A stretch of DNA of 64,000 nt from Candidatus Parcubacteria bacterium (GTDB lineage Bacteria > Patescibacteriota > Patescibacteriia > Patescibacteriales > UBA12075), in NCBI GenBank assembly GCA_023142915.1, contig JAGLIO010000001.1:126-64125 (forward strand). The letters are read 5' to 3'. Positions within the stretch are counted from its first letter, which is position 1, and the number at the start of each line of letters is the position of its first letter. The notes under the pieces are model-generated. The model did not search any database, was not told the DNA's origin, and saw nothing but the letters and a program-made list of their open reading frames with translations. Positions 1-64,000 of the stretch are shown one piece after another. The position numbers and the translations under genes are program-made.

Positions 1-314
1 TTTTCTTTAAAGCCAAAATCTAAATAGTTTTTTACCAAAGTAAATAACTTTCTTTTAGTATTTTTTTCGCTATTAGTCTTAACAATAGCTGAACTTAAAC
101 CGATAAAAACTTCGTCAAGCACTTCTTGATAAATTTCCACCTTGCCGGTGAAATGATAATACAAAGCTCCCTTTGTAATGTTAACTTTTTTAGCAATATC
201 GCTCATGGAGACACCCAAATAGCTATAATCCGAAAAAAGCTGACGAGCGATATCAATAATTTGTTTTTTGGTGTCTTGAATAATATCTTGTTTTTGTGTT
301 TTAATAATTCTCAT
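1..314 (-). CDS. TetR/AcrR-family transcriptional regulator (5'-complete, 3' end runs off window start)
   Basis: Reverse-strand translation from ATG at 312-314 gives MRIIKTQKQDIIQDTKKQIIDIARQLFSDYSYLGVSMSDIAKKVNITKGALYYHFTGK..., a classic TetR N-terminal HTH (GVSMSDIAKKVNITKGALYYHF). No stop is reached before position 1. Confidence 0.8.
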   Translation of the reverse strand, partial: MRIIKTQKQDIIQDTKKQIIDIARQLFSDYSYLGVSMSDIAKKVNITKGALYYHFTGKVEIYQEVLDEVFIGLSSAIVKTNSEKNTKRKLFTLVKNYLDFGFKE

Positions 315-339
315 AATTTTATTATTATAAATTAAGCTA

Positions 340-355
340 CTAACCGAGCGGTTAG
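340..355. promoter_or_regulatory. 7-bp inverted repeat (ctaaccg-ag-cggttag) immediately upstream of the TetR start; candidate operator
   Basis: Perfect 7-2-7 palindrome 26 bp upstream of the TetR ATG. TetR regulators typically bind palindromic operators in their own promoter. Confidence 0.35.
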
Positions 356-583
356 CAGATATTTATATCTTATTCTATAACAAAAAAAATGTCAACTATG
401 TGCGCGCGCCATGTTCGTAGGGTGAATTTACGCATACTCTTAAATTATCCACAACCTTTTTATCAATATTTCTTAAAAATCAAAAAACACCTCAAATACA
501 GAGATGCTTTTTGATGTGGCGGAGAATGCATTTATTCACAAGTAAAAAGATAGCTAATTTTAAATAATTCCGTAAAATTAAAA

Positions 584-2020
584 TCACCACACCGTCTTCA
601 AAATACTCCGTATATCATCTTTCTTAATCGCGCCTGAAATGAATATTAATAGCAAATAAGCAAAAGCCCCTATGGACATCAAAATTAAAATTGGAAATTG
701 ATTTTTAAAATACATAATTAAAAATCCCATAGCTACTGCTGACGCGCAAGATTTGATAAAAATTAAAGCTACTTTTTTTATATTAAATTTCGTAATTGAC
801 GGCACAACTGACGCGCCAAGAATAAACATTAAAAAATTTGTTGCCAAAACCGTAATACTTGCGCCAATAGCTTGGTATTTTGTAATTAAAATAATATTTA
901 AACATATGCTGGCAATCAAAGTGATTGCCATATTCCTAGTGTTAATTTTTTGCCGATCACAAGCGTTTAAAAGCGCGCCAATCGGAAAATTAACAAAAAT
1001 AAAAAAAAGACTCCCGATTATAATTTGCAAGGGAATAACAGCCGCCATATATTCCGGCTTAAAAATAAGCAAAATTTTATCGGCCAAGACTATGACCCCA
1101 GCGCTAATCGGCAGACTGATAACAATCAAATAATTCAGCGCCCTTGTAAAAGATATTGATAATTGCTCTTTATTTGATTTCCAATATGACGAAAATGCCG
1201 GATAAAGCGATGCCATAAAAGCCAAAGGCAGAAATTGCAAAGCAAATACTATTTTAAAAGGTATTTGATAAAGACCCACATAATAATCTGAAGCCAGTTT
1301 TGATAAAAGCACGGTATCAAAATACATGTAAAAACGCTGCAATATGGCAAAAAGCGCGAAAGGAATTGTTAAGGTTGCCAGCGATCTTATGAAACGCGGA
1401 TTATAATTAAGTTTAATATTTATTTTCCACTTAAACCTAATTAAACTTGAAGAAAAAAGAAAATTAAATATACTGCCAGCTATCATAGCGCCCATTAAAA
1501 ACAAAAGTCCCAAATTCATTTTTAAGACAACCAAACCGATAGTTAAAGCGATTAACTGAAACAAGATGCTGGCAATACTTTCAAATTTTAAATTATGAAA
1601 ACCGCGAATTGTGGAAAAAAAAGTCGTGCTAAAAGAATCCAAAACCATTGCAAAACACGACAAATAAACTAAATACTTTGTGATTTGCGGATATGCCAAA
1701 ATATTTACCAAAAAAACCACAACCGCGATAGACATAAGAGCCAAAGGCAATTTTATGGCAACAACCGAACCGAGTATCTTCTCAACTTCTTTTATTTTTT
1801 CCTTGACTTTAGGCACCTCCCGCATTAAGACATTGGAAAGCCCTAAATCAATAAAAATCGCGAAAATAGTAGTAAAAGAAATAGCAAAATAATATTTGCC
1901 CAAATCACTAGGCAATAAATTGCGGGCGATAATCGTAAAATAACTAAAACTTATTATTTTTTGAACGATTAAGGCTAAAGTGAAATACGATGTGTTTTTC
2001 GCGATATTTAAAATTTTCAT
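584..2020 (-). CDS. polytopic membrane protein, polysaccharide/oligosaccharide flippase (Wzx/MOP-superfamily-like)
   Basis: 478 aa, highly hydrophobic with about 12-14 predicted TM segments. Composition and length are typical of MOP flippases. There is no enzymatic motif. Confidence 0.55.
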   Translation of the reverse strand: MKILNIAKNTSYFTLALIVQKIISFSYFTIIARNLLPSDLGKYYFAISFTTIFAIFIDLGLSNVLMREVPKVKEKIKEVEKILGSVVAIKLPLALMSIAVVVFLVNILAYPQITKYLVYLSCFAMVLDSFSTTFFSTIRGFHNLKFESIASILFQLIALTIGLVVLKMNLGLLFLMGAMIAGSIFNFLFSSSLIRFKWKINIKLNYNPRFIRSLATLTIPFALFAILQRFYMYFDTVLLSKLASDYYVGLYQIPFKIVFALQFLPLAFMASLYPAFSSYWKSNKEQLSISFTRALNYLIVISLPISAGVIVLADKILLIFKPEYMAAVIPLQIIIGSLFFIFVNFPIGALLNACDRQKINTRNMAITLIASICLNIILITKYQAIGASITVLATNFLMFILGASVVPSITKFNIKKVALIFIKSCASAVAMGFLIMYFKNQFPILILMSIGAFAYLLLIFISGAIKKDDIRSILKTVW

Positions 2021-2025
2021 TTGGA

Positions 2026-3621
2026 TTAAATTAAACTTTTACCGGCCATTTCCTCGGGTTTCTTAATACCTAGTATTTTTAATATTGTCGGAGCAATATC
2101 GGATAATATACCCTGAGACTTAATCAGACTTAAGTCATTATTGGGAACATCTTTCCAGCCAAAATTCCTTCCTGCATAATCGTTGCCAACCAAAATAAAC
2201 GGAACAGGATTGGCAGTATGCTCTTTGTCCATTCTGCCCATTTGCATATTAAACATAACTTCCGCGTTTCCATGATCAGCGGTAATTATTGCCAAGCCGT
2301 TTTGCTTTAATATTGCCTTAACAACTTTTTCCAAACACTCATCAATACTTTCTATCGCCTTAATTGCCGCTTTAATATTTCCGGTATGCCCGACCATATC
2401 GCAATTGGCAAAATTCACCAAAATAAAATCATACTTATCTTCATTAATATATTGCGTTATTTTTTTTGTTACTTCGCGTGCCGACATCTCGGGTTTCTGA
2501 TCGTAGCTTGAAACCGCCGGCGAAGGAATAAGGATATGATCTTCTCCTGGATTTTTTTCTTCATGTCCGCCGTTAAAAAAATAAGTGACATGCGCGTATT
2601 TTTCCGTTTCCGCTATTCGCAGTTGTTTTAATCCATTTTGCGATAATACGTCTCCCAAAGTAATTGTTATTATATCTTGCGGAAAAGCTACTTTTGCAGG
2701 CAAATATTTTTCATATTCGGTAAAACTTACGAAACAAAGATTTTTTAATAAACGAGAACGTTTAAATCCGGTAAAAGACGATGAAACAAAAGCTTTGGTT
2801 AGCTGTCTAGCTCTGTCAGACCTGTAATTAAAAAAAATAATCGCGTCATTATCATCTACTGCAATAAAATTTTTCTTATCATCGCTAATTACAGTAGGTA
2901 TAAATTCTTCATCAAAATTTTTCTTGCTATAACTGTCTGTTACCGCTCCCATGGCGGAATCGCTTATACTCCCCTTGCCGGCTGTCATTGCCAAATAGGC
3001 TCGCTCTGTTCTATCCCAGTTATTATTTCTATCCATTGCGTAAAAACGGCCTATTACGGAAACAATCTTGCCAAATTTATTTTTTTTCAATTTACGTTCA
3101 ATTTCTCTAATATAATTCTTACCGCTGTTAAACGGAGTGTCTCTTCCATCCAGTATTGCGTGAATATAAATCTCGGTAACATTATTTCGTTTTACCAGTT
3201 CCAGTAAGGCATGCAGATGGTCAATAGTTGAGTGAACAGCCCCGTTGGAGACAAGTCCGACTAAATGAAGTTTTGAATTGTTTTTTTTAACATGACTTAT
3301 GCTTTCCAATAAAATTTCATTATTAAAAAAACTTCCGTCTCCTATGTCCTTATTAATGCGGGATAAATCCTGGTACAAAATACGCCCCATCCCCAGATTA
3401 AGATGCCCGACCTCGCTATTTCCAGACTCCCCCCAAGGCAATCCGACTGCCTCGCCGGAGGCGCGCAATGTTGTTGCCGGATATTCGCTTAACAAGCTAT
3501 CATAAAAGGGAATATTGGCTTGCGTAATCGCGTTTCCGGGATAGTCTTGATTAATTCCCCAGCCATCCAAAATTATCAAAACCAATGGCTTCGGACGCTT
3601 ATTTTTATTAATATTATCCAT
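2026..3621 (-). CDS. gpmI: 2,3-bisphosphoglycerate-independent phosphoglycerate mutase (iPGM), copy 1
   Basis: N-terminal LVLIILDGWGI, the GNSEVGHLNLGMGR catalytic-Ser motif, and the C-terminal metal-binding block ITADHGNAE. Length 531 aa. Confidence 0.9.
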   Translation of the reverse strand: MDNINKNKRPKPLVLIILDGWGINQDYPGNAITQANIPFYDSLLSEYPATTLRASGEAVGLPWGESGNSEVGHLNLGMGRILYQDLSRINKDIGDGSFFNNEILLESISHVKKNNSKLHLVGLVSNGAVHSTIDHLHALLELVKRNNVTEIYIHAILDGRDTPFNSGKNYIREIERKLKKNKFGKIVSVIGRFYAMDRNNNWDRTERAYLAMTAGKGSISDSAMGAVTDSYSKKNFDEEFIPTVISDDKKNFIAVDDNDAIIFFNYRSDRARQLTKAFVSSSFTGFKRSRLLKNLCFVSFTEYEKYLPAKVAFPQDIITITLGDVLSQNGLKQLRIAETEKYAHVTYFFNGGHEEKNPGEDHILIPSPAVSSYDQKPEMSAREVTKKITQYINEDKYDFILVNFANCDMVGHTGNIKAAIKAIESIDECLEKVVKAILKQNGLAIITADHGNAEVMFNMQMGRMDKEHTANPVPFILVGNDYAGRNFGWKDVPNNDLSLIKSQGILSDIAPTILKILGIKKPEEMAGKSLI

Positions 3622-3625
3622 AAAA

Positions 3626-5206
3626 TTAAAATAAACTTGTCCCCGTCATTTCTTTGGGAGTTTTTTTATTTACAATTTTTAAAACAGTCGGCGCGATATC
3701 GCCTAATATGCCGTTTCTTTTTAATTTTATATTTTTCATATTTTTATTCACAACAACAAATGGAACAGGGTTGGTAGTATGTTCTGTGTGAATTTCTCCG
3801 GTTTTTAAATTCAACATTTTTTCAATATTTCCATGATCAGCCGTAATAACAATTGTTCCATTAACACTTAAATAAGCATCAACAATATCTGAAACGCATT
3901 TGTCAATTGTTTCACAGCATTTAATTCCAGCTTTAATATTTCCTGTGTGCCCGACCATATCAGGGGCGGCAAAATTCAATAAAGTAAAATCATATCTCCA
4001 AGACCTATCGCAGGAATTCTTTAAGCAAAGATTATCAATAACCTTTTTTGTTAATTTTTCCGAACTCATAGGGGGTGTCTGATCATAGGATTTAACATCC
4101 GGAGATGGAACCATATATTGTTCTTCATTGCCGATTTTTCCGGAATATCCGCCATTGAGAAAATAAGTTACATGCGCGTATTTTTCCGTTTCCGCAATAT
4201 ACAGCTGTCTTAAATCAGACAACACCATTGGCAAAGTGCCGCATAAATCTATTCCAGGATATGCTGTTAAAATATCATCAAGATCCGGGCCGAAATCAGT
4301 CATTGCCACAAAATACAAATGCTTTAGCTGTTTTTTTCTGCTGAACGAACCCTTGTTCATTTTCTTAAAATTATTTTGCACAAAAACTTTGGCTAACTGG
4401 CGGCTTCGGTCAGAACGCAAATTAAAAAATATCACGCTATCGCTATCGCTAATTCGCGAACTTTTTCCATTGTCTTCGCCGATTATGCATGGCTCTATAA
4501 ATTCGTCGCTATCGCCGCGATTATATGATTGCGTAATGGCATCTTGAGCATTTTTTGCCAAACGCCCTTTATTTAGAACTAACGCGTCATAAGCTTTCTC
4601 AGTTCTTTCCCATTTCTTTTTACGATCCATTGCGTAAAATCTGCCCATTATGGTTGATATTTTTTCATTATTAAAAAAATTCTTTTCCAAATCATCAACT
4701 AATTGCAAAGAGGCGTATTGCGGCGAATCACGGCCGTCAGTAAATAAATGCAAGCTGACATCTTCCACTTTATTTTTCTTAAGCAAATTCAAAATAGCGA
4801 TAAAATGGCTTGGGTCGCTGTGCGGACTTTGTCCGTTTGACAGCATGCCGATTATATGAATTTTTGAATTCATTTTGCGAGCGTGCCTAATCGCGCCTAA
4901 AAAAGCGGAATTCTTAAAAAAAGTTCCGTCTTTAATACTATTGCTTATTTTCACAACATCCTGCTCCACCAGCCTGCCTGCTCCGATATTCATATGCCCA
5001 GCCTCGCTATTTCCAACTTGCTTAATCGGCAAACCAACATGCTTGCCATGCGCGCGCAATTTTGTAAAAGAATATTTTTTAAACAAAGCGTCCAAAATAG
5101 GAGTTTTTGCCAAAGCAATCGCGTTGCCTTTATTTAACTTATCCATACCCCAGCCATCAAGTACTATTAATATTAGAGGTAGATTGTTATTTGTTTTTTT
5201 TGGCAT
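3626..5206 (-). CDS. gpmI: 2,3-bisphosphoglycerate-independent phosphoglycerate mutase (iPGM), copy 2 (diverged tandem paralog)
   Basis: LILIVLDGWGM, GNSEAGHMNIGAGR and ITADHGNIE motifs. Length 526 aa. Lies 4 bp downstream of copy 1 on the same strand. Confidence 0.9.
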   Translation of the reverse strand: MPKKTNNNLPLILIVLDGWGMDKLNKGNAIALAKTPILDALFKKYSFTKLRAHGKHVGLPIKQVGNSEAGHMNIGAGRLVEQDVVKISNSIKDGTFFKNSAFLGAIRHARKMNSKIHIIGMLSNGQSPHSDPSHFIAILNLLKKNKVEDVSLHLFTDGRDSPQYASLQLVDDLEKNFFNNEKISTIMGRFYAMDRKKKWERTEKAYDALVLNKGRLAKNAQDAITQSYNRGDSDEFIEPCIIGEDNGKSSRISDSDSVIFFNLRSDRSRQLAKVFVQNNFKKMNKGSFSRKKQLKHLYFVAMTDFGPDLDDILTAYPGIDLCGTLPMVLSDLRQLYIAETEKYAHVTYFLNGGYSGKIGNEEQYMVPSPDVKSYDQTPPMSSEKLTKKVIDNLCLKNSCDRSWRYDFTLLNFAAPDMVGHTGNIKAGIKCCETIDKCVSDIVDAYLSVNGTIVITADHGNIEKMLNLKTGEIHTEHTTNPVPFVVVNKNMKNIKLKRNGILGDIAPTVLKIVNKKTPKEMTGTSLF

Positions 5207-5368
5207 ATTTTATCTTTAAATTATGTAATTCAAAATTTACAGAATAAACCATTAAATTAATTATTATTTTTATGTCTTAATTATAACAAAGATGCTGAAT
5301 AATGCCAACAATATTTTAGGCCGCAGTTTGCAAAAACTGCTGCCTATTTCTTTTCTAATTTTTCGCCT

Positions 5369-5397
5369 TGACAACATACTACATAAATACTATTATG
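5369..5397 (+). promoter_or_regulatory. sigma70-like promoter (TTGACA - 17 bp - TATTAT) for clpB
   Basis: Consensus -35 at 5369-5374 and near-consensus -10 at 5392-5397 with a 17-bp spacer, about 60 bp upstream of the clpB ATG. Confidence 0.5.
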
Positions 5398-5400
5398 GAA

Positions 5401-5427
5401 TTAGCACTCAGGTGATGAGAGTGCTAA
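5401..5427 (+). promoter_or_regulatory. CIRCE element (HrcA operator) TTAGCACTC-N9-GAGTGCTAA
   Basis: Perfect match to the CIRCE consensus inverted repeat, between the -10 and the clpB start codon. Confidence 0.85.
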
Positions 5428-5455
5428 TTAAAAAACTAATAAATATAATACAAAT

Positions 5456-8089
5456 ATGTTTAATAAATTCACAAACAAATCGCAGGAAGCGATTATTAAC
5501 GCGCAAATTATCGCCCAGGATTATGGACAATCACAGATTGAAAGTTTGCATATTTTTGCCGCGCTTTTAACTCAAAGCCAGAGTTTAATCAAGCCTGTTT
5601 TGGAAAAATTAAAAATTTCACCCGAAGAAGTGGAAGATATGATTTTTAGAAAAATTGAAAATAGGCCAAAATCCCCTGCTCCGATGCGTGAAAACGTGGG
5701 AGCTGTTCAAGGCACGGCTGAAGTGGCAATGGTTTTGGAAAGAGCGAAAAAAGAAGCAGACCAAATGGGCGATGAATATATCTCCACCGAGCATATTCTT
5801 TTGGCTCTTATAGGCATCAAAAGCGAATCGCAGGAGATTCTTTTGCGCCTGGGAGTTGCTTATGAAAATGTTTTAAAAATATTAGCGGAATTGCGTGGCT
5901 CGCAAAAAGTTGACAGCCCCAATCCTGAAACCAAGTATAAGGTTTTAGAAAAATACGCAATTAATTTAACAGAACTGGCAAGACAAAAAAAACTGGATCC
6001 GGTAATCGGCAGAGACGAAGAAATTCGCAGAATAATGCAAGTTTTATCGCGGCGAACCAAAAACAACCCGGTTGTTATCGGCGAGGCAGGGACTGGAAAA
6101 ACCGCTATTGTTGAAGGATTGGCGCAAAGAATTGTTGACGGCGATGTTCCTGAAACTTTAAAAAATAAAGAATTAATCAGTCTTGATTTAGGCGCGCTGG
6201 TAGCCGGCGCGAAATTCAGGGGCGAATTTGAAGATCGCTTAAAAGCGGTTTTAAAAGAAATAAAATCGCGTGAAGGCGAAGTTATTTTGTTTATTGACGA
6301 ATTACACACAATCGTCGGAATTGGCGCTTCCGAAGGCGCGATGGACGCTTCCAATATGCTTAAGCCGGCTTTGGCGCGCGGAGAACTTAAAACAATCGGC
6401 GCCACTACAATTAAAGAATATCAAAAATATATTGAAAGAGACGCTGCTCTGGAAAGGCGTTTTCAGCCGATTTATGTTTCCGAGTCAAGCGCTGAAGACA
6501 CAATCGCGATTTTAAGAGGCATTAAGGAAAAATATGAAGTTCATCACGGAGTAAGAATTACCGATGATGCCATAATGTCCGCTGTTAAACTTTCTTCCAG
6601 ATACATAACCGACCGTTTTTTGCCTGACAAAGCGGTTGACTTGATTGATGAAGCCACAAGCGCGCTAAGAATGGAAATTGATTCAATGCCTGAGGATTTG
6701 GATAAATTAAAAAGAGAAATTAAAAGATTAAAAATTGAAAAAGCAGGATTGCAGCAAGAAAAGAAAAGCAATATTAAAATCAAGCATTTAAGCAAGCAAA
6801 TTGAAGAACTTAAAGAAAAAGCAGACCAAATTGAATTGCATTGGAATAATGAAAAAAATATTATTTCCAAAATCAGCAACAAGAAAAAAGAAATAGACGA
6901 GCTAAAGGCCAAGTCCGAAATTATTGAAAGGCTTGGCGAAGATTTAACTCAAGTCGCGGAAATCAGGTATGCGAAAATTCCAAATCTTGAAAAAGACGTA
7001 AAAAAACTGGAAATTGAATTATTAAATATCCAAAAAAAAGGACAGAGAATATTAAAAGAAGAAATTGACCATGAAGATATTGCCAAAGTCGTTGCCCGCT
7101 GGACAGGAATACCGGTTTCAAAAATGCTTGAATCTGAAATTAAAAAACTGGCAAAAGCCGAAATTGAATTGTCTAAGCGCGTTCGCGGACAAGATGACGC
7201 GATTAAATCCGTTGCCAACGCAATTCGCCGTTCACGAGCCGGAATATCCGAGGAGCAAAAACCAATCGGATCATTTTTATTTGTCGGACCGACCGGCGTT
7301 GGAAAAACCGAACTGGGCAAAACATTGGCGGAATTTATGTTTAACGATGAAAACGCGCTTGTAAGACTGGACATGAGCGAATTTATGGAAAAGCACAGCG
7401 TTGCCCGCATGATCGGCTCCCCTCCCGGATATATCGGGCATGAAGAAGGCGGACAATTAACTGAAAAAATCCGCCGCCGCCCTTACAGCGTAATTTTATT
7501 TGATGAAATTGAAAAAGCCCACCCTGAAGTATTTAATATTCTTTTGCAAATTCTAGACGATGGACGCTTAACAGACGCCAAAGGGCGGGTGGTTAATTTT
7601 AAGCATTCAATTATTATTATGACATCAAATCTTGGCAATGAAGTTATCAAGCAATATTCAATCGGGTTTTCCGATGACAGCGATAAAGAAGAAGCGGTTA
7701 AAACCAGGGATAGCGAGATGAAAGAAAAAATTGACACGATTCTTAAAGAAAATTTTAAGCTGGAATTTTTAAACAGGATTGACGAAATCGTAATATTTAA
7801 AAGCCTTAGCAAAAAAGTATTAACTGAAATAGTTGATCTTGAATTAAATAAACTTGAAAAAAGGCTGCTTGATAAAAATATCAAGCTTAAAATCGCCGCA
7901 AAAGTTAAAAAAATGCTTGCTGAAAAAGGCTATGATATTACTTTTGGCGCCCGTCCGCTAAAAAGAATTATTCAGAACTCAATTCTTGACGAATTGGCCT
8001 TGGAAATTATTGAAGGCAAAATAAAAGAAGGAAATAAAATATCAATTGATTTGGGAATTAAGGATGAGGTGTTAGTTAGAGTTAAATAA
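5456..8089 (+). CDS. clpB: ATP-dependent chaperone ClpB
   Basis: 877 aa. N-terminal Clp_N repeats, two AAA+ modules ([17 protein letters not shown]; [16 protein letters not shown]), and a long coiled-coil M-domain between them that is diagnostic of ClpB. Confidence 0.95.
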
Positions 8090-8106
8090 GTTATATTTTC
8101 AATAAA

Positions 8107-8136
8107 AAATACCTGTTTAAGTAGGTATTTTTTGTT
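8107..8136 (+). terminator. rho-independent terminator after clpB (8-bp stem aaatacct/aggtattt + T-run)
   Basis: Hairpin at 8107-8130 followed by ttttgtt. The terminator together with the last ~25 bp of clpB is duplicated at 11318-11385. Confidence 0.6.
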
Positions 8137-8206
8137 CTCTAATTTTTTGTAAAAAAACCTAAAATAATGTATAATATTAATATCTTAAATAACTTTAAAA
8201 CTAATT

Positions 8207-9187
8207 ATGACTACTGCAAATTCAAGACAAATGACAACAGGCAAATCTTTTGAATATGCGCTTCTTGTTCAATTTGAAGAAAAACTAAAGGATAAAATCA
8301 ATCTTGAAGTTATAAAAAATTCATCTTTTGAAATTGCAAAAGGTTGTTTTGAGAATGTGAGTGGCGCAGAACAAAACGAATATCTACTTTCGGCTAGCTT
8401 TGCTGTTAATTTTCTCATGGACATAGAACCACGACTTTCAAATGATATTGGCAAAAGCGATATTTTACAACTTGAAATTTTATCAGATCAACACGGAAAA
8501 TCTGGTGATGTAAGAGATGTTTTAGCAATACGATTATTACAAAAATGGGAAATTGGCGTATCGGCTAAAAATAATCATCATGCGGTAAAACATTCTCGTT
8601 TATCTGCAAGTATTGATTTTGGTGAAAAATGGCTTGGTGTAAAAACATCCAAAGAATATTTTGATGTCGTTACTCCTATTTTTAAAAATCTTGAAAAAAT
8701 TAAAAAAGAAAGTAATGCAAAGAAAAAATGGAGCGAACTTGGCGACTATCATTCAACAATTTATGTCCCAATCTTGAAAGCTTTCATTAAAGAGTTGCAA
8801 CAACTTTATAAAAAAGATTCTACAAAAATTGCTTCAAGCTTAGTTGCATATCTTGTTGGGAATAAAGATTTTTATAAAGTTATAAAAAGTAAAAACAGCG
8901 TAGAAATACAAGCATATAATATCAACGGAACTTTAAATTTACCTTTTAAGAGCACTACCCCTAAATATAAAACACCTAAAATTCCGTTACCGACAAAAAT
9001 TACTGATATTGACTTCAAAAAAGGTAGTGACACAACTGTAATAGTTACAATGGATAACGACTGGACTCTTTCTTTTCGTATTCATAATGCTAGTTCTAAA
9101 GTTGAATCATCATTAAAGTTTGATATAAATCTTTTGAAATCACCAAAAAAATTATTTAAAAATACGTTAAATATAAGTCACGATTAA
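8207..9187 (+). CDS. putative Type II restriction endonuclease (partner of the downstream C5-methyltransferase)
   Basis: 326-aa ORF with no recognisable motif. Its stop is 2 bp before the C5-MTase start, the operon arrangement typical of R-M pairs. The size is close to what I recall for R.HaeIII (~317 aa); that is an inference only. Confidence 0.5.
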
Positions 9188-9189
9188 TT

Positions 9190-10167
9190 ATGAAAATAGT
9201 ATCTTTATTTACAGGTGCAGGCGGTCTTGATCTCGGCTTTGAAAAAGCTGGCTTTAGGGTTGTTTGGGCCAATGAGTTTGATAAAACAATTTGGAAAACA
9301 TTTGAACTGAATTTTCCGCATACAAAATTAGACAAACGAAGCATTGTTGATGTTAAGTCTATTGAAATACCAAAATCAGACGGAATTATTGGCGGACCTC
9401 CTTGCCAAAGTTGGAGTGAGGCAGGTGCTGGTCGTGGGATTGAAGACAAACGAGGTCAGCTTTTTCATGATTATATTCGTTTATTGAAAAAAAAACAACC
9501 TAAATTTTTTCTTGCCGAAAATGTTTCTGGCATTCTTAACCCAAAACATTCTGAAGCTTTTACAAATATAATCAAAAAATTTAAAAGTGCGGGTTATGAA
9601 ATATCGCAAAAATTACTAAATGCAAATGATTTTGATGTTCCGCAAGATCGCAAGCGTGTAATTGTCATTGGATATAGAAAAAATTTGAATAAAAAATTTG
9701 AATTTCCAGAAACACAAAAATATAAACCTGTTTTAAAAGACGCTATTTATGATTTAAGATTAGCTAAACCAGCAAAAGATAAAAACAAAACGAATGGTGA
9801 TAGTTTGAAAATTCCTAATCATGAATATATGAATGGAGGATTTTCTTCAATCTATATGTCCCGAAATCGTGTTCGTTCCTGGAACGAACCATCTTTTACA
9901 ATTCAGGCTGGTGGTCGCCATGCACCTATTCATCCACAAGCCCCCAAAATGAAATTTATTAGCCAGAATAAAAGAATTTTTATTCCCGGAAAAGAACATT
10001 TGTATCGTCGTTTATCAGTTCGGGAATGTGCAAGAATTCAAACTTTTCCCGACAATTTTATTTTTAAATATATAGATATAGCAGACGGCTATAAAATGGT
10101 TGGAAATGCTGTACCTGTAAATTTTGCAAAACGTATTGCACAAAAAATAATGAGTGATTTAAAATAA
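9190..10167 (+). CDS. DNA (cytosine-5)-methyltransferase, M.HaeIII-like (probable GGCC specificity)
   Basis: Motif [12 protein letters not shown], motif [11 protein letters not shown], motif VI FLAENV, motif [15 protein letters not shown], motif X GNAVPV. The variable region (KNKTNG...PNHEY...SxIxMSRNRVRxWNEPxFTxQAxGRxxxxHPQAP) and the overall 325-aa length match M.HaeIII as I recall it from memory. Confidence 0.88.
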
Positions 10168-10305
10168 ATTATGTTTATAAAAACTTTACAAATTAAAAAT
10201 TTTGTAACTACTCAGGTTCTTTTGTTAAATAATCCTTATTCTAACCCGTCAAAATGAACAAAATTTATATTTTTGAAAAATTAATAAGAATATTAAACAA
10301 AAAAT

Positions 10306-10461
10306 AATGTTAAAAAACATAAAAAAACCCTATTTAATAATCACCTGTTTTATTATTTTTGCCTGTTTAAGCGCGGAATCGCTGGCGGCGGTTTTTGATC
10401 CTAATTATATAATCAGCGATGAAGAAATATTGGGCTCAGACTCAATGACGAGCGCGCAAAT
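10306..10461 (+). pseudogene. truncated duplicate of the 5' end (signal peptide region) of the secreted-protein gene at 13204
   Basis: About 115 bp nearly identical to 13211-13330 (MLKNIKKPYLIITCFIIFACLSAESLAAVFDPNYIISDEE...), then divergence and a stop after 51 codons. Confidence 0.6.
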
Positions 10462-10516
10462 TTGACTTTTGCCGTATCTTTTGCTAATTTATAATCAATA
10501 AATAATTTTACGGCTT

Positions 10517-10897
10517 ATGAAAAAAGTTTTATTCAGCGCAACTGATCCTTTAGGCAATGAAATAAAACTGCTTAAAGAGACATTTGAAAAACATATTATT
10601 GTCAGGCACCCTGAAATGAAAAACCATATTCAAGATATTAAACAAGCAGTAAAACATCCGCTCTATATCGGAAGCGGAGCCAAAAGCAAAAATTCAATAA
10701 TTTATTTAAGCGTTTTTCCTAATCAAAATACTCCTTATATTATCGTAGCTGTTAAAAGAATAAAGAAGACCAACAAAATAATTTTAACAGCGTTCAGTGC
10801 TAAAAATCTGGGATTAAATAAAATAAATAAAATTTTATGGCAAGAAAAAAATCCAAAAAACTTAATTATTCCTACTCTCCGGCCACGCAAGAACTGA
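10517..10897 (+). CDS. hypothetical small protein (possible RelE/BrnT-fold, DUF4258-like toxin)
   Basis: 126 aa. An HIIVRHPEM...IQDIKQAV segment followed by a beta-rich IIYLSVFP...YIIVAVKR...IILTAFSA pattern. This is weak similarity recalled from memory with no motif certainty. Confidence 0.3.
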   Translation: MKKVLFSATDPLGNEIKLLKETFEKHIIVRHPEMKNHIQDIKQAVKHPLYIGSGAKSKNSIIYLSVFPNQNTPYIIVAVKRIKKTNKIILTAFSAKNLGLNKINKILWQEKNPKNLIIPTLRPRKN

Positions 10898-11130
10898 TGA
10901 TTACAACTGTTGAACAAAAAGATTTGGGCAAAGTTGAAAATATTATGCTGGACAGCGACCACTATCTGCAATGGGATCCAATGGCAAAGGAGTTGGTCGG
11001 TTTTTTTATTTTATTTGTTGGCGCTGATGAAAAAAAAGAACAGTTTCATAGTTTTCCGCAAGCAAAAGAGCTAAAATCAATTGGTTTTAATAATTTTTTC
11101 AAACAGCTTGGAAATATTTGCGCTGGCTAA
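10837..11130 (+). CDS. hypothetical small protein overlapping the previous ORF by 61 nt (possible cognate partner)
   Basis: 97-aa ORF in a different frame with a basic N-terminus (MARKKSKK). Coding status uncertain. Confidence 0.25.
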   Translation: MARKKSKKLNYSYSPATQELMITTVEQKDLGKVENIMLDSDHYLQWDPMAKELVGFFILFVGADEKKEQFHSFPQAKELKSIGFNNFFKQLGNICAG

Positions 11131-11355
11131 GACTTGGCTGATCTTGATTATAACATTAAAGACGCAATCTTTACTTCTTTTCATGTTCCTGCTTATTACT
11201 GTAATTTTGACAGTTTAGTTTCTCCGATTAACAATGAGTTAAAACTGCAATATGCTACCCGCTAAATACCCATCAGACAGCAGCCAGAAAAAAATTATAA
11301 AATTTAAAAAATAAGTTGTTGGTTAGGGTGAAATAAGCGATATTTTCAATAAAAA

Positions 11356-11382
11356 ATACCTGTTTTAGCAGGTGTTTTTTGT
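11356..11382 (+). terminator. second copy of the clpB-type terminator hairpin (part of 11318-11385 repeat)
   Basis: tacctg-ttttag-caggtg + T-run. The flanking sequence repeats the clpB 3' end (gttggttagggtgaaataa). Confidence 0.5.
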
Positions 11383-11426
11383 TTTGATTGGGTAGGATTA
11401 ATAAATTTTATTTTTTGAAATCTAAC

Positions 11427-12071
11427 TCAATTCGATATTTCAAAAATTTTACTAACAAGCTTTGTTCTCGCATAAAAAGCTCTTGTAATTGGTCGCCTTT
11501 CGCCTGTATGAGGATTTATTCCACCTATCCCCTTTGTTCTTGCCTGTACCCATTTACCGTACTTGCCTGTAAGTTTATCGAATCCTTCTTTTATGAGTTT
11601 ACTTCTAATAAAATCATAATCTGATTTTATTTCTAAAATAAGATCATCGTCCTCAGCGAAATCAAGGCTTGTCACTTCAAGAAGTTCGGCGTGTTTTGCG
11701 TCCTGACCATGCCACATAACAGAACAAAAAACCAGAGACTTTAATTTTTCCCAACAATGACTTTTGAAAAATGACGTGATTTTTAATTCTTCCGGATTAA
11801 TCATGGTTATTGCCATTGTTTCTTTTGGTTTTAACTTTCCCCCAACCTCTTTAAAGGCGACTGATTTTAATTCAAAACCAAGCCCATTTGGGGCTTGGGA
11901 ATTATCGTTGCTAAGTCCCGCTAATCTTTCAAGCGTCTGTCCTTTCCAACCTTTATTTTGCTTCCCCGTTTCAAAAGTTGTAATTCCAAAATCAACAGAC
12001 AATTTCATTAAATCTTTACCGATATGTTTTTTTAAATTGCTTATTGCGGTTGCTCTAGTAATTATTTTCAT
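11427..12071 (-). CDS. putative Type II restriction endonuclease (partner of adjacent beta-class MTase)
   Basis: 214 aa, 50 bp downstream of the MTase on the same strand. Possible PD-(D/E)XK-like ND...ELK segment (LSNDNSQAPNGLGFELKSV). No firm family assignment. Confidence 0.4.
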   Translation of the reverse strand: MKIITRATAISNLKKHIGKDLMKLSVDFGITTFETGKQNKGWKGQTLERLAGLSNDNSQAPNGLGFELKSVAFKEVGGKLKPKETMAITMINPEELKITSFFKSHCWEKLKSLVFCSVMWHGQDAKHAELLEVTSLDFAEDDDLILEIKSDYDFIRSKLIKEGFDKLTGKYGKWVQARTKGIGGINPHTGERRPITRAFYARTKLVSKIFEISN

Positions 12072-12120
12072 AAATATAAAAATTTATTTTATTAAAACTA
12101 AGACTTCTTTATTACCAACT

Positions 12121-12954
12121 TTATTTTAAGTTTTTAACATCTTTTTTTATTTCTTTAAACCTTTTAATCGATAAGTCAAGATATTTTTTTTCTAAATCTA
12201 TACCGATAAATTTTCTATTATTTAAAAATGAAGCCATTCCCGTAGTTGATGAGCCGGTAAAAGGATCAAGTACCATATCTCCTTTATTCGTGCTAGCCAT
12301 TACAATTCTGACTAATAAATCTATTGGTTTTTGCGTTGGATGTTTGCCGAATTTCTTTTCTGCTGGCTTTGGTGTTCCCATTGACCAAACACTTCTCATT
12401 TGAAGTCCGGGTTTTTTAATAAAATCCTCTGGCCAATTCCCATTTTTCATTAAATCATAATTAAATTTATGTTTTTGTTTTATTGATTTTCCAGTTCTCT
12501 TGTTTACAAGTTCTTTTCTGGCCCAAATAAGAGTTTCATGACTTGCGGTAAAAAAACGACAACTTAAATTCGGTGAAGCATTTGGCTTAAACCAAGCTAT
12601 ATCATTTAAAATATGGAATTTATTAACTTGCAAAGCAAAGCCACATTGATAAATTGAGTGGTATGTACCAGAAATCCAAATTGTTCCGCCAGGCTTCAGA
12701 ACCCTATGACAAGCCTTAATCCATTCTAAATGAAATTCAAAATTTTTCTTTGTTCCATTGCTTAAATCCCAATCACCTTTTTTAACACTTACCATTTGTC
12801 CGTTTTGGCAAGTAAAACTTCCTGATGAAAGAAAATATGGAGGATCGGCAAAAATCATGTTAATTGAATTTTCTCTGACATTTTCATTTAAAAATTTAAT
12901 TGCGTCAGACAAATATAATGAAAAATCATCTTTTTTAAAATATAATTTCTTCAT
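12121..12954 (-). CDS. DNA methyltransferase, beta class (N6-adenine or N4-cytosine; DPPY)
   Basis: Motif IV IFADPPYF near the N-terminus and motif I/AdoMet site VLDPFTGSSTTGMAS near the C-terminus, with GKHPTQKPIDLLVRIV in between. This is the circular permutation typical of the M.PvuII/M.RsrI-type beta group. Confidence 0.85.
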   Translation of the reverse strand: MKKLYFKKDDFSLYLSDAIKFLNENVRENSINMIFADPPYFLSSGSFTCQNGQMVSVKKGDWDLSNGTKKNFEFHLEWIKACHRVLKPGGTIWISGTYHSIYQCGFALQVNKFHILNDIAWFKPNASPNLSCRFFTASHETLIWARKELVNKRTGKSIKQKHKFNYDLMKNGNWPEDFIKKPGLQMRSVWSMGTPKPAEKKFGKHPTQKPIDLLVRIVMASTNKGDMVLDPFTGSSTTGMASFLNNRKFIGIDLEKKYLDLSIKRFKEIKKDVKNLK

Positions 12955-13203
12955 AAATATTTTATTGATTTAAGAGTAATTTGCATATACTTATTTTATC
13001 TTTTTTAAAACAAAAGGTCAACTTAAATTTTTACACATCTTAAATACCTTTAATTTTAATTTTGAATAAATTTATTTAAAAAGATACGTCTGCTTTTTTT
13101 ATACTACTTTTACCTTATCTTTAAGTCAACTCGGTTTATTTTGTAAAAAAATCCAAACTACTGTATAATTATTAATATCTAATAACTTAAAAACTAATTA
13201 TAT

Positions 13204-14775
13204 ATGCCAAAAAACATAAAAAAATCCTATTTAATAATCACATGTTTTATTATTTTTGCTTGCTTAAGCGCGGAATCGCTGGCGGCGGTTTTTGATCCTA
13301 ATTATATAATCAGCGATGAAGAGATTTTTGATTCAAGTTCAATGACGCTTTCTGAAATTGACGCTTTTTTGCGCTCTAAAAACGGATACATTTCTAAAAA
13401 TAATCTTTCTGATTATGCTGGGCGAACTAAAACAGCGGCGCAAATTATTTATAATGCGGCGAATAATTATGATTGTGGCAATTCAGATATATTTACTCAC
13501 GCGAATATTCAGGAAAAAGAAAGATTTTGTCAAAAAATTACGATTAATCCCAAATTTTTAATTGTACTTTTACAAAAAGAGCAAAGCCTTATTACAGAGA
13601 CAAGCCCCACGCAAAGACAGCTTGATTGGGCGACCGGTTACGGATGTCCTGATGGCGGAGGATGCAATGACAGATGGGAAGGATTTGGCAAGCAAGTAAA
13701 TTCAGCCGCGCTACAATTTTTTGATTACATGGAAAATCCGCATCACTATACTTATCGCGCCGGAAATACTTATACTATATCAAATACCAATAAACCGGAA
13801 ATGGAAGTTACTCCCCTAAACAAGGCTACGGCAGCGCTCTATAATTATACTCCGCATGTTTATAATGGAAATTATAATTTTTATAAACTATGGATGCGTT
13901 ATTTTACTTTTAGCTACCCTGATAATACCCTTTTGCAAATAAAAGGCGAGCCTGGAGTTTGGCTTATTAAAAACGGAGAGAAGCGCCCGTTTTTAACTAA
14001 AGGCGCGCTAACTTCAAGATATGATTTAAATAAAGTAATTCCGGTTAATAAATCAATCTTAGACCAATACCCAAAAGGAGCCCCGATTAAATTTCCTCAA
14101 TACTCTTTAATACGCAGTCCGCGCGGAACTATTTATTTATTGGTTGACGATAAACGCCGCGGGTTTGAAAACGCGGAAGCTTTCCGTAAAATCGGTTTTA
14201 ATCCGGAAGAACTTTTAGATGCCAGCTGGGAAGATATTAGCGCTTATGAGGAAGGCGTATCTATTACAGCTACTTCAAGCTATCCTACCGGAGCCTTGTT
14301 GCAAGACAGGGTTAGCGGCGGAATTTATTATGTAACCGAAGGCACAAAAGCCCCGCTTTGGGACGCGATTTTATTAAAAACAAAATTCAAATGGAAGTCC
14401 ATCACACAAGAAAGTCCGGAAAAATTAGCCAGCTTTAAAACAGTTGAACCGGCAATATTCAATGACGGCGAACTGTTAAAATCAAATCTTTCTCCGGCCG
14501 TATATGTAATTGACAATAAAAAACGCAGACCCATCACCTCGGGCAAAATTTTTGAAGACTTGGGCTATTCATGGGATAACATTATAAGCGTTCCGGAAAA
14601 AATCCTTAACCTTTACGCCGAAGGCGACGCAGTTAAAGAAATTTTTACAGAAGATATCATTGACACCGACAGCGCAACCTCCACTGACCCAATTTTAGCC
14701 TCAAGCACGCCGGACATTGCCACGGGAACCGATGAAACATTGGAAGACGAAATTAATAATATATTAAATCCTTAA
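13204..14775 (+). CDS. secreted protein with four C-terminal ~55-aa repeats and Thr/Asp-rich tail
   Basis: N-terminal signal peptide (IITCFIIFACLSAESLAA). The C-terminal half contains four repeats of a (G)xxYL/VIxxGxKRPIxS...F..LGY.W..I..V.......Y..G module. No catalytic motif recognised. Confidence 0.6.
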   Translation: MPKNIKKSYLIITCFIIFACLSAESLAAVFDPNYIISDEEIFDSSSMTLSEIDAFLRSKNGYISKNNLSDYAGRTKTAAQIIYNAANNYDCGNSDIFTHANIQEKERFCQKITINPKFLIVLLQKEQSLITETSPTQRQLDWATGYGCPDGGGCNDRWEGFGKQVNSAALQFFDYMENPHHYTYRAGNTYTISNTNKPEMEVTPLNKATAALYNYTPHVYNGNYNFYKLWMRYFTFSYPDNTLLQIKGEPGVWLIKNGEKRPFLTKGALTSRYDLNKVIPVNKSILDQYPKGAPIKFPQYSLIRSPRGTIYLLVDDKRRGFENAEAFRKIGFNPEELLDASWEDISAYEEGVSITATSSYPTGALLQDRVSGGIYYVTEGTKAPLWDAILLKTKFKWKSITQESPEKLASFKTVEPAIFNDGELLKSNLSPAVYVIDNKKRRPITSGKIFEDLGYSWDNIISVPEKILNLYAEGDAVKEIFTEDIIDTDSATSTDPILASSTPDIATGTDETLEDEINNILNP

Positions 14776-14778
14776 AAT

Positions 14779-15570
14779 ATGCCTTTAGTATTTTCAGCCA
14801 TAGTCCCCCACCCTCCGATTTTAATTCCAGCGATTGGAAAAAATCATATTAAGCAATTAAAAGCGACTGTAAATTCGTATGAAAAACTAAAAAATAAGTT
14901 AAGCGAAAAAAAGATTGATACAATCATTATTATTTCTCCGCACGGAAAAGCCCATAATGACGCTTTTACAATTAATTTTAATCCAAAATTAGTATGCGAT
15001 TTTAAAGATTTCGGAGATTTTTCCACGCAAAAAACCTGGGACTTGGATATTGAATTAGCTTACAAAATTAAAGAGGGGCTTGAAACAGATATTCCGCTCC
15101 AGCTTAACACCGATGAATTTTTAGACCATGGATCAGCGGTTCCTTTGCATATTCTTACTGAAAATTTGGAAAATATAAAAATAATTCCCATTCATCATTC
15201 CGGACTCAGCTTGGAAGAACATTTAAATTTTGGAGAAAAACTTAAAACTCAAATTTTTGTCAGTAATAAAAATATCGCCGTGATTGCCTCAGGCGATCTT
15301 TCACATGCGTTAGCAAAAGACTCCCCCGCGGGGTACTCGCCTAAAGGCAAAAAATTTGACAAAAAAATCATAGAATTATTAAGCGCGAAAAAAATTGACG
15401 GAATCTTAAATCTTAATCCGAAATTTATAGACGACGCCAAGGAATGCGGCTTGCGTCCGTTTTTAATCCAACAGGGAATATTAAAAAATGTTAATTACAA
15501 AACAAAAACGCTTTCTTATGAAGCGCCTTTTGGTGTCGGATATTTGGTTATGGATTTTGAAATTAATTGA
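14779..15570 (+). CDS. LigB/class III extradiol dioxygenase-fold (MEMO-like) family protein
   Basis: 263 aa. N-terminal AIVPHPPILIP and IIIISPHGKAH resemble the paired-His metal-site blocks of LigB-family proteins. This is a family-level call only. Confidence 0.45.
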   Translation: MPLVFSAIVPHPPILIPAIGKNHIKQLKATVNSYEKLKNKLSEKKIDTIIIISPHGKAHNDAFTINFNPKLVCDFKDFGDFSTQKTWDLDIELAYKIKEGLETDIPLQLNTDEFLDHGSAVPLHILTENLENIKIIPIHHSGLSLEEHLNFGEKLKTQIFVSNKNIAVIASGDLSHALAKDSPAGYSPKGKKFDKKIIELLSAKKIDGILNLNPKFIDDAKECGLRPFLIQQGILKNVNYKTKTLSYEAPFGVGYLVMDFEIN

Positions 15571-15622
15571 ACATAATGCGAATACTGCAAATTTTATCCA
15601 AATACTACAAATTAAAAATAAT

Positions 15623-15886
15623 TTATTCTTTACCGCTTATAATTTTAAAAAAATATTTCCACTTATCTCCAGTTTTACATAATTCCTTTGTATCATTTAA
15701 AACTTGCAAAATAAAATTTTTAGGAAATTGCTTGCATGCCTTAAAAACTGAACTTCTCTTATTTGCCGGAATTTTTAATTCTTCAATAATTTGCAAAGCC
15801 AGCTCCTGCCATTCATAAGCCGGAGTTTTTTTAGTTTTTCTTATTTTTAGTATATCGCCTATTTCCGCGAATTTTTCATTTTTCAT
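15623..15886 (-). CDS. hypothetical small protein downstream of the tandem-repeat protein
   Basis: 87-aa ORF starting 4 bp after the stop of 15891..16919 on the same strand. Confidence 0.3.
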   Translation of the reverse strand: MKNEKFAEIGDILKIRKTKKTPAYEWQELALQIIEELKIPANKRSSVFKACKQFPKNFILQVLNDTKELCKTGDKWKYFFKIISGKE

Positions 15887-15890
15887 CTAT

Positions 15891-16919
15891 CTAATTTTTT
15901 AAATAAATATCTTTAATTTCTTCTAAAATTTTATTATTTTTAGTCTTTTTGTATTGCTCCGCGTAATCCTTTAAAGTCGGGATATAGCGGATAATAAAAT
16001 CAATTTCATCGTCTGTCGGATTGTTTTTTATAAATTTTTTCCAAGCTTCCACCCGCAAAGACTCAACATCTTTTATAATAAAACAATAATCATTATTTGT
16101 CGGTTCCTGCTCTAATAATTTTTTCCATGCCCTGCCTCTTAATCCTTTAACACGCTTTAATATAAAACGCAAGTCTTCATTAGAGGGATTATTTTTACAA
16201 AATTCCTCCCATGCCTGTTCGCGCAAAGACTCAACGTCTTTCATTATAAAACACAAATCATTGTTGCTTGGATTTTGCTCTAAAAGAGTTTCCCACGCGC
16301 GCTGCCTAAAATCAGGCGCCTGAGTTATTATTTTTCTTATTATATCATTTGACTGCCTTAATTTAAGCGTTAATTTCCAAGCATCCTCTCTAAGCTCTTT
16401 AACATATTTAATTATATACAACAAATTATCAATATCCGGATTCATTTTCGCGAGCCTTTTCCATGCGTCTAACCTTAATGGCTCAATAAATTTAATTATA
16501 TATATCAAATCATTTTCACTGGGCTTTTGTTTTTTTAATTTTTTCCAAGCCTTTTTTCTTAACGGCTCAACATATCGCGCGATATCGCGCAATTCAAAAT
16601 TAGTCGGTTTTTGTTTTAAAAATTTTTTCCAAGCCTCAGCTCTTAACGGTTTAACATATTCAATAATATTTTTTAATTCAAAATTTGAAATTTTATTTTT
16701 CTTCAATTCTTCCCAAAATTCTTTCTGCAAATCACCGTCAATAAATTCAATTAAAAACCGCAAATCTTCGTTAGTGGGACTGCCTTTTTTTAATTCTTGC
16801 CAAACCTCATTTCTTAATTCTGGCACTTCTTTAATTAATTCGCACAATTCCCTATTTGTCGCGCCGCTAACTTTTAATTTCTCCCACAAAGCCCTGACTT
16901 TTTTTAATTTCTCTTCCAT
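15891..16919 (-). CDS. tandem-repeat protein: eleven 28-aa repeats (consensus LRxxAWKKLLKQxPTNxDLxFIIKYVEx)
   Basis: 342 aa, almost entirely composed of imperfect 28-residue repeats with invariant Trp and a PTN/PSN turn. Predicted alpha-solenoid. No family recognised. Confidence 0.65.
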   Translation of the reverse strand: MEEKLKKVRALWEKLKVSGATNRELCELIKEVPELRNEVWQELKKGSPTNEDLRFLIEFIDGDLQKEFWEELKKNKISNFELKNIIEYVKPLRAEAWKKFLKQKPTNFELRDIARYVEPLRKKAWKKLKKQKPSENDLIYIIKFIEPLRLDAWKRLAKMNPDIDNLLYIIKYVKELREDAWKLTLKLRQSNDIIRKIITQAPDFRQRAWETLLEQNPSNNDLCFIMKDVESLREQAWEEFCKNNPSNEDLRFILKRVKGLRGRAWKKLLEQEPTNNDYCFIIKDVESLRVEAWKKFIKNNPTDDEIDFIIRYIPTLKDYAEQYKKTKNNKILEEIKDIYLKN

Positions 16920-17044
16920 TTTTTTGTATTGATGTGTTATATTTATATTATATCAGTAATATGTGATTTTAAAAAGGAGTTTAGAGAAATTGACTTATTT
17001 TTTCTTAATTGGTAATATAAAACAAAGCAATTAACTACAAAATT

Positions 17045-17263
17045 ATGCGTAAAATAGATTTAAAATCAGTTATTTGGAAGGAGAATAACTATTATATTTC
17101 TCAGTGTTTGGAAGTGGATGTTTCCAGTTTTGGCAAAACTAGAAAAGAATCCCTTGCCAATCTTCAAGATGCCTTAGAATTATATTTTGAAGATGTGCCT
17201 CTTCCACAGAAGATAGAAGTTAAAAACCCTGTTATTACTTCTGTAAAATTCCAACATGCCTAG
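17045..17263 (+). CDS. hicB: HicB-family antitoxin (UPF0150 N-terminal domain only)
   Basis: 72 aa. YYISQCLEVDVSSFGKTRKESLANLQDALELYFED matches the HicB/UPF0150 pattern (Y.A..P.LPGC...G.T.EEAL.N..EAIELHLE). Overlaps the downstream toxin by 8 nt. Confidence 0.65.
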   Translation: MRKIDLKSVIWKENNYYISQCLEVDVSSFGKTRKESLANLQDALELYFEDVPLPQKIEVKNPVITSVKFQHA

Positions 17264-17480
17264 TCCAATCTCATTTAGACTTATTCTTAAAATCCTTAAA
17301 AAAAGAGGTTTCTTTTTTGTTTCTCAAACAGGTTCACATGCTAAATATCGTAAATTGGGGAACCCAACCATAAATGTTATTGTTCCAATTCACGAAAAAG
17401 AAGTACGTTATGGTACATTCAGGTCTATTTTACGCCAATCCAAATTAAAAGAGAACGATTTTAAAAAAAGAAAAAATTAA
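17256..17480 (+). CDS. hicA: HicA-family mRNA interferase toxin
   Basis: 74 aa. KKRGFFFVSQTGSHAKYRK...VIVPIHEKEVRYGTFRSILRQSKL matches the YcfA/HicA signature (GSH...P.H..KEL..GTLRSILKQ). Confidence 0.75.
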   Translation: MPSPISFRLILKILKKRGFFFVSQTGSHAKYRKLGNPTINVIVPIHEKEVRYGTFRSILRQSKLKENDFKKRKN

Positions 17481-17488
17481 TTTTTTAT

Positions 17489-17956
17489 ATGCCAAAACTA
17501 CTTAAAATAATAACCCATCCAAACGATATTTTACAAAAAAAATCGCAAGAAATTTCGCGAGAAACTATCAAATCAAAAGAATTTCAGATTTTATGCGATG
17601 ATATGTTTGAGACCATGATAAAAAAAGATGGAATCGGCTTGGCTGCGCCGCAAATCGGCAAGAATATTTGCTTGTCAGTAATAAATTCTAGAGAAGAGCC
17701 GCTTTACATAATTAATCCGCGAATAATCAAAAAATCATGGTCAAAAGAATGGGGAGAAGAGGGTTGTTTATCTGTGCCTAATGTTTTTGGCAAAGTAAAA
17801 AGAAATTCAAAAATAACCTGTGTTTACATTGACAGAAACGGAAAAAAAATAAAAATAAGCCCGAAGGGCTTAATGGCAAGGGTATTCCAACATGAAATAG
17901 ACCACTTGGATGGAATTTTATTTATTGAAAAAGCAAAGAATATTAAAAATAATTAA
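17489..17956 (+). CDS. def: peptide deformylase
   Basis: Motifs GIGLAAPQIG, EGCLSVP, HEIDHLDG. Confidence 0.9.
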   Translation: MPKLLKIITHPNDILQKKSQEISRETIKSKEFQILCDDMFETMIKKDGIGLAAPQIGKNICLSVINSREEPLYIINPRIIKKSWSKEWGEEGCLSVPNVFGKVKRNSKITCVYIDRNGKKIKISPKGLMARVFQHEIDHLDGILFIEKAKNIKNN

Positions 17957-17974
17957 ATATTTTATCAAAACCGA

Positions 17975-18601
17975 TTATTGTTTAATCGATTTTTTATTTA
18001 AAATCTTTTTAATAAAAACATATAAAACTATTAAAGCAAACAAAGAAATACAAATTATTTTTATGTTTTTATAAAAATAATGCATAAGCTCTTCGTTGGC
18101 GCCAAAAACATAGCCGAGAATTGCCAAAATAATTATCCATGTAGATGAGCCTAAAAATGTAAAAAATAAAAAATTTCTAATTTTCATTTTTGAAAAACCG
18201 GCCGGGATTGAAATTAATTGCCTGACAGCGGGAACTAAGCGACAAACAAATGTGGAAATATTTCCGTATTTTAAAAAATATTTTTCAGCGCGTTCAATTT
18301 TTTTCGGAGTAACTAAAAATAATTTTGCCGTTTTTGTTTCTGCCAAAGAAAAAACAACTTTTCTACCCAAAGTCAAAGCCAAGTAATAATTAATCAAAGC
18401 GCCGATTAAACTGCCTAGAATTCCAAATAGCACGACTAAATAAATATTAAATTCGCCTTGCGCCGCTAAAAAAGCCGCAGGCGGTATTACCACTTCCGAG
18501 GGAAAAGGAATAAATGAGCTTTCAATTGCCATTAAAAAAATAATGCCAAAATAGCCGATTATCTCGCTGAATTCAAGCAGTAAATTTACAAAATCCATCA
18601 T
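17975..18601 (-). CDS. DedA/VTT-domain family membrane protein
   Basis: 208 aa, about 4-5 TM segments, YFLKYGNISTFVCRLVPAVRQLISIPAGFSKM typical of the DedA/SNARE-associated domain. Confidence 0.7.
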   Translation of the reverse strand: MMDFVNLLLEFSEIIGYFGIIFLMAIESSFIPFPSEVVIPPAAFLAAQGEFNIYLVVLFGILGSLIGALINYYLALTLGRKVVFSLAETKTAKLFLVTPKKIERAEKYFLKYGNISTFVCRLVPAVRQLISIPAGFSKMKIRNFLFFTFLGSSTWIIILAILGYVFGANEELMHYFYKNIKIICISLFALIVLYVFIKKILNKKSIKQ

Positions 18602-19029
18602 AGAAGTTTTGCGTTATCCATGGCAATATTTGCCAATTTGTCCGCCTCTTTATTAAACTCCCGGCGAATATGCGTAAAAGTAACTTTTTTATATTTAAAC
18701 ATATTATTATATATTTTCACAAACAAAGGCGCCAAACCTTTGTTTTTTACTTTATACTCGCGGTTTAGCTGTTTTACAACCAATTCGCTATCCAGAAAAA
18801 AATTAATTTCATCAACTTCATATTTGATAATCAGTTCCATCGCGACAATAACAGCCCTATACTCCGCCTGATTATTAGTAGCCTCGCCAATATATTCTGA
18901 TTTAGTATCAATAATATTATCTTTTTCATCATAAACAACCACCCCAACCCCAGCCGGTCCTGGATTACCCCGCGCTCCCCCGTCAGTGTAAATTTTAATT
19001 TTTTTATGCTTCATATTTTTTAATATCAA
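18598..19029 (-). CDS. rnhA: ribonuclease HI
   Basis: IYTDGGARGNPGPAGVGVVVY, catalytic D/E/D and the TNNQAEYRA block. 143 aa. Confidence 0.9.
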   Translation of the reverse strand: MILKNMKHKKIKIYTDGGARGNPGPAGVGVVVYDEKDNIIDTKSEYIGEATNNQAEYRAVIVAMELIIKYEVDEINFFLDSELVVKQLNREYKVKNKGLAPLFVKIYNNMFKYKKVTFTHIRREFNKEADKLANIAMDNAKLL

Positions 19030-20758
19030 TCACCTTCAACTGCACCTCGCTGCGGCCGTTAAACACATTCAAATCCAAATTATACACAATATTAATATTA
19101 TCATTTATCGCGAAATCTTTCCACTTTTCAGCGCCGTTAAAACTGATTGCGTTTATAAAACCTGATTTGTCATTTTTTAATTTAAACTTGATATGCTGTC
19201 CATCCATCCCCATTGTTGTGATATCAAATATTCTAATATTCTCGCTTAAAAAAACTGACCGTTCATTTCCTTGTCCATAAGGAGCAAGCGCGCTTATTTT
19301 TTCATATAAATCTTCATTTATTTCTTCAAAATTCAAAATCGCGTCAATTTTAACTATCGGTTTCATCATGTCTTGCGTAATTTCTTTTTTGGCGATATTT
19401 TTAATTTTATCAATAAAATTATTTAAATTTTTTTCAGAAAAACTAAAACCGCAAGCTTGCGGATGTCCGCCGTATTTATCCAAAAAACTTCCACATTGTT
19501 CAACAGCTTGAATTAAATTAAAACATGGAATGCTTCTGCCAGAGCCTTTATAGCCATTTTCCGTTTTGGTAATTACCAGAGAAGGGCGAAAATATTTGTT
19601 AGCTATTTTTCCTGCAACCAAGCCAACCACGCCCTCATTCCAAGCGGTTTCTTTCTTTGATTTATTATTTTCCAAATCATAAACACCGATTAATATATTA
19701 TCATCTTTAATATTAATTTGTTCTTCCACTTCTAAAAATATTTTATCAGTAATTTGCTGTCTTTCTTGATTGCTGTTATTTAATTCTTGCGCTAATTTTT
19801 TTGCCTCATCCGAATCTTTGGTAATTAACAACTGATAAGCTGTATTAGCATGGTCAAGCCGGCCAGCCGCGTTTAACCTTGGAGCAATTTGAAAACCGAT
19901 ATTCCAAGTATCAATTTTATTATTGTTATTTATTTTTGCTATTTCATAAAGCGAGCTTAAGCCTATTCTTTTAACATTACTTAAAACTTCAAGTCCCTTT
20001 TTAACCAAAATTCTATTTTCTCCGGTTAATCTTACGCAATCCGCGACTGTGCCAATCGCTACCAGATCCAATAGTCTATAACTTAAATTTTGCTTGTCTT
20101 CTTCGGAAAGTTTTGAACTGTCAATCAGCGCTTTGGCAAATTTAAACGCGACTCCCGCGCCAGACAAAAAATTATCAGGATATTTATCCGCGATAATTGC
20201 CGTGTTGATAATCAGGCATTCGGGATATTCGCTTAATTCATTTGGCGGAACATGGTGATCAGTAACAATAACATCAATCCCAAGTTCTTTCGCGTAAGCG
20301 ATTTCTTTTTTACTTCTTATGCCGGTATCCACAGTAATAATCAATTTTGTATCATTTTTTGCAATCAAATCAACGGCTTGCCTGTTTACTCCGTAGCCTT
20401 CTTTTACACGATGCGGGATATAAACCTCAACGTCAGCTTTAAAAAGCCTGAGAAGTTCAACCAGAATCGCAGAAGAGGTTACACCATCAGCATCATAATC
20501 ACCGTATATTGTTATTTTGTTTCCTTTTTTAATATGGTCAATCGTCAAATCAACCGCCTGCTTCATATCTTGAAATAAAAAAGGATCATGCGAATTTTTT
20601 TCATAACCCCCTTCTAAAAAGTTTTTAATTTTCTCTTTTTCTGTTATACCGCGATTATATAATAATTGCAAAACCAACGGAAAATATTCCGGATATTCAC
20701 TAATTATTTCTTTTTTAATATTAGGCAAAACTTGCCACTTTTTTTGCTTGCTTGACAT
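19004..20758 (-). CDS. recJ: single-stranded-DNA-specific exonuclease RecJ
   Basis: DHH motifs (ITIYGDYDADGVTS; DVIVTDHH), DHHA1-type C-terminal region, 584 aa. The 3' end overlaps rnhA by 26 bp. Confidence 0.9.
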   Translation of the reverse strand: MSSKQKKWQVLPNIKKEIISEYPEYFPLVLQLLYNRGITEKEKIKNFLEGGYEKNSHDPFLFQDMKQAVDLTIDHIKKGNKITIYGDYDADGVTSSAILVELLRLFKADVEVYIPHRVKEGYGVNRQAVDLIAKNDTKLIITVDTGIRSKKEIAYAKELGIDVIVTDHHVPPNELSEYPECLIINTAIIADKYPDNFLSGAGVAFKFAKALIDSSKLSEEDKQNLSYRLLDLVAIGTVADCVRLTGENRILVKKGLEVLSNVKRIGLSSLYEIAKINNNNKIDTWNIGFQIAPRLNAAGRLDHANTAYQLLITKDSDEAKKLAQELNNSNQERQQITDKIFLEVEEQINIKDDNILIGVYDLENNKSKKETAWNEGVVGLVAGKIANKYFRPSLVITKTENGYKGSGRSIPCFNLIQAVEQCGSFLDKYGGHPQACGFSFSEKNLNNFIDKIKNIAKKEITQDMMKPIVKIDAILNFEEINEDLYEKISALAPYGQGNERSVFLSENIRIFDITTMGMDGQHIKFKLKNDKSGFINAISFNGAEKWKDFAINDNINIVYNLDLNVFNGRSEVQLKVIDIKKYEA

Positions 20759-20842
20759 ATTTTATTTACTATGCTATCAATATTATTATAAACAACTCGT
20801 TCTTCTTAAAAAATAATTAAATGAAAAACAAGGAGGTGCAAA

Positions 20843-21061
20843 ATGACAAAAAAATTAGAAAATTTTGAATTAGAAAATTTTGAATTTTTTAAAAATCTTA
20901 TTTTTGGAACGCTCCTTGTGGCGTGCGCGATCGCAAGTATACTTGGTATTTTTTTTGAACTGTCTCTACCATATGTGATTATTCCAATTGGAATAATAAT
21001 ATTAATTCTTGTGATCGGAGTAGTATGCAATGCCAGCCCAAAATTAGACTTACCAGTATAA
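20843..21061 (+). CDS. small hydrophobic (2-TM) protein
   Basis: 72-aa ORF preceded by a strong SD (aaggaggtgcaaaATG) and followed by a terminator hairpin at 21070-21100. Confidence 0.45.
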   Translation: MTKKLENFELENFEFFKNLIFGTLLVACAIASILGIFFELSLPYVIIPIGIIILILVIGVVCNASPKLDLPV

Positions 21062-21069
21062 CCACTTTA

Positions 21070-21100
21070 GGATGCCAAATAAAACTGGCATCCTACTTTT
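21070..21100 (+). terminator. rho-independent terminator (ggatgcca / tggcatcc stem + T-run)
   Basis: 8-bp perfect stem at 21070-21077 / 21086-21093 followed by tacttttttttatttt. Confidence 0.65.
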
Positions 21101-21306
21101 TTTATTTTGAACGTATGATTAAGACGATTACCTAATATATTATGATTATTAAAAAAATAATCATGGTCAATCTTTTAATCAGGTAAATCATGGTTCAAGA
21201 CATTACATAAAAGCCACGCCGATTGTCCACATAACCATGGTAAAAATTATCATCGCGCTAAGGATTGTCCAAACTATTTTTGTAATTATTTTTTTTTTCA
21301 TAAATA

Positions 21307-23109
21307 TTATTTTTTTAACAACTTAACAAAAGTATCACTTGGAATATCAACGCTTCCCTTTCCTGCCGCCATCATTTTTTTCTTGCCTTTCTTTTGTTTT
21401 TCCAATAATTTTCTTTTACGGCTGACATCGCCGCCGTATAACTTGGCGGTTACGTCTTTGCGCATAGCTGAAATTCTTTCGCCTGCTATTACTTTGCCAC
21501 CTATTGCCGCCTGCAGTTTTAAAACAAACATCTGCTTGGGCATGCTTGTCTTTAAAATATTGACAATTTCTTTTCCGCGTTTGAACGCATCATCTTCATA
21601 AACAATCGTGGACAAAGCTTCAACGTTTTCTTCGGCAACCAAAATATCCATTTTAATAACTTTTGCCTCTCTGTAATCTAAAAACTCATAATTTATTGAC
21701 GCGTAGCCGGAGCTGACGCTTTTAATTTTATCATAAAAATCAGTTAAAATCGCGCTCATGGGAATACTGTAATGCAAAATCGCGCGAGTTTTGTCAATAT
21801 ACTCGGTATTTTTATAAACCCCGCGCTTTTCTTGGGCTAAACTCATAATATTGCCCACATATTCTTTGGGAGTAATAATATCTAAAATCACCCAAGGTTC
21901 TTCAATTTTTTCAATTTTCTCCCGCGCCGGAAATTGCTGGGGCGTGCGCATGGTAAATTCTTCTCCATTTTTTAAATATACCTGATAAGCAACGCTTGGC
22001 AGTGTTACGATTAGTTCAAGGTTAAATTCCCGCCTTAATCTTTCCTGAAAAATTTCCAAGTGCAGTATTCCCAAGAATCCACATCTAAAACCAAAACCCA
22101 AGGCATGCGAATGTTCCGGCTCATAAATTAAAGCCGCGTCATTTAATTTTAAGCGATCAACCGCTTCTCTAAGTTCATTATATTCATTGCCTTCTTTGGG
22201 AAAAATTCCGGCAAAAACCATGGGCTTAACCTCAGTATAACCTTTAAGCGGATGAACAGGGCATTGCCCTGTTCTTACAGAAGAATTTTTTAACAAAGTA
22301 ACCGTATCGCCGACACGGCATTCACTGACATTCTTAAAACCGGTAACAATATAACCAATCTCCCCTGCTTTTAGCTCGCCTGTCGCATGGTAAGTCGGCT
22401 TGAATATTCCCACATCCAAAGCATCGCTTTCCGCGCCAGTAGCCAATAATTTTATTTTATCACCTTTTTTAATACAGCCGTCAAACATTCTCACGTAAGC
22501 CACTACGCCTTTGTATTCATCGTAATTTGAATCAAAAATCAACGCGCGCGAAAAATTTTCATCACCAGCCTTTTTGGGGCAAGGAACGTGCTTAATCACT
22601 GCTTCCAGTATATCCTTAACCCCTTCTCCTGTTTTACCGGAAGCATAAATAATTTCATTTTTATCGCATCCCAAAAGTTCAACAATTTCCCTCTCAGTTT
22701 TATCTTTATCAGCCGCCGGCAAATCAATCTTATTCGCGACCGGAATTATAGTTAAATCCTGTTCCATTGCCAAATATAAATTTGCCAAAGTTTGCGCTTG
22801 TATTCCCTGTGTGGCGTCAACTAAAAGAATCGCGCCCTCAACAGCCGCCAAACTGCGCGAAACTTCATAATTAAAATCAACATGTCCGGGAGTGTCAATT
22901 AAATTCAATGTATAATCATCGTATTTCATGGTAACCGGCTGCAATTTAATGGTGATTCCTCTCTCCCTTTCCAAATCCATTTGATCTAAAATTTGGTTTT
23001 TCATTTTTCTTTTATCAATCGTGCCGGTTAATTCAAGCATCCTGTCGGCCAAGGTTGATTTGCCATGGTCAATATGCGCGATTATGCAAAAATTCCTAAT
23101 ATTTTTCAT
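21307..23109 (-). CDS. lepA: elongation factor 4 (LepA)
   Basis: N-terminal NFCIIAHIDHGKSTLADR G1 motif, DTPGHVDF, NKIDL, LepA C-terminal domain. 600 aa. Confidence 0.95.
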   Translation of the reverse strand: MKNIRNFCIIAHIDHGKSTLADRMLELTGTIDKRKMKNQILDQMDLERERGITIKLQPVTMKYDDYTLNLIDTPGHVDFNYEVSRSLAAVEGAILLVDATQGIQAQTLANLYLAMEQDLTIIPVANKIDLPAADKDKTEREIVELLGCDKNEIIYASGKTGEGVKDILEAVIKHVPCPKKAGDENFSRALIFDSNYDEYKGVVAYVRMFDGCIKKGDKIKLLATGAESDALDVGIFKPTYHATGELKAGEIGYIVTGFKNVSECRVGDTVTLLKNSSVRTGQCPVHPLKGYTEVKPMVFAGIFPKEGNEYNELREAVDRLKLNDAALIYEPEHSHALGFGFRCGFLGILHLEIFQERLRREFNLELIVTLPSVAYQVYLKNGEEFTMRTPQQFPAREKIEKIEEPWVILDIITPKEYVGNIMSLAQEKRGVYKNTEYIDKTRAILHYSIPMSAILTDFYDKIKSVSSGYASINYEFLDYREAKVIKMDILVAEENVEALSTIVYEDDAFKRGKEIVNILKTSMPKQMFVLKLQAAIGGKVIAGERISAMRKDVTAKLYGGDVSRKRKLLEKQKKGKKKMMAAGKGSVDIPSDTFVKLLKK

Positions 23110-24275
23110 AAAACAATTTTTACTTCAAACTCTTTATTGTCTCGCAAGTACTTAATTAATATTTCGTCTTTTACTGAAAAATGTTTTAAAATATTCTCTA
23201 ATTTATTTGTTTCATCAAGCAAAATATTATTAATTGATAAAATTATATCACCTGTTTTTAGTCCCGCCTTTTCCGCCAAACTCCCTTTATTAACAGCTGT
23301 TCCTGTTTCATTAGGATAAATCAAGGCTCCTTTATTAATATGGTCTTTATTAAATACAAAATCTGATAAATCAAGATAATTTATTCCCAATTTCGGATAT
23401 TCTATTTTTTCATTGCCCAATAAACAATCTATGCAAGGCGCAAGATCGCTTATTAATTTAATTTCGCCTTTATTGCCGATTAAAGCGATTAAATCGCTAT
23501 TAAGATTAAAAACAAAAGAGCCCCAAAAATCACTGCTGGGAACAGCCGCAAGCTTAATTTTATTAAAAAAATTATCGCTTGTCTTATATAATTTCTTATC
23601 ATCCTTATTTTTGTCAACAATTGTTGACAAAAAAGAACTTCCATCCCAGTTAACTGCTAAAACCATCTGACCGTTATGAACATTTTTCGCTTCAACAAAA
23701 ACTTTAACAGGCAAATCATTGGCTTGTATTTTCCAAAAAGAATAACCGGTAACCGTGTCCAATATAATCTTTTCTATTGAATATATTTTTTTATTATTAT
23801 CAATAATTACATACCCGGCGATTATGTTTTCTTTGGTTTTTGTGGCAATGTCGCTGTTATATGATTTTGGAGTATAGCTGGAAATAATCCAGCCATCGCT
23901 GGTTATAACCAAGCCTTGCCCGACTTCGTCTTTTAAATTATAAGCTGTTTCAATAATATTTTTTATGTTTTTGTCTGATTTTTCGTCCGTAATTTTCTTT
24001 TTTTCAAAAATCGCCACAATACTGTTATTTGCGGAATTTATTGTTTCCAGCGCCTTAGTGTTTTGTTCAACAATAACTTTTTTCGCTCCTCTAATAACCA
24101 ATCCTTGTTGCCCAAAATAATTGCCTGACAAATTTATCTCGCCTAAAAGCGGTATATTAAACGCTTTTTCCAAAACATAAACACGGGCAATAACCGTCCC
24201 TACAAGACCGCTTAGCATTCCGAATATTGTTGCCAATACAACAATTAAAATTATTTTATTATTAGTTTTTTTCAT
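23106..24275 (-). CDS. membrane-anchored PDZ-domain protein, HtrA-like but apparently lacking the catalytic triad
   Basis: N-terminal TM, central region with HtrA-like blocks (GQGLVITSDGWIISSY; SFVFNLNSDLIALIG) but no His or GNSGG Ser, and a C-terminal PDZ domain (LAEKAGLKTGDIILSINN). Its stop overlaps the lepA start (ATGA). Confidence 0.55.
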   Translation of the reverse strand: MKKTNNKIILIVVLATIFGMLSGLVGTVIARVYVLEKAFNIPLLGEINLSGNYFGQQGLVIRGAKKVIVEQNTKALETINSANNSIVAIFEKKKITDEKSDKNIKNIIETAYNLKDEVGQGLVITSDGWIISSYTPKSYNSDIATKTKENIIAGYVIIDNNKKIYSIEKIILDTVTGYSFWKIQANDLPVKVFVEAKNVHNGQMVLAVNWDGSSFLSTIVDKNKDDKKLYKTSDNFFNKIKLAAVPSSDFWGSFVFNLNSDLIALIGNKGEIKLISDLAPCIDCLLGNEKIEYPKLGINYLDLSDFVFNKDHINKGALIYPNETGTAVNKGSLAEKAGLKTGDIILSINNILLDETNKLENILKHFSVKDEILIKYLRDNKEFEVKIVL

Positions 24276-24279
24276 AAAT

Positions 24280-25062
24280 TTATATCCATCTGGCGGTAAA
24301 AATTACCGCAAATATGCTTAAAAAACCGAAAATCAGGTACATTTTAATAATTTGCGCGTTTAATTTCCCGATTAAATAAAATCTTACTATGCCTATTCCG
24401 ATATAATACGCGACAGCTAAAATCAAGCCTAAAATATAAAAGCTTAAAGACAAAAAAGAAATTGACCAAGCCAATTCAATATATGTTAAAGGCAAGATTA
24501 TTATATACAATAAACTTGCCTTAGTCAAAATTTTGTTTGCCCAAAAAACTTGATAAACAATTAAAGTTATAATCAAAAGCAAAAAAATCATTATGCTCCA
24601 AACATCAATTCCCAAAAATGACTGAAAACCGTAAATAGCTGAAGCGAAAAAATATAACGTTAAAAAATTTCCATAAGAAGAAAAATTTTCCAGCGCGTTT
24701 TTTTTATAATAGCTTGGTTTTAATAAAAATTCATATACGGAACGAAAATAAAAATTTAAAAATAAAAAAATTATTATTATTAAAATCTGAACCAAGTACC
24801 CATAAGGCATTAAGGTGCTGAACATTACTCCGCTTGACAAAAATAAAAAAGGCAATAAACAATAATTCCAGGCATTTTCATTTTTTTTGCTTTCAACAAT
24901 AAACTGCCTGATTGTAAAAAAAAACAGCAAAAGCAAAAATGCCAGCATGATATAAATTACCCTTGCGTTAAAACTGTAAAATTCCAAGAATATTAAAGAT
25001 AAAAACGGGGTTGCCAGCGGCAAATAGCGATTAAAGCGCATAAAAATTAAATTAAAATTCAA
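24280..25062 (-). CDS. integral membrane protein (about 7 TM), unknown function
   Basis: 260-aa hydrophobic ORF, 4 bp upstream of the PDZ protein gene. Confidence 0.5.
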   Translation of the reverse strand: MNFNLIFMRFNRYLPLATPFLSLIFLEFYSFNARVIYIMLAFLLLLFFFTIRQFIVESKKNENAWNYCLLPFLFLSSGVMFSTLMPYGYLVQILIIIIFLFLNFYFRSVYEFLLKPSYYKKNALENFSSYGNFLTLYFFASAIYGFQSFLGIDVWSIMIFLLLIITLIVYQVFWANKILTKASLLYIIILPLTYIELAWSISFLSLSFYILGLILAVAYYIGIGIVRFYLIGKLNAQIIKMYLIFGFLSIFAVIFTARWI

Positions 25063-25415
25063 GTAAAAAGATTTTTATCGTCAACTTCCAGCCAATCATT
25101 TTCATTGTCATCCCATTTGTAGATAATTAACTTATGGCTTTTTTCGGTTTCACTGTAAACATAATCAACCTTTGTGTCAGAACCTATTCGTCTTGAGTAA
25201 ATAGTTTTTTTATCAAGAACAACAGGTCTTGAAATAAATTCAAGCCTCATTAAGCCCAATGGACCTTCAAATTCTATAAATTCAATGTCCACTCCTCCTT
25301 CTTCGTCAATATTAGATTTGCCTTCATCATTGATTGTAAAATTGTCTTTAATGTTTCCAACAACATTTTCCCATTTTTCCGGCAGCATATATTTCAAGTT
25401 ATGCCCAAAGGGCAC
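25059..25415 (-). CDS. hypothetical acidic small protein
   Basis: 118-aa ORF overlapping the downstream gene by 4 nt. No motifs. Confidence 0.4.
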   Translation of the reverse strand: MPFGHNLKYMLPEKWENVVGNIKDNFTINDEGKSNIDEEGGVDIEFIEFEGPLGLMRLEFISRPVVLDKKTIYSRRIGSDTKVDYVYSETEKSHKLIIYKWDDNENDWLEVDDKNLFT

Positions 25416-25454
25416 TAACAGTAGTCGGGAATATTTAAATTCCTTGACTATTAA

Positions 25455-26498
25455 TTAATAATAAACCGCTTGCGTTTCCAAGTCTCTTTTTCTATTGCGC
25501 GCGACGTCTTCGCTGATTACTCCGTTTTTTAACAAATTATCTATTGATTTATTCATTGTTATCATACCATCTTTCACCCCCATTTGAATAGTGGAATAAA
25601 TTTGCTCTGTTTTATTATCGCGAATTAAATTTGCTATCGCGCGGTTATTAATCATTATTTCCCTGGCCGCCGTTAATCCTCCTCCTTTTTTTGGCAATAA
25701 TTGCTGAGAAATAACAGCTCTTAGAACAGAGGCAAGCTGGCCGGTAATTGAATTTTGATTTTGCAAAGGAAAAAAATCCACTATTCTTTCAACTGTTTCC
25801 GGGGCAGTTGTCGTATGCAGGGTGGAAAGGACTAAATGTCCGGTTTTCGCGGCTGTCAACGCCGCGGAAATAGTTTCAAGATCGCGCATTTCACCAACCA
25901 TAATCACATTAGGGTCTTGCCTTAAAGCGTATTTTAAAGCATCTGCAAAACCTGTTGTATCCCGTCCAAGCTGCCTTTGTTCAACAATGCTTTGCTTATC
26001 AGTAAAATCATACTCAATCGGATCTTCAATCGTAATTATATGCGAGCGCCTTTCCGCGTTTATTATATCAAGCATAACCGCCAAAGTGGTTGATTTGCCC
26101 GTTCCCGAAGGCCCTGTTAGCAATATTAAACCGTCTTTTAGATGAGTTAAAGAATAAATTATTTCATTTAAGCCGATCTCTTTTGCAGTTGGGATTTTTT
26201 TAGGAACCAGGCGGGCGGTTAAACCGATTTTGCCTCCCTGAAAATGAAGGTTAACCCGAAATCTGTTATCAAAAAATTCCATTGACATATCCATATCTCT
26301 TTTTCTTTCAAATCTGTCTTTTGTGTATTTATCCAAATAAAGGTAAAGAGCGTGCTTTAACTCGCCATAAGGAATAGCCTTTTCTTTAAAGCGAATTAAC
26401 TCGCCTGATACGCGCAATGCAGGCACGCTTCCTTCAACCAAATGCAAATCAGATGCGTTATTTTCAATAGCGGTTTTAAAATAAGGTTCTAACTCCAT
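25455..26498 (-). CDS. pilT: type IV pilus retraction ATPase PilT
   Basis: 347 aa. Walker A LLTGPSGTGKSTTLA, Asp box, GHLVLSTLHT His box, AIRE-like C-terminal region. Confidence 0.88.
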   Translation of the reverse strand: MELEPYFKTAIENNASDLHLVEGSVPALRVSGELIRFKEKAIPYGELKHALYLYLDKYTKDRFERKRDMDMSMEFFDNRFRVNLHFQGGKIGLTARLVPKKIPTAKEIGLNEIIYSLTHLKDGLILLTGPSGTGKSTTLAVMLDIINAERRSHIITIEDPIEYDFTDKQSIVEQRQLGRDTTGFADALKYALRQDPNVIMVGEMRDLETISAALTAAKTGHLVLSTLHTTTAPETVERIVDFFPLQNQNSITGQLASVLRAVISQQLLPKKGGGLTAAREIMINNRAIANLIRDNKTEQIYSTIQMGVKDGMITMNKSIDNLLKNGVISEDVARNRKRDLETQAVYY

Positions 26499-26551
26499 TA
26501 TTCATTTTGCTAATATTTATATAAATATTATAACATTTTTAAAAATAAAAT

Positions 26552-28504
26552 TCAAAAAAATAAAAAAATATCCACTTCTTTTTCCTCATCATCATCTTCA
26601 ATTTTTTTAATCAACCGATACAAAGTAAAATCGCTTGTTACTTGCTGTATTTTTTCTATTTCAAGTCCTGCTTCAGCCAAGCGCTTGTTATTTAAATAAT
26701 CAATATCTCTTTGTGGCAATGTAAAATTATAATAATACACAGGCAATAATTCAACAAGATTGGAGTATTTCGCGACCATTCTTTTATCGTCAAACAAGCC
26801 GACAATCACTTTGCGTTCAGGAAAAAGCAATTTGTCATGATAAAAAGTTATGATCGCGGAATTATTTTCAGTTAATTTTAAAACTTGGCTGTATTCAGCC
26901 CTGCTATTCTTTTGGCGCTGAGCTAAAAATATCAAGCCCTCTTCAGAACCGTATAAAACAAACGACAATGATCCGTAAAAAAATATTATTAAAAAAATTA
27001 CTCTTAAGCTAATATAATAAAATTCCTTATTTACTTTATAGGAAAACAAATTTATTTTCTTTCTTTTTTCTTGATAAAATTTATTGCAAAGCGAAGCAAT
27101 CGCGCGAGTGAAGCGCATCACAAACAAACTGGCAAAAGGCATTGCTCCCAAATAAATCGGCAGCCAATAGCGCGTGTAAGAATTGCCGATTGTGTGCCGG
27201 GTTTTATCCGGATTATCATAAAATTCCCAGCTGCCGTAATATATAATCAATATTCCGGAAATTATTAACAAAGAAAAAACATACAGCCAATGCCTTTTTT
27301 TATACTTGCGAAAATTTATCAAAAATATAATCGCGCCAACAAAAGCCGTCCAAAAAAGCCAAGAAAACATTTGCGCGAAATAAATAATCGCCATATTCAT
27401 GCTTTGTCGGGGATGAAGCCCGAAATAAAAAACAAAATCTTTAACTTTATTTAACAGCTCTCCGCATAAAGAAAAATCGCCCTTGACTGTTGAGCCGGCT
27501 AAACCGGAGCTTGCTTTGGCAATCGCCATGATTGATTGGTTCATTTCCGAATATCCGCCCAGATAATACGAGCCGTAAAGCGCTTTATTAAAATGCAATG
27601 CCGGCAGAATAGCAATTAATAAAAAAACAAGATAAACAAGCAAGCGGCTAAGCCCTATTTTTTTAATATTAAAAATCCATAAAAAAACAAGCATTGGCAA
27701 AAGCCATAACAGCTCGGAAGAACGGATCATTATTGTCGCGCCCATAAAAGCGCCTGCAAGCGCCGCAAACAAAAAATCCAAATAATAATTTTTATTTTTT
27801 TTATTATTCTTAAAAAATAATTTTATTCTTTTTGATAATTCAATCTTCTTTTTTGATTTATTTTTTAAATATTTAAGCCGTCCGCGGGCAAGAAGCAGGC
27901 TGTAATACAAACTTATAATCAAAAAAACAACAAACAATACATTATGAAACATGCTTCTAGCCGTGAAATAAATAAATGGCGGAAAAACTGCCAGCATTGA
28001 AGCTGAAAACCAAGCGTTGCTTTTATTAAAAATTCTTTTAACTAGCAAATAAAAATAAATAATGCCTATGGACGCGAAAAAAGGCGTTAAATACGGAATA
28101 ACTTTATATCCGAAAATTGAAGCGATTTTTCCGTAAACAAGTATCATTCCTAAAAAACTAACAGGCTTTAAACTGCCGTAATCCGAACGAAAACTTCGCG
28201 GATGCATTATATCGCCGGTAAATAAATTATAATTTTCTTCAATATTTAACTTGCTCTCTTGCGCGTAAAGCTTGGTAAAAATATAATTCGCTGTTTCATC
28301 CGGAGATGCCCATTTAACAAATTCTTGCCTTTGTCCGTTCTCGTCAACAAATTGCTGGGTATAATAGCTAAGACTGCTTGTGCCGATAAAAAAAACAAGG
28401 CTTAAAAGAATAATTGCCAAAAGCTGCCAATTTTTTTTGATTTTTTTTATAAAAATAAATTTCATAAAAAATAGTATTAAAAAATTATTATTTAATACTA
28501 GCAA
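26552..28504 (-). CDS. polytopic membrane protein, GT-C fold (ArnT/PMT-like) glycosyltransferase candidate
   Basis: 650 aa with more than 10 TM segments and an N-terminal periplasmic loop. The architecture resembles family 39/83 glycosyltransferases. No strict motif. Confidence 0.45.
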   Translation of the reverse strand: MLVLNNNFLILFFMKFIFIKKIKKNWQLLAIILLSLVFFIGTSSLSYYTQQFVDENGQRQEFVKWASPDETANYIFTKLYAQESKLNIEENYNLFTGDIMHPRSFRSDYGSLKPVSFLGMILVYGKIASIFGYKVIPYLTPFFASIGIIYFYLLVKRIFNKSNAWFSASMLAVFPPFIYFTARSMFHNVLFVVFLIISLYYSLLLARGRLKYLKNKSKKKIELSKRIKLFFKNNKKNKNYYLDFLFAALAGAFMGATIMIRSSELLWLLPMLVFLWIFNIKKIGLSRLLVYLVFLLIAILPALHFNKALYGSYYLGGYSEMNQSIMAIAKASSGLAGSTVKGDFSLCGELLNKVKDFVFYFGLHPRQSMNMAIIYFAQMFSWLFWTAFVGAIIFLINFRKYKKRHWLYVFSLLIISGILIIYYGSWEFYDNPDKTRHTIGNSYTRYWLPIYLGAMPFASLFVMRFTRAIASLCNKFYQEKRKKINLFSYKVNKEFYYISLRVIFLIIFFYGSLSFVLYGSEEGLIFLAQRQKNSRAEYSQVLKLTENNSAIITFYHDKLLFPERKVIVGLFDDKRMVAKYSNLVELLPVYYYNFTLPQRDIDYLNNKRLAEAGLEIEKIQQVTSDFTLYRLIKKIEDDDEEKEVDIFLFF

Positions 28505-28526
28505 ATATCTTTAATTTTGGCAAATA

Positions 28527-28549
28527 AAAACAATAAAACTCCCAATTCG
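28527..28549 (-). terminator. rho-independent terminator downstream of secreted repeat protein (actccc-aattc-gggagt)
   Basis: Hairpin with a flanking A/T run. On the minus strand it is followed by ttttattgttttt. Confidence 0.55.
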
Positions 28550-28581
28550 GGAGTTTTATTGTTTTTATATTTTAGTTTATT

Positions 28582-29790
28582 TTAATATTGTTCAAGGATA
28601 CTATCATCAACATTGTTAATCAGTTGTCCGGCGTAATTTTTAAGTTCTTCCAGACTGACAATATGCTTCTTTTTTCCGTTTACTATTACATAGGTTTTAA
28701 AATTTTTGCCGCGAAGCAAGGCGCCGTTGCCATATTTTTCTCCCAATATGCTTGCCCCCCCGTATTGCGCTAAAATTTCATCATCAACGTCCGTAATCGG
28801 CTGGCCCGCGTATTTTCTTAATTCTTGCAAAGTACTGATATGCTGTTTAACGCCGTTAACAATAACATATACTTTCATATTTCTACTGCGAATTAAGGCT
28901 CCGTTTCCGTATTCGGCGCCGAGCATACCTGTTCCGCCATATTGCGCCAATATTTCATCATCAACGTCCGTAATCGGCTGGCACGCGTATTTTCTTAATT
29001 TTTGCAAAGTATTAATGTGTTCTTTAACGCCATTATTGATGATATATATTTTTTTGTTGTTGCCGCGGATTAAAGCGCCGTCCGCGTAAAATCCGGCTTC
29101 TGATGCTGTTGAAACTTCAAATTCATCATCGCCCGCTTTCACTTCTTTTTTAATTTCCGATTTTACTTTTTTCTGTTGCTCTTTGGCAAGGCTAACAGAA
29201 TTTTGGCTGTTGCCATACATAACCGCGAAAATGCTTAAATGATTAACAGAAAAAGTAACTTTGCCGTTTGTTGAATCAAAATCAGCTCCCGGAATTTTAA
29301 CCCATTCATTTGTTTCGCTTTTAAAACAATAAACATCTACGCCCGAAATATCTCCGGGCATATCAGGCAATATAATGGTTATTACCATGTCTTTGCTAAA
29401 AGCTGTTATTGCATTATTATCTTCGTCTTTAGCGGTAATGCTGAATATTTTGCTTCCTATTATAAAAGCGTCGCCGTCCGGTTTTTGATTGGCGCTTGCG
29501 GCGCTCATTTGAATTTTAAAGGTTGCTCTGGTGTTTGCGGCTACGGTCTCTTTTGGAATCTCTAATTTTACTGTTCCTTGTTCTCCAAAATTGTTAGTGG
29601 CAGCCCCTTCTTGCTGAGACGACAATGTCATTGGATAATTAATTGCCGTAACAATTTTCGGCGCCGTTGATGATACGCCTCCACCTCCGCCATATCCTGA
29701 AGCGGCTTTAAATCCGAACAAAGAAATGGCGAAAATAAAACCTGTTAAGGCAATGGTTTTAAAATAAAATAATTTTTTTAATGAGTTCAT
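28582..29790 (-). CDS. secreted protein with three C-terminal 59-aa tandem repeats (YGNGALIRxxNxKVYVIVNGVKxHIxxLxELRKYAGQPITDVDDEILAQYGG)
   Basis: Signal peptide (LTGFIFAISLFGFKAASG) and three 177-bp near-identical DNA repeats spanning about 28585-29115. The repeat module resembles the C-terminal repeats of the 13204 protein. Confidence 0.6.
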   Translation of the reverse strand: MNSLKKLFYFKTIALTGFIFAISLFGFKAASGYGGGGGVSSTAPKIVTAINYPMTLSSQQEGAATNNFGEQGTVKLEIPKETVAANTRATFKIQMSAASANQKPDGDAFIIGSKIFSITAKDEDNNAITAFSKDMVITIILPDMPGDISGVDVYCFKSETNEWVKIPGADFDSTNGKVTFSVNHLSIFAVMYGNSQNSVSLAKEQQKKVKSEIKKEVKAGDDEFEVSTASEAGFYADGALIRGNNKKIYIINNGVKEHINTLQKLRKYACQPITDVDDEILAQYGGTGMLGAEYGNGALIRSRNMKVYVIVNGVKQHISTLQELRKYAGQPITDVDDEILAQYGGASILGEKYGNGALLRGKNFKTYVIVNGKKKHIVSLEELKNYAGQLINNVDDSILEQY

Positions 29791-29911
29791 AAAAAAATTT
29801 AAATTTATTTTTTAAAAAATAAATACATTGCACACTTATCCACATAGTAATATATATATAATATAACATATCTCTGTTAATGCGTCAAAAAATTTGCTAA
29901 AATAAAAACAC

Positions 29912-31426
29912 ATGAATAAAAAAAAATATACAATTATTATCTTAATCGCGCTTTTTATAATTCTTGGAAGTTTTCTAAGATTATATAAATTATCAAACCA
30001 ATCATATTGGATGGACGAAGGCTATACAGTAAACGCCGTTATTTCAGGTATTGAAAACGGGCATAAAAATTTTTCTTCTATTCTTGATTCAGGAAAAACT
30101 TATTTTTGCCCGCTTTATTGCTATCCGACAGAATCCATAACAAAAATATTCGGCGCAAATTCTTTTTCCTTTCGCTTGATTTCCGCGCTATCCGGCATTT
30201 TATTTATTTTAATTATTTTTTTGATTGTTAAAAATTTATTCAATTCTCAAATAGCGCTTTTATCTTCTTTTTTTATAACTTTTTCTTATTGGCAAATCGC
30301 ATGGTCAAGACAGGCGCGCTGGTACACGCTTTTTACAATATTTTTCTGGCTGGCTTTATTTTGTTTTTATAAATTTTTTTATAATAAAAAAAATAAAATT
30401 ATATATTTAGCACTTACGATTTTATTTACGATATTGGCGGTTTTAGCGCATAAAATAGCATTGCTCTTGCCAATGATAATGTTTTTTTGGGTAATTATTG
30501 ATTGCTCGCTTGCTAAAAAAAAGAATATTGCAAAATTTATAAAAAATATTATTTTGGCCTTAATATTTTTTATCGCGATAAATTTGATTATAAAATACGC
30601 TTTTAATATCAATTTTATTTTTGCTTTTTATGAAAAAATGTCTCTCCATTATAATCTGCCGTATTATTTAAGTTTTTATTTAAGAAATTATTGGTTTTTG
30701 ATTGTTCTCGCTATTTTCGCGATTTTTAACTCTAAAGAGAAAAAGAAAATATATTTTTTGCTTTTGCCTATTTTGTCATATTTAATATCTTTGTCTTTTT
30801 TAACAAATATAATTCATTACCGTTATCTATTTCACATTACGCCTGCTTTATACATTTTAGCGTCTTTCGGTATTATTGATATTTATAATAAAATAAAACA
30901 TAATTTATTTAAAAATATTTTTGTTCTTGCTCTAATTTTAATATTTTTTCTTAGCAATGGCGTAATTTTACCGCGTTCTTTTTATTTGCTTGAATCAGAC
31001 GATCCTGCAAAATTAGGGCAAAGACCGCATTATGCTTACACGCCTCAGCCGGATTTTAATTCAGCTTATGCAATAATTAAAGACAATCTAAAAAGCAATG
31101 AAATAGTAATTTCATCGCATCCGCATTTTAATAAAATATTTTTAAACAGACCCGGTTATTGGCTAAAATACAGTTATCTTGGCATTGAAAATTATGTCAG
31201 CGCAATAAATGAAGACAAAGAATATTATGTCGGCGCTAAAGTTATTGATGATTTAAAAGAATTAAAGCAAGCAATGAAAAATAATCACGGCTATATTGTT
31301 TTTGACTTTATGTCTATTGACAATCGCATTCCAACGGAAGAGATTGATTATATAAAAAAAAATTCAAAGTTTATATTTATTAATGAAACAAACAGCTATT
31401 CTAAAATTTGGGTTTATGAATTTTAG
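29912..31426 (+). CDS. ArnT/PMT-family (GT-C) membrane glycosyltransferase
   Basis: 504 aa. N-terminal TM bundle with the periplasmic-loop YWMDEGYT motif region typical of dolichyl/undecaprenyl-phosphate sugar transferases, and a C-terminal soluble domain. Confidence 0.55.
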   Translation: MNKKKYTIIILIALFIILGSFLRLYKLSNQSYWMDEGYTVNAVISGIENGHKNFSSILDSGKTYFCPLYCYPTESITKIFGANSFSFRLISALSGILFILIIFLIVKNLFNSQIALLSSFFITFSYWQIAWSRQARWYTLFTIFFWLALFCFYKFFYNKKNKIIYLALTILFTILAVLAHKIALLLPMIMFFWVIIDCSLAKKKNIAKFIKNIILALIFFIAINLIIKYAFNINFIFAFYEKMSLHYNLPYYLSFYLRNYWFLIVLAIFAIFNSKEKKKIYFLLLPILSYLISLSFLTNIIHYRYLFHITPALYILASFGIIDIYNKIKHNLFKNIFVLALILIFFLSNGVILPRSFYLLESDDPAKLGQRPHYAYTPQPDFNSAYAIIKDNLKSNEIVISSHPHFNKIFLNRPGYWLKYSYLGIENYVSAINEDKEYYVGAKVIDDLKELKQAMKNNHGYIVFDFMSIDNRIPTEEIDYIKKNSKFIFINETNSYSKIWVYEF

Positions 31427-31498
31427 CCAAAGCTAAAAATTAAAAAGTGTCAATTATGTTTGTGGACTTGCGCATTAATTTGACAGTGTAGCTACATT

Positions 31499-31780
31499 AT
31501 GATAAAATATAGCTATAAATTAAACTTGTTTTTTATGACCCAAAAAGATAAAAAAATAGAACACTTTCTGGCTAATCCTAATAATTTTAAATATCAGCAA
31601 ATAAAAATAATACTTATCAATTTAGGGTTCAATGAAATTCAAGCCAAAGGCAGCCACGTCAAATTTAAGCACACTTTAATCACCCATGATCTGATTATCC
31701 CAATTCATTCCAATGATTGTAAAACTTATTACAAAAAACAAATTGTTAAAATTATTAAAAAATATAAGCTTAATTATTAA
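31499..31780 (+). CDS. HicA/YcfA-family toxin-like protein (true start possibly Met13 at 31535)
   Basis: KGSHVKFKHTLITHDLIIPIHSNDCKTYYKKQIVKIIKKY fits the GSH...P.H... HicA signature. Confidence 0.6.
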   Translation: MIKYSYKLNLFFMTQKDKKIEHFLANPNNFKYQQIKIILINLGFNEIQAKGSHVKFKHTLITHDLIIPIHSNDCKTYYKKQIVKIIKKYKLNY

Positions 31781-31791
31781 TTTATAAAAAT

Positions 31792-32112
31792 ATGAAAACT
31801 GCCAGTAAACACTCTATTACTATAAATAATAAAAAATATTTTTATTCATTAGAACCAAAGGGCTCAAAAACCACTTTTGTTGAATGCGAGGCTGCAAAAA
31901 TAAATCAAAAATTTTTAAACGAAGACATTCCGACCCTGTTAAATGATTTATCTAATTTGATACTAGCTGAAAAAAAATATCAACATCAACAAAGCGCGAT
32001 TATTCGTTTTAGAATTAAACCCGAAGATAAAAAATTAATTGAACAAAAAGCGCGTAAAAGAGGATATGATAATATATCAACATTTATGCGTGATTTAGCG
32101 CTAACTAATTAG
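31792..32112 (+). CDS. putative antitoxin with C-terminal ribbon-helix-helix domain
   Basis: 106 aa. The C-terminal SAIIRFRIKPEDKKLIEQKARKRGYDNISTFMRDLAL matches the RHH (CopG/ParD-like) pattern. Lies 12 bp downstream of the HicA-like ORF. Confidence 0.5.
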   Translation: MKTASKHSITINNKKYFYSLEPKGSKTTFVECEAAKINQKFLNEDIPTLLNDLSNLILAEKKYQHQQSAIIRFRIKPEDKKLIEQKARKRGYDNISTFMRDLALTN

Positions 32113-32150
32113 AAAAAAAGGAAAGGGTCTGCTTTTATCCGCAAAATATC

Positions 32151-34604
32151 ATGCTAAAAAAATCAAAAAAAAAATACACTAAAAAGTCAAAGAAAATTTT
32201 TATTATAAGGATAAAAAGCAAATATCATAATTTGAATATTTTTTCCAAATTAATCGTGCTTTCTTTGCCATTGATTCTTATCGCTTATTTATGCATTAAT
32301 TTTTATCAGGCAGTGGATTATGAAGCCGGTTATACAATAGATTTTAATAAAGAAAATTTTAGAAATACAAAGCTGCCTCTGTATATTGACGAAGACCCGG
32401 CTTCTCACAAATTTATGTCAACAGGCATAATAAACAATGTCCATTACGCGGAAATGTCAGGCTCCCCCATTTCTTTTGTCTGGCAGCCTGAAGAATTCCC
32501 CCTTAATAAAACAATTACGGTGTCGGCTTTAATCAAAGACGAGGGCGACTGGGAAATCTCTTTATTCTGCCCAAACTGCCCCAAAAACGAACAATACGAC
32601 TGGCAGCCGTTTTATTACGGCAAACTGAATGACTATGTCCTAGCGGCCAAATCCGACGACCTTTATATTTATTCCCTTAACAATTTTGACTGGGAACAGG
32701 CGACAACAACCAAGGAGTGGCTGGAAAAAAATGTGCCGCAAGGGACTAGCGTGGAAATTTTAGATGACGCATACACAAAATCCAAACTCGTTAATCAAAA
32801 TATTGATTTTATTGAAGGCTCATGGACTGAAATTAATAAAACTTTGCGCGGCAAACATGAATTTTATGTTTATTTAAAGGATAAATTGGATTTGGAAATG
32901 GTTAAAAAAGATTTTAACAGCTATGACGGCGCTGATGATGTAAATATTGTTCTTTATGATTTGAATGATAATGTAATTATGAAAGCAACAATTGAGGACG
33001 ATGGGATTGATGTTAAAAACGATATAAGTGAATTTGATCCGCCTATTAAAAAAAGGATTGAATATGATATAAAAAAACAAGGAGTTTATAAATTGGCATT
33101 TGAGCCAATTGATAAAGCCGGAGCTGATTGGACCATTAAGTACATAAAAATAAACACAAATAAAATAATTTTTACAGGCAACGCAAACCTTATTTTAGAT
33201 CCCGGCGTTTTATACACCGAGCTAGTTGAAAACAAAGAACTAAAAATTTATGTTTGGCACGGCAATGCCGTTCAGACTATAAAATTTATTAATGAAGATA
33301 CTGCTGTAGAAATGGAAATTACCAAATCTGAATTGGGAAAATGGCAATTTATAGAATTAAATCCCGGCGCTTATGAAATCAGCTTTGCCGGCGATCAGTA
33401 CATTGGCAACGCGAATTTCGCAATTAACAAAAAAACATATTTTGAACCGTTTATTTATGATTTAAGCAAGAAAAAAGAGCAATCCATTGTTTTGGCAAAT
33501 TATTCATTTACAAAAAATAAAAACTGGACAGACGTTGCTAAAAATTTTACTAAAAATGATATTAAAAAACTGGAAGATTTAAAAAAAGTTAAATTTTTAA
33601 TCAGAAATAAAGAATTGAATAAAAAATTTAAAAAGGAAAAAAATTTATACGATAATGGATTTTATCCTTTGGCTAAATTTAATGAGTATAAATTATGGGG
33701 CCAAAAAGATTTGGAAAGCTATAGCGCAAATGTTGATAATTTAATTGATTGGCTGAAAAACCTTCTCCCTAACGGCTCCGGAATAGTGGCTGACGAATCT
33801 TTGGCTATTGAACGGGCGGATTTTATTAACAACGAAGAGCCGGAAGAATTCGTTCAATATGATGACCCCATAAATGAATTAAACTTTGCTTTGCGCGGTT
33901 CGCATGAATTTTACGTTTATATTAATAATCATTTTAAGGCGGAGATTGATAAGGAAGATATAAACGCTTACGCCGGCAAAGACGAAGTTGAAATCAGCTT
34001 AATAAATTCAGCCGGAGATATAATGTGCGACAAAATAATGGCTGATGACGAAAATGAATCTGATGACAGGAATTCTCCCGATTCAGTTCAAACTTATTTT
34101 AACTGCCCCAACATTAAAAAAGGAGTTTATATTCTTAGTTTAAAAGGCTTGTCGGCTGGAGTTGGTAATATTGGCAATGATTTTGTAATCAAACAGTTAA
34201 AAATTAATACAAATAAAATCATAATTAAAAACAGGATTTTAAATATTGAGCCAGTTGAGTTGTATGTTAATAATAAAACAGACAAAGAGATTGACTTATA
34301 TTATTGGCACAAAGACAAGGATCAGATTATTGAAATTTTAGGAAACGACGCGAAAAATATTGAATTAACAAAAGATGATAAAGGAAAAAACGTAGAATAT
34401 TTATTAATTAATGGATATAAAAAAATAAATATGCCAAAAGGAGATGTTGTTATTTCTAATAATAATTTTGCTTTTAAAGAAGAAAATTGGTTTTATCCGA
34501 TTAGTATATCAATAGAAACAAATCTTAACGCAAATTTTGCCTTATTTAAAGATGCCTACGCAGAATCTTTATTTATTAAAAATATTAATATTGACGTTCA
34601 ATAA
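32151..34604 (+). CDS. large exported/membrane-anchored protein with an internal ~350-aa duplication
   Basis: 817 aa. Basic N-terminus plus one TM. Two homologous halves (LRGKHEFYVYLKD...IKYIKINTNKIIF / LRGSHEFYVYINN...IKQLKINTNKIII). Its stop is adjacent to the start of the next GT-C gene. Confidence 0.6.
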   Translation: MLKKSKKKYTKKSKKIFIIRIKSKYHNLNIFSKLIVLSLPLILIAYLCINFYQAVDYEAGYTIDFNKENFRNTKLPLYIDEDPASHKFMSTGIINNVHYAEMSGSPISFVWQPEEFPLNKTITVSALIKDEGDWEISLFCPNCPKNEQYDWQPFYYGKLNDYVLAAKSDDLYIYSLNNFDWEQATTTKEWLEKNVPQGTSVEILDDAYTKSKLVNQNIDFIEGSWTEINKTLRGKHEFYVYLKDKLDLEMVKKDFNSYDGADDVNIVLYDLNDNVIMKATIEDDGIDVKNDISEFDPPIKKRIEYDIKKQGVYKLAFEPIDKAGADWTIKYIKINTNKIIFTGNANLILDPGVLYTELVENKELKIYVWHGNAVQTIKFINEDTAVEMEITKSELGKWQFIELNPGAYEISFAGDQYIGNANFAINKKTYFEPFIYDLSKKKEQSIVLANYSFTKNKNWTDVAKNFTKNDIKKLEDLKKVKFLIRNKELNKKFKKEKNLYDNGFYPLAKFNEYKLWGQKDLESYSANVDNLIDWLKNLLPNGSGIVADESLAIERADFINNEEPEEFVQYDDPINELNFALRGSHEFYVYINNHFKAEIDKEDINAYAGKDEVEISLINSAGDIMCDKIMADDENESDDRNSPDSVQTYFNCPNIKKGVYILSLKGLSAGVGNIGNDFVIKQLKINTNKIIIKNRILNIEPVELYVNNKTDKEIDLYYWHKDKDQIIEILGNDAKNIELTKDDKGKNVEYLLINGYKKINMPKGDVVISNNNFAFKEENWFYPISISIETNLNANFALFKDAYAESLFIKNINIDVQ

Positions 34605-36728
34605 ATGAATATAAAAAAACATTGGAAAAAAACATTGTTATCCCTATTTTTAACAACGCTATTGATTAGCTCAATAGCGTTAGTTTTTGATTGCTTTAGC
34701 GGAATTATAAGTTACTATGTTCAAATCGGGCTGATTTATTTTATTAATATTATATTATTTCTAATCGTTTTTTATTTTTATCAAGATGAGTGTGAAAAAA
34801 AAGTTAAGGATTTTTCATATTACTCACAATTAGAATTTATTGCTAAATATATTTTTTTAGCCATATTATTTCTTATTGCCATTAACCAACTATTTGCCGA
34901 TTTTGAGTGGAGTAAAAATTTTTATAACATTTATTTGTCCTGGATAAATAATATTAAAAGTTATTTAACGGTTTTGGCTATTTTAACCGGCGGTTTTACT
35001 TTTTGGGTTAACCGAAAAAATGTTGAGGTTGATTTAAAAAAAGAGCAGAAAGAGGAGGTGCTGGAAGAAAAAAAAAGAGCGAAAATTTTTGATAAAAAAT
35101 ATGGAAAGTGGAAGCCGAAAAAATTAAAGTTTAATTCTTTTAAAAATATTATTTTTTCTATTTTTTATTTGCCGTTTTTTGTTGTTTCGTTTTTATTATT
35201 TACTTTTGCGAGGTGGGTGCATAAAGAAGGATATAGATATAGCTTGGGGCTGATCATTCTTTCATTTTCAGGATTATTACTAAGAATTTACAATATTAAA
35301 TTACAAAAACTATGGATTGATGAATTAATATCTTTAAGCGCAATTAACAACATAATAAATTCTGGAATACCATCTTTGCCTTCTGGGGTAATGTATACTA
35401 GAAATATTTTTTTTCATTATTTACTCGCTTTTATTAAAATTTTATTTAATACAGAAGATATTAAATTAAAAATAATTTCAGTCATAGCTGGTTTTTTAAC
35501 GATAATATTTGTTTATATTTTTACAAAAAAAATATTAAATAAAAAAGTTGCTATTATTTCCTCCCTATTAATAACATTCTTCAATTTTGAAATAGCTTGG
35601 TCAAGACAAATTCGAGCATACATGTTGCTTCAATTTGCTATTATTTTATGTGTTTTTGTTTACAGTAGACTTAAAAAAAATGTTTCATTAAAAAATCTAT
35701 TGTTATTTTTATTTAGCGCTATATTCACAGTTTCAGTAAGTTTAATTGGAATAATTATCGTTTGCATTCTTATTTTGGATTTTTTTATTGAGAAAAAAAA
35801 TAGAACGAAATTATTACATTTAATAAAAAAGAATACTAAACTTTTTATATTAATATTTTTTATTTTTTCTCTTTTTATGTATGCAGGAAATATTTTTAGC
35901 GCAATAATTTTTATATCCCATTCCATTCTTAATCCTATTAATAATACTCATAACTATATAAAATTATTTAATTCATTTTTTCCTTATTTGTACGTATTAA
36001 TGCCATTTTTGCTATTAACACTCATTTTTAGCTTCAATAAATTTATAAAAACAATATATTTTTATATTATTTTGATACTATCATTAACTTTTTTTATAAT
36101 TGAAGCATCTTGGTTGAGATATTTAACTTGTGCATTGCCTTTTCTTATTATTATTTCATCTTTTTTTATACATATTTTATATATAATATATTGTCAGAAA
36201 AAAAATAAATTTATTAATATTTTATTTTTTATCTTTTTTTTAACACCTTTTTTTATCTCAGATTTATCTTTATTTCCTCAAAATAATTATCAAATTCAAG
36301 AACCTCAAACAAATTTTAAATTAAGCTATGAATACATATATAAAAACATTAAATCTTCCGATACTGTAATTTCAATTACGACGGGCAATATTCCCGCCCA
36401 TTACTATTTAAAAGAAAAATTTATATTAAACAAAAATTATATCTTTACTTTATTATTGGATAAACAAAAAAAGGCGTATAGATCATATAAAAAAAATGGA
36501 ATATGGAAAGAAAATTATGTTGGTACAACTATAATAACAAATGAAATGGAATTAAAAAAAATTATTAAATATAATTCTGGATACCTTGTTTTTGATCAAC
36601 AAAAATTATATCACATCGATAATTCAATAAAAAATTTGCTAACCACAATGAATTTTCTTGAAGAATATTCCGATGAAACTATTAGATTATATTACTGGGA
36701 CAGCGAATCTCATTCGTTTTCCTTATAA
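34605..36728 (+). CDS. polytopic membrane protein, ArnT/PMT-like GT-C glycosyltransferase candidate
   Basis: 707 aa with more than 12 TM segments. The central region resembles 29912..31426 (WIDELISLSAIN...). Translationally coupled to the upstream gene. Confidence 0.5.
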   Translation: MNIKKHWKKTLLSLFLTTLLISSIALVFDCFSGIISYYVQIGLIYFINIILFLIVFYFYQDECEKKVKDFSYYSQLEFIAKYIFLAILFLIAINQLFADFEWSKNFYNIYLSWINNIKSYLTVLAILTGGFTFWVNRKNVEVDLKKEQKEEVLEEKKRAKIFDKKYGKWKPKKLKFNSFKNIIFSIFYLPFFVVSFLLFTFARWVHKEGYRYSLGLIILSFSGLLLRIYNIKLQKLWIDELISLSAINNIINSGIPSLPSGVMYTRNIFFHYLLAFIKILFNTEDIKLKIISVIAGFLTIIFVYIFTKKILNKKVAIISSLLITFFNFEIAWSRQIRAYMLLQFAIILCVFVYSRLKKNVSLKNLLLFLFSAIFTVSVSLIGIIIVCILILDFFIEKKNRTKLLHLIKKNTKLFILIFFIFSLFMYAGNIFSAIIFISHSILNPINNTHNYIKLFNSFFPYLYVLMPFLLLTLIFSFNKFIKTIYFYIILILSLTFFIIEASWLRYLTCALPFLIIISSFFIHILYIIYCQKKNKFINILFFIFFLTPFFISDLSLFPQNNYQIQEPQTNFKLSYEYIYKNIKSSDTVISITTGNIPAHYYLKEKFILNKNYIFTLLLDKQKKAYRSYKKNGIWKENYVGTTIITNEMELKKIIKYNSGYLVFDQQKLYHIDNSIKNLLTTMNFLEEYSDETIRLYYWDSESHSFSL

Positions 36729-37656
36729 AAAAATAACCAATTAAACCATAAATAATAATGGTTAATAATATAATCAAATGAAATTTTAATATATAAATTA
36801 ATGCTATTTCGGATTCATAGCCAAGTTTGATTAAAAAATAACTCCAACCAGCTTCAAAAATTCCAAAATTTGCGAATGTTTTTATCGGAATTAACGTTAT
36901 TGATATAATAATACACGAAATAAATAAAGTATTAAAAAAAGTAATACTTATTCCAAGTATGATTAATATTAAATACCCAAAAAAAATTCTGTATAACCAA
37001 TATGCAAATGTTGAAGCTAATAAAATTATTATAATTTTGCTATTTAATTTTTTTAATTCAATTACACTGTTATTAATAAAATTAAATATTTTATTAACAA
37101 ATATTTTGTTTTTAAATACACTACGTATTAATATTTTTATTTTATTTCGAAATAAAATAAAAACGGCTACAAGTACAGCGACTGTAATTAGTAATAATGT
37201 AAACACAAGAGAAATATTAAAAGTAAAGCCATTGCTTAGTTCCGCGCTTGAATAGATACTAGCAATTAAAAATAGATAAAATATTATTATCATATCAAAA
37301 ATACGAATTAAGCCCAGGCCATTAAGTCTATTTACTAAATTTATTTTAAAGAATTTTTTAAGATTGGTGATATAGGAAAATTCCCCAATTCTAAAAGGCA
37401 AAATACTTAACATTAAATTACAGTAACATAGCACAAAGAACAGTTTAAATTTATCTGATATTTTATATATTTGAGAATATCGATAGGTGTTAATTATTTT
37501 AGATACAGAGTATATCACTATAATAAAAATAATAAATAATATGTTAGTATCATTTAGGGTATTGATTAATTGCCCAAATTTAATATTTTTAAATAAATAA
37601 AAGATAATAAAAAAAGAAAGCAAAACAGGGTATAATTTTATTATTATTTTCATCAT
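36682..37656 (-). CDS. flippase-like (LPG-synthase-TM/UPF0104-type) membrane protein
   Basis: 324 aa, about 8 TM. The pattern and its position adjacent to a GT2 gene are typical of the 'flippase-like domain' family frequently paired with GT2 enzymes. Confidence 0.45.
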   Translation of the reverse strand: MMKIIIKLYPVLLSFFIIFYLFKNIKFGQLINTLNDTNILFIIFIIVIYSVSKIINTYRYSQIYKISDKFKLFFVLCYCNLMLSILPFRIGEFSYITNLKKFFKINLVNRLNGLGLIRIFDMIIIFYLFLIASIYSSAELSNGFTFNISLVFTLLLITVAVLVAVFILFRNKIKILIRSVFKNKIFVNKIFNFINNSVIELKKLNSKIIIILLASTFAYWLYRIFFGYLILIILGISITFFNTLFISCIIISITLIPIKTFANFGIFEAGWSYFLIKLGYESEIALIYILKFHLIILLTIIIYGLIGYFFIRKTNEIRCPSNII

Positions 37657-39635
37657 TATTTTTTAATTATAAATATTGCTTGATCGCCTAATTTTCTTTT
37701 GTTATATTTTTTGGCTAAAAAATTATTATACAAGATATAAAACAAATTAAATATACCAAGCGCATGATTTTTTTTCTTTTTTAAATGATAAAAATTTATT
37801 CCTTTCTTATTTAATTGGCTATAAAATAATGATGGGCCAACAGAGTCATGAATGATTTTAACTATATTTAAGTTTGCTTTTTCAGCTAAAAGTGCCATAC
37901 TTTTTTGAGTATGAACGAATAAATGTCGTGGCGCGTCTATTTGAAACCAAAATTCTTTAAATTTTTCCCAAGCGCATGAATCTGCGACTGGTGTTCTAAT
38001 TATGCATAAACTTTTATTCGTCATTAATTTATATATTTTTAATAAAACTTGCGCTGGATTATCCATGTGTTCAAAAGAATGATGCAACATTATAATATCA
38101 AATTTTTCATCGCTATTCACTAATTCTGTTAAATTTTTTTTGTAGATTTTAAGTCCATTGGGATAAATAATTTTGTCTTTATTTAAAAAAGGGTCTATTC
38201 CTATACAATTTTTAAAACCAATTTCAGTTAAATAATACAAAATTGAGCCCTTGCCGCATCCTATGTCAAGAATTTTGTGTTCTTTGTTAATATCAATATA
38301 TTTGAAAAAATCTAATTTCGAAATTGAAGTTAAAAAAGAAATAATATTATAGATAATTTTTTTATTAACGGCACTTTTAATGGTTAATAATTTTATTTTT
38401 TTTATTAGAATATTTTCAGTTGTAAAATCAAATTTTGAATAATAATCTTTAGCATAATATTCAAAAATATTTTTGGGTATTTCTAAAAGCTGTAAACATC
38501 CGCAATAAGAACAATATAAATAAGGAAAATATTTTTTCATTCCTAGTATTTGTTCCTTTACCCAATAAATATTGTTGTGGTTTATATTATTACAAATCTT
38601 ACAAAGTTTATTTTTAACATTTTTTTTGTTAAATTCTAGAAATAGTTTTTTATATTTTACCCTACTTATTCTTTCATTTTTTTTAATCCCACATCTTTTT
38701 GTAAGCATTCTTGGTAAATAGTATAAAATATTTAAATAAATTTTAATCATAATTTTCACCATCCCCAAAAGTCCAATTTTAGATTTTAATTTATTAACCG
38801 ATTTTAATTTATTTTTTTGAAATAGACTTGTAAAATTCCAATAAAAATCTCTAAATGGATAACTTAGCAAATCTAACAAACTAAAATTTTTGATTGCCAC
38901 AAAATAACTATTCCTTTTTGAATAAAAAGCTTTAAAGGCGGATGCTACGCCACTGGTTTGCGAATGCAAATGTATTAATCTTGATTTTGGCGCATAAAAA
39001 CATTTCCACCCTGCCAGCCTTGACCTAAATCCCAAATCTAAATCCTCAGCATAGGCAAAAAAATCTTCATCAAATAGTCCTACATCTTTCAATAAATTTC
39101 TGGAAAATAAAGTGGAAACTCCACCAGGGCAAAAAACTTCCCTTTCTTTATTGTATTTATTTGGATCATATCCAAAACCAAATGAACATCCACCAATTTT
39201 ATTGCCGATTAAATTTTTATAAAGTTTTAATCCGATATTATGAATTTTGCCGTCAGATAAAAGAGTTTTTGTGGAAACCATTCCGCATTTTATATTTTTA
39301 TATTTTTTTATTACTTTTACCATTTCTAAAAGCCAATCCTTTTCAACAATAGTATCATTATTTAATAATGCAATATATTCAACATTCTCATCTTTTAACG
39401 CCTCTTTAATGCCAATATTATTGCCCTTGGCAAAACCAGTATTATAATCTAATTCAATAATTTTTGTTTTAGAAAAACTCTGTCTGACAAAATCAACGGA
39501 TTTATCATGCGAACCATTATCAACAAAATACACATCAAAAATTTTATAAGTTTGATTAAAAACCGCATTTAAACAATTCTTTAAAAAATTAAATCCATTC
39601 AAATTAACTATAATAATAGCCACTTTATGATTCAT
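37656..39635 (-). CDS. bifunctional family-2 glycosyltransferase / class I SAM-dependent methyltransferase fusion
   Basis: N-terminal GT2 (VAIIIVNLNGFNFLKNCLNAVFNQTY...YFVDNGSHD; DxD region), a central Cys4 zinc ribbon (CKICNN...CSYCGC), and a C-terminal MTase (KILDIGCGKGSILYYLTEIGF...FDIIMLHHSFEHMDNP). Confidence 0.8.
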   Translation of the reverse strand: MNHKVAIIIVNLNGFNFLKNCLNAVFNQTYKIFDVYFVDNGSHDKSVDFVRQSFSKTKIIELDYNTGFAKGNNIGIKEALKDENVEYIALLNNDTIVEKDWLLEMVKVIKKYKNIKCGMVSTKTLLSDGKIHNIGLKLYKNLIGNKIGGCSFGFGYDPNKYNKEREVFCPGGVSTLFSRNLLKDVGLFDEDFFAYAEDLDLGFRSRLAGWKCFYAPKSRLIHLHSQTSGVASAFKAFYSKRNSYFVAIKNFSLLDLLSYPFRDFYWNFTSLFQKNKLKSVNKLKSKIGLLGMVKIMIKIYLNILYYLPRMLTKRCGIKKNERISRVKYKKLFLEFNKKNVKNKLCKICNNINHNNIYWVKEQILGMKKYFPYLYCSYCGCLQLLEIPKNIFEYYAKDYYSKFDFTTENILIKKIKLLTIKSAVNKKIIYNIISFLTSISKLDFFKYIDINKEHKILDIGCGKGSILYYLTEIGFKNCIGIDPFLNKDKIIYPNGLKIYKKNLTELVNSDEKFDIIMLHHSFEHMDNPAQVLLKIYKLMTNKSLCIIRTPVADSCAWEKFKEFWFQIDAPRHLFVHTQKSMALLAEKANLNIVKIIHDSVGPSLFYSQLNKKGINFYHLKKKKNHALGIFNLFYILYNNFLAKKYNKRKLGDQAIFIIKK

Positions 39636-40806
39636 TTATTTTCAATAAATTCAAATATTGCTCTGTAATATTGTTTAAATTAAAATTATTAATATCACTT
39701 AAATTTTGTTTTGAAATTTTTTCTTTTAATTTATGGTTAGATAATAATTTTTTGACTTTTTCAGTTATTTTTTTAAAATTTTTTGGATCTATTAATAAGC
39801 CATTTTCACCATCCCGAATTAAATCAACCTGTCCTCCATTATTTGTAGCTACAACCGGCAATCCAACCTGCATTGCTTCTTGAATAACAATGCCAAAGCC
39901 CTCATGAATTGAGCTTAAAACAAATATATCTGAATTGCATAAATATTGAAATTTTTTTTCCTCAGAAACTAACCCTGTTAAGCATAATCTATTTTCAATT
40001 TTTAATTCTCTTGCTAATTTTAATAAATTTTCTTTTTCTGGTCCATTTCCGATAATTATACCGTTAACATTATTATCAAGTAAGGCAAGAGCTTTTATAA
40101 AATATTCAAATCCTTTTCTCTTTATAAGTCTGCCTGCTCCTATTATATATTTTTTATTCTCTTTCATATTCAATTCTTTTCTTGATACTTTTTTAAAATC
40201 AAAAAATTCATATGGCAAGGGAATAATTTTTATTTCTTTTTTTGGATTATAATATTTTATAGCGTTATTTTTTGTATTAGATGATTGAGCAATAATAAAA
40301 TTTACTCTATTTAATAAAAATTTTACAACAACTTTTAATATAAAATTTTTATGGGGAGAATTTTTTGTTGTTGGATTATAAACATCTCCCCCGTGCAGTG
40401 ATAAAATATTTTTTATTCTAAATATTTTCGACAAAATAAAACCCAAGGGACCGGTAGGAATCACAAATTGAGTATTTATGAAATCATATTTGTTTCTTAA
40501 ACAAAGAAAAAAGCCTTTTGCAAAAGCGCAAAAAGGATAACTCAACATAGAAACCATTGTGGCTGTTTCTAGTTTTTTTCTGCCAAAAACTTTTACTCTG
40601 TAAACGTTAATTCCATTAATAATTTCAAATTTTTTCAATCCTTTGAACCAAGATGTTAAATAATCAACCTCATACCCATTCCCAATAAATCCTTTTGCCA
40701 ACTTATATGAAGCAACACCGCCACCGCCACCCAGCGGTGGAAATTCATAATTTAAAACCAAAATTCTTTTTTTATTATTTTCTTTTTTCATCCCTACTTC
40801 TTCCAA
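39625..40806 (-). CDS. family-4 glycosyltransferase (GT4)
   Basis: C-terminal EGFGIVIQEAMQVGLPVVATNNGG (E-X7-E) and an N-terminal GT4 Rossmann domain. 393 aa. Confidence 0.85.
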   Translation of the reverse strand: MEEVGMKKENNKKRILVLNYEFPPLGGGGGVASYKLAKGFIGNGYEVDYLTSWFKGLKKFEIINGINVYRVKVFGRKKLETATMVSMLSYPFCAFAKGFFLCLRNKYDFINTQFVIPTGPLGFILSKIFRIKNILSLHGGDVYNPTTKNSPHKNFILKVVVKFLLNRVNFIIAQSSNTKNNAIKYYNPKKEIKIIPLPYEFFDFKKVSRKELNMKENKKYIIGAGRLIKRKGFEYFIKALALLDNNVNGIIIGNGPEKENLLKLARELKIENRLCLTGLVSEEKKFQYLCNSDIFVLSSIHEGFGIVIQEAMQVGLPVVATNNGGQVDLIRDGENGLLIDPKNFKKITEKVKKLLSNHKLKEKISKQNLSDINNFNLNNITEQYLNLLKINES

Positions 40807-40994
40807 TCCTTAACAATAAACCCCTTCCGTCGCCTGTCAGGCTCAACAACCAATTTCTGTTTTTCTTTCCAGCCAAGTTCAGGTACATAATCAATAGGCA
40901 AAGTAATGGCGTAAGTCGCGCCATCTCCCACCTTGGCTAGTTTTCTTATATTTCTTTTGTGTGTTTTTTTCATAAATCTCAATCTACATAGCAT
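40794..40994 (-). CDS. small AbrB/MazE/SpoVT-like swapped-hairpin DNA-binding protein (tentative)
   Basis: 66 aa. VGDGATYAITLPIDYVPELGW resembles the AbrB/MazE beta-hairpin motif. No adjacent toxin gene. Confidence 0.35.
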   Translation of the reverse strand: MLCRLRFMKKTHKRNIRKLAKVGDGATYAITLPIDYVPELGWKEKQKLVVEPDRRRKGFIVKDWKK

Positions 40995-41049
40995 GCTCCG
41001 TCCTACGGAGGCGGCTCTGTAAATTACAATAAAATATTAAAAATTAACA

Positions 41050-42357
41050 TTATTTTTTTGTATTTGCAATAAAATAACCGCCTGTTTTAGCGCTGCCACG
41101 ATACTCAATGTTATCATTATCACGAAATTTTTTAATATTCCGCTCAATAGTCCTTGCCGCGACATTCAATTCTTTTGCAATATTTTTTGAATTAATGCCT
41201 GGATTTTCTTTAATAAGCTCAAGAATATTATTTACACCGCCATTTACACCGCCATTTACACCGCCATTTACACCGCCATTTACACCGCCATTCTTATAAA
41301 AAGTCGTTACTAATGCTCCGCCCCGATGCTTAAATTTCGGTTCAGGATTATTGTTTTCACGGCACCATTGGCGCATTCGATGAAAACCGGTTCCCCAATT
41401 TTCAATCAATCCTGTATGATGAAAAATCCGCATAAGCAGATTATTGCGTGGCACGCTCCGTCCTTCCTTGTACACATTGTCAATATCAATCGCTTTTGGC
41501 AATAATCCGGGACTCCAAATTTCCAACCTATTATCAAAAATTCTAATTTGCACATTGCCGGAATCCGTATAATCGCGATGCACCAACGCGTTAAGCACTG
41601 ATTCGCGAAGAGCTCCTAGTGGATAATCCCAAATTTCATCATGTTGCGGCTTGCCTGAAATTTTAATTTGTTTATTAATATGACGGCGAATAAACGCCAT
41701 AATAGCATCCGGCGCCAAAAGCAATGGTCCGTCAAATTCCTGCTCATCAATAAAATCCACCGGTGTTACCCCTTTGAACAGCGCGGCTTTAGCAATTGCA
41801 TTATGACAAAGTGTATTTTTTTGCGCAAAACACCAATATGCGGCATTTGTGACAGTTCCACTCGCGTACTCTGGAAATTTTTCAACTAACGATTTATCAA
41901 AAATTGATTTGGACACCAGCTTTTTAAACTTTTGCTCATCTACGTCCGGCAATGTATATTTCTTGATAAGGGAGCGAACTTCGGTTGTTGAAAGTTTTTG
42001 TGTTGTTTTTCCTACTCGCGTATATGCCCGTTCAAACGCGAATACAGGCTTATTATCTGATGATACAATCGTGATTTCCACAATTTCGCCAAGACCGAAT
42101 GTTTTTACATTAATTGACGGATATAGCACAGGGTCTGTATTTGCTTTAATTTTATTGGCAAAATCTTCAATAGCGCCTTTGCCAATTTTCATGCCCAATG
42201 GCTGCCCTGTGTCATCAAGCCCGATAATAATATTGCCGCCTTGCGCATTTGCAAAACCGACAAGTGTCTTAATAATTTCTTTCCACTCGCCAAAAGATGA
42301 TTTTAATTCTAGTTTTTCAGATTCTTTGTATTGCATGAATATTTTTATAAATTTCAA
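41050..42357 (-). CDS. Schlafen/AlbA_2-domain ATP-binding protein with C-terminal HATPase-like and HTH regions (COG2865-like)
   Basis: N-terminal ESEKLELKSSFGEWKEIIKTLVGFANAQGGNIIIGLDD (AlbA_2 / divergent AAA-4), a C-terminal wHTH, and an internal (GGVN)x5 low-complexity linker. Confidence 0.7.
   Translation of the reverse strand: MKFIKIFMQYKESEKLELKSSFGEWKEIIKTLVGFANAQGGNIIIGLDDTGQPLGMKIGKGAIEDFANKIKANTDPVLYPSINVKTFGLGEIVEITIVSSDNKPVFAFERAYTRVGKTTQKLSTTEVRSLIKKYTLPDVDEQKFKKLVSKSIFDKSLVEKFPEYASGTVTNAAYWCFAQKNTLCHNAIAKAALFKGVTPVDFIDEQEFDGPLLLAPDAIMAFIRRHINKQIKISGKPQHDEIWDYPLGALRESVLNALVHRDYTDSGNVQIRIFDNRLEIWSPGLLPKAIDIDNVYKEGRSVPRNNLLMRIFHHTGLIENWGTGFHRMRQWCRENNNPEPKFKHRGGALVTTFYKNGGVNGGVNGGVNGGVNGGVNNILELIKENPGINSKNIAKELNVAARTIERNIKKFRDNDNIEYRGSAKTGGYFIANTKK
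41231..41290. repeat. perfect 12-bp x5 tandem repeat (tttacaccgcca) encoding (GGVN)5 in-frame
   Basis: Five identical tandem 12-mers inside the Schlafen-like ORF. This is a candidate slipped-strand length-variable tract that stays in frame. Confidence 0.9.
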
Positions 42358-42533
42358 TCCGTAGAAAATGCTCCGTTCTACAAAAGCAACTCTGTAGATT
42401 ATTATAAAATTATTTTAATATTATTCTTATTTTTCTATATATCCATAATAACACAAAATCTATTAACTTTAAAGAAAATAACGCCAGCTGGTATTAAACC
42501 AACTGGCGTTTTTAATATTGAAAAATTATTAAA

Positions 42534-43556
42534 CTACTCTCCTTGTTCTGTTGGAGCGTAGTTTGGGTTATTTGTAACCAATATCTTATCAAGCTTAGTC
42601 CACCTCTCTCTTTGCTTGACAATAAGTGTATGCTCTCCAGCGTCTAAATAAAAAATGATCGGATCACCGTTGCTTGCGCTGCCTGCTTGATCCCAACCCC
42701 AGATATTATAATACCCAGGAACAACATCCCAGCGAATGTCTTCGCCGTAGTCCATGGAAACATAAAAAGAATCTCCGTATTCGCTGGTAGCTATTGCAAG
42801 TCCCCAGACGATATAATTACCTGGTGATGCTACATCAAATATATATTCTGCGTAGCCGCCGCTGGCCGAGCTGTCAGGCATTACAATATATCTGCCTGAA
42901 GATGCTGTGGAATCCGAGGTTGCTACCATTGGATGTTGAATATAACCAGATTCTGCTTCAAAATAAATCTTCTCCGCAACCGGCATATCCTCCGCATCCC
43001 CAGCATCATATCCGCCATAATACTCAGTCCCATCGGAAAACCCATCACCGTCAGAATCAAAATCCAACAGATTGATAACTCCGTCGCCGTCAATATCTTC
43101 GCACCATTGACTGCCCCAATAAGACAACTCTGTTCCATCGTCAATTCCGTCTCTATCAGTATCGGAGTTGTTTGGGTCGGTTCCGTAAATAGTGATTTCA
43201 TCACTATCACAGACACAGTCTTCGTCGGTGTCAACTGAAAGTCTATAAAAAACTTCGTTAGAGTTGCAACTTTCAATACCACCATTCACGGCCCTGACAA
43301 TAAAGTAATAAGCAGTGCCGTTATTTAAATTGTAAATTGTGCATGTCGTTTCGCTCCCTTCCCATGCCGGCGTTGTATAACTGCCATCATTATCATGGTA
43401 ATATAGTCTATAACTGTCGGATTCCAAAACGGAATCCCAGGCAAATGTCAGATCTACCGCATTAACATGGCTGATAAAAAAGCATGACGATAAAAAAACA
43501 GTTATCGGCACAAACAGCAAAAGTATTTTTTTCATTACTACCAAAAAAATTTTCAT
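42534..43556 (-). CDS. secreted protein: fibronectin-III-like domain plus Asp-rich thrombospondin-type-3/Ca-binding repeats
   Basis: Signal peptide. LTFAWDSV...YRLYYH...YYFIVRAVN (FN3-like), then DTDRDGIDDGTE and DIDGDGVINLLDFDSDGDGFSDGTE calcium-binding repeats. Confidence 0.55.
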   Translation of the reverse strand: MKIFLVVMKKILLLFVPITVFLSSCFFISHVNAVDLTFAWDSVLESDSYRLYYHDNDGSYTTPAWEGSETTCTIYNLNNGTAYYFIVRAVNGGIESCNSNEVFYRLSVDTDEDCVCDSDEITIYGTDPNNSDTDRDGIDDGTELSYWGSQWCEDIDGDGVINLLDFDSDGDGFSDGTEYYGGYDAGDAEDMPVAEKIYFEAESGYIQHPMVATSDSTASSGRYIVMPDSSASGGYAEYIFDVASPGNYIVWGLAIATSEYGDSFYVSMDYGEDIRWDVVPGYYNIWGWDQAGSASNGDPIIFYLDAGEHTLIVKQRERWTKLDKILVTNNPNYAPTEQGE

Positions 43557-43918
43557 TTTAATCCCCCTTTTCTGTATGTTTTTATATGTTTAATCGCAAA
43601 GATTCACACCGGCGATTTTTTGCCGGACAAGAACAATAAATTGTAAAGAACTATACTTTTATTTTTATCTTCTATTTTAATAAATTTACAAAAATTGCTT
43701 ATTAATATTAGATAAATATCAAATGTATGTACTTAAACATCAAAAAAGTATAGCACAATGTTATATTTTTGTCAAATTTTTTACTAATATAACAGTCTTG
43801 AACTATGATTTTTTATTAGTATAATAAAATTATATCACTTAGGCTGACAAATGGCAAAGACAGATTACTGGACACAAAAACAAAAACACTGCAATTCTCA
43901 TTGTGGCGTTTTTGTATT

Positions 43919-44926
43919 CTATTTTTTCTTATTTGATTTCTCCGGTTTACTATTATTATTTTTCTTTTCCTTTAAAAAATATTTGGCATTATTAGTAAGC
44001 GCCTCAGTTGTATTTATGATGCCTTTGGCGGCATTGATATTATTTTTTTCAATCGCGTCTTTGGCTTTTTTAATTTTTTTCTCAAGGTGTTTATTTAAAA
44101 TTTTAACATCCTGCCTAAGGTAGCCATTATTTTCTAAATCATCATTTAATTTTTTAATTTCATCCTGAATTGTATTAATGGTTTGTTTAATATCATTGTT
44201 TTGCAAACTTGCGCTTGAAGCCGTAATATCTTGCGATTCAAAGCGCGGTTTATTATTAATATTTTTTTTCTTTTCCTTGTTTGGCTGTGTTTTTTTTACT
44301 GCCTCCAAAGTCTCTGCCACAACATCCAAAATCTCCTCTTCCGCTTTAATGCCGACAGTATTTGCAATTTGCGTTAAAGTTTGAATTTCTTTAATTTCTT
44401 TTTCTTTGTTTTTAGACGTATTTTTATCCGCAAAATTTTGCGACCATACTTCTTGTTTTTTTATTGCTTTTATTTCTTCTTCCAGCTCTTCTCTTAATTT
44501 CATAGCTTCGTTAATTGTTTCCACTAATGCCAAATTGTATTTTTTTGAACCTGTATTTTGACTCAAAATTTCCGCTTCATTAAGGCGTCTTACTATAAGC
44601 TTTTCCTGTTTTTCCTGTTTTTCTTTTTCTGAAAATACCAAAGCCAACTCAACTTTTTCAACCGTTTTTTTTACTCCATATAAATAATGAACAGCTGTTA
44701 TATTTTCATTCGCGTAAGCATATCCCGGAATTCCCACAATCAAACTAATCAAAACAAGCGCCGCTGCTAACGGCGGCAAATGTCTTTTAAAACTAAAATA
44801 CTGAACATACATATCAACCTTTTTCTGCCACATTGCCCTATAAAATTTAAATCTTAATAAGTAATCGGCGCGCATGTCCAGCTTTTTCTTTGGCAGATTA
44901 TTTAATTGTTTTTCTAAATTATCCAT
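43919..44926 (-). CDS. probable anti-sigma factor (single TM, extracytoplasmic coiled-coil domain)
   Basis: Located 3 bp downstream of the ECF sigma gene. Short cytoplasmic N-terminus, TM helix LPPLAAALVLISLIVGIPGYAYA, and a long Lys/Glu-rich coiled-coil C-terminus. Confidence 0.5.
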   Translation of the reverse strand: MDNLEKQLNNLPKKKLDMRADYLLRFKFYRAMWQKKVDMYVQYFSFKRHLPPLAAALVLISLIVGIPGYAYANENITAVHYLYGVKKTVEKVELALVFSEKEKQEKQEKLIVRRLNEAEILSQNTGSKKYNLALVETINEAMKLREELEEEIKAIKKQEVWSQNFADKNTSKNKEKEIKEIQTLTQIANTVGIKAEEEILDVVAETLEAVKKTQPNKEKKKNINNKPRFESQDITASSASLQNNDIKQTINTIQDEIKKLNDDLENNGYLRQDVKILNKHLEKKIKKAKDAIEKNNINAAKGIINTTEALTNNAKYFLKEKKNNNSKPEKSNKKK

Positions 44927-44928
44927 AA

Positions 44929-45411
44929 TTATTTTAACTTTTTTCTTAAGATAACAAGGGCTCTTGAAATTTGCGTTCTAACAGCACCTTCGTTTCTTTT
45001 GGTGATTTGCGCTATTTCAGAATTGGTAAGCTGATCAATAAACTTAAGCAATAATATTTCCTTACTGTATTCATCAAATGTATGTATCAATCTGATTATT
45101 TTTTCAATCTCAATTTTTGCTTCAATGCGCGCCTTTTCTTCAAATTTTATATTTTCCGCAAAGTTTAAATTTATTTCCCTGCCAAGCGTTCTGTAATAAT
45201 TCAAAAGGCAATTTTTAGCTATGGCATATATCCATGGCTGAAACTTTTTTTCCCTGTCAAAAGCATCAAATTTATCAAACGCCCTTAAAAAGGCCTCTGA
45301 ACAAAGATCTTCCGCTGTTTCTTCATTAAAATTGACCCTATACCAAAAATAGTTATAAATTTTATCTTTGTATTTTTTGTATTTTTTAATAAAAATTCTA
45401 TCTTGAGCCAT
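44929..45411 (-). CDS. ECF (sigma-70 family, group 4) RNA polymerase sigma factor
   Basis: Region 2 (EDLCSEAFLRAFDKFDAFD...FQPWIYAIAKNCLLNYYR) and region 4 HTH (LTNSEIAQITKRNEGAVRTQISRALVILRKKL). 160 aa. Confidence 0.85.
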   Translation of the reverse strand: MAQDRIFIKKYKKYKDKIYNYFWYRVNFNEETAEDLCSEAFLRAFDKFDAFDREKKFQPWIYAIAKNCLLNYYRTLGREINLNFAENIKFEEKARIEAKIEIEKIIRLIHTFDEYSKEILLLKFIDQLTNSEIAQITKRNEGAVRTQISRALVILRKKLK

Positions 45412-45481
45412 GTTTTCTCTTAGGTTAAAAATTCATATTACTTTAACCCAAAAGCCATAATTTTGCAAGCAGTATGTAGTA

Positions 45482-46660
45482 TTATTTCTTTTTCCCTTTT
45501 GCTTTGCCGTTATTACTATTGCTTTTTCCGTTATTACCATTATTGTTTTTATATTTATTTGCGTTTGCGCTCATAATTTGCCCTTTTTCTCTGCCAGTTA
45601 TTTCCCCATGGCTTTTAAGCCAATTTGTGTAATGAGCCAAGCAGCTTACAAAACCGCCATGGTTGCTGAAAGAATTTCCAAAAGGATCGCATCCGATAAA
45701 AATATCATCATCCCCGTCTCCATTATCAATGCAATCCGTATCAATATTTCCATCACAATTATTATCAATTCCATCCAAACAAACTTCATCCGCATCAGGG
45801 TTAATACTGGAGTCAGCATCATCGCAATCCGTGTTATCAAGAACATATCCCGTGGGTTGAGTCGTGGAACTTATTGAATCCGTTGGATTTCCGTATCCGT
45901 CTTCGTCCTCGTCTGAATAGTATGTTATTTCCACGGAAGCGCATGTTTCATCTCCTCCGCTGCAATCATTATCAATACCGTCTCCGCAAATTTCAGTTGC
46001 TCCCGGGCTGGTTGTGGCGCTGGAATCATCGCAATCCGTGTTATCTTCAACATATCCTGTTGGTTCTGTTGTGGAACTTATTGAATACGCCGGATTTCCG
46101 TATCCATCTCCGTCCGCATCTAAGTAATATGTCCATACACATGCTTCATCTCCTCCGACACAATCATTATCAATACCGTCTCCGCAAATTTCGTCTTCTC
46201 CAGGATTAATACTAGCGTTGGAATCATCACAGTCTGTATTATCTTCAACATATCCTGTTGGTTCTGTTGTGGAACTTATTGAATACGCCGATTTTCCGTA
46301 CCCATCTCCGTCCGCATCTAAGTAATATGTCCATACACATGCTTCATCTCCTCCGACACAATCATTGTCAATACCGTCTCCGCAAATTTCAGTTGCCTCA
46401 GGGCTTGTTGTGGCGCTGGAATCATCGCAATCCAGATTATTAGAAGCATAATTTAATGGCGCGGAACATGCGGCAGTAGAAGTGGCCGAACTATCGCCAA
46501 AACCGTCGCCATCTTCGTCAATATAAAAATCTATATATTGACCATTACAAGTATCGTATTCAAAACCATCGGCTTTTACAGCCATAATTGTGCCTGCGCC
46601 CACGCAAATAGCAAGCACTACAAGCACTACATTAATAAATAATTGTTTGGATTTTAACAT
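45482..46660 (-). CDS. secreted cysteine/aspartate-rich repeat protein (MopE-like 'putative metal-binding motif' repeats)
   Basis: Signal peptide, then about 4 repeats of DCDDxxxxxxPGxxExCGDGIDNDCxGGDExC...YYLDADGDGYG, and a C-terminal Lys/Asn-rich tail. Confidence 0.65.
   Translation of the reverse strand: MLKSKQLFINVVLVVLAICVGAGTIMAVKADGFEYDTCNGQYIDFYIDEDGDGFGDSSATSTAACSAPLNYASNNLDCDDSSATTSPEATEICGDGIDNDCVGGDEACVWTYYLDADGDGYGKSAYSISSTTEPTGYVEDNTDCDDSNASINPGEDEICGDGIDNDCVGGDEACVWTYYLDADGDGYGNPAYSISSTTEPTGYVEDNTDCDDSSATTSPGATEICGDGIDNDCSGGDETCASVEITYYSDEDEDGYGNPTDSISSTTQPTGYVLDNTDCDDADSSINPDADEVCLDGIDNNCDGNIDTDCIDNGDGDDDIFIGCDPFGNSFSNHGGFVSCLAHYTNWLKSHGEITGREKGQIMSANANKYKNNNGNNGKSNSNNGKAKGKKK
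45820..46450. repeat. 198-bp near-identical tandem DNA repeats (about 3.2 copies) inside the MopE-like gene
   Basis: Segments at about 46021 and about 46219 are more than 95% identical over 198 bp. This also produces spurious repeated plus-strand ORFs at 45874..46443. Confidence 0.85.
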
Positions 46661-46790
46661 AAAATTTGAATAATTCTGCTAATTTCAAAGCAAAATTAAA
46701 TTTAATTATTAAATAGAATAATATCTTATACTATATAATAAACACGAGAACTGAATTTGTTACATGGGTTTGTATGGATTTGGCAAAACA

Positions 46791-46817
46791 AAAATACCGC
46801 GAAATAAACGGTATTTT
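46791..46817 (-). terminator. rho-independent terminator downstream of creD-like gene (9-bp stem aaaataccg/cggtatttt)
   Basis: Perfect 9-bp stem with a 9-nt loop. On the minus strand it is followed by a T-run. Confidence 0.6.
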
Positions 46818-46902
46818 TGTACAATTTTAAATTAATCTATATCTATTGAAGTAATATTTATTTTAATTTTTTTATATTAAACATTGCGCCATATTCAACT
46901 AT

Positions 46903-48276
46903 TTACTTACCATCCCCAATCCTCTTAGTCCCGACTGAATACCAGTCAATTTTGCGGGATATATACATGATTGCCGCCAGCACGAAGAATAGTCCAACGC
47001 TGCCAAATAAGAGAGCATAATCTTCCAGTTGGATAATGGTGTAAATAAAAATATAAATCGCAATTAGTATTCCGCTCTGAACAAGCGTAAGACGCGTATT
47101 TTTAAATATTGTTTTTGTGTACAGGGTTATCATTAACACGGTACTTACGGAAGATATTAAATAAGCCAGATTAAAATTCAAATGCTCGGTAATGGATATG
47201 AGCAATGAGAAAAACAGCACCAAAGACAGACCGACCAAAATATATTGAATAGGATGAATTTGAATCCTGTTAAGAACTTCAACAAAAAAGAATGCTATGA
47301 ATGTTAAAGCGATAAACATAATCGCGTATTTAACCGCGCGCGTATTCTTTTGATATTCATCCACTACAACAACCATGCGGGCGCCAAATGAATAATTATG
47401 AATATTTTGTTTAGGATTCCCGTCCCAAACCTGCGGATAATCCCGATTCAACTCCAGCACCTTCCACTTAGCCTCAAATCCCGTGTCAGTAATATTTCTT
47501 TCGTCAGGCAGAAACGAACCGTCAAAACTTGGCGACGGCCAGTCTGACACTAGACTAACATTTGTTTCTCTGCCAAGGGGTAAAAACGCAATGCTATCGC
47601 TGCCGTTTACATCAATATCAAACGAAAAATTATAAGTCTTGCCTTTCTCATTCGCGCTAACAGGCGCTGGAACGTTTAAACCTGAACCTTTAAGCGCTAA
47701 TCCGATTTCATCAGTTTTATAGCCCGGCTTAAAATCGTATTTCTCTCCGTTCCAATCAAATTCCGAGTTTCCCTGCAAAGCTTTTACATCAGACAAACTA
47801 AATGAAACATGTGCTTCCTTCCAGTTAATTACCGCGTTTTCGTCCGGCATATTTGATGCGGAAAAATCAGGGAAAATAAATTCACCGTCAACTTCAATCT
47901 TTGAATTATAAACCGTAATTTCATAAATTCCGCGCTTAAGAAGATCCGTAGATATATCGCCGTTAAAATTCAATTTCTCAGGCAAAAAACTGATGTAAGA
48001 AGTATTAACAACTTCTTGTGCTTTTGTTTCGCCATCCTTGGTTTTAGTTACAATCTCATCGGTAATCGTATAAGGGATAGTCAATACGGGACCGGCGATT
48101 ACTTGCTTATTTCCCCATTTATTATTCACTTCCATGGTCGCCTTGCTTTCTCTCATGGATCGCTCATTAATCAAATTCTTTATCATACCGGTAGGAATCA
48201 ACAAAAGCATAGCCAATACGCCTATTGCAAACATCTTTATTAAAATAGAGCTGCGAACAGAATTTTTTAAAGCCAT
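46903..48276 (-). CDS. creD: CreD-family inner-membrane protein
   Basis: 457 aa. N-terminal LINERSMRESKATMEVNNKWGNKQVIAGPVLTIPY matches the conserved CreD N-terminal block. Large periplasmic domain, then a C-terminal TM bundle. Confidence 0.65.
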   Translation of the reverse strand: MALKNSVRSSILIKMFAIGVLAMLLLIPTGMIKNLINERSMRESKATMEVNNKWGNKQVIAGPVLTIPYTITDEIVTKTKDGETKAQEVVNTSYISFLPEKLNFNGDISTDLLKRGIYEITVYNSKIEVDGEFIFPDFSASNMPDENAVINWKEAHVSFSLSDVKALQGNSEFDWNGEKYDFKPGYKTDEIGLALKGSGLNVPAPVSANEKGKTYNFSFDIDVNGSDSIAFLPLGRETNVSLVSDWPSPSFDGSFLPDERNITDTGFEAKWKVLELNRDYPQVWDGNPKQNIHNYSFGARMVVVVDEYQKNTRAVKYAIMFIALTFIAFFFVEVLNRIQIHPIQYILVGLSLVLFFSLLISITEHLNFNLAYLISSVSTVLMITLYTKTIFKNTRLTLVQSGILIAIYIFIYTIIQLEDYALLFGSVGLFFVLAAIMYISRKIDWYSVGTKRIGDGK

Positions 48277-48434
48277 ATTTTTATTTTGCCCCGAATCTGC
48301 GTTTGGCTTTGGCGAATACGGTGGCTATGAATTAATATTCAGTTAATTGATTTATTTTAATTTCTTATTCTTAAAATATAGCATTTTAAAAAAACTATTT
48401 CAATAGCCCGCGCCTACAATAGTTAAATAAAAAA

Positions 48435-48454
48435 AGCTGGAATATATCCCAGCT
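48435..48454 (-). terminator. hairpin terminator downstream of the subtilisin gene (agctgg-N8-ccagct)
   Basis: 6-bp stem with A/T runs on both sides. Confidence 0.45.
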
Positions 48455-48552
48455 TTTTGAATTTTTATTTTATTTTTTACAACTTTATATTTTGAATTCC
48501 ACGATGCGGTAACAGATTTATAGCTCGTTCCCGCGATAAAAATTTTAGCTTG

Positions 48553-49779
48553 CTAGTTTATTGGCAATCCAAATCCAGCTTCAATATCATCTCCTGTCTG
48601 TCCATAATCCAATGTATTATTTGTATAATATTTCGCTAAATCTTGTAAGTATGCTCTTGTGTCAACTGCGGTGCCTTGCCAGTCTCTTGCCGCAATACCT
48701 GCTATATGCGGTGTTGCCATGGATGTTCCTGAAATTGAATAATAACAACCATTATTCCATGTTGATTCCACGGCTACACCTGGCGCTGCGAATTCTATTT
48801 CTCTTTCTTGTACTGTCCAATCGCCATCATTCATTCCCCTTGATGAGAAATCAGCTATCCGATCTAATGAATTGAACGCTGCTATGGCTACAACTTCCGC
48901 ATATGCTGCCGGATATATTATTGAATTTGATGCGGGACCGCTATTGCCTGCGGCCGCTATTACTAACACTCCTGAATTTACTGCTCCATCTATAGCTGAT
49001 TTCATTATACTGTCTGGCAAAGCGCCCCCCAAACTCATAGATATAATGTTTGCGCCATCAGATACCGCCTGATCAATTGCGGCGGCGATATCATCTGAAT
49101 AACCTCTGCCATTATCTTTTAAAACTTTATACGCCATTAATTTTGCTTCTGGCGCTACGCCAAGTATGCCAAGTCCATCAATTCCGCCATCTGCCAAAAT
49201 TGTTCCTGCTACATGAGTGCCATGTCCATTACCGTCATTGCAAGCATTATTGGCCACTCTTGGATATCTTGTAAAGTCCATACAAATCGCCATCCTTTCG
49301 GTTAAATCCAAATGATCCTTATAAACCCCTGTATCTAAAACTGCTACTTTAATATCAGCACCCCCAGAACCGCCGTTTACTTTTATTATTCCCCATGGAG
49401 TTTGCCCTTCAGGAGTACACCTTTCAGGGGGAGCTGTAGGTTCTTCTTCGCTATTTTTACAATCCAAACAGCTAGGATTTTCTCCTTCTTCACATGTTCC
49501 GTCATAATCGCAAACTGGTCTGCCTGTAATTTCATAAATTTGCACTGGCTCAGTTTTAATAAGGCCTAATTTTTCTAATACTTTTACCCTACTGGATGCC
49601 TGAGTGGAAAAAGCGCCTGGAAACTCATGATTTACTCCCAACATTGTCTTAATGACAGAGTTGTCCGTTAAAGCATAGACTCTCTGACCTGTTTGGCTAT
49701 CTGTTGCGGCTAACGCTATCCCTGAAATAGCTAAAACGCCTACAACTAATAATCCTAAAATAATTTTTGTCTTTTTCAT
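48553..49779 (-). CDS. secreted subtilisin-like serine peptidase (S8 family)
   Basis: Signal peptide. Catalytic triad blocks VAVLDTGV (Asp), GHGTHVAGT (His), GTSMATPHIAGIAA (Ser). Confidence 0.9.
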   Translation of the reverse strand: MKKTKIILGLLVVGVLAISGIALAATDSQTGQRVYALTDNSVIKTMLGVNHEFPGAFSTQASSRVKVLEKLGLIKTEPVQIYEITGRPVCDYDGTCEEGENPSCLDCKNSEEEPTAPPERCTPEGQTPWGIIKVNGGSGGADIKVAVLDTGVYKDHLDLTERMAICMDFTRYPRVANNACNDGNGHGTHVAGTILADGGIDGLGILGVAPEAKLMAYKVLKDNGRGYSDDIAAAIDQAVSDGANIISMSLGGALPDSIMKSAIDGAVNSGVLVIAAAGNSGPASNSIIYPAAYAEVVAIAAFNSLDRIADFSSRGMNDGDWTVQEREIEFAAPGVAVESTWNNGCYYSISGTSMATPHIAGIAARDWQGTAVDTRAYLQDLAKYYTNNTLDYGQTGDDIEAGFGLPIN

Positions 49780-49831
49780 AAATTTTATTATTTAGTAAAT
49801 TATTATATAAATTTTAATAAGCCAAAAAGGA

Positions 49832-50809
49832 TTAAGGCAGCCAATCATTTTCAAAATTATCATTAGTTACGGGGGTTTGAAAATTAATTACATTAGCTGT
49901 GCCAATCGCGTGATCATAGGCTTGCTCCAATGTAATTAATAATCTTGATTCTGATTCAGTACCATAATCAAAACTTGCCTCTCCTTGCAAAATTCCTTCA
50001 TTTACAAAATAATGGCTGAATAAGCCTTCCGGCTGTTTAACTCCGTCAATATCATAAACATGCGCGCTTTCAGCTTCCAAAGCTGACATAATTAAAAGCC
50101 TTCCATCCGCCGCCAAATCATTCATTCCGCCTGCTCGACAAGTGTCAAAAATAAAAGCGATTCTTGCGGTCGCGTATCCGCTAAACCATTCCTTTAATTC
50201 TCCATCCCAGATATACTGCAATCTTTTCCCGTTATGAACAAGCAAGGCCTCGTCTATTGTTTCACTGTCATTATCATCTGCCACGCCGCTTACGCCGTGT
50301 CCGCTATAAAAAAACACTACTTCATCGTTAGCAGAGATGGCTTTATTTTTTATATCATTAATAGCCGCGTATATATTATCTCTTGTTGCATTCAAATCTT
50401 GAAAAGAATAAATTTCATCAAATTCATATACATCTTGTAATGCTTCAGACATATTCATTCCGTCCTCATCCGCAACGCAAATATCCCACCTTCTTCCCGG
50501 ATAATTGCAAATACCAATCACTATCGCGTATTTTCTTCCTATAACTTCATCGCCTAAAATTCCAGTAGCTGTCATTTCCGCGCTTACTTCTTCATATGCT
50601 TCGTCTTCATCAGCCGGAGGAGTAAAAGCAGGCTTACCCATAATATCAATTTGATCTAATGGCGCTTTAAGTTTTTTGTGAATTTTTATGTCTCTAGCTT
50701 CAAGCTGTTTGGGCGCTTTTTTATCTCCATTTTTTGCAACTATTGCTGTCGGCGCAACCATCAATAACAGAGCAAAAATTAATAGCGCGAAAGCTATACT
50801 TTTTCTCAT
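49832..50809 (-). CDS. secreted caspase-like cysteine peptidase (C14/clan CD-like)
   Basis: Signal peptide. YAIVIGICNY...VVFFYSGHGV (His-Gly dyad) and FIFDTCRAGG (catalytic Cys in a caspase-like QACRG-type context). Confidence 0.55.
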   Translation of the reverse strand: MRKSIAFALLIFALLLMVAPTAIVAKNGDKKAPKQLEARDIKIHKKLKAPLDQIDIMGKPAFTPPADEDEAYEEVSAEMTATGILGDEVIGRKYAIVIGICNYPGRRWDICVADEDGMNMSEALQDVYEFDEIYSFQDLNATRDNIYAAINDIKNKAISANDEVVFFYSGHGVSGVADDNDSETIDEALLVHNGKRLQYIWDGELKEWFSGYATARIAFIFDTCRAGGMNDLAADGRLLIMSALEAESAHVYDIDGVKQPEGLFSHYFVNEGILQGEASFDYGTESESRLLITLEQAYDHAIGTANVINFQTPVTNDNFENDWLP

Positions 50810-50874
50810 AATTCATTAATAATCAATGCTTTATCTTCAATGATTATTGGTTAATAATTAATATAACTAAATTC

Positions 50875-51486
50875 TTAAAATTTCACTTTAACATTATCTC
50901 TTTCTTTTTTGTCATTTATTTCAAAATAATCCCTGGATTTGAAGCCAAGCATATTGCCGATTACATTGGTTGGAAAAATTTCAAGTTTTATATTAAAATC
51001 TCGGACATTGCCATTGTAAAATCTTCTTGACGCCTGAATTTTATTTTCCGTATCAGAAAGCTCGCGCTGCAATTCCAAAAAATTAGCATTGGCTTTTAAA
51101 TCAGGATAATTTTCGCTTAAAGCAAAAATTGATTTTAAAGTTGAGCTAAGCATGTTCTCAGCTTGCGCCTGAGCCTTTGCGTCTCCAGACTTTTGAGCGG
51201 CCATCGCGCTGGTTCTTGCTTTAGTTACTTTTTCAAAAGTTTCCTTTTCATGGCTCGCGTAGCCCTTTACTGTTTCAATTAAATTCGGAATCAAATCATA
51301 ACGGCGTTTTAACTGCACGTCAATATCGCTCCAGGCTTCATCAACCCGATTTTTTAAGCGAATCAGGCTATTATACATGCCAATAACGATTATCGCCAAA
51401 GCGCCAATCACTACTAACACAACTATTAATACTGTTGACATATTTTTTTCTAAACACGCATCACGCCGTCTTAACGCGAATAACAC
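50875..51486 (-). CDS. lemA: LemA-family protein
   Basis: N-terminal TM then YNSLIRLKNRVDEAWSDIDVQLKRRYDLIPNLIETVKGYASHEKETFEKVTKAR, the canonical LemA block. Confidence 0.85.
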   Translation of the reverse strand: MLFALRRRDACLEKNMSTVLIVVLVVIGALAIIVIGMYNSLIRLKNRVDEAWSDIDVQLKRRYDLIPNLIETVKGYASHEKETFEKVTKARTSAMAAQKSGDAKAQAQAENMLSSTLKSIFALSENYPDLKANANFLELQRELSDTENKIQASRRFYNGNVRDFNIKLEIFPTNVIGNMLGFKSRDYFEINDKKERDNVKVKF

Positions 51487-51519
51487 GCATTATAAATTAT
51501 TTTAATTAAAAATCAATTA

Positions 51520-52707
51520 TTAATCCGTAAGCCTGATTGCTTCTTCAATGCTGATATTTCCGCTATAAACATTTTGAAGCGCGGCCTGTCTTAATGTGGT
51601 CATCCCTTCTTTTATAGCCAAATTATTAATATGGTCATCGGACGGGCGCTGTAAAATCAATTCCTGAACCGGCTTGGTAACCAGCAATACTTCATGTATC
51701 CCCTGTCTGCCTTTCATGCCTTTGCCGCCGCACTTATCACAGCCCTCTGAATGATAAAATTTAATTCCTTGCGGAACGCCAAGCGTATCAATCAATTCCT
51801 TGAATGGACGATATTCTTTTTTACAATGCGGACAATTTGTTCTTGCCAGTCTTTGCGCTGAAACAAATTTTAACGCTGAAGACAGCAAAAACGGCTCAAT
51901 CCCCATATTGATTAAGCGAACAATTGCTCCGGCGGCATTATTAGTATGAATTGTCGCCAAAACCAAATGTCCGGTTACGGCGGCCTGCACGGCTATATTC
52001 GCTGTTTCTTTATCGCGAATCTCTCCTACCATTAAAACATCCGGGTCTTGCCTTAACAAATATTTTAAGCCATCAGCAAAAGTCAATCCTATGCTTGGGT
52101 TAATATTAGTCTGCCTAACCATATCTATTTTTCTTTCAACAGGATCTTCCAGGGTAACCAAACTTTTTTCAGGAACATTAAGTTTGCTTAATACTGTAAA
52201 AAGCGTTGTTGATTTTCCGCTGCCGTTAGGACCTGTAACCAAGATTAACCCGTATGGCTTTTTGGTAACTTTTTCCAGCGCGTCTGCTTGCTCCGCGTTA
52301 AACCCCAAATCATTATATTCTTTAAAAAACTTTTTACTCTCCAAAATACGCACAACTACGGTTTCTCCCTGGCTGGTTGGAAAAATGGATACGCGCAAAT
52401 CAACAAAACTTTCATTGAATTTAAATTTAATATTTCCTTCCTGAGGACGCGGCAAGCCGGTCGTTTCCATGTCCGCTAAAATTTTGATGCGCGCGAACAT
52501 AAATTCACTTAAATTTTTATCGCCTTCAAACACTGTCCTTAAAATCCCGTCAATGCGATAGCGAGCTATAATTCCATCTTTAAACGGCTGAATGTGAATA
52601 TCGCTTGCCCCTTCTTCCACTCCTTGGCGAAAAATATCATTTACCAATTTAATGATATCCACCTTATTTTCTTTTTTTTCTTTATTTTTTGAATTTGAAA
52701 AAGCCAT
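51520..52707 (-). CDS. type IV pilus/type II secretion assembly ATPase (PilB/GspE family, short form)
   Basis: Walker A LILVTGPNGSGKSTTLF, Asp/His boxes, and the tetracysteine motif CPHC...CDKCGG typical of PilB/GspE. 395 aa, lacking the N1 domain. Confidence 0.85.
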   Translation of the reverse strand: MAFSNSKNKEKKENKVDIIKLVNDIFRQGVEEGASDIHIQPFKDGIIARYRIDGILRTVFEGDKNLSEFMFARIKILADMETTGLPRPQEGNIKFKFNESFVDLRVSIFPTSQGETVVVRILESKKFFKEYNDLGFNAEQADALEKVTKKPYGLILVTGPNGSGKSTTLFTVLSKLNVPEKSLVTLEDPVERKIDMVRQTNINPSIGLTFADGLKYLLRQDPDVLMVGEIRDKETANIAVQAAVTGHLVLATIHTNNAAGAIVRLINMGIEPFLLSSALKFVSAQRLARTNCPHCKKEYRPFKELIDTLGVPQGIKFYHSEGCDKCGGKGMKGRQGIHEVLLVTKPVQELILQRPSDDHINNLAIKEGMTTLRQAALQNVYSGNISIEEAIRLTD

Positions 52708-52711
52708 AGTT

Positions 52712-53740
52712 TCAAGTTATTTTTTTAATAATTATATCAACTTCCCTCCCTCTGGCCTTAAGCGCGTATATTCCTGTTAATTCTCCTGCGATTTTTATAA
52801 TATCGCTTAAACTACCGCAAAAATCTAAATTTATTTTCGCCAAATTAAGCTTATCAGGAATGCTTATTTTTAAATTTTGAAAATCCGGCTTGCCTAAATT
52901 TCCTTTTAATCTTATTAATGTTACAGGCCCGTTAATCTCTTTTAATTCTACCATAAAATCACCTTTCTTGGCTAGTCTTTTTAAGGCTTCATTATCATCT
53001 TTATTTCTACCGACAATAATTAAAATTTTCTTGTTTTCTTTTTTACTTGATAAATGATTAGCCCAAAATACTCGTCCATATTTTAAAAGCTCAACATCGT
53101 TGTAATCGCATTCAGGCCAATACTCAAGCATTTTTCCCAATCTTTCGCTAAAACTAGAATCAGTCAAAAGACATCCGCCGGAGGGCATCGGATAGTCTTT
53201 TAATTTATACTTGCGCGCCAGCTCAATTTGCGCTTCCCTGGTTCTGCCTTGAATTCTTCCCAAAAGCCCTCTGATTAATATTTTATTTTTTTCAATTTCT
53301 GTTTCATCCAATAATTTCGCGGATAAAGGCCGCAACACTTCCACTCCTGACAAGTCTTTTACTTTTTCCAAAGCTTTTTTATTTTGTGAAAAAGGGCGCT
53401 GCCCCAAAACCTCGCCGGTAGCCACAAAATCAAAACCCTTGTCTTTAGCGATTGCGCCGGCTTTCTTTATCATCAGCGAATGGCAATCAATGCAAGGATT
53501 TAAATTTTTCCCATATCCAGAAAAGGGATTTTTCACCAAAGCCAGCATTTCTTCTTGGATGTCAATTACTTTTAAATCTATATCCAATTTTTTAGCGCTT
53601 TCTTTTGCTTTTTTAGCGTCATAAAAATTACTTTCAAAACAAACAGCTGTTACCGCTATTTTTTGAGCCTGCAGCATTTTAACGGCTAGAATTGAATCTA
53701 GTCCGCCTGAAAATAAAACCATGGCTTTTGTTTTTGGCAT
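52712..53740 (-). CDS. PP-loop ATP pyrophosphatase, ThiI-like tRNA sulfurtransferase domain protein (no THUMP domain)
   Basis: PP-loop LFSGGLDS near the N-terminus, a ThiI-like ATGEVLGQRPFSQ block, and a Cys-containing C-terminal extension. 342 aa. Confidence 0.55.
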   Translation of the reverse strand: MPKTKAMVLFSGGLDSILAVKMLQAQKIAVTAVCFESNFYDAKKAKESAKKLDIDLKVIDIQEEMLALVKNPFSGYGKNLNPCIDCHSLMIKKAGAIAKDKGFDFVATGEVLGQRPFSQNKKALEKVKDLSGVEVLRPLSAKLLDETEIEKNKILIRGLLGRIQGRTREAQIELARKYKLKDYPMPSGGCLLTDSSFSERLGKMLEYWPECDYNDVELLKYGRVFWANHLSSKKENKKILIIVGRNKDDNEALKRLAKKGDFMVELKEINGPVTLIRLKGNLGKPDFQNLKISIPDKLNLAKINLDFCGSLSDIIKIAGELTGIYALKARGREVDIIIKKIT

Positions 53741-53818
53741 AAAAAATTCTTTAATATTAGCAAAACTTGAAAAAAATCACTAGCATGCTATTATAAATAA
53801 TAGAAAAATCATCCAAAA

Positions 53819-53848
53819 CCCTGTTGTTCTTCGGAGCGCAGGGTTTTG
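53819..53848 (-). terminator. inverted repeat (aaaccctg-N14-cagggttt), probable terminator for the Schlafen-like gene
   Basis: 8-bp stem in the 190-bp intergenic region between two minus-strand genes. Confidence 0.4.
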
Positions 53849-53896
53849 TGATTAATTTTCTTGTAAAAAATAGCAAGCATGCAATTATTATGGCTC

Positions 53897-53929
53897 AAAT
53901 GTCCGATAAATGTCCGATAAATGTCCGAT
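53897..53929. repeat. 11-bp x3 perfect direct repeat (aaatgtccgat)
   Basis: Three identical tandem 11-mers beginning 5 bp past the stop codon of 53934..55349. Confidence 0.85.
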
Positions 53930-53933
53930 AAAT

Positions 53934-55349
53934 CTAAATCAATATATAATATCTACCTTTTTTTTCACCGACAGATCGAATAATACTTTTTTCTTCCATA
54001 TCTATTAAATCCCTATACGCTGTTTTTTCTGTTAAAGTTGTTTGAATGTTTCTATAATCTTTTAAAGTTATTTTTTTATGTTCCTTCAAAAATTGTATTG
54101 CTTTTTTTTGCCTCTCATTAAATTTTTCCACGTCTTCCTTTGAAATCCTGTATTTCCTAAATGTAATAACCAAACTGTCGGTGATATTTTCAAACAACGG
54201 CTCCGGCAAGCCATGCTTTAAACACTGTTCAATAATTCTATTCGTCCCCGTTCCCCATTCTTCTATAAATTTAATCAAAAAGAAACATTTGCCAATCAAA
54301 TGATTTCTTAGAACAGATTTATGTTTTTTCTTTAAATCTTTTATTGTCAGCGGCTTTGGCAAGGAACCGCAGCCCCACACCTCTACCCTGTCATCAAAAA
54401 TTCTAATTTGAATATGGCTGGATACTTCATAGTCTCTATGGCAAACAGCGTTAGTAATCGCTTCTCTAACAGCTTCAATCGGATATTCCCATTTTTCAAC
54501 TCTTTCAGTGTCAACAATTTTAGCATGAAGCTTAATATGTTCTTTGACAAATTCAACCGCGTCATTTCTTTGATTGATTATATTGCCTGAGAAAACTTTC
54601 ATATCAATAAATTCCAATGGTTCTATTCCCTTGAATTTAGCACACCTTGTTTCCGCTTGCAAAAAAAATTTTTGCGGATTTTTGCCAAATAGCAAAACTC
54701 CGGCATTAGTTAATTTCCCGTCTTTTATTAACTCTAATCTTTCCAACGCTTCCTTAATCGGAGTTTCCGGCTCAACATCAAAATTTCTTTCATACTTGGC
54801 TTTTCTTAAAAACCATTTTATCTTTTCTTCGTCAATATTATCTAAACTTGCTCCCGCGCAAATCTGATTATCCCATTTTATTTTGCCAATATCTTTTGCA
54901 AACGCAATAACTTCTTCCGGCGATAATGGCTTATTGTGGGATGAGATTCGCCTGTAGGCAATATTTTTAAAAGAGTGCAAATTGTCTGACTTCTTAACTT
55001 GGACAATAAAAATATTTTCGCCCTCAATTTCAGCAGATATAACTTCCGGATAAGTAGACGGTTTGCAACTATGCGCGATGTTGGCAATATCTCTTTCGTA
55101 CTTTTTGGGAACGCCGATAATTTTTCCGTTATCGCCAACCCCGACTAAAACAACTCCATTATTAGTATTGGCAAAAGAGCAAATTGATTTACCTAAACCA
55201 TCGTTTATTTTTGACTTAAATTCAACTTTTTGGCTTTCGCCTTCTTTTATTAAATTTTTTATTTTATTTTCATTCATAATTTTTTTATCGCTCTGAAATT
55301 TATTGAATTGATTATATTTTTTGTACGCATAAAAATAATATCCCGCCAT
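53934..55349 (-). CDS. Schlafen/AlbA_2-domain ATP-binding protein, paralog 2 (COG2865-like)
   Basis: EGESQKVEFKSKINDGLGKSICSFANTNNGVVLVGVGDNGKIIGV (AlbA_2) and a C-terminal wHTH. The longest ORF overlaps ileS by 38 bp; the true start is more likely Met25 at 55277 (MNENKIKNLIKEGE...). Confidence 0.7.
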   Translation of the reverse strand: MAGYYFYAYKKYNQFNKFQSDKKIMNENKIKNLIKEGESQKVEFKSKINDGLGKSICSFANTNNGVVLVGVGDNGKIIGVPKKYERDIANIAHSCKPSTYPEVISAEIEGENIFIVQVKKSDNLHSFKNIAYRRISSHNKPLSPEEVIAFAKDIGKIKWDNQICAGASLDNIDEEKIKWFLRKAKYERNFDVEPETPIKEALERLELIKDGKLTNAGVLLFGKNPQKFFLQAETRCAKFKGIEPLEFIDMKVFSGNIINQRNDAVEFVKEHIKLHAKIVDTERVEKWEYPIEAVREAITNAVCHRDYEVSSHIQIRIFDDRVEVWGCGSLPKPLTIKDLKKKHKSVLRNHLIGKCFFLIKFIEEWGTGTNRIIEQCLKHGLPEPLFENITDSLVITFRKYRISKEDVEKFNERQKKAIQFLKEHKKITLKDYRNIQTTLTEKTAYRDLIDMEEKSIIRSVGEKKGRYYILI

Positions 55350-58320
55350 CCAAATCTATTTCTTTTTGAATATCAATCTCATCATTTTTTTCATTTTTTA
55401 TCTCATCAGCCAAAACATCATCGCAAATATCTTTCTGATATTTTTTTATTGCCTTAATTATATCTTGATTTTCGCTTTGCCAAAATAAAACGATTCTATT
55501 GCTTATTGTTAAACCGGCATTCTTGCGCATACTGTTAATCGTTCTGACTATTTCTCTTTTTATGCCCTCTTGTTTTAATTCGGGTGTTAATTTTGTGTCT
55601 AATTCAACTTTTAACTCACTTTCTTTATCAGACGCATTGCAATGCGTCTCTACGGTTTTTACATTCAATTCATCTTTAATTAAATCTATATATTCTTTTT
55701 CTACTTTTAACTTTTCACTTTTAACTTTTAACTTACTAAGCGGTTGCCTTACTTTAATTCCCGTCTCGTCTCTTTTTGCCAATCCTAATTCCACGATTTT
55801 TCTAGTAGCCTCCATTTCCGCAATAATATTTTTATCAATTTTTCCTGCATTTGGCCATCCCTCTAAATGTACTGATTTATCTTTATTTTCAAAATTAAAC
55901 CCAGTAACTTTCTGCCAAACCTGCTCTGCAATAAACGGCATTACTGGCGCGATAATTTTTGAAAAATTCATCAAAACATGCTTTGTTGTTTTTAGGGCTT
56001 GCGCTTTATCATTCTCGTCGCCGCCTTTGAAACGATTTCGCGAACGGCGTATATACCAAGTTGATAAATCATTAATAAATTCAGATATCGGTCGTGTTGC
56101 TTTGGGCAAATTATATTTATCCATATTTTCCGATACTTCGCAAACTAGCTGATTTAATCTCGCAATAATCCATTTATCTAAAATATTATCACTCTGTACA
56201 GACGAAAAATTTTTCGTCTCTACTACATCGCCGGCAAATAATCCATAAAATTTACAAACATTCCATAAAAGCATTACGTTTTTCCGCAAACTTTCCTTAA
56301 CCCCATCTTCTGAAAAATTCAAGTTTTCAGCCAACATCACGGGAGAGGACAATAAATAATACCGCAAAGCGTCAGCGCTGTATTTTTCAAAAATATATGA
56401 CGGATCAGGATAATTTTGTAATTTTTTAGCCATTTTTTTACCGTCTTCGGCTAAAACAATACCGTTTACTATAACGTTTTTATAGGCGTGCTTTTCTTTA
56501 ATCCCATTAGAGATAACATGCAGATAATAAAACCAACATCTTGTCTGATCCACTCCTTCGGCAATAAATTCAGCTGGAAAATTCTTCTCAAACTTTTCTT
56601 TATTTTCAAAAGGATAATGCATTTGCGCGTAAGGCATTGACCCTGAATCAAACCAAGTATCCAAAACATCGGGAATCCTGCGCATTTCACCATCGCATTT
56701 TTCGCATTTGAATGTTATTTTATCAACAATGTGTTTATGTAAATCCGTAATTTTTTCATCATCAGCGCAAATCGCGCCAGAACAGGGCAGTGCCCTGTTC
56801 CTACGAGCATTTTCCAGTTCTTTCACAGATCCAAAAACTTCTAGCTTACCGCACTTTTCGCATTTCCAAATCGGCATTACGGATGCCCAAAATCTTTGCC
56901 TGCTAATTGACCAATCACGCGCGCCTTCAAGCCAATTTCCAAATCTGCCATCTTTAATATGAGCGGGCGACCAATTTATTTCTTTAGCTGTTTCCAGCAT
57001 TTTATCTTTAATCTTTAAAACATTTACAAACCACGAAGAAGTGGCATAATTTATCAATGGCATATCACAACGCCAACAATGCGGATAACTATGCTCAAAT
57101 TTTTTCTTAAAAAACAACAAATTATTATGAGCTAAATATTTTATTATTTCAATGTCTGTTTTTTGATGATCTCCGATTGGTTTAACATTCATGCCTTTAA
57201 AATCTTTTGCCTCATCTTTTATAATCCCGTCCATTCCAACATGCTGAATAAAAGGCAAATTATGCTCTTTACCTAAATTCATATCATCATCGCCAAACGC
57301 AGGCGCAATATGCACAACTCCTGTCCCCTCTTCTGTATTTACAAAATCAGCCCCATAAATTTTCCAGCCGTTTTCTCTATTTTCCAATTTTTCATCTTTT
57401 TCATAGTAATCAAAAATCGGCTTATATTTTTTACCAACTAAATCAATTCCTTTAACCGAAGAAATTTCAGCTCCATCAAATTTAATAGCTTCATGAACAT
57501 TTCGCTGTTTTAATGTATTAATTAAACAATCTTTTGCAATATAATAAAATTTATTATCAATTTTTATTTTTGCATAACTAATATCATGTCCAACAGCCAA
57601 AGCAACATTCCCAATCAATGTCCATGGCGTAGTTGTCCAAGCCAAAACATACGTGCCAGGTTCGTCTTCCAATTCAAACTTAGCAACAACCGACAAATCC
57701 TTAATATCCCGATATCCTTCCGCGACTTCCGATTGCGACAAAGTTGTTTCGCACCTAGGGCAAATATGCATTGAGCGATAGCCCTCGTAAATCAATCCTT
57801 TGTCATATAACTCTTTAAAAACCCACCAAACAGACTCCATAAAATCCAAATCCATTGTTTTGTAGCAATTTTCCATATCCGCCCATCTGCCAAGACGTTT
57901 AATTGTTTTTTTCCACTCATCAACATAATCTAAAACTTTTGAACGGCACATTTCGTTAAATTTCTCAACACCGATTTCTTCAATATCTTTTTTGCTTTTA
58001 GACCCCATTTCTTTTTCAACAATATTCTCAATCGGCAAACCATGGCAATCCCAGCCCCAGCGCCGTTCAACTCTGTATCCGCGCATTGTCCAATATCTTG
58101 GAATAACATCCTTCATAATGCTGCCGGCTAAATGACCGTAATGCGGGGTACCGGTCGCAAACGGAGGTCCGTCATAAAAAACATAATCACCATTAGGCGC
58201 CTCTCTTTCAACGGACTTTTCAAAAATTTTATTATTTTCCCAAAATTTCAAAACATCCTCCTCCATTAAGCTAAAAGGATTTTTTTTCACTTTATTTTCT
58301 GTATTTTTTTGTTTTTTCAT
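55312..58320 (-). CDS. ileS: isoleucyl-tRNA synthetase, type 2 (eukaryote/archaeal-like)
   Basis: HIGH region FYDGPPFATGTPHYGHL, KMSKS variant KMAKKLQNYPDP, CP1 editing domain, C-terminal zinc Cys clusters. 1002 aa. Confidence 0.88.
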   Translation of the reverse strand: MKKQKNTENKVKKNPFSLMEEDVLKFWENNKIFEKSVEREAPNGDYVFYDGPPFATGTPHYGHLAGSIMKDVIPRYWTMRGYRVERRWGWDCHGLPIENIVEKEMGSKSKKDIEEIGVEKFNEMCRSKVLDYVDEWKKTIKRLGRWADMENCYKTMDLDFMESVWWVFKELYDKGLIYEGYRSMHICPRCETTLSQSEVAEGYRDIKDLSVVAKFELEDEPGTYVLAWTTTPWTLIGNVALAVGHDISYAKIKIDNKFYYIAKDCLINTLKQRNVHEAIKFDGAEISSVKGIDLVGKKYKPIFDYYEKDEKLENRENGWKIYGADFVNTEEGTGVVHIAPAFGDDDMNLGKEHNLPFIQHVGMDGIIKDEAKDFKGMNVKPIGDHQKTDIEIIKYLAHNNLLFFKKKFEHSYPHCWRCDMPLINYATSSWFVNVLKIKDKMLETAKEINWSPAHIKDGRFGNWLEGARDWSISRQRFWASVMPIWKCEKCGKLEVFGSVKELENARRNRALPCSGAICADDEKITDLHKHIVDKITFKCEKCDGEMRRIPDVLDTWFDSGSMPYAQMHYPFENKEKFEKNFPAEFIAEGVDQTRCWFYYLHVISNGIKEKHAYKNVIVNGIVLAEDGKKMAKKLQNYPDPSYIFEKYSADALRYYLLSSPVMLAENLNFSEDGVKESLRKNVMLLWNVCKFYGLFAGDVVETKNFSSVQSDNILDKWIIARLNQLVCEVSENMDKYNLPKATRPISEFINDLSTWYIRRSRNRFKGGDENDKAQALKTTKHVLMNFSKIIAPVMPFIAEQVWQKVTGFNFENKDKSVHLEGWPNAGKIDKNIIAEMEATRKIVELGLAKRDETGIKVRQPLSKLKVKSEKLKVEKEYIDLIKDELNVKTVETHCNASDKESELKVELDTKLTPELKQEGIKREIVRTINSMRKNAGLTISNRIVLFWQSENQDIIKAIKKYQKDICDDVLADEIKNEKNDEIDIQKEIDLDGGILFLCVQKI

Positions 58321-58463
58321 TGGATGTTTTTTTAGTATTTTAATTTATTTATACCGATATTTTAGCCCAAATGGGCTTTGATGTCAAAAACTTTTTACTA
58401 ACATGCCATATAGCGACTTGATTTATATCTATCCCGTATTTACCTGACATTTCTTCGGGTATT

Positions 58464-59597
58464 TTATTTTATTGCCATATTAATTACATCAATAATTTTA
58501 TTCTCACACTCCGTCTTAATAACTTTTTTAATATTATTTTTTAATTTATTTCTTAAATTTTCGTCTTTTAAGATTTTTTTAATATTTTTTAATAAAATAT
58601 CGCCGTTCAGTCCTTTTTGATTTAAAACTATAGCAGCCTCTTCTTTAAAAAAAATTTCAGCGTTTTCTTCTTGATGCGAATCAGGCATGGGGATTAAGAT
58701 TGTTGGTTTGGCAACATAAGATAATTCAGTTAATGTTCCCATTCCTGCGCGGGAAATAATAATGTCTGCTGAGGCAAATACCTTAATCAAGCCAAAAGCA
58801 TCTAAAAATTCAAAAAATTTATATCCGGGATTTTTTTCCATTGCTTCCGCCATTTTTTTACTTGATTTATTTTTTCCTGTTATATGCAAAATCTGACAAA
58901 CTCTTGTTAATTTATCTATATTTTCCAAAATCAAATCATTAATCGCCCCAGCGCCTGTTCCTCCGCCCATAACAAGCAAAATCGGCTTGTCTGTCCGCAT
59001 GCCGATTTTTTGCACTGCCTCGCGCTTGCTTATTTTATTTTCAATAAATTCCTTGCGGATCGGATTGCCTGTTAAAACCGCTTTTTTCCCGTAATCCGCC
59101 AAAGATTTTTTAAAAGTTACTGATATTGTTTTTGCAAATGGCGCCATTAATTTATTAGCCAATCCCGGACGCGCGTCAAGCTGATGAATTAAAACAGGCA
59201 CGCGCAAAACCCAAGCAGCCCACGCAAGCGGCGCGCTCACAAACGAACCGGCGCTGATAATTAAATTTGGTTTTTCTTTTAAAATAATAAAAAAAGACTG
59301 CCAAAAACCCAAATAAATTTGAAAAAAATCCAAAACATTTTGCAATGACAAATAACGCCTTAATTTGCCTGCCGGTATGGACATAAACCGAATTCCGGAC
59401 GACTCAACTAATTGCCTTTCCGGCCCGTCTTTGGTGCCAATCCAGAGAAATTCAGGCTCCAAGAGCCTTTTAATGCTCTTGGAGCCTTGTTCGCGCTTCA
59501 ACAAATCAACCATAGCCAAAAGCGGCGTAACCGACCCGCCGGTACCGCCCCCGCTTAACATTATCTTGACATTTTTATTTTTTTGTGCTATGTTCAT
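58464..59597 (-). CDS. murG: UDP-GlcNAc:undecaprenyl-PP-MurNAc-pentapeptide GlcNAc transferase MurG
   Basis: N-terminal IMLSGGGTGGSVTPLLAMV (G-loop) and a GT28 C-terminal domain. 377 aa. Confidence 0.88.
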   Translation of the reverse strand: MNIAQKNKNVKIMLSGGGTGGSVTPLLAMVDLLKREQGSKSIKRLLEPEFLWIGTKDGPERQLVESSGIRFMSIPAGKLRRYLSLQNVLDFFQIYLGFWQSFFIILKEKPNLIISAGSFVSAPLAWAAWVLRVPVLIHQLDARPGLANKLMAPFAKTISVTFKKSLADYGKKAVLTGNPIRKEFIENKISKREAVQKIGMRTDKPILLVMGGGTGAGAINDLILENIDKLTRVCQILHITGKNKSSKKMAEAMEKNPGYKFFEFLDAFGLIKVFASADIIISRAGMGTLTELSYVAKPTILIPMPDSHQEENAEIFFKEEAAIVLNQKGLNGDILLKNIKKILKDENLRNKLKNNIKKVIKTECENKIIDVINMAIK

Positions 59598-59783
59598 TTA
59601 TTAGATAATTCGCTGTTTAACAACTTTGAATAAAGAGAAAATTATGAAAATAATGGATAAAATTAATTCATTTTTGGACAAATACTTTACTCCATTTATT
59701 TGGAATAAAATAAGAATATCGGCAGTTATTATTTTTATATGTGCTGTGTGTATTAGTAAAATTCTTTAAAAAAGGAGGAAACA

Positions 59784-60062
59784 ATGAAAATAAGTAACCC
59801 TATGCAAAAACTTCTTGTAATAATATCAATAGTTGTAATGGCTGGTCTGCTGATGTTAGTGTGCTGGCACATCAGTCCTAGAAACAAAGCAGAAATAAAT
59901 GAAAAAAAAGAAAAAGTTATAAAGGATGCGCAAGAACAAGCCGGCATACTTGAACGTATTGTTCCTACCGAAAATGGATATAAAGTGAGCGACGAAATTT
60001 ATCCTCCTCATCTAACTTTTATTTTGTTAGACGAAAAATTGAAAAGAATTGAAAAAAAATAA
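59784..60062 (+). CDS. small protein with N-terminal TM helix
   Basis: 92-aa ORF with a strong SD (aaaaggaggaaacaATG) and a terminator immediately downstream. Confidence 0.45.
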   Translation: MKISNPMQKLLVIISIVVMAGLLMLVCWHISPRNKAEINEKKEKVIKDAQEQAGILERIVPTENGYKVSDEIYPPHLTFILLDEKLKRIEKK

Positions 60063-60080
60063 AAAAATATTTTTTTTCCA

Positions 60081-60110
60081 AGCCGGGACAGAAGTGTTCC
60101 GGCTTTTTTA
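60081..60110 (+). terminator. rho-independent terminator (agccgggaca-gaag-tgttccggct + T6)
   Basis: 10-bp stem with one mismatch, a 4-nt loop, then tttttt. Confidence 0.65.
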
Positions 60111-60148
60111 TTATCACCGCCCAGGCATGATGCATTAATTTATAATCC

Positions 60149-61294
60149 TTAATTCCTAACTCTCGTCTGCTTGCTGATATTCACTAATATCCCAATCGCG
60201 GCCAATGTTGCCAGTATAGATGATCCGCCGTATGAAATCAATGGCAAGGGAACGCCGGTCATGGGCATGACATTGATAATTCCGCCGATGTTTATTATTG
60301 CCTGGATTACAATCCAGCTGACAATGCCGATTGCTAAAATCCTGCCAAAATCATCCGGCGCTTTTCTAGCAATTAAAAAACCGCGATAAAAAATAAAAGA
60401 AAAACCGGCTATCAATAAAACACTGAAAATCATTCCGGTTTCTTCGGCAATAATCGCGAATATGGAATCGCCGCTAACCTCCGGCAGGTACATATATTTC
60501 TGGCGGCTAGCGCCTAAGCCGCGTCCTGTTATTCCGCCGGAACCAACCGCGATCAAGGATTGGTTGACCTGATAACAAACGCCCTTTTTGTCATAATTCG
60601 GATCAAGCAAGCATTTAAAGCGATCATGCTGATAGTCTTTCATTTGCACCATTAAGGCGAAAGCAAGCAAGCCGAAAACTCCGATTATAATAATATGCTT
60701 AATTTTTCCTCCGCCCACAAAATACACAATCAAAGATGTTATCGCTATAATTGAAAGCGTGCCGATATCCGGCTGTAAAATCATTAAAAAAGAAATTAGA
60801 CCAAGCACTGCCACAAAAGGGCCGATGCTTTGCGCGATATCGCTTAGATTTTTCTTTCTGGTTTCCAGCCAAGCCGCCAAATACAAAAGAAAAGACAATT
60901 TTACAAATTCCGCCGGCTGCAAAGAAAATCCAAAAACATTAATCCAGCTCCTGGCCTTTCCGTAATGCGCGCTAAGTCCGGGAATAAACACCAATAGCAG
61001 TAAAACAATTGACCCGACTAAAAACCAAAAAGCGTACTTGCGCCATATATGATAATCTACGCGAGAGAAAAAAATAAAAGCAACAAGTCCGAAACTTAAA
61101 CCAACCAATTGATGTTTAAAATAATAATAAGCATCTCCGAATTTATCATAATAAGCGACAACCGCCGAGGCGCTGGACAAACTTACAAGACCAAAAAGTA
61201 AAATAACACCGACAACAATCATTAACGCGTTATCCGGTTCATGATAACCGACTTTTCGGCCTAATATTTTTTTTAATTTTTTCTTAAATACCAT
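60149..61294 (-). CDS. ftsW: SEDS-family peptidoglycan glycosyltransferase (FtsW/RodA)
   Basis: 381 aa, 10 TM. Conserved SEDS blocks (GxSRxW...PAEFVKL; LPEVSGDSIFAIIAEETG). Lies between mraY and murG. Confidence 0.85.
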   Translation of the reverse strand: MVFKKKLKKILGRKVGYHEPDNALMIVVGVILLFGLVSLSSASAVVAYYDKFGDAYYYFKHQLVGLSFGLVAFIFFSRVDYHIWRKYAFWFLVGSIVLLLLVFIPGLSAHYGKARSWINVFGFSLQPAEFVKLSFLLYLAAWLETRKKNLSDIAQSIGPFVAVLGLISFLMILQPDIGTLSIIAITSLIVYFVGGGKIKHIIIIGVFGLLAFALMVQMKDYQHDRFKCLLDPNYDKKGVCYQVNQSLIAVGSGGITGRGLGASRQKYMYLPEVSGDSIFAIIAEETGMIFSVLLIAGFSFIFYRGFLIARKAPDDFGRILAIGIVSWIVIQAIINIGGIINVMPMTGVPLPLISYGGSSILATLAAIGILVNISKQTRVRN

Positions 61295-61300
61295 ATAATC

Positions 61301-62350
61301 CTACAGCGTCTTATCCAACAAAAATATAATCAAGCCAATTACGGAAGAAACTCCTGACAGAAGCCAGAAGCGCATTACAATTTTTGGCTCTGCCCAGCCT
61401 TTGGCCTCAAGATGATGATGAATTGGCGCTGACAAAAAAACTTTTTTTCCGTTTCTAAGTTTTTTAGATAAAATTTGAATAATAGTAGACAAAGCCTCTA
61501 TCACAAAAACTAATCCTAAAAACGGCAGTATAAAAGCCGTGTTAGTGTATAAAGCAATCAAGGCCAATGTAACGCCAAGCGATATTGAGCCTGTATCACC
61601 CATGATAAAACGCGCCGGATTAATGTTAAACCAAAGAAAAGCCAATAAAGCTCCTGTAATTACTCCGCAAAAAGTAGCCAAATCATACTTTCCTGTTGCA
61701 AAAGCGATTACCGCGTATGATGCAAAAGCGCTCAAAAGCGTGCCACCTGCCAAACCATCCAAGCCATCGGTTTGATTTACGGAAAAGGCCGTTCCGACTA
61801 CTACAAAAATAAAAAAGGGAATATACCACAAATTCAATTCAACAAAGCCGATAAAAGGAATATGAATAACACTCCAAACTAATTTAGAATAAAACCACCA
61901 CGCGCCCACAAGAGCTATAAAAATATATATCAATAATTTATGGCTGAATTTTATCCCTCTCTTTTTATAGCCCATTTTCCTGACATCCAAGTAATCATCA
62001 GCCAGTCCGACAAGGGCTGACGCCACTAAACAGCCAAGCGGCAATAAAGTCTGCGCTTGCGATAAAAAGTTCAACTGCTTAAATATTTCCCAAGGCAAAA
62101 ATTTTGCCAAATAAAAAAAGGCTAGGCTGAATATTAAAACCGTTACCCATATCAACAATCCCCCCATTGTCGGCGTGCCGGATTTGTGGGCATGCAATTT
62201 TGTAAAAAACGGAGTGGAACCGTCATCCCTGATTTGCTTCCCTATTTTATATTTATACAAAAAATGGGTTAGGAGCGGAGTCCAAAGAACCGTAAAAATA
62301 AAAGCTAAGGCAGTAAAAAACAAAATCCTTATAACATAAAAATCTTCCAT
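61301..62350 (-). CDS. mraY: phospho-N-acetylmuramoyl-pentapeptide transferase MraY
   Basis: KSGTPTMGG, VGLADDYLD, NQTDGLDGLAGG and HHH motif (PIHHHLE). 349 aa. Confidence 0.93.
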   Translation of the reverse strand: MEDFYVIRILFFTALAFIFTVLWTPLLTHFLYKYKIGKQIRDDGSTPFFTKLHAHKSGTPTMGGLLIWVTVLIFSLAFFYLAKFLPWEIFKQLNFLSQAQTLLPLGCLVASALVGLADDYLDVRKMGYKKRGIKFSHKLLIYIFIALVGAWWFYSKLVWSVIHIPFIGFVELNLWYIPFFIFVVVGTAFSVNQTDGLDGLAGGTLLSAFASYAVIAFATGKYDLATFCGVITGALLAFLWFNINPARFIMGDTGSISLGVTLALIALYTNTAFILPFLGLVFVIEALSTIIQILSKKLRNGKKVFLSAPIHHHLEAKGWAEPKIVMRFWLLSGVSSVIGLIIFLLDKTL

Positions 62351-62357
62351 AAATGTT

Positions 62358-62768
62358 TTATCTAAAATTTATTAAATATACCGATGAAATCGCGGCAAGC
62401 AAAACAATATTAGAAAGCAGAGCCGCGATCAGCAATATATGGGAAAGCAGAATAAAATCCTTGTTTTGGCTTAAAATTATAACAATTATAAAATTAAATA
62501 AAATAATTATCAACCCTAAAATCGGAATTATAAATATCTGCCTGGCATCCCCGTAAAAATCTATGCCAAAATCAACCGTATAATGCAGGGCGATCTGCTC
62601 CGTGCCTGTTGTCATAATATGCCTGGCAAAAAACCAAATTAAAATATTAATGCAAACTAAAAAAGCTGAATAAACCTTAACATAAAAAAAAGCAAAAATG
62701 CCGGAAAGCGAGTTTGCTAAATTTTTTTGAAAAATATAAAAAATATTAAATAATTTCAGGCTATTCAT
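62358..62768 (-). CDS. small membrane protein upstream of mraY (unknown; FtsL-position ORF)
   Basis: 136-aa hydrophobic ORF, 7 bp upstream of mraY. Confidence 0.4.
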   Translation of the reverse strand: MNSLKLFNIFYIFQKNLANSLSGIFAFFYVKVYSAFLVCINILIWFFARHIMTTGTEQIALHYTVDFGIDFYGDARQIFIIPILGLIIILFNFIIVIILSQNKDFILLSHILLIAALLSNIVLLAAISSVYLINFR

Positions 62769-63042
62769 TGTTTAAAAAATATATAATTTATAGTCAAGGA
62801 ATTTAAATATTCCCGACTACTGTTAATGCCCTTTGGGCATAACTTGATATTTTTACTTTAACATATTATTGATAAAATTTAAAGCGAAGTCAGGAAAACG
62901 AAAGTACCCCCCCCACTGACCCTCAACCAATTTTAAAATCACATAAAAATTCTATTAAAAAAAATAGATAAATATTTTATTTGAATTACAAAACCGAATG
63001 TTCCAACCTTTCCTTTTTCAATAATTATGTTATAAATAATAC

Positions 63043-63999
63043 ATGAGCCTATTCAAACTTTACTCAAAATACAATCCTGCAGGCGATCAGCCGGCTGCGA
63101 TTAAAAAATTAATAGCTGGTTTAGTGTCCGGCAAAAAAAACCAAACCTTGCTTGGCGTTACCGGCAGCGGCAAGACTTTTACTATGGCGAATGTCATAGA
63201 AAAAACGCAAAAGCCTACTTTAATAATATCCCATAATAAAACTTTGGCGGCGCAGCTATACGGAGAATTTAAACAATTTTTTCCACAAGCGGCCGTGCAT
63301 TATTTTGTGTCTTATTACGATTATTACCAACCCGAAGCGTACATTCCGCAAACCGACACTTATATTGAAAAGGAGGCGACAATTAACGAAGAAATAGATC
63401 GCCTGCGGCATGCTTCAACACAATCCCTGATTAACCGCCGCGACGTAATTATAGTAGCCAGCGTTTCCTGTATTTATGGTTTGGGCGAGAAAAAAGACTA
63501 TGAAAAATTGGGGTGTGTTTTTAGCTTTAGGCAAAAAATAAAAAGAAACGAACTTTTGAGGCGTCTAGTAAATATTCAATATGAAAGAAATGATACCGCG
63601 TTTTACAGGGGACAATTTAGGGTTAACGGAGAAACGATTGATATTCATTTATCTACCGGTGAATCGGTTGTCAGGATTGAAATGTATGGCGATGAAATTG
63701 AAAATATTTATATTTTTAATATTAAGCTCGGCGGCTCTAAACCGGTTTGGGCAAGCGATTTAAAAAATAAGCAAGCTGCAAGACTAGATAGTATAAATAT
63801 TCTGCCTGCCAAACATTTTATGACGCCAAAAGACCGTATGGAAAAAGCATTGGCAAATATCCGGCTGGAGTTAAAACAGCGTCTTGGTGAATTGATTAAG
63901 CAGGGCAAGCAAGTGGAAGCATACCGCTTGGAGCGGAAAACAAATTTTGATTTGGAGATGATTGAACAAATTGGCTATTGCAATGGCATAGAAAATTAC
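63043..63999 (+). CDS. uvrB: excinuclease ABC subunit B (UvrB), N-terminal part; continues beyond window
   Basis: MSLFKLYSKYNPAGDQPAAIKKLIAGL...LLGVTGSGKTFTMANVIEKTQKPTLIISHNKTLAAQLYGEFKQFFPQAAVHYFVSYYDYYQPEAY, the canonical UvrB N-terminus and Walker A. No stop before position 64000. Confidence 0.9.
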   Translation, partial: MSLFKLYSKYNPAGDQPAAIKKLIAGLVSGKKNQTLLGVTGSGKTFTMANVIEKTQKPTLIISHNKTLAAQLYGEFKQFFPQAAVHYFVSYYDYYQPEAYIPQTDTYIEKEATINEEIDRLRHASTQSLINRRDVIIVASVSCIYGLGEKKDYEKLGCVFSFRQKIKRNELLRRLVNIQYERNDTAFYRGQFRVNGETIDIHLSTGESVVRIEMYGDEIENIYIFNIKLGGSKPVWASDLKNKQAARLDSINILPAKHFMTPKDRMEKALANIRLELKQRLGELIKQGKQVEAYRLERKTNFDLEMIEQIGYCNGIENY

Positions 64000-64000
64000 T

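Follow-up and report, generated by a model that had tools for sequence, protein, structure and literature searches.

[quoted passage not shown] Three sequence blocks, A, B and C, each occur twice around the cargo. As judged from sequence comparison, the copies within each pair are not recent mutual duplicates but diverged alleles, each more closely related to sequence in another genome. The reading we favor, at about an even chance, is that a combination of homologous and illegitimate recombination placed two diverged and differently loaded alleles of this one hotspot (a region of ~300 nt) in tandem. Positions refer to the window, the whole 64-kb stretch of DNA that was analyzed, and the features of the locus are as follows.

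5456-8089, plus strand: clpB, 877 aa (Pfam AAA_2, ClpB_D2-small and Clp_N), the left conserved flank of the hotspot
8064-8136, plus strand: block A1, the last 26 nt of clpB with the stop codon, then an A-tract/hairpin/T-tract bidirectional terminator; 86.3% identical to A2
8145-8208, plus strand: block B1, a copy of the sec523 promoter and leader, now directly before R1; 87.7% identical to B2
8207-9187, plus strand: R1, HaeIII-family type II restriction endonuclease, 326 aa (PF09556, E = 7e-100; PADLOC REase_II, E = 3e-103)
9190-10167, plus strand: M1, C5-cytosine DNA methyltransferase, 325 aa (PF00145, E = 1e-99; TIGR00675, E = 3e-85)
10168-10232, plus strand: right tail of the R1-M1 cassette (RM1), without homology to relatives
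10233-10294, plus strand: preC1, upstream leader of an L124-type sec523 allele
10295-10450, plus strand: block C1, 12 nt of leader and the first 144 nt of sec523
10457-11133, plus strand: translocated cassette of a promoter piece, a PBECR2-like nuclease and a coupled partner ORF
10517-10897, plus strand: PBECR2-like nuclease (Pfam PBECR2, E = 3.5e-5, under the curated cut-off)
10837 or 10897 to 11130, plus strand: partner ORF of the PBECR-like nuclease, with a TGATG stop/start overlap at 10895-10899
11134-11265, plus strand: orf110 remnant, the last 43 codons of a 110-aa gene
11311-11409, plus strand: block A2, a pseudo-end of clpB with bidirectional terminator (11311-11383), then a 26-nt shared spacer
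11427-12071, minus strand: R2, MutH/Sau3AI-family nuclease, putative restriction enzyme, 214 aa (PF02976, E = 4e-9)
12121-12954, minus strand: M2, beta-class N6-adenine/N4-cytosine DNA methyltransferase, 277 aa (PF01555, E = 5e-55; PADLOC MTase_II, E = 2e-88)
13139-13201, plus strand: block B2, the sec523 promoter (TTGTAA-17-TATAAT at 13141-13169) before the intact gene
13191-13347, plus strand: block C2, the 5' end of intact sec523
13204-14775, plus strand: sec523, intact and conserved, 523 aa, the right flank of the hotspot; with block C2, 13191-14775

A preliminary description of this DNA had reported the three twofold blocks, and we recovered all of them in nearly the same places and far above shuffle controls. 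Block A, described as the end of clpB plus its terminator at ~85-90% identity, aligned over 73 nt without gaps at 86.3% identity (8064-8136 vs. 11311-11383). Block B (8145-8208 vs. 13139-13201) aligned with 57 matches, 5 mismatches and 3 gap positions (87.7% identity), and block C (10295-10450 vs. 13191-13347) was 88.5% identical over 157 columns, with a core (10316-10425) in which 106 of 110 positions agree. The local-alignment scores for A, B and C were 96, 83 and 223, the shuffle maxima were 35-45, and 0 of 300 dinucleotide shuffles reached the observed score. Chance similarity of low-complexity AT-rich DNA, for which identities below 70% had been named as the mark, is excluded by these shuffles and by identities of 86.3-88.5%. 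A, B and C are three of just a handful of dispersed repeats across the 64-kb window.

Each block carries recognizable functional sequence. The hairpin in A1 has a predicted folding energy of -13.6 kcal/mol (z = -6.6), and that in A2 reaches -17.1 kcal/mol (plus strand) or -10 (minus strand). The suggestion that B is promoter-like was borne out: B1 contains TTGTAA-17-TATAAT at 8147-8175 (10/12 in a promoter scan), and the same element precedes sec523 in the relatives' loci L002, L003, L004 and L121. Block C, first described as beginning with the gene and covering ~115 bp, is real but differs in extent, as it takes in ~12 nt before the ATG and the gene itself as far as nt 144. The stub ORF at 10307-10465 has 52 codons rather than the 51 originally counted; 48 of these are homologous to sec523, residues 1-42 are identical to the N-terminus of P0126, and the homology ends at 10450. 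C1 is a dead 5' remnant of sec523.

The longest exact runs common to the two copies are just 26 (A), 13 (B) and 59 (C) nt, and collapse of the repeats during assembly is therefore unlikely. We think it very improbable that the locus is an artifact in which co-occurring strain haplotypes were wrongly joined or a simple tandem duplication was mis-resolved. All data are short-read metagenome assemblies, several haplotypes co-occur within the same samples, and fragmented contigs stop near C1 and A2, as such an artifact might produce. Against it, the layout recurred in Logan assemblies and, within the same study, in contigs of at least four further samples. Individual contigs of different samples run through the structure without gaps: L129 covers window positions 5715-13825 with 5 mismatches, L130 covers 7635-13066 with 8, and L126 covers 8527-15163 with 58. 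Junction J2 and junctions J3-J6 are also covered by Logan contigs, the product of a different assembly pipeline, and the junctions hold unique sequence.

Comparison with related genomes, as had been proposed, revealed the empty site. Close relatives (L003, equivalent to L115-L119, and L004) have the order clpB, terminator, promoter B, sec523, with a gap of ~160 nt made up of the terminator and promoter only, so the ancestral clpB-A-B-C locus postulated earlier does exist; the sec523 protein of the window is 90% identical in amino acid sequence to theirs. Across the clade, clpB is syntenic with sec523 in 66 loci, and direct adjacency is kept in ~30 of them. The repeats align to this single-copy sequence over 73 (A), 65 (B) and 157 (C) nt, each more than 30 bp, and the 8-nt spacing between A1 and B1 matches that of empty sites. 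On the map, B and C are indeed separated by one cassette, A and B by the other, and the insert between the conserved flanks amounts to 5.1 kb.

The reported lack of an integrase, transposase or tRNA also held: Pfam scanning of the called genes ~10 kb to each side of clpB matched no integrase or transposase, and the tRNA search of the 64-kb window returned none. The only inverted repeats recovered were terminator palindromes. A site-specific mobile element (integron, integrative island or transposon), which should bring a recombinase or transposase gene, att/attC sites or terminal inverted repeats, was considered and rejected on these grounds.

The three slots lie after the clpB stop codon (slot 1), between the clpB terminator and the sec523 promoter (slot 2) and between the sec523 promoter and the start codon (slot 3). 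We regard the region as a multi-slot hotspot because the same slots hold other cargo in relatives. An MVP-like gene lies between the terminator and B in L120, L121, L122 and L002; orf110 occupies the first slot in L002, beginning 1 nt past the clpB stop codon; and L124 carries DUF805 and 106-aa genes upstream of preC. preC1 itself was not significantly similar to B.

The two copies of each block differ in their affinities. A2 matches the true clpB end and terminator of L120/L121 at 70 of 71 positions (98.6%), compared with 63 of 73 between A1 and A2. B2 is 93.9% identical to the B of L120/L121 and 87.7% identical to B1. The segment comprising preC1 and C1 (10234-10450) is 95.9% identical to L124 positions 1242-1458, with C1 alone at 94.2%, compared with 88.5% between C1 and C2; C2, in turn, is 94.9% identical to L002. 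Divergence between the copies (86-88.5% identity) equals the clpB/sec523 divergence between these lineages (85-92%). A2 and B2, which bracket the R2-M2 cassette (RM2), are both L121-like, as expected for origin from one parental allele. Mosaicism in the population appears evident from the sequences: the window and L121 agree completely (100%) over 1.35 kb of clpB, with 87-93% identity in the DNA around it, and P0133, the sec523 protein of L126, reads by eye as a mosaic of window-type and L002-type sequence.

Two points weigh against the favored reading of these comparisons. The mosaic clpB of L121 could be a strain-chimeric assembly rather than real recombination. Since the blocks are short (65-157 nt) and the lineages mosaic, allele affinities of this kind could also come from later gene conversion of an older in-situ duplication.

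An alternative that we consider unlikely is insertion with long target duplication (Nobusato et al. 2000, Gene 259:99; Furuta, Abe & Kobayashi 2010, PMC2853133). It would have the PBECR pair and orf110 remnant enter one A-B-C target with an in-situ duplication of ~290 nt, RM1 (left B|C) and RM2 (right A|B) insert later and independently, and the copies then diverge or be converted by other strains. Here, as in the published class, type II R-M genes without an integrase or transposase are accompanied by direct repeats of tens to hundreds of bp, and the host lineage is plausibly transformable. The locus also agrees with the operational definition (PMC2853133) in having R and M genes inside, an insert of <20 kb, repeats of >30 bp that each align to the single-copy empty site of a related genome, and no mobility genes. 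The repeats span the clpB stop and the sec523 start, leaving the flanking genes intact, and repeats over translation stops and starts are often reported for the class (PMC2853133); orf110 of L002 is itself flanked by a ~22-25 nt repeat of the clpB end. Known cases, however, have one repeat pair and one unit, whereas three interleaved blocks surround two R-M units and a third cassette here, and neither R-M unit has a repeat pair of its own around it. Published repeats are near-identical (44/46, 47/47; 95-100%), while the present copies are allelic and agree at 86-88%, each being much closer to a counterpart in another genome, so that A, B and C are not the mutual closest relatives that the name of the class implies. 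L002, L120 and L121 lack any duplication, yet they share the junction of orf110 with A2 and the spacer that follows A2. At least three separate insertions plus allele replacements would be needed.

Moreover, none of 22 other insertion loci at the clpB/sec523 site of relatives had long repeats; these simple insertions argue against target duplication, and the repeats seem to reflect one particular stacking event rather than a general by-product of insertion. The preliminary description had left open a duplicated or a repeatedly targeted locus; repeated targeting with target duplication does not fit these 22 loci, and a single stacking event involving diverged alleles is the likelier reading.

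The DNA between C1 and A2, noted earlier as two small ORFs, consists of two separate pieces, the PBECR-like nuclease and partner pair (10457-11133) and the orf110 remnant (11134-11265). The PBECR2 match scored 24.4 bits against a cut-off of 27.1, and some homologs of the nuclease (62-87% identity) carry precomputed PF18810/PF18812 matches. L144 and L145 annotate a 77-aa partner next to the nuclease; PADLOC returned no match for the pair. This segment is 91.5% identical over 682 nt to L143 positions 569-1250, which lie at a different locus of a sister genome. By this match, the nuclease and partner segment is a copy from a different chromosomal locus, joined at microhomologies: junction J3 contains a 6-nt filler, and junction J4 has a 7/9-nt microhomology overlap exactly at the partner ORF stop codon. 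Beyond it, window positions 11125-11427 are 91% identical to L002 positions 4596-4904.

These pieces suggest how stacking could have proceeded. The left allele would be A1-B1-[HaeIII-like R-M]-preC1-C1, cut off at sec523 nt 144, and the right allele would be orf110 remnant-A2-[MutH-like R + beta-MTase]-B2-C2-sec523, the two being joined via the 680-nt promoter and two-gene cassette from elsewhere in the chromosome. DNA from a related strain with a differently loaded allele may have recombined with the resident locus, with one crossover homologous and located in a flanking gene. The other join would be illegitimate and microhomology-mediated, that is, homology-facilitated illegitimate recombination, plausibly after natural transformation. 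One homologous and one illegitimate join would therefore add the incoming allele beside the resident allele instead of replacing it. Saccharibacteria have been shown to be naturally competent, and conservation of com genes extends across CPR phyla (PMC10633639). What counts against stacking is the low frequency of homology-facilitated illegitimate recombination in the cases in which it has been quantified (PMC5361080). The composite order occurs in every contig that has an exact R1, R2 or PBECR protein and is long enough to show neighbors; neither single-loaded parental allele (clpB-A-B-RM1-preC-sec523 or clpB-...-orf110-A-RM2-B-sec523) was found. Stacking also requires either that three fragments were joined or that the donor already carried a fusion of the PBECR cassette with orf110. 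Because the copies share exact runs of only 13-59 nt and R-M and toxin modules are addictive, the stack is probably hard to lose.

A Campbell-type integration would explain the same map differently, but we doubt it. A fully loaded single-copy donor locus (PBECR-orf110'-A-RM2-B-RM1-preC-C) would yield a ~5 kb circle or concatemer through an illegitimate join of sec523 nt 144 to the PBECR promoter (J3), and a single homologous crossover inside B of an empty clpB-A-B-C site would integrate it. Reasoning from the map, a crossover in B alone, as opposed to A or C, reproduces the interleaving with RM1 on the left and RM2 on the right, and one integration step and one excision join suffice. L143 has the same order around a LOOT RNA gene (promoter copy, cassette, 5' stub, ..., promoter copy, intact gene), and the scheme fits a proposed R-M life cycle of excision and reinvasion via flanking repeats (PMC2853133). 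However, the homology in B is just 65 nt, the present copies agree exactly over no more than 13 nt at a stretch, and no contig contained a fully loaded single-copy locus or a circle junction. Such integration also predicts different parents for A2 and B2, yet both are L120/L121-like (98.6% and 93.9%).

Tandem stacking of alleles has partial counterparts. Cassette-like substitution at a fixed locus (E. coli hsd/mrr, Sibley & Raleigh 2004; the "substitution" class of PMC2853133) and integrase-free defense hotspots share with this locus a fixed site between conserved genes and unrelated cargo in close relatives (an MVP-like gene in place of RM2, DUF805 genes in place of RM1, or nothing). They likewise have short shared end-segments (here 26-45 nt after A2 and a 73-nt preC) compatible with exchange through the flanks. 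The present site differs in that two alleles are kept side by side rather than one replacing the other, and in that the hotspot is a ~160-nt gap with three functional slots (stop codon, terminator|promoter and promoter|start codon). Vibrio cholerae T6SS effector-immunity arrays (PMC5361080) and Rhs/CDI C-terminal displacement resemble it in placing a new module beside the old one with a truncated remnant of the displaced gene, in having one end anchored in conserved sequence and the other joined illegitimately, and in repeated pieces that are xenologous, not duplicated in place. Unlike in those arrays, R-M and toxin-like cassettes make up the cargo, what remains as a stub is not a toxin C-terminus but the 5' end of a housekeeping-type secreted-protein gene, and the junction holds a 680-nt insertion copied from another locus. 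Stacking would be an instructive but not unprecedented route by which defense genes accumulate without an integrase.

RM1 fits a HaeIII-family type II R-M system, with a HaeIII-fold endonuclease beside a C5 methyltransferase that has the catalytic motifs. Of the 298 positions in the PF09556 profile, 296 are matched by R1, whose full-length homologs (80-90% identity) occur across Patescibacteria, and the M1 translation contains GGPPCQ and AENV motifs (catalytic PC and ENV). R1 and M1 lie 2 nt apart. Homology between B1 and B2 extends to the AT of the R1 start codon (junction J1), and the breakpoint relative to L124 on the other side lies at about 10233 (junction J2). As B1 is the only recognizable promoter before R1-M1, it most likely transcribes the pair. 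GGCC, the sequence associated with the HaeIII family, is under-represented in the window (O/E 0.34).

For RM2, R2 scored 36.7 bits with PF02976 (cut-off, 23), whereas its NCBIfam matches to Sau3AI (E = 9e-13) and MutH (E = 1e-11) are both far under their own cut-offs. R2 also matches MutH in the PDB (E = 3e-6): E, L and K of the ELK motif are aligned, the catalytic Asp pairs with Ala, and an alternative Asp lies 4 residues upstream. The M2 translation contains a DPPY motif. From the anatomy of the locus, M2-R2 would use its own promoter-like site (TTGACC-17-TAAAAT at 13021-12993 in the promoter scan). A2 probably ends this transcript, because a terminator-like site on its minus strand (11373-11358) lies downstream of R2, and B2 would keep sec523 expressed. 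GATC is under-represented in the window as well (O/E 0.57).

Between clpB and sec523, a conserved gene encoding a 523-aa secreted protein, lie two restriction-modification (R-M) cassettes, RM1 (R1 and M1) and RM2 (R2 and M2), together with a truncated copy of the start of sec523 and a pair of small ORFs:

5456-8089, + strand, clpB (Pfam AAA_2 and ClpB_D2-small)
8207-9187, + strand, R1, HaeIII-family endonuclease (PF09556, E=7e-100)
9190-10167, + strand, M1, C5 methyltransferase (PF00145, E=1e-99; PPCQ and ENV motifs)
10307-10465, + strand, stub ORF of 52 codons, 48 of them homologous to sec523
10517-10897, + strand, PBECR2-like nuclease (24.4 bits, slightly below the cut-off)
10837 or 10897 to 11130, + strand, partner ORF of the PBECR2-like nuclease (TGATG stop/start overlap at 10895-10899)
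11427-12071, - strand, R2, MutH/Sau3AI-family nuclease (PF02976, E=4e-9; PDB MutH, E=3e-6)
12121-12954, - strand, M2, beta-class N6/N4 methyltransferase (PF01555, E=5e-55; DPPY motif)
13204-14775, + strand, sec523, 523 aa, without a Pfam family

The secreted protein is identical to P0122 (NCBI MCK5509924.1). We found no tRNA in the 64-kb window, no known RNA in an Rfam search of the window, and no integrase or transposase domain among the genes called over ~10 kb on each side of clpB. The PBECR2-like and partner ORFs had no PADLOC or NCBIfam match, and orf110, a 110-aa gene of which a remnant lies to the right of the partner ORF, had no PADLOC or Pfam match. R1 has full-length homologs at 80-90% protein identity in many lineages of Patescibacteria (Nomurabacteria, Absconditabacterales, Parcubacteria), as well as in one Woesearchaeota metagenome-assembled genome, whereas ClpB identity in the more distant Patescibacteria relatives compared here is only about 58-75%. 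This difference in protein identity indicates that the HaeIII-like cassette has spread horizontally, widely and recently, including to distant Patescibacteria lineages.

The preliminary description had proposed that three sequence blocks each occur twice around these cassettes, and the three pairs proved to be real, with local-alignment scores of 96 (A), 83 (B) and 223 (C) against 35-45 for the best of 300 dinucleotide shuffles. When the entire 64-kb window was compared with itself, as had been suggested, they were among very few dispersed repeats. Block A (8064-8136 and 11311-11383) aligns over 73 nt without gaps at 86.3% identity (63/73), block B (8145-8208 and 13139-13201) at 87.7% with two small indels, and block C (10295-10450 and 13191-13347) at 88.5%, with a core at 10316-10425 that matches at 106 of 110 positions. 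The longest exact runs between copies are only 26, 13 and 59 nt, respectively. Block A consists of the final 26 nt of clpB and an A-tract/hairpin/T-tract terminator, whose hairpin (z about -6) folds at -13.6 kcal/mol in the left copy (A1) and -17.1 kcal/mol in the right copy (A2). The terminator folds on the minus strand as well, and a terminator-like site on that strand, within A2, lies at 11373-11358, downstream of R2. A promoter scan identified block B as a sigma-70-like promoter (TTGTAA-17-TATAAT, at 8147-8175 in B1 and 13141-13169 in B2), an element that also precedes sec523 in four related loci (L002, L003, L004 and L121). Since the homology of B1 and B2 extends to the AT of the R1 start codon, R1 occupies the usual start position of sec523, with a copied sec523 promoter ahead of it. 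Block C comprises the first 144 nt of sec523 and 12 nt of leader, and C1 is taken to be a remnant of sec523. We also looked for a degenerate third B before C1, which would reduce RM1 to a simple insertion that had duplicated B, and rejected it when 495 and 897 of 1000 shuffles scored as well. A partial B-like piece at 13037-13068 was marginal (41/1000 shuffles reached its score) and was set aside.

A scan of species-representative genomes for sec523 yielded 50 loci, and members of the protein cluster supplied further contigs. The empty site for which the preliminary description suggested looking was present in relatives: in L003 (= L115-L119) and L004, whose sec523 proteins are 90% identical to that of the window, only about 160 nt, holding the terminator and promoter B, separate clpB from sec523. 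The clpB-sec523 gap was at most 200 nt in about 30 of the 66 loci having both genes, and hence this adjacency is ancestral. In other close relatives the gap is occupied. Between terminator and promoter, in the place of RM2, L120, L121, L122 and L002 carry a gene whose product, 877-890 aa long, contains the shoulder domain of the Major Vault Protein (PF11978, E=1e-20; L002:5057-7729, L120:6840-9473, L121:3612-6245), a surprising cargo for Patescibacteria. In L002, orf110 begins 1 nt past the clpB stop codon, and after it the final 22-25 nt of clpB and the terminator recur; L124 and L125 have DUF805 and 106-aa genes upstream of sec523. This occurrence of different cargo at matching places in close relatives defines three slots within the 160-nt gap: stop codon|terminator, terminator|promoter and promoter|start codon. 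We did not observe long flanking repeats around the inserts at this site in 22 other loci (E<=1e-3), indicating that insertion between clpB and sec523 is not in itself enough to cause a target duplication. A scan of JGI metagenomes with the secreted protein gave a best match of only 73% identity and thus no extra haplotypes, and exact look-ups of R1, R2 and PBECR returned the composite layout or fragments of it but no single-loaded parental allele. A second variable slot was seen 2 kb downstream (17045-17480), between the genes for a 342-aa repeat protein and def. It holds a 72-aa ORF and a HicA-toxin gene in the window, where a search for flanking repeats found none, and a GIY-YIG nuclease gene in L115, and it is empty in L120.

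Comparison with these relatives also bears on the nature of the repeat copies. The identity between copies (86-88.5%) equals the nucleotide identity of clpB and sec523 between lineages (85-92%), and individual copies resemble other lineages more closely than each other: A2 matches L120/L121 at 70/71 positions, B2 matches L121 at 93.9%, C1 matches L124 at 94.2% and C2 matches L002 at 94.9%. Judged by these alignments, the copies are diverged alleles rather than fresh duplicates. The pieces between them could likewise be traced. RM1 ends at junction J2 (~10233), and the leader and stub that follow (10234-10450) are 95.9% identical to L124 1242-1458, where the leader is unrelated to B; given this match, the stub derives from an L124-type allele. 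At J3, nt 144 of sec523 is linked through a 6-nt filler to the promoter piece of the PBECR cassette. This cassette (10457-11133, from the promoter piece through PBECR to the stop codon of the partner ORF) is 91.5% identical to 569-1250 of L143, a locus situated at another place in a sister genome, with a histidine-kinase gene on one side and a LOOT RNA gene on the other. At J4, the partner stop codon is linked to orf110 at codon ~67 with an overlap of 7 of 9 nt (GGCnAAnAC). Positions 11125-11427, which take in the 3'-terminal 43 codons of orf110 as well as A2 and a spacer, are 91% identical to L002 4596-4904, and 11313-11409 is 97% identical to L120, L121 and L122 at the genuine end of clpB and its terminator. 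RM2 is bounded by J6 (~11410) and J7 (~13135).

The layout recurred in contigs that the same study had assembled from other samples: L129 spans 5715-13825 with 5 mismatches, L130 spans 7635-13066 with 8, and L126, in which the sec523 allele differs, spans 8527-15163 with 58. Logan contigs span J2 and J3-J6. These contigs, together with the shortness of the exact runs between copies, make an assembly artefact very improbable. Some fragmented contigs stop near C1 and A2, as expected for sequence common to co-occurring haplotypes. The population is also recognizably mosaic. The sec523 protein of L126 (P0133) is by eye an apparent mosaic of window-type and L002-type proteins, and clpB at 5756-7106 is 100% identical to L121:985-2335 over ~1.35 kb, with 87-93% identity on either side, reflecting either very recent recombination of co-occurring strains or a strain-chimeric contig.

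The locus is thus a multi-slot hotspot that holds two diverged, differently loaded alleles in tandem, between which a cassette copied from elsewhere in the genome fills the junction, and whose novel joints show microhomology or filler. The model that fits best, to which we give roughly an even chance, is stacking by allele recombination: DNA from a related strain with a differently loaded allele would recombine with the resident locus through one homologous crossover, in clpB or sec523, while the other join would be illegitimate and mediated by microhomology, so that the incoming allele would be added instead of exchanged. Saccharibacteria have been shown to be naturally competent, and CPR phyla have conserved com genes (PMC10633639). 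Alternatively, a fully loaded single-copy locus, as a circle or concatemer, might have integrated by a single crossover in B, the sole position that gives the observed interleaving. We consider this unlikely, as B is short and A2 and B2 should then differ in parentage, whereas both sides of RM2 are L121-like; block B itself offers few sites informative for the chimerism that would separate Campbell integration from stacking. Equally doubtful is a classical long target duplication that arose in situ on either side of the central segment, with two more insertions and allele conversion coming later (PMC2853133). The locus has the features by which such insertions are operationally recognized, among them that a translation stop and a translation start lie within the repeats, but its repeats are not the duplicates of one target that the concept implies. 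The locus also resembles the substitution of alleles at fixed R-M loci, defence hotspots that lack an integrase, and the stub arrays that homology-facilitated illegitimate recombination builds; its mechanistic twist is the combination of allelic repeats, microhomology joints and population haplotypes. How R-M genes insert with long flanking repeats and no recombinase has been open since the phenomenon was described in 2000. Here, one metagenome set provides the empty site, three alternative kinds of cargo and the stacked form, and repeats that are diverged alleles with microhomology joints point to transformation-type recombination over a transposon-like staggered cut.

The same kind of arrangement was found at a second locus unrelated to the first, L143 (538-2084 of JAGLLI010000112.1; also L144 and L145), where the PBECR/partner pair lies within interleaved repeats of its own. 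A 75-nt promoter segment occurs twice (538-612 and 1868-1942, 96%), as do terminator-like blocks (1260-1338 and 1725-1804, 87%), and a 76-nt 5' stub (1611-1686) is 80% identical to the start of the intact LOOT RNA (RF03000, 1959-2084, 69.8 bits). The two loci share the order promoter copy, cassette, 5' stub and, further on, promoter copy and intact gene, a hint that this arrangement may be general. We tentatively speculate, without great confidence, that Patescibacteria with ultra-small genomes recurrently capture selfish and defence cassettes without a recombinase, through promoter- or terminator-sized homology of incoming alleles or circles, such that the cassette inherits a copy of the host promoter, the host gene retains one and a 5' stub remains. 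If general, this would explain in concrete and testable terms how the "insertion with long target duplication", known for 25 years, comes about: the "duplicated target" would be one donor and one recipient copy.

B1 is the only recognizable promoter ahead of R1-M1, from which these genes are most likely transcribed. M2-R2 has a promoter-like site of its own (TTGACC-17-TAAAAT, 13021-12993), and B2 would maintain sec523 expression. A streamlined CPR genome has in this way gathered defence and addiction modules in a 160-nt gap while both flanking genes are presumably still expressed. The stack is probably stable, because divergence of the repeats should limit homologous pop-out, with only C offering a 59-nt exact run, and because the R-M and toxin modules penalize loss. 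GGCC and GATC are under-represented in the window (O/E 0.34 and 0.57); selection by such enzymes could account for this, though the counts do not prove it. TCGA is avoided more strongly across the whole window (13 observed vs. 90.7 expected, O/E 0.14), although the region studied yielded no R-M system specific for TCGA.

A few other repeats were noted. Diverged tandem repeats with 73-80% identity lie at 45754-46440 (~200-nt period) and 28603-29081 (~177-nt period), and a 67-nt inverted repeat (62784-62850 and 25391-25457, 95.5%) has its arms 37 kb apart. A GC-rich, hairpin-like element of 33 nt (97%) is shared by 56773-56805 of the window and L143:1465-1496, unrelated loci of two genomes, and may be a small dispersed repeat.

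Follow-up and report, generated by a model that had tools for sequence, protein, structure and literature searches.

The region analysed is part of a 64-kb stretch of DNA, referred to here as the window, from an uncultured, ultra-small Parcubacteria/CPR bacterium. The following genes and features lie in it:

26552-28504, minus strand: third GT-C-like membrane protein, 650 aa (PMT_2 30.8 bits, across 65 residues only)
28524-28568: hairpin with a 20-bp stem, between the 650-aa and 402-aa genes
28582-29790, minus strand: secreted repeat protein, 402 aa; signal-like N-terminus, GYGGGGG motif, beta-rich N-domain, three C-terminal repeats of ~59 aa
29912-31426, plus strand: GT-C glycosyltransferase "PMT2_500", 504 aa, first core gene (Pfam PMT_2 46.5 bits)
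31499-31780, plus strand: HicA toxin (Pfam HicA_toxin 35.9 bits)
31792-32112, plus strand: RHH/NikA-like antitoxin candidate (NikA-like 27.4 bits, RHH_1)
32151-34604, plus strand: protein X, 817 aa, bitopic; cytoplasmic tail rich in K, then a single TM helix (residues 30-55) and two beta-sandwich modules
34605-36728, plus strand: second GT-C, 707 aa (PMT_2 29.2 bits)
34605 to approximately 35200, plus strand: its conserved N-terminal extension, ~200 aa, with ~4-5 TM helices and a long charged helix; forms the core with X
35200-36728, plus strand: its variable catalytic core, a paralogue of the 504-aa GT-C and first part of the cassette
36682-37656, minus strand: LPG_synthase_TM (MprF-flippase-like) protein, 324 aa (Pfam PF03706 81.4 bits, cutoff 33.4, full length)
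37656-39635, minus strand: GT2 (residues 4-266, roughly 1-270) fused to a SAM methyltransferase (Methyltransf_23, residues 449-593)
39625-40806, minus strand: GT4, 393 aa, first gene of the minus-strand cassette operon (Glycos_transf_1 150 bits, Glyco_transf_4 47.5 bits)

Every open reading frame listed in the earlier note was recovered at its coordinates, and the note's inventory (a trio of PMT_2-like polytopic proteins, a duplicated 817-aa protein, a flippase-like protein, a GT2-methyltransferase and a GT4) is borne out by these coordinates and by Pfam. Its 14-kb island holds as a set of genes but not as a single homogeneous unit. A conserved core, made up of the 504-aa GT-C (29912-31426), X (32151-34604) and the N-terminal module of the second GT-C (34605 to ~35200), is followed by a compositionally distinct, exchangeable cassette of ~5.6 kb (~35200-40806) with the catalytic core of the second GT-C, the LPG_synthase_TM protein, the GT2-methyltransferase fusion and the GT4. 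The minus-strand genes of the cassette, whose starts and stops overlap, are convergent with the plus-strand trio, not co-directional as first read. Promoter and terminator scans of the locus gave no signal above chance, and operon boundaries were therefore drawn from gene overlaps only.

GT-C proteins and protein X

To the three large membrane proteins the earlier note had assigned a GT-C identity, and all of them exceed the Pfam PMT_2 gathering score (26.1 bits); a profile of the 504-/707-aa GT-C type (A3) and an AlphaFold model of the 707-aa protein agree. Each candidate (650, 504 and 707 aa) displays 9-16 hydropathy peaks, corresponding in the 504-aa protein to ~9-10 TM segments, and in each a D-E pair follows helix 1 of the GT-C part (PDETANY, WMDEGYT and WIDELIS, respectively). 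In the 650- and 504-aa ORFs that helix is also the first of the whole protein, with WMDEGYT located after TM1 of the latter; in the 707-aa ORF the pair is found at about residue 230. In the A3 alignment D239, E240, R227, I330 and Y339 are invariant, and R289 and R337 nearly so. The 504-aa protein matches the profile at 445.9 bits (E 1.5e-135), and a PDB search with A3 retrieved the ArnT, AglB and Pmt4 sequences. The model of the 707-aa protein (pLDDT 76.6) matched GT-C structures only in Foldseek, with ArnT 5ezm at the top (E 2.9e-7; target-normalised TM 0.57) and STT3, AglB, PglB, ALG9, Pmt4 and Emb after it.

The 650-aa protein is the weakest of the three calls (A3 profile E 1.9e-4; BLAST against the 504-aa GT-C E 0.004; best NCBIfam match archaeo_STT3 at 21.5 bits, far under cutoff). 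Its gene has a normal GC3 of 0.33 and no counterpart in the otherwise syntenic related locus L003; by sequence it belongs to a different subfamily, only distantly related to the other two and outside the conserved core. The adjacent 402-aa protein, which the earlier note had described correctly as a secreted repeat protein, has a single, N-terminal hydrophobic segment and no Pfam match. It is 47% identical to its positional counterpart in L003 and 38% to its match in L009, and in some loci its gene is conserved next to the core in divergent orientation. Its N-domain is 33% identical to a neighbour in L001, whose product has a precomputed PG_binding_1 match (position not given); the C-terminal repeats of the window's protein have no counterpart there by BLAST. 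The 402-aa protein is probably wall-associated, and is a possible glycan acceptor. The HicA/RHH-like pair (31499-32112), unmentioned in the earlier note, sits inside the island between the 504-aa GT-C and X and is not part of the glycan system; its site is occupied by Fic in L003 and by Fic with HEPN/nucleotidyltransferase in L009, and is empty in L007 and L010.

Across ~30 related loci the core order is a GT-C of ~500 aa, X, and then the first ~200 residues of a paralogous GT-C. When X alone was used to retrieve loci, 28 of the 30 that were informative and non-redundant had a polytopic GT-C-like gene next to X or in its cluster, with a GT-C profile match in 24 of these and an unassigned protein of at least 8 TM segments in the other 4. 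Orthologues of the 504-aa GT-C from six related loci share 39-80% identity, and the orthologue lies directly upstream of X in L007, L010, L025 and L027.

The internal duplication of X noted earlier is genuine (31% identity across 303 residues, E 2e-27): two jelly-roll/beta-sandwich copies of ~290 aa each span about residues 150-435 and 500-785. Its coupling to the next gene was likewise observed, the stop codon directly abutting the following ATG (caaTAAATGaat, TAA-ATG), and X and the GT-C that follows it are spaced by 0, +17, -11, -4, -11, -11 and +1 nt in seven loci. Pfam and NCBIfam searches with X gave no match. Its AlphaFold model (mean pLDDT 85.8) is all-beta past the TM helix, and its Foldseek matches were limited to generic beta-sandwiches of the CBM/lectin/Cry-protoxin kind (TM about 0.1), with no specific fold. 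A profile search retrieved 931 representative proteins, 234 of them at E<=1e-30, placing X by sequence similarity in a large uncharacterised family. Exactly one TM segment is predicted in 128 of 162 members, its N-terminal placement being assumed from the window's X (its position in the other members was not recorded), and fusion to a GT-C or flippase occurs in none of the 162. In DPANN and Methanosarcinales archaea, too, genes of the family have GT-C-like neighbours. In such archaeal-type loci the X profile matches at E 1e-38 to 1e-88 and the neighbouring GT-C at 1e-6 to 1e-13 or not at all; X is thus better conserved than the adjacent GT-Cs, including across the bacteria/archaea divide.

The second GT-C is 28% identical to the 504-aa protein (across 495 aa, E 6e-23). 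NCBI annotates only 556 aa of it; the long form of 707 aa is supported by the N-terminus conserved among its homologues (pattern M..WKK..L..F..T.L.IS). Comparison of the window with L007 shows 54-62% identity over residues 1-200 and 20-38% beyond, a fall from ~60% to ~25% at residue ~200, and GC3 falls at the same point, from 0.22-0.28 in the N-terminal part to 0.15-0.20 downstream. Proteins at this position are only 25-40% identical among orthologues, where X is 31-73% identical. Between L003 and L009 the 504-aa GT-C is 80% identical, X 73% and the second GT-C 36%.

The exchangeable cassette

At the cassette the GC content of the window falls to 0.22-0.25, and GC3 is 0.175-0.194 per gene, compared with 0.27-0.42 in the flanks and 0.307 in X. 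Low GC3 is partly expected of membrane proteins in an AT-rich genome, yet the soluble GT4 and GT2-methyltransferase share it. The flanks are closely matched in L003 (PDZ 75%, DUF5656 87% and PilT-like 90% identical), which at the same chromosomal site carries a Wzx, a GT2 and two GT4s in place of the LPG_synthase_TM protein, GT2-methyltransferase and GT4 of the window.

The LPG_synthase_TM gene overlaps the end of the convergent 707-aa GT-C gene by 47 nt. Its product has ~8-9 TM segments, matches TIGR00374 ("flippase-like domain") at 23 bits, under cutoff, and is a candidate translocator of a lipid-linked glycan; we know of no LPG_synthase_TM protein shown to flip polyprenyl-linked glycans. 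L001, L009, L023 and L028 have an LPG-type protein at the flippase position; L003, L005, L007, L010, L025, L026 and L038 have a flippase of the Wzx type (Polysacc_synt) there.

The GT2-methyltransferase fusion scores 76 bits for Glycos_transf_2, 55 bits for Glyco_tranf_2_3 and 76 bits for Methyltransf_23 in Pfam; its best NCBIfam matches are generic (PgaC, MftF, HpsN, rhamnosyltransferase) and not ArnC/GtrB-like. CxxC...CxxC cysteine pairs between the two domains possibly form a Zn ribbon. GT2 domains of this type are also fused to methyltransferases (P0186, P0188), GT4, LPG_synthase_TM (P0187), GT9 and radical SAM domains. Stand-alone GT2s of L010 and L023 share 59% identity with the GT2 domain, and the GT4, whose gene overlaps that of the GT2-methyltransferase by 11 nt, is 72% identical to its counterpart in L007 and 56% to that in L023; unlike these, the LPG_synthase_TM protein is only 30% identical to its L023 counterpart. 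Judged by these comparisons, the cassette is a mosaic. Across loci, cassettes hold 2-5 GTs together with genes for methyl-, sulfo-, pyruvyl- or acetyl-transferases, CapK-like ligases or UDP-glucose dehydrogenase. Such content is typical of repeat-unit or oligosaccharide loci.

Proposed pathway and its alternatives

The recurrence of the plus-strand trio together with a flippase/GT cassette, syntenic in ~30 loci, indicates that lipid-linked synthesis followed by extracytoplasmic transfer, as proposed in the earlier note, is the right kind of explanation. Its term "periplasmic" is loose; a lipid A/LPS pathway is not reported in published analyses of CPR genomes (PMC5220378). O-mannosylation in particular finds no support, as a PMT domain, a MIR domain and a polyprenol-P-mannose synthase are all absent from the window. 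We consider it probable, though well short of certain, that the region is a surface-glycoconjugate locus of Candidatus Parcubacteria (CPR) with two layers, a conserved extracytoplasmic transfer core and an exchangeable low-GC cassette.

From this we infer a lipid carrier, an order of steps, an acceptor, the sugars and an accessory role for X. The GT4 and the GT2 domain would build a short glycan on a polyprenyl-phosphate carrier at the cytoplasmic side of the membrane, from a primer made by an enzyme encoded elsewhere, and a sugar would be O-methylated by the fused methyltransferase. The LPG_synthase_TM protein may then carry the lipid-linked glycan across the membrane, where the cassette-specific GT-C core would recognise that particular glycan and transfer or polymerise it outside the cell. 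X and the conserved N-terminal module would serve as a cassette-independent scaffold or carbohydrate-binding partner, and the 504-aa GT-C might act independently of the cassette, for example by making the link to a constant acceptor or by adding a common sugar. Neither a priming phosphoglycosyl transferase (WecA/WbaP type), nor a nucleotide-sugar gene, nor an ArnC-like GT2 was found in the island by Pfam and NCBIfam, and the pathway is therefore incomplete as encoded here. To our knowledge, characterised PMT_2/ArnT-type GT-Cs, oligosaccharyltransferases apart, transfer single sugars from polyprenyl-monophosphate donors, and we know of no precedent for en bloc transfer or polymerisation by this subfamily.

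One alternative explanation is that X is a dedicated acceptor glycoprotein, in the form of a surface protein or adhesin anchored in the membrane, its gene moving together with those of its own glycosyltransferases; the adhesins of the Streptococcus mutans Pgf cluster and the pilin with TfpO are precedents. X is extracytoplasmic and adjacent to GT-C genes, the number of its modules differs among members (one, two, or just one at the C-terminus of proteins of 1290-1299 aa), its beta-sandwich array is generically like adhesins and tail fibres, and the Pgf cluster encodes GT-C enzymes along with adhesin substrates (bioRxiv 10.1101/2024.05.05.592596). Against this, X contains 8.6% Ser+Thr, equal to the cytoplasmic LepA and IleRS, with 5 Ser/Thr in its richest 20-residue window, and has no Ser/Thr-rich tract or disordered linker; none of its 8 N-x-S/T sequons is conserved, each being kept in at most 5 of 20 sequences. 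It also surpasses the neighbouring enzymes in conservation, across domains of life as well, keeps an uncleaved-looking N-terminal anchor and a long K-rich tail, and is flanked on both sides by start/stop overlaps suggestive of roughly fixed co-expression with low-abundance membrane enzymes. We regard a substrate role for X, as suggested in the earlier note, as possible but disfavoured, and on balance unlikely. The scarcity of Ser/Thr, the lack of conserved sequons and the conservation above that of its GT-C neighbours are indirect arguments, drawn from sequence and model, by which an accessory (scaffold or carbohydrate-binding) role is favoured. An additional scenario is decoration of the Gtr/ArnT/YfhO type, with a GT2 producing a polyprenyl-P-monosaccharide, a small flippase for its translocation, and one sugar added by each GT-C; the acceptor would be an existing wall polymer, lipid or protein, and the cassette GT4 and GT2 would serve something else. 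Most characterised relatives of the PMT_2/ArnT fold class do use such donors, ArnT gives the best match in both structure and sequence, and full-length ArnC/PgfS/AglJ-like GT2 genes occur in L001, L005 and L010 (NCBIfam) and in L007, L023 and L040 (local HMM). The window's island, in contrast, holds no ArnC/GtrB-like GT2; the GT2 domain present there is without the two C-terminal TM helices, and its matches are to enzymes of the rhamnosyltransferase/EpsD/HpsN type. A GtrA-family flippase is absent. The 2-5 GTs, Wzx-type flippases and glycan-modifying enzymes of the cassettes would be superfluous for a single-sugar pathway, and the GT-C core co-varies with the entire cassette. We regard this scenario as unlikely.

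A membrane-anchored lipoglycan like mycobacterial LM/LAM, with GT4s acting on an inner-leaflet glycerolipid, an MprF-like flip and GT-C elongation outside, is improbable, as is the corresponding role of X as a carbohydrate-binding chain-length factor. The combination of GT4, GT2, several GT-Cs and an MprF-type flippase parallels the established Pim/Mpt/Emb kit (PimA/PimB, Ppm1 and PimE/MptA/MptB/EmbC), and the MprF-type flippase domain family moves modified glycerophospholipids. The GT4 weakly matches glycolipid-type GT4s, such as N-acetylglucosaminyl-PG synthase (58.8 bits, cutoff 480), but reaches no family cutoff in NCBIfam, and the Wzx-type flippases in half of the related loci point to polyprenyl-linked oligosaccharides. 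More improbable still is that one PMT_2-like protein is a lipid-linked-sugar translocator like archaeal Agl23 and not a transferase. TIGR03663 ("flippase activity-associated protein Agl23") is the best NCBIfam match of the 504-aa and 707-aa proteins, and, also in favour, Agl23 purified from Haloarcula moves a lipid-linked oligosaccharide across the membrane of proteoliposomes (PMC11182771). These matches, at 38 and 24 bits, are however far under the cutoff of 126, both proteins retain the invariant D-E and Arg typical of catalytic GT-Cs, and every cassette already has a separate flippase-like gene.

Comparison with known systems

The 324-aa protein matches the LPG_synthase_TM domain of MprF (LPG synthase) over its full length; unlike MprF, it has no C-terminal aminoacyl-phosphatidylglycerol synthase domain, scores under the TIGR00374 cutoff, and is genomically tied to glycosyltransferases (including the P0187 fusion) and not to lipid aminoacylation. 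With ArnC/ArnT and GtrA/GtrB/GtrC the locus would share a lipid-linked donor and extracytoplasmic transfer, ArnT being the nearest solved structure and sequence relative. The window differs in having no ArnC/GtrB-type GT2, ArnE/F or GtrA flippase, and in adding GT4, GT2 and methyltransferase genes, a second paralogous GT-C and the partner X.

The Pgf cluster of Streptococcus mutans (PgfS, PgfE, PgfM1, PgfM2 and adhesin genes) directs protein O-glycosylation (PMC5856776). It similarly groups two GT-C enzymes with a GT-A enzyme and surface-protein genes, with catalysis at the outer face, and PgfS-like/ArnC-like GT2 genes occur in related loci, though not in the window itself. PgfM1 and PgfM2, however, belong to the YfhO family and not to PMT_2, Pgf targets Ser/Thr-rich disordered regions of a kind that X does not have, and it is a core-genome operon without an exchangeable cassette.

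In the Agl pathway of Haloferax volcanii (AglJ/G/I/E, AglP, AglM, AglR, AglS, AglB), GT2 and GT4 enzymes build a lipid-phosphate-linked glycan, AglP is a SAM methyltransferase, AglM a UDP-glucose dehydrogenase and AglR a Wzx-like translocator, and the Dol-P-mannose-dependent AglS adds the last sugar outside the cell (PMC3871713). The likeness lies in the GT2, GT4 and methyltransferase here, the proposed translocator and extracytoplasmic transfer, the UDP-glucose dehydrogenase in L005 and the X family in archaeal loci. The island has no STT3/AglB-type oligosaccharyltransferase signature, no window protein reaches an Agl equivalog cutoff in NCBIfam, and X and DUF1616 are not among the described Agl components. 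The earlier note had called the combination with a methylated sugar no textbook operon; this must be revised, as a methyltransferase also figures in the AglP pathway, and methyltransferases and the GT2-methyltransferase fusion recur among related loci.

By analogy, the locus resembles an O-antigen serotype locus. Wzy/Wzy_C/EpsG polymerases, Wzz/PCP and a priming transferase, which would be expected in O-antigen/capsule loci, were not detected; the glycan-specific enzyme is here a GT-C of the ArnT/PMT_2 type whose N-terminal module is conserved, the window has an LPG_synthase_TM protein instead of Wzx, and the published CPR genome analyses cited above (PMC5220378) set it apart from O-antigen loci in reporting no lipid A/LPS pathway. 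As in Wzx-dependent O-antigen/capsule loci, conserved flanks surround a low-GC mosaic cassette of GTs, a flippase (of the Wzx type in related loci) and modifying enzymes, together with one highly divergent, glycan-specific polytopic membrane enzyme.

Genes of the island and the assignment of its GT-C proteins

All the open reading frames that the earlier note had listed for the island were found, among them a secreted repeat protein and, after the 707-aa GT-C gene, a minus-strand block of three genes convergent with the end of that gene. A HicA/RHH-like pair, absent from that account, was detected upstream of the 817-aa protein (here X). The genes are as follows:

26552-28504, minus strand: 650-aa GT-C protein
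28582-29790, divergent and 5' of the core: 402-aa secreted repeat protein
29912-31426, plus strand: 504-aa GT-C protein
31499-32112: HicA/RHH-like pair
32151-34604, plus strand: protein X
34605-36728, plus strand: 707-aa (second) GT-C protein
36682-37656, minus strand: LPG_synthase_TM protein, convergent with the 707-aa gene and meeting its end
37656-39635, minus strand: GT2-methyltransferase, overlapping the LPG_synthase_TM gene by 1 nt
39625-40806, minus strand: GT4, overlapping the GT2-methyltransferase gene by 11 nt

Scans for sigma-70 promoters (118 promoter-like sites, against a shuffled expectation of 103±13) and for intrinsic terminators (14 sites, against 11±3.5) did not rise above expectation and were therefore not used to set operon limits, with the exception of a strong hairpin at 28524-28568, between the 650-aa GT-C and the 402-aa gene.

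The assignment of the three polytopic proteins to the GT-C fold (ArnT/PMT_2 class, CAZy GT83/GT39-like), on which the earlier note had staked its reading beforehand, withstood Pfam and profile searches and, for the 707-aa protein, a fold search. PMT_2 (PF13231; gathering cutoff 26.1 bits) matched the 504-aa protein at 46.5 bits, the 707-aa protein at 29.2 bits and the 650-aa protein at 30.8 bits, this last match spanning just 65 residues. The three proteins display 9-16 hydropathy peaks, and all three carry a D-E pair directly past the first helix of the GT-C part, on a loop of predicted orientation; D239/E240 are invariant in A3, a 21-sequence GT-C alignment which also served as a profile. 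Searched against PDB sequences, the A3 profile matched ArnT (E 4.8e-7), AglB (E 2.9e-4) and Pmt4 (E 4.9e-3); single-sequence phmmer searches of the same sequences with each of the three proteins gave no match, PDB matches being obtained by profile and fold search only. The AlphaFold model of the 707-aa protein (pLDDT 76.6) yielded 26 Foldseek matches at E<=1e-3, every one of them a GT-C, led by ArnT (5ezm, E 2.9e-7, TM 0.57 normalised to the target) and followed in order by STT3, AglB, PglB, ALG9, Pmt4 and Emb. The 504-aa protein and the catalytic part of the 707-aa protein are full-length paralogues (28% identity over 495 aa, E 6e-23), and this paralogy is taken to cover the predicted fold of the former.

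Protein O-mannosylation of the PMT (GT39) type, which had been put forward as one possible function, was not borne out: PMT_2 was the sole domain, and no PF02366, MIR or PMT_4TMC match was seen at E<=0.1 in the three proteins, nor was a Ppm1/DPM1-like GT2 (polyprenol-P-mannose synthase) present among the window ORFs scanned. The similarity to AglB, PglB and STT3 is at the level of fold only, as neither the STT3 Pfam domain nor a WWDYG motif was found in the three GT-C sequences, and archaeo_STT3 scored 21.5 bits against the 650-aa protein (cutoff 450). The 650-aa protein belongs to a different GT-C subfamily (A3 profile E 1.9e-4, BLAST E 0.004), has a normal GC3 and is absent from the syntenic locus L003 of another Parcubacteria MAG; it was not counted as part of the conserved core.

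The reported coupling of X to the 707-aa gene was confirmed, the TAA stop of X abutting the ATG of the latter. In the NCBI gene model this GT-C has 556 aa (P0022) and starts at Met152, omitting window positions 34605-35057. The long reading frame and the tight coupling are retained because the 151 N-terminal residues omitted by that model are conserved in homologues, and the public gene model is probably truncated.

The window, from an uncultured CPR/Patescibacteria bacterium, is AT-rich (GC ~0.30-0.39) and carries housekeeping genes (LepA, RecJ, IleRS, ClpB, MurG, FtsW, MraY and two iPGM copies), proteins of two Pfam families with little characterisation (DUF5656 and DUF5667), and a pair of type IV pilus-type ATPases, PilT-like (25455-26498) and PilB-like (51520-52707). 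The PilT-like gene adjoins the 650-aa GT-C directly and is 90% identical to its orthologue in L003. tRNA and Rfam scans of the window gave no match, and no tRNA-linked integration site was found. The iPGM copies, of 531 and 526 aa, are tandem paralogous genes for cofactor-independent phosphoglycerate mutase (2026-5206). There are two restriction-modification systems: at 8207-10167 a C5 cytosine methylase accompanies a HaeIII-type endonuclease, and at 11427-12954 the nuclease is MutH/MvaI-like and the methylase an N4/N6 enzyme. A PBECR-type nuclease fragment lies at 10517-10897. Paralogous Schlafen-type genes (AlbA_2 + HATPase_c_4, +HTH) were seen at 41050-42357, directly flanking the glycan cassette, and at 53934-55349; within the former, GGVN is encoded five times by a perfect tandem repeat of 12 bp x 5.2 (41230-41292), and a perfect 11-bp x 3.4 repeat (53897-53933) lies just 3' of the stop of the latter. 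Among the genes of an envelope- or stress-type cluster at 45482-51486 are those for a MopE-like metal-binding repeat protein, with a 198-bp x 3.2 tandem repeat at 45796-46433, and for LemA, CreD, an S8 subtilase and a C14 peptidase of caspase-like type.

Protein X and its loci in other genomes

X has no match in Pfam or NCBIfam. Its internal duplication, already proposed from the sequence, was verified (31% identity over 303 residues, E 2e-27), and family members typically have one module (450-600 aa) or two (~800 aa). The X profile recovered 931 representative clusters at E<=1e-3, 234 of them at E<=1e-30. In the AlphaFold model (pLDDT 85.8) a K-rich cytoplasmic tail leads into a single TM helix (residues 30-55), beyond which the structure is an all-beta array; Foldseek returned nothing beyond generic similarity to jelly-roll, CBM, lectin, Cry-protoxin and tail-fibre structures. 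Exactly one TM segment was predicted in 128 of 162 family members; fusions to a GT-C, a flippase or DUF1616 were sought in the same 162 and seen in none.

Comparative loci were gathered from X alone, by contig look-ups from protein collections, a species-genome scan and a metagenome scan, and were annotated with Pfam, NCBIfam and local HMMs. This gave 32 non-redundant loci, 30 of which had enough flanking sequence for judgement. A GT-C-like polytopic gene adjoined X or shared its cluster in 28 of these 30; 24 of the 28 matched A3 significantly, and four are unassigned proteins of 500-700 aa with at least 8 TM segments.

Two architectures were observed. In the Parcubacteria type (14 loci), a ~500-aa GT-C gene is followed by X and a larger GT-C of 640-810 aa, the distance between the last two being 0, +17, -11, -4, -11, -11 and +1 nt in seven loci; after the larger GT-C comes a convergent block of flippase, glycosyltransferase and modifying-enzyme genes. 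In the second type, seen in Woesearchaeota, Nanoarchaeota, a Methanosarcinales MAG and similar metagenome contigs, a ~520-aa GT-C-like gene precedes X, and one or two small DUF1616 membrane proteins follow it; genes for ArnC-like GT2, GT4, methyltransferase and LPG_synthase_TM often precede these genes co-directionally (e.g. in L040). DUF1616 was found after X in L011, L015, L016, L018, L019, L030, L031, L034, L036 and L040, either as a single gene of ~260 aa or as two of ~125 and ~140 aa, and in L019 both halves occur in one gene in swapped order. A literature search returned no account of DUF1616 function, the family appearing only as an N-glycoprotein in a Haloferax glycoproteome. The N-terminal extension of the second GT-C was examined as a possible DUF1616 homologue and rejected (BLAST E 0.05-0.17, hhalign probability 8.7%); the likeness of the two, which share the position after X, is one of positional analogy alone.

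In the archaeal-type loci the X profile matched at 1e-38 to 1e-88 and the adjacent GT-C at 1e-6 to 1e-13 or not at all. Orthology of the archaeal GT-C-like genes 5' of X to the 504-aa GT-C was also rejected, BLAST being not significant and just weak PMT_2 or EpsG profile similarity being shared. Unlike these, L014 and L017, from MAGs labelled Nanoarchaeota, have an X-adjacent GT-C that matches the Parcubacteria-type profile very strongly (E 9e-119 and 2e-76); a recent transfer between domains could account for this, as could mis-binning of CPR contigs into DPANN MAGs.

A conserved core and an exchangeable cassette

The left flank of the window is syntenic with L003, and identity falls towards the cassette: 90% for the PilT-like protein, 87% for DUF5656, 75% for a PDZ protein, 68% for the 504-aa GT-C, 47% for the secreted 402-aa protein and 45% for X, with no orthologous match for the core of the second GT-C. 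Across seven Parcubacteria loci the 504-aa GT-C showed 39-80% identity, X 31-73% and the second GT-C 25-40% with low scores; between L003 and L009 the three values were 80%, 73% and 36%. A sliding-window comparison placed the break between conserved and variable sequence within the second GT-C, whose residues 1-200 are 54-62% identical between the window and L007 while the remainder is 20-38% identical. At the same point GC3 drops from 0.22-0.28 to 0.15-0.20. Per gene, GC3 is 0.175-0.194 in the 707-aa GT-C, the LPG-like gene, the GT2-methyltransferase and the GT4, compared to 0.307 in X and 0.27-0.42 in flanking genes.

The cassettes of other loci differ in content, as follows:

L003: Wzx, GT2 and two GT4, in place of the window's LPG-like, GT2-methyltransferase and GT4 genes
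L005: four GT4 genes and a UDP-glucose dehydrogenase
L007: modifiers, pyruvyl transferase and FrhB-like protein
L010: modifiers, sulfotransferase and methyltransferase
L001: modifiers, CapK-like ligase and hexapeptide acetyltransferase
L009: modifiers, CapK-like ligase and PGA_cap

Identity to L007, where the flippase is a Wzx, is 72% for the GT4 of the window; the window's GT2 domain shares 59% with stand-alone GT2s from L010 and L023, and its LPG-like protein just 30% with the one in L023. By these identities the cassettes are mosaics, and taken together the features of the locus mark it as serotype-like and recombining, with surface-glycan genes exchanged at one fixed position in the chromosome. 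A conserved N-terminal module joined to a variable catalytic core in the second GT-C would be a natural design for swapping glycan specificity.

The GT2-methyltransferase fusion is not a unique feature, as similar proteins exist (P0186, P0188). Its GT2 domain is of a very common type (~365 aa), which is also found fused to a GT4 (P0185), LPG_synthase_TM (P0187), GT9 and radical-SAM; the fusion is thus a modular, recurring one, and the occurrence of LPG_synthase_TM among the partners links the LPG-like protein functionally to this kind of GT2.

Toxin-antitoxin or defence genes have entered the gap that separates the 504-aa GT-C from X in several loci, making it an insertion hotspot: it holds the HicA/RHH pair in the window, Fic in L003 (8641-9705) and Fic plus HEPN/nucleotidyltransferase in L009 (2465-5904), and the two genes abut with no insert in L007 and L010. 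In the window, HicA_toxin scored 35.9 bits (cutoff 27) and the adjacent RHH/NikA-like protein, which is not a canonical HicB, 27.4 bits (cutoff 27); a toxin gene beside one for a small DNA-binding protein is consistent with a putative HicAB toxin-antitoxin pair.

Proposed pathway, alternatives and known systems

Lipid-linked glycan assembly followed by extracytoplasmic GT-C transfer is the best-supported reading of the locus. The cytoplasmic GT4 and GT2 would build a short glycan on a polyprenyl-phosphate carrier, the fused methyltransferase would methylate it, and the LPG_synthase_TM protein, a candidate translocator, may carry it across the membrane. The cassette-specific GT-C core would then transfer or polymerise the glycan outside the membrane, with X and the conserved N-terminal module as a constant scaffold and the conserved 504-aa GT-C performing a cassette-independent step. 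A weakness of this pathway is that the window has neither a priming transferase nor a gene for nucleotide-sugar synthesis, nor any GT2 of the ArnC-like kind, and to our knowledge there is no precedent for oligosaccharide handling by the GT-C subfamily of the 707- and 504-aa proteins.

One rival makes X a dedicated acceptor, in line with the earlier note, which had counted a candidate substrate among the parts of the island. The evidence, although indirect, argues against a simple substrate role: Ser+Thr amount to 8.6% of X, equal to LepA and IleRS, with no Ser/Thr-rich tract; none of its eight N-x-S/T sequons is conserved; the AlphaFold model contains no disordered linker; ten positions are invariant in the alignment; and in archaeal-type loci the X profile matches far better than does the adjacent GT-C. 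A possible acceptor is the 402-aa secreted protein, which has homologues, likewise divergent and 5' of the core, in L003 (47%), L009 (38%) and L001 (33%, N-domain). The linker of the window protein is not Ser/Thr-rich. In the L001 homologue (L001 6010-7233) the N-terminal domain is followed by a linker rich in Thr, Ser, Ala and Pro (…ATNSTTALATIPTVPTQEVATSTPVV…), a type of segment which is O-glycosylated in streptococcal GT-C systems. This homologue has a precomputed PG_binding_1 match and does not possess the C-terminal repeats of the window protein; the comparison suggests that these repeats may bind the wall.

A Gtr/ArnT-like system for single-sugar decoration is another alternative. ArnC/PgfS/AglJ-like GT2s are present full length in L001, L005 and L010 (129-163 bits over the ArnC length; equivalog cutoff 529) and by local HMM in L007, L023 and L040. 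The window differs from the three-component Gtr/Arn system in having no GtrB/ArnC-type GT2 with C-terminal TM helices, its GT2 domain giving PgaC/MftF/HpsN/rhamnosyltransferase-type rather than ArnC/GtrB-like matches, with one marginal hydrophobic segment; nor is there a Pfam match to a small GtrA- or ArnE/F-type flippase, the flippase-like gene being LPG_synthase_TM. The product might also be an LM/LAM-like lipoglycan, or one PMT_2 protein might act as an Agl23-like translocator (PMC11182771).

A broader proposal, which we regard as rather doubtful, is that the X family and its adjacent GT-C form an unrecognised glycan-assembly complex common to CPR, DPANN and some Euryarchaeota, completed by DUF1616 in archaea or by the N-terminal module fused to the second GT-C in Parcubacteria. 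In this complex X would be indispensable, either as a co-polymerase that binds carbohydrate or as a subunit presenting the acceptor; the PMT_2-type GT-C would be a new kind of polymerase or oligosaccharyltransferase for whole cassette-specified oligosaccharides, and the product would be the main serotype-variable surface glycoconjugate of ultra-small episymbionts.

The surfaces of ultra-small CPR-type cells mediate host attachment and are exposed to phage. A fixed site at which a conserved core is joined to swappable glycan genes is what marks surface-antigen diversification at the genome level, as in O-antigen and capsule loci. The locus offers a concrete, testable module, a conserved, paralogous GT-C pair with a large uncharacterised partner family that has no Pfam model; the pairing of X with a GT-C in DPANN and methanogen genomes as well points to a system shared between domains, and gives a starting point for the annotation of hundreds of genes now listed as "hypothetical". 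The LPS pathway has been reported lacking in the CPR lineage (PMC5220378).

In its way of working the locus resembles Wzx-dependent serotype loci, but the island has no Wzx (Polysacc_synt) flippase, LPG_synthase_TM occurring instead, and no Pfam match to Wzy_C, O-antigen ligase, EpsG, Wzz, Bac_transf or WecA-type proteins. MraY (61301-62350) is the sole Glycos_transf_4 protein of the window. A Wzx stands at the equivalent position in L003, L005, L007, L010, L025, L026 and L038; the only Wzx-like gene of the window (584-2020) lies 33 kb from the island, at the left end, and may be part of a second glycan locus that extends past the window edge. Compared to MprF, the LPG_synthase_TM protein has the TM domain (81 bits) but ends at residue 324, without the C-terminal aminoacyl-PG synthase. 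The locus also works like the archaeal Agl pathway (PMC3871713), but carries no STT3 signature. With the streptococcal Pgf cluster (PMC5856776; bioRxiv 10.1101/2024.05.05.592596) it has in common a layout of two GT-Cs plus a surface protein, but its GT-Cs are not YfhO-type and a Ser/Thr-rich target is lacking. The locus thus misses defining features of the Wzx/Wzy, Agl, Pgf and Gtr systems, and no description of an X/GT-C module in CPR bacteria was found in the literature. Islands of this class are ordinary; what is new and testable is the conserved GT-C/X core, its inter-domain distribution, and the combination of a conserved N-terminus with a variable catalytic core in the second GT-C.
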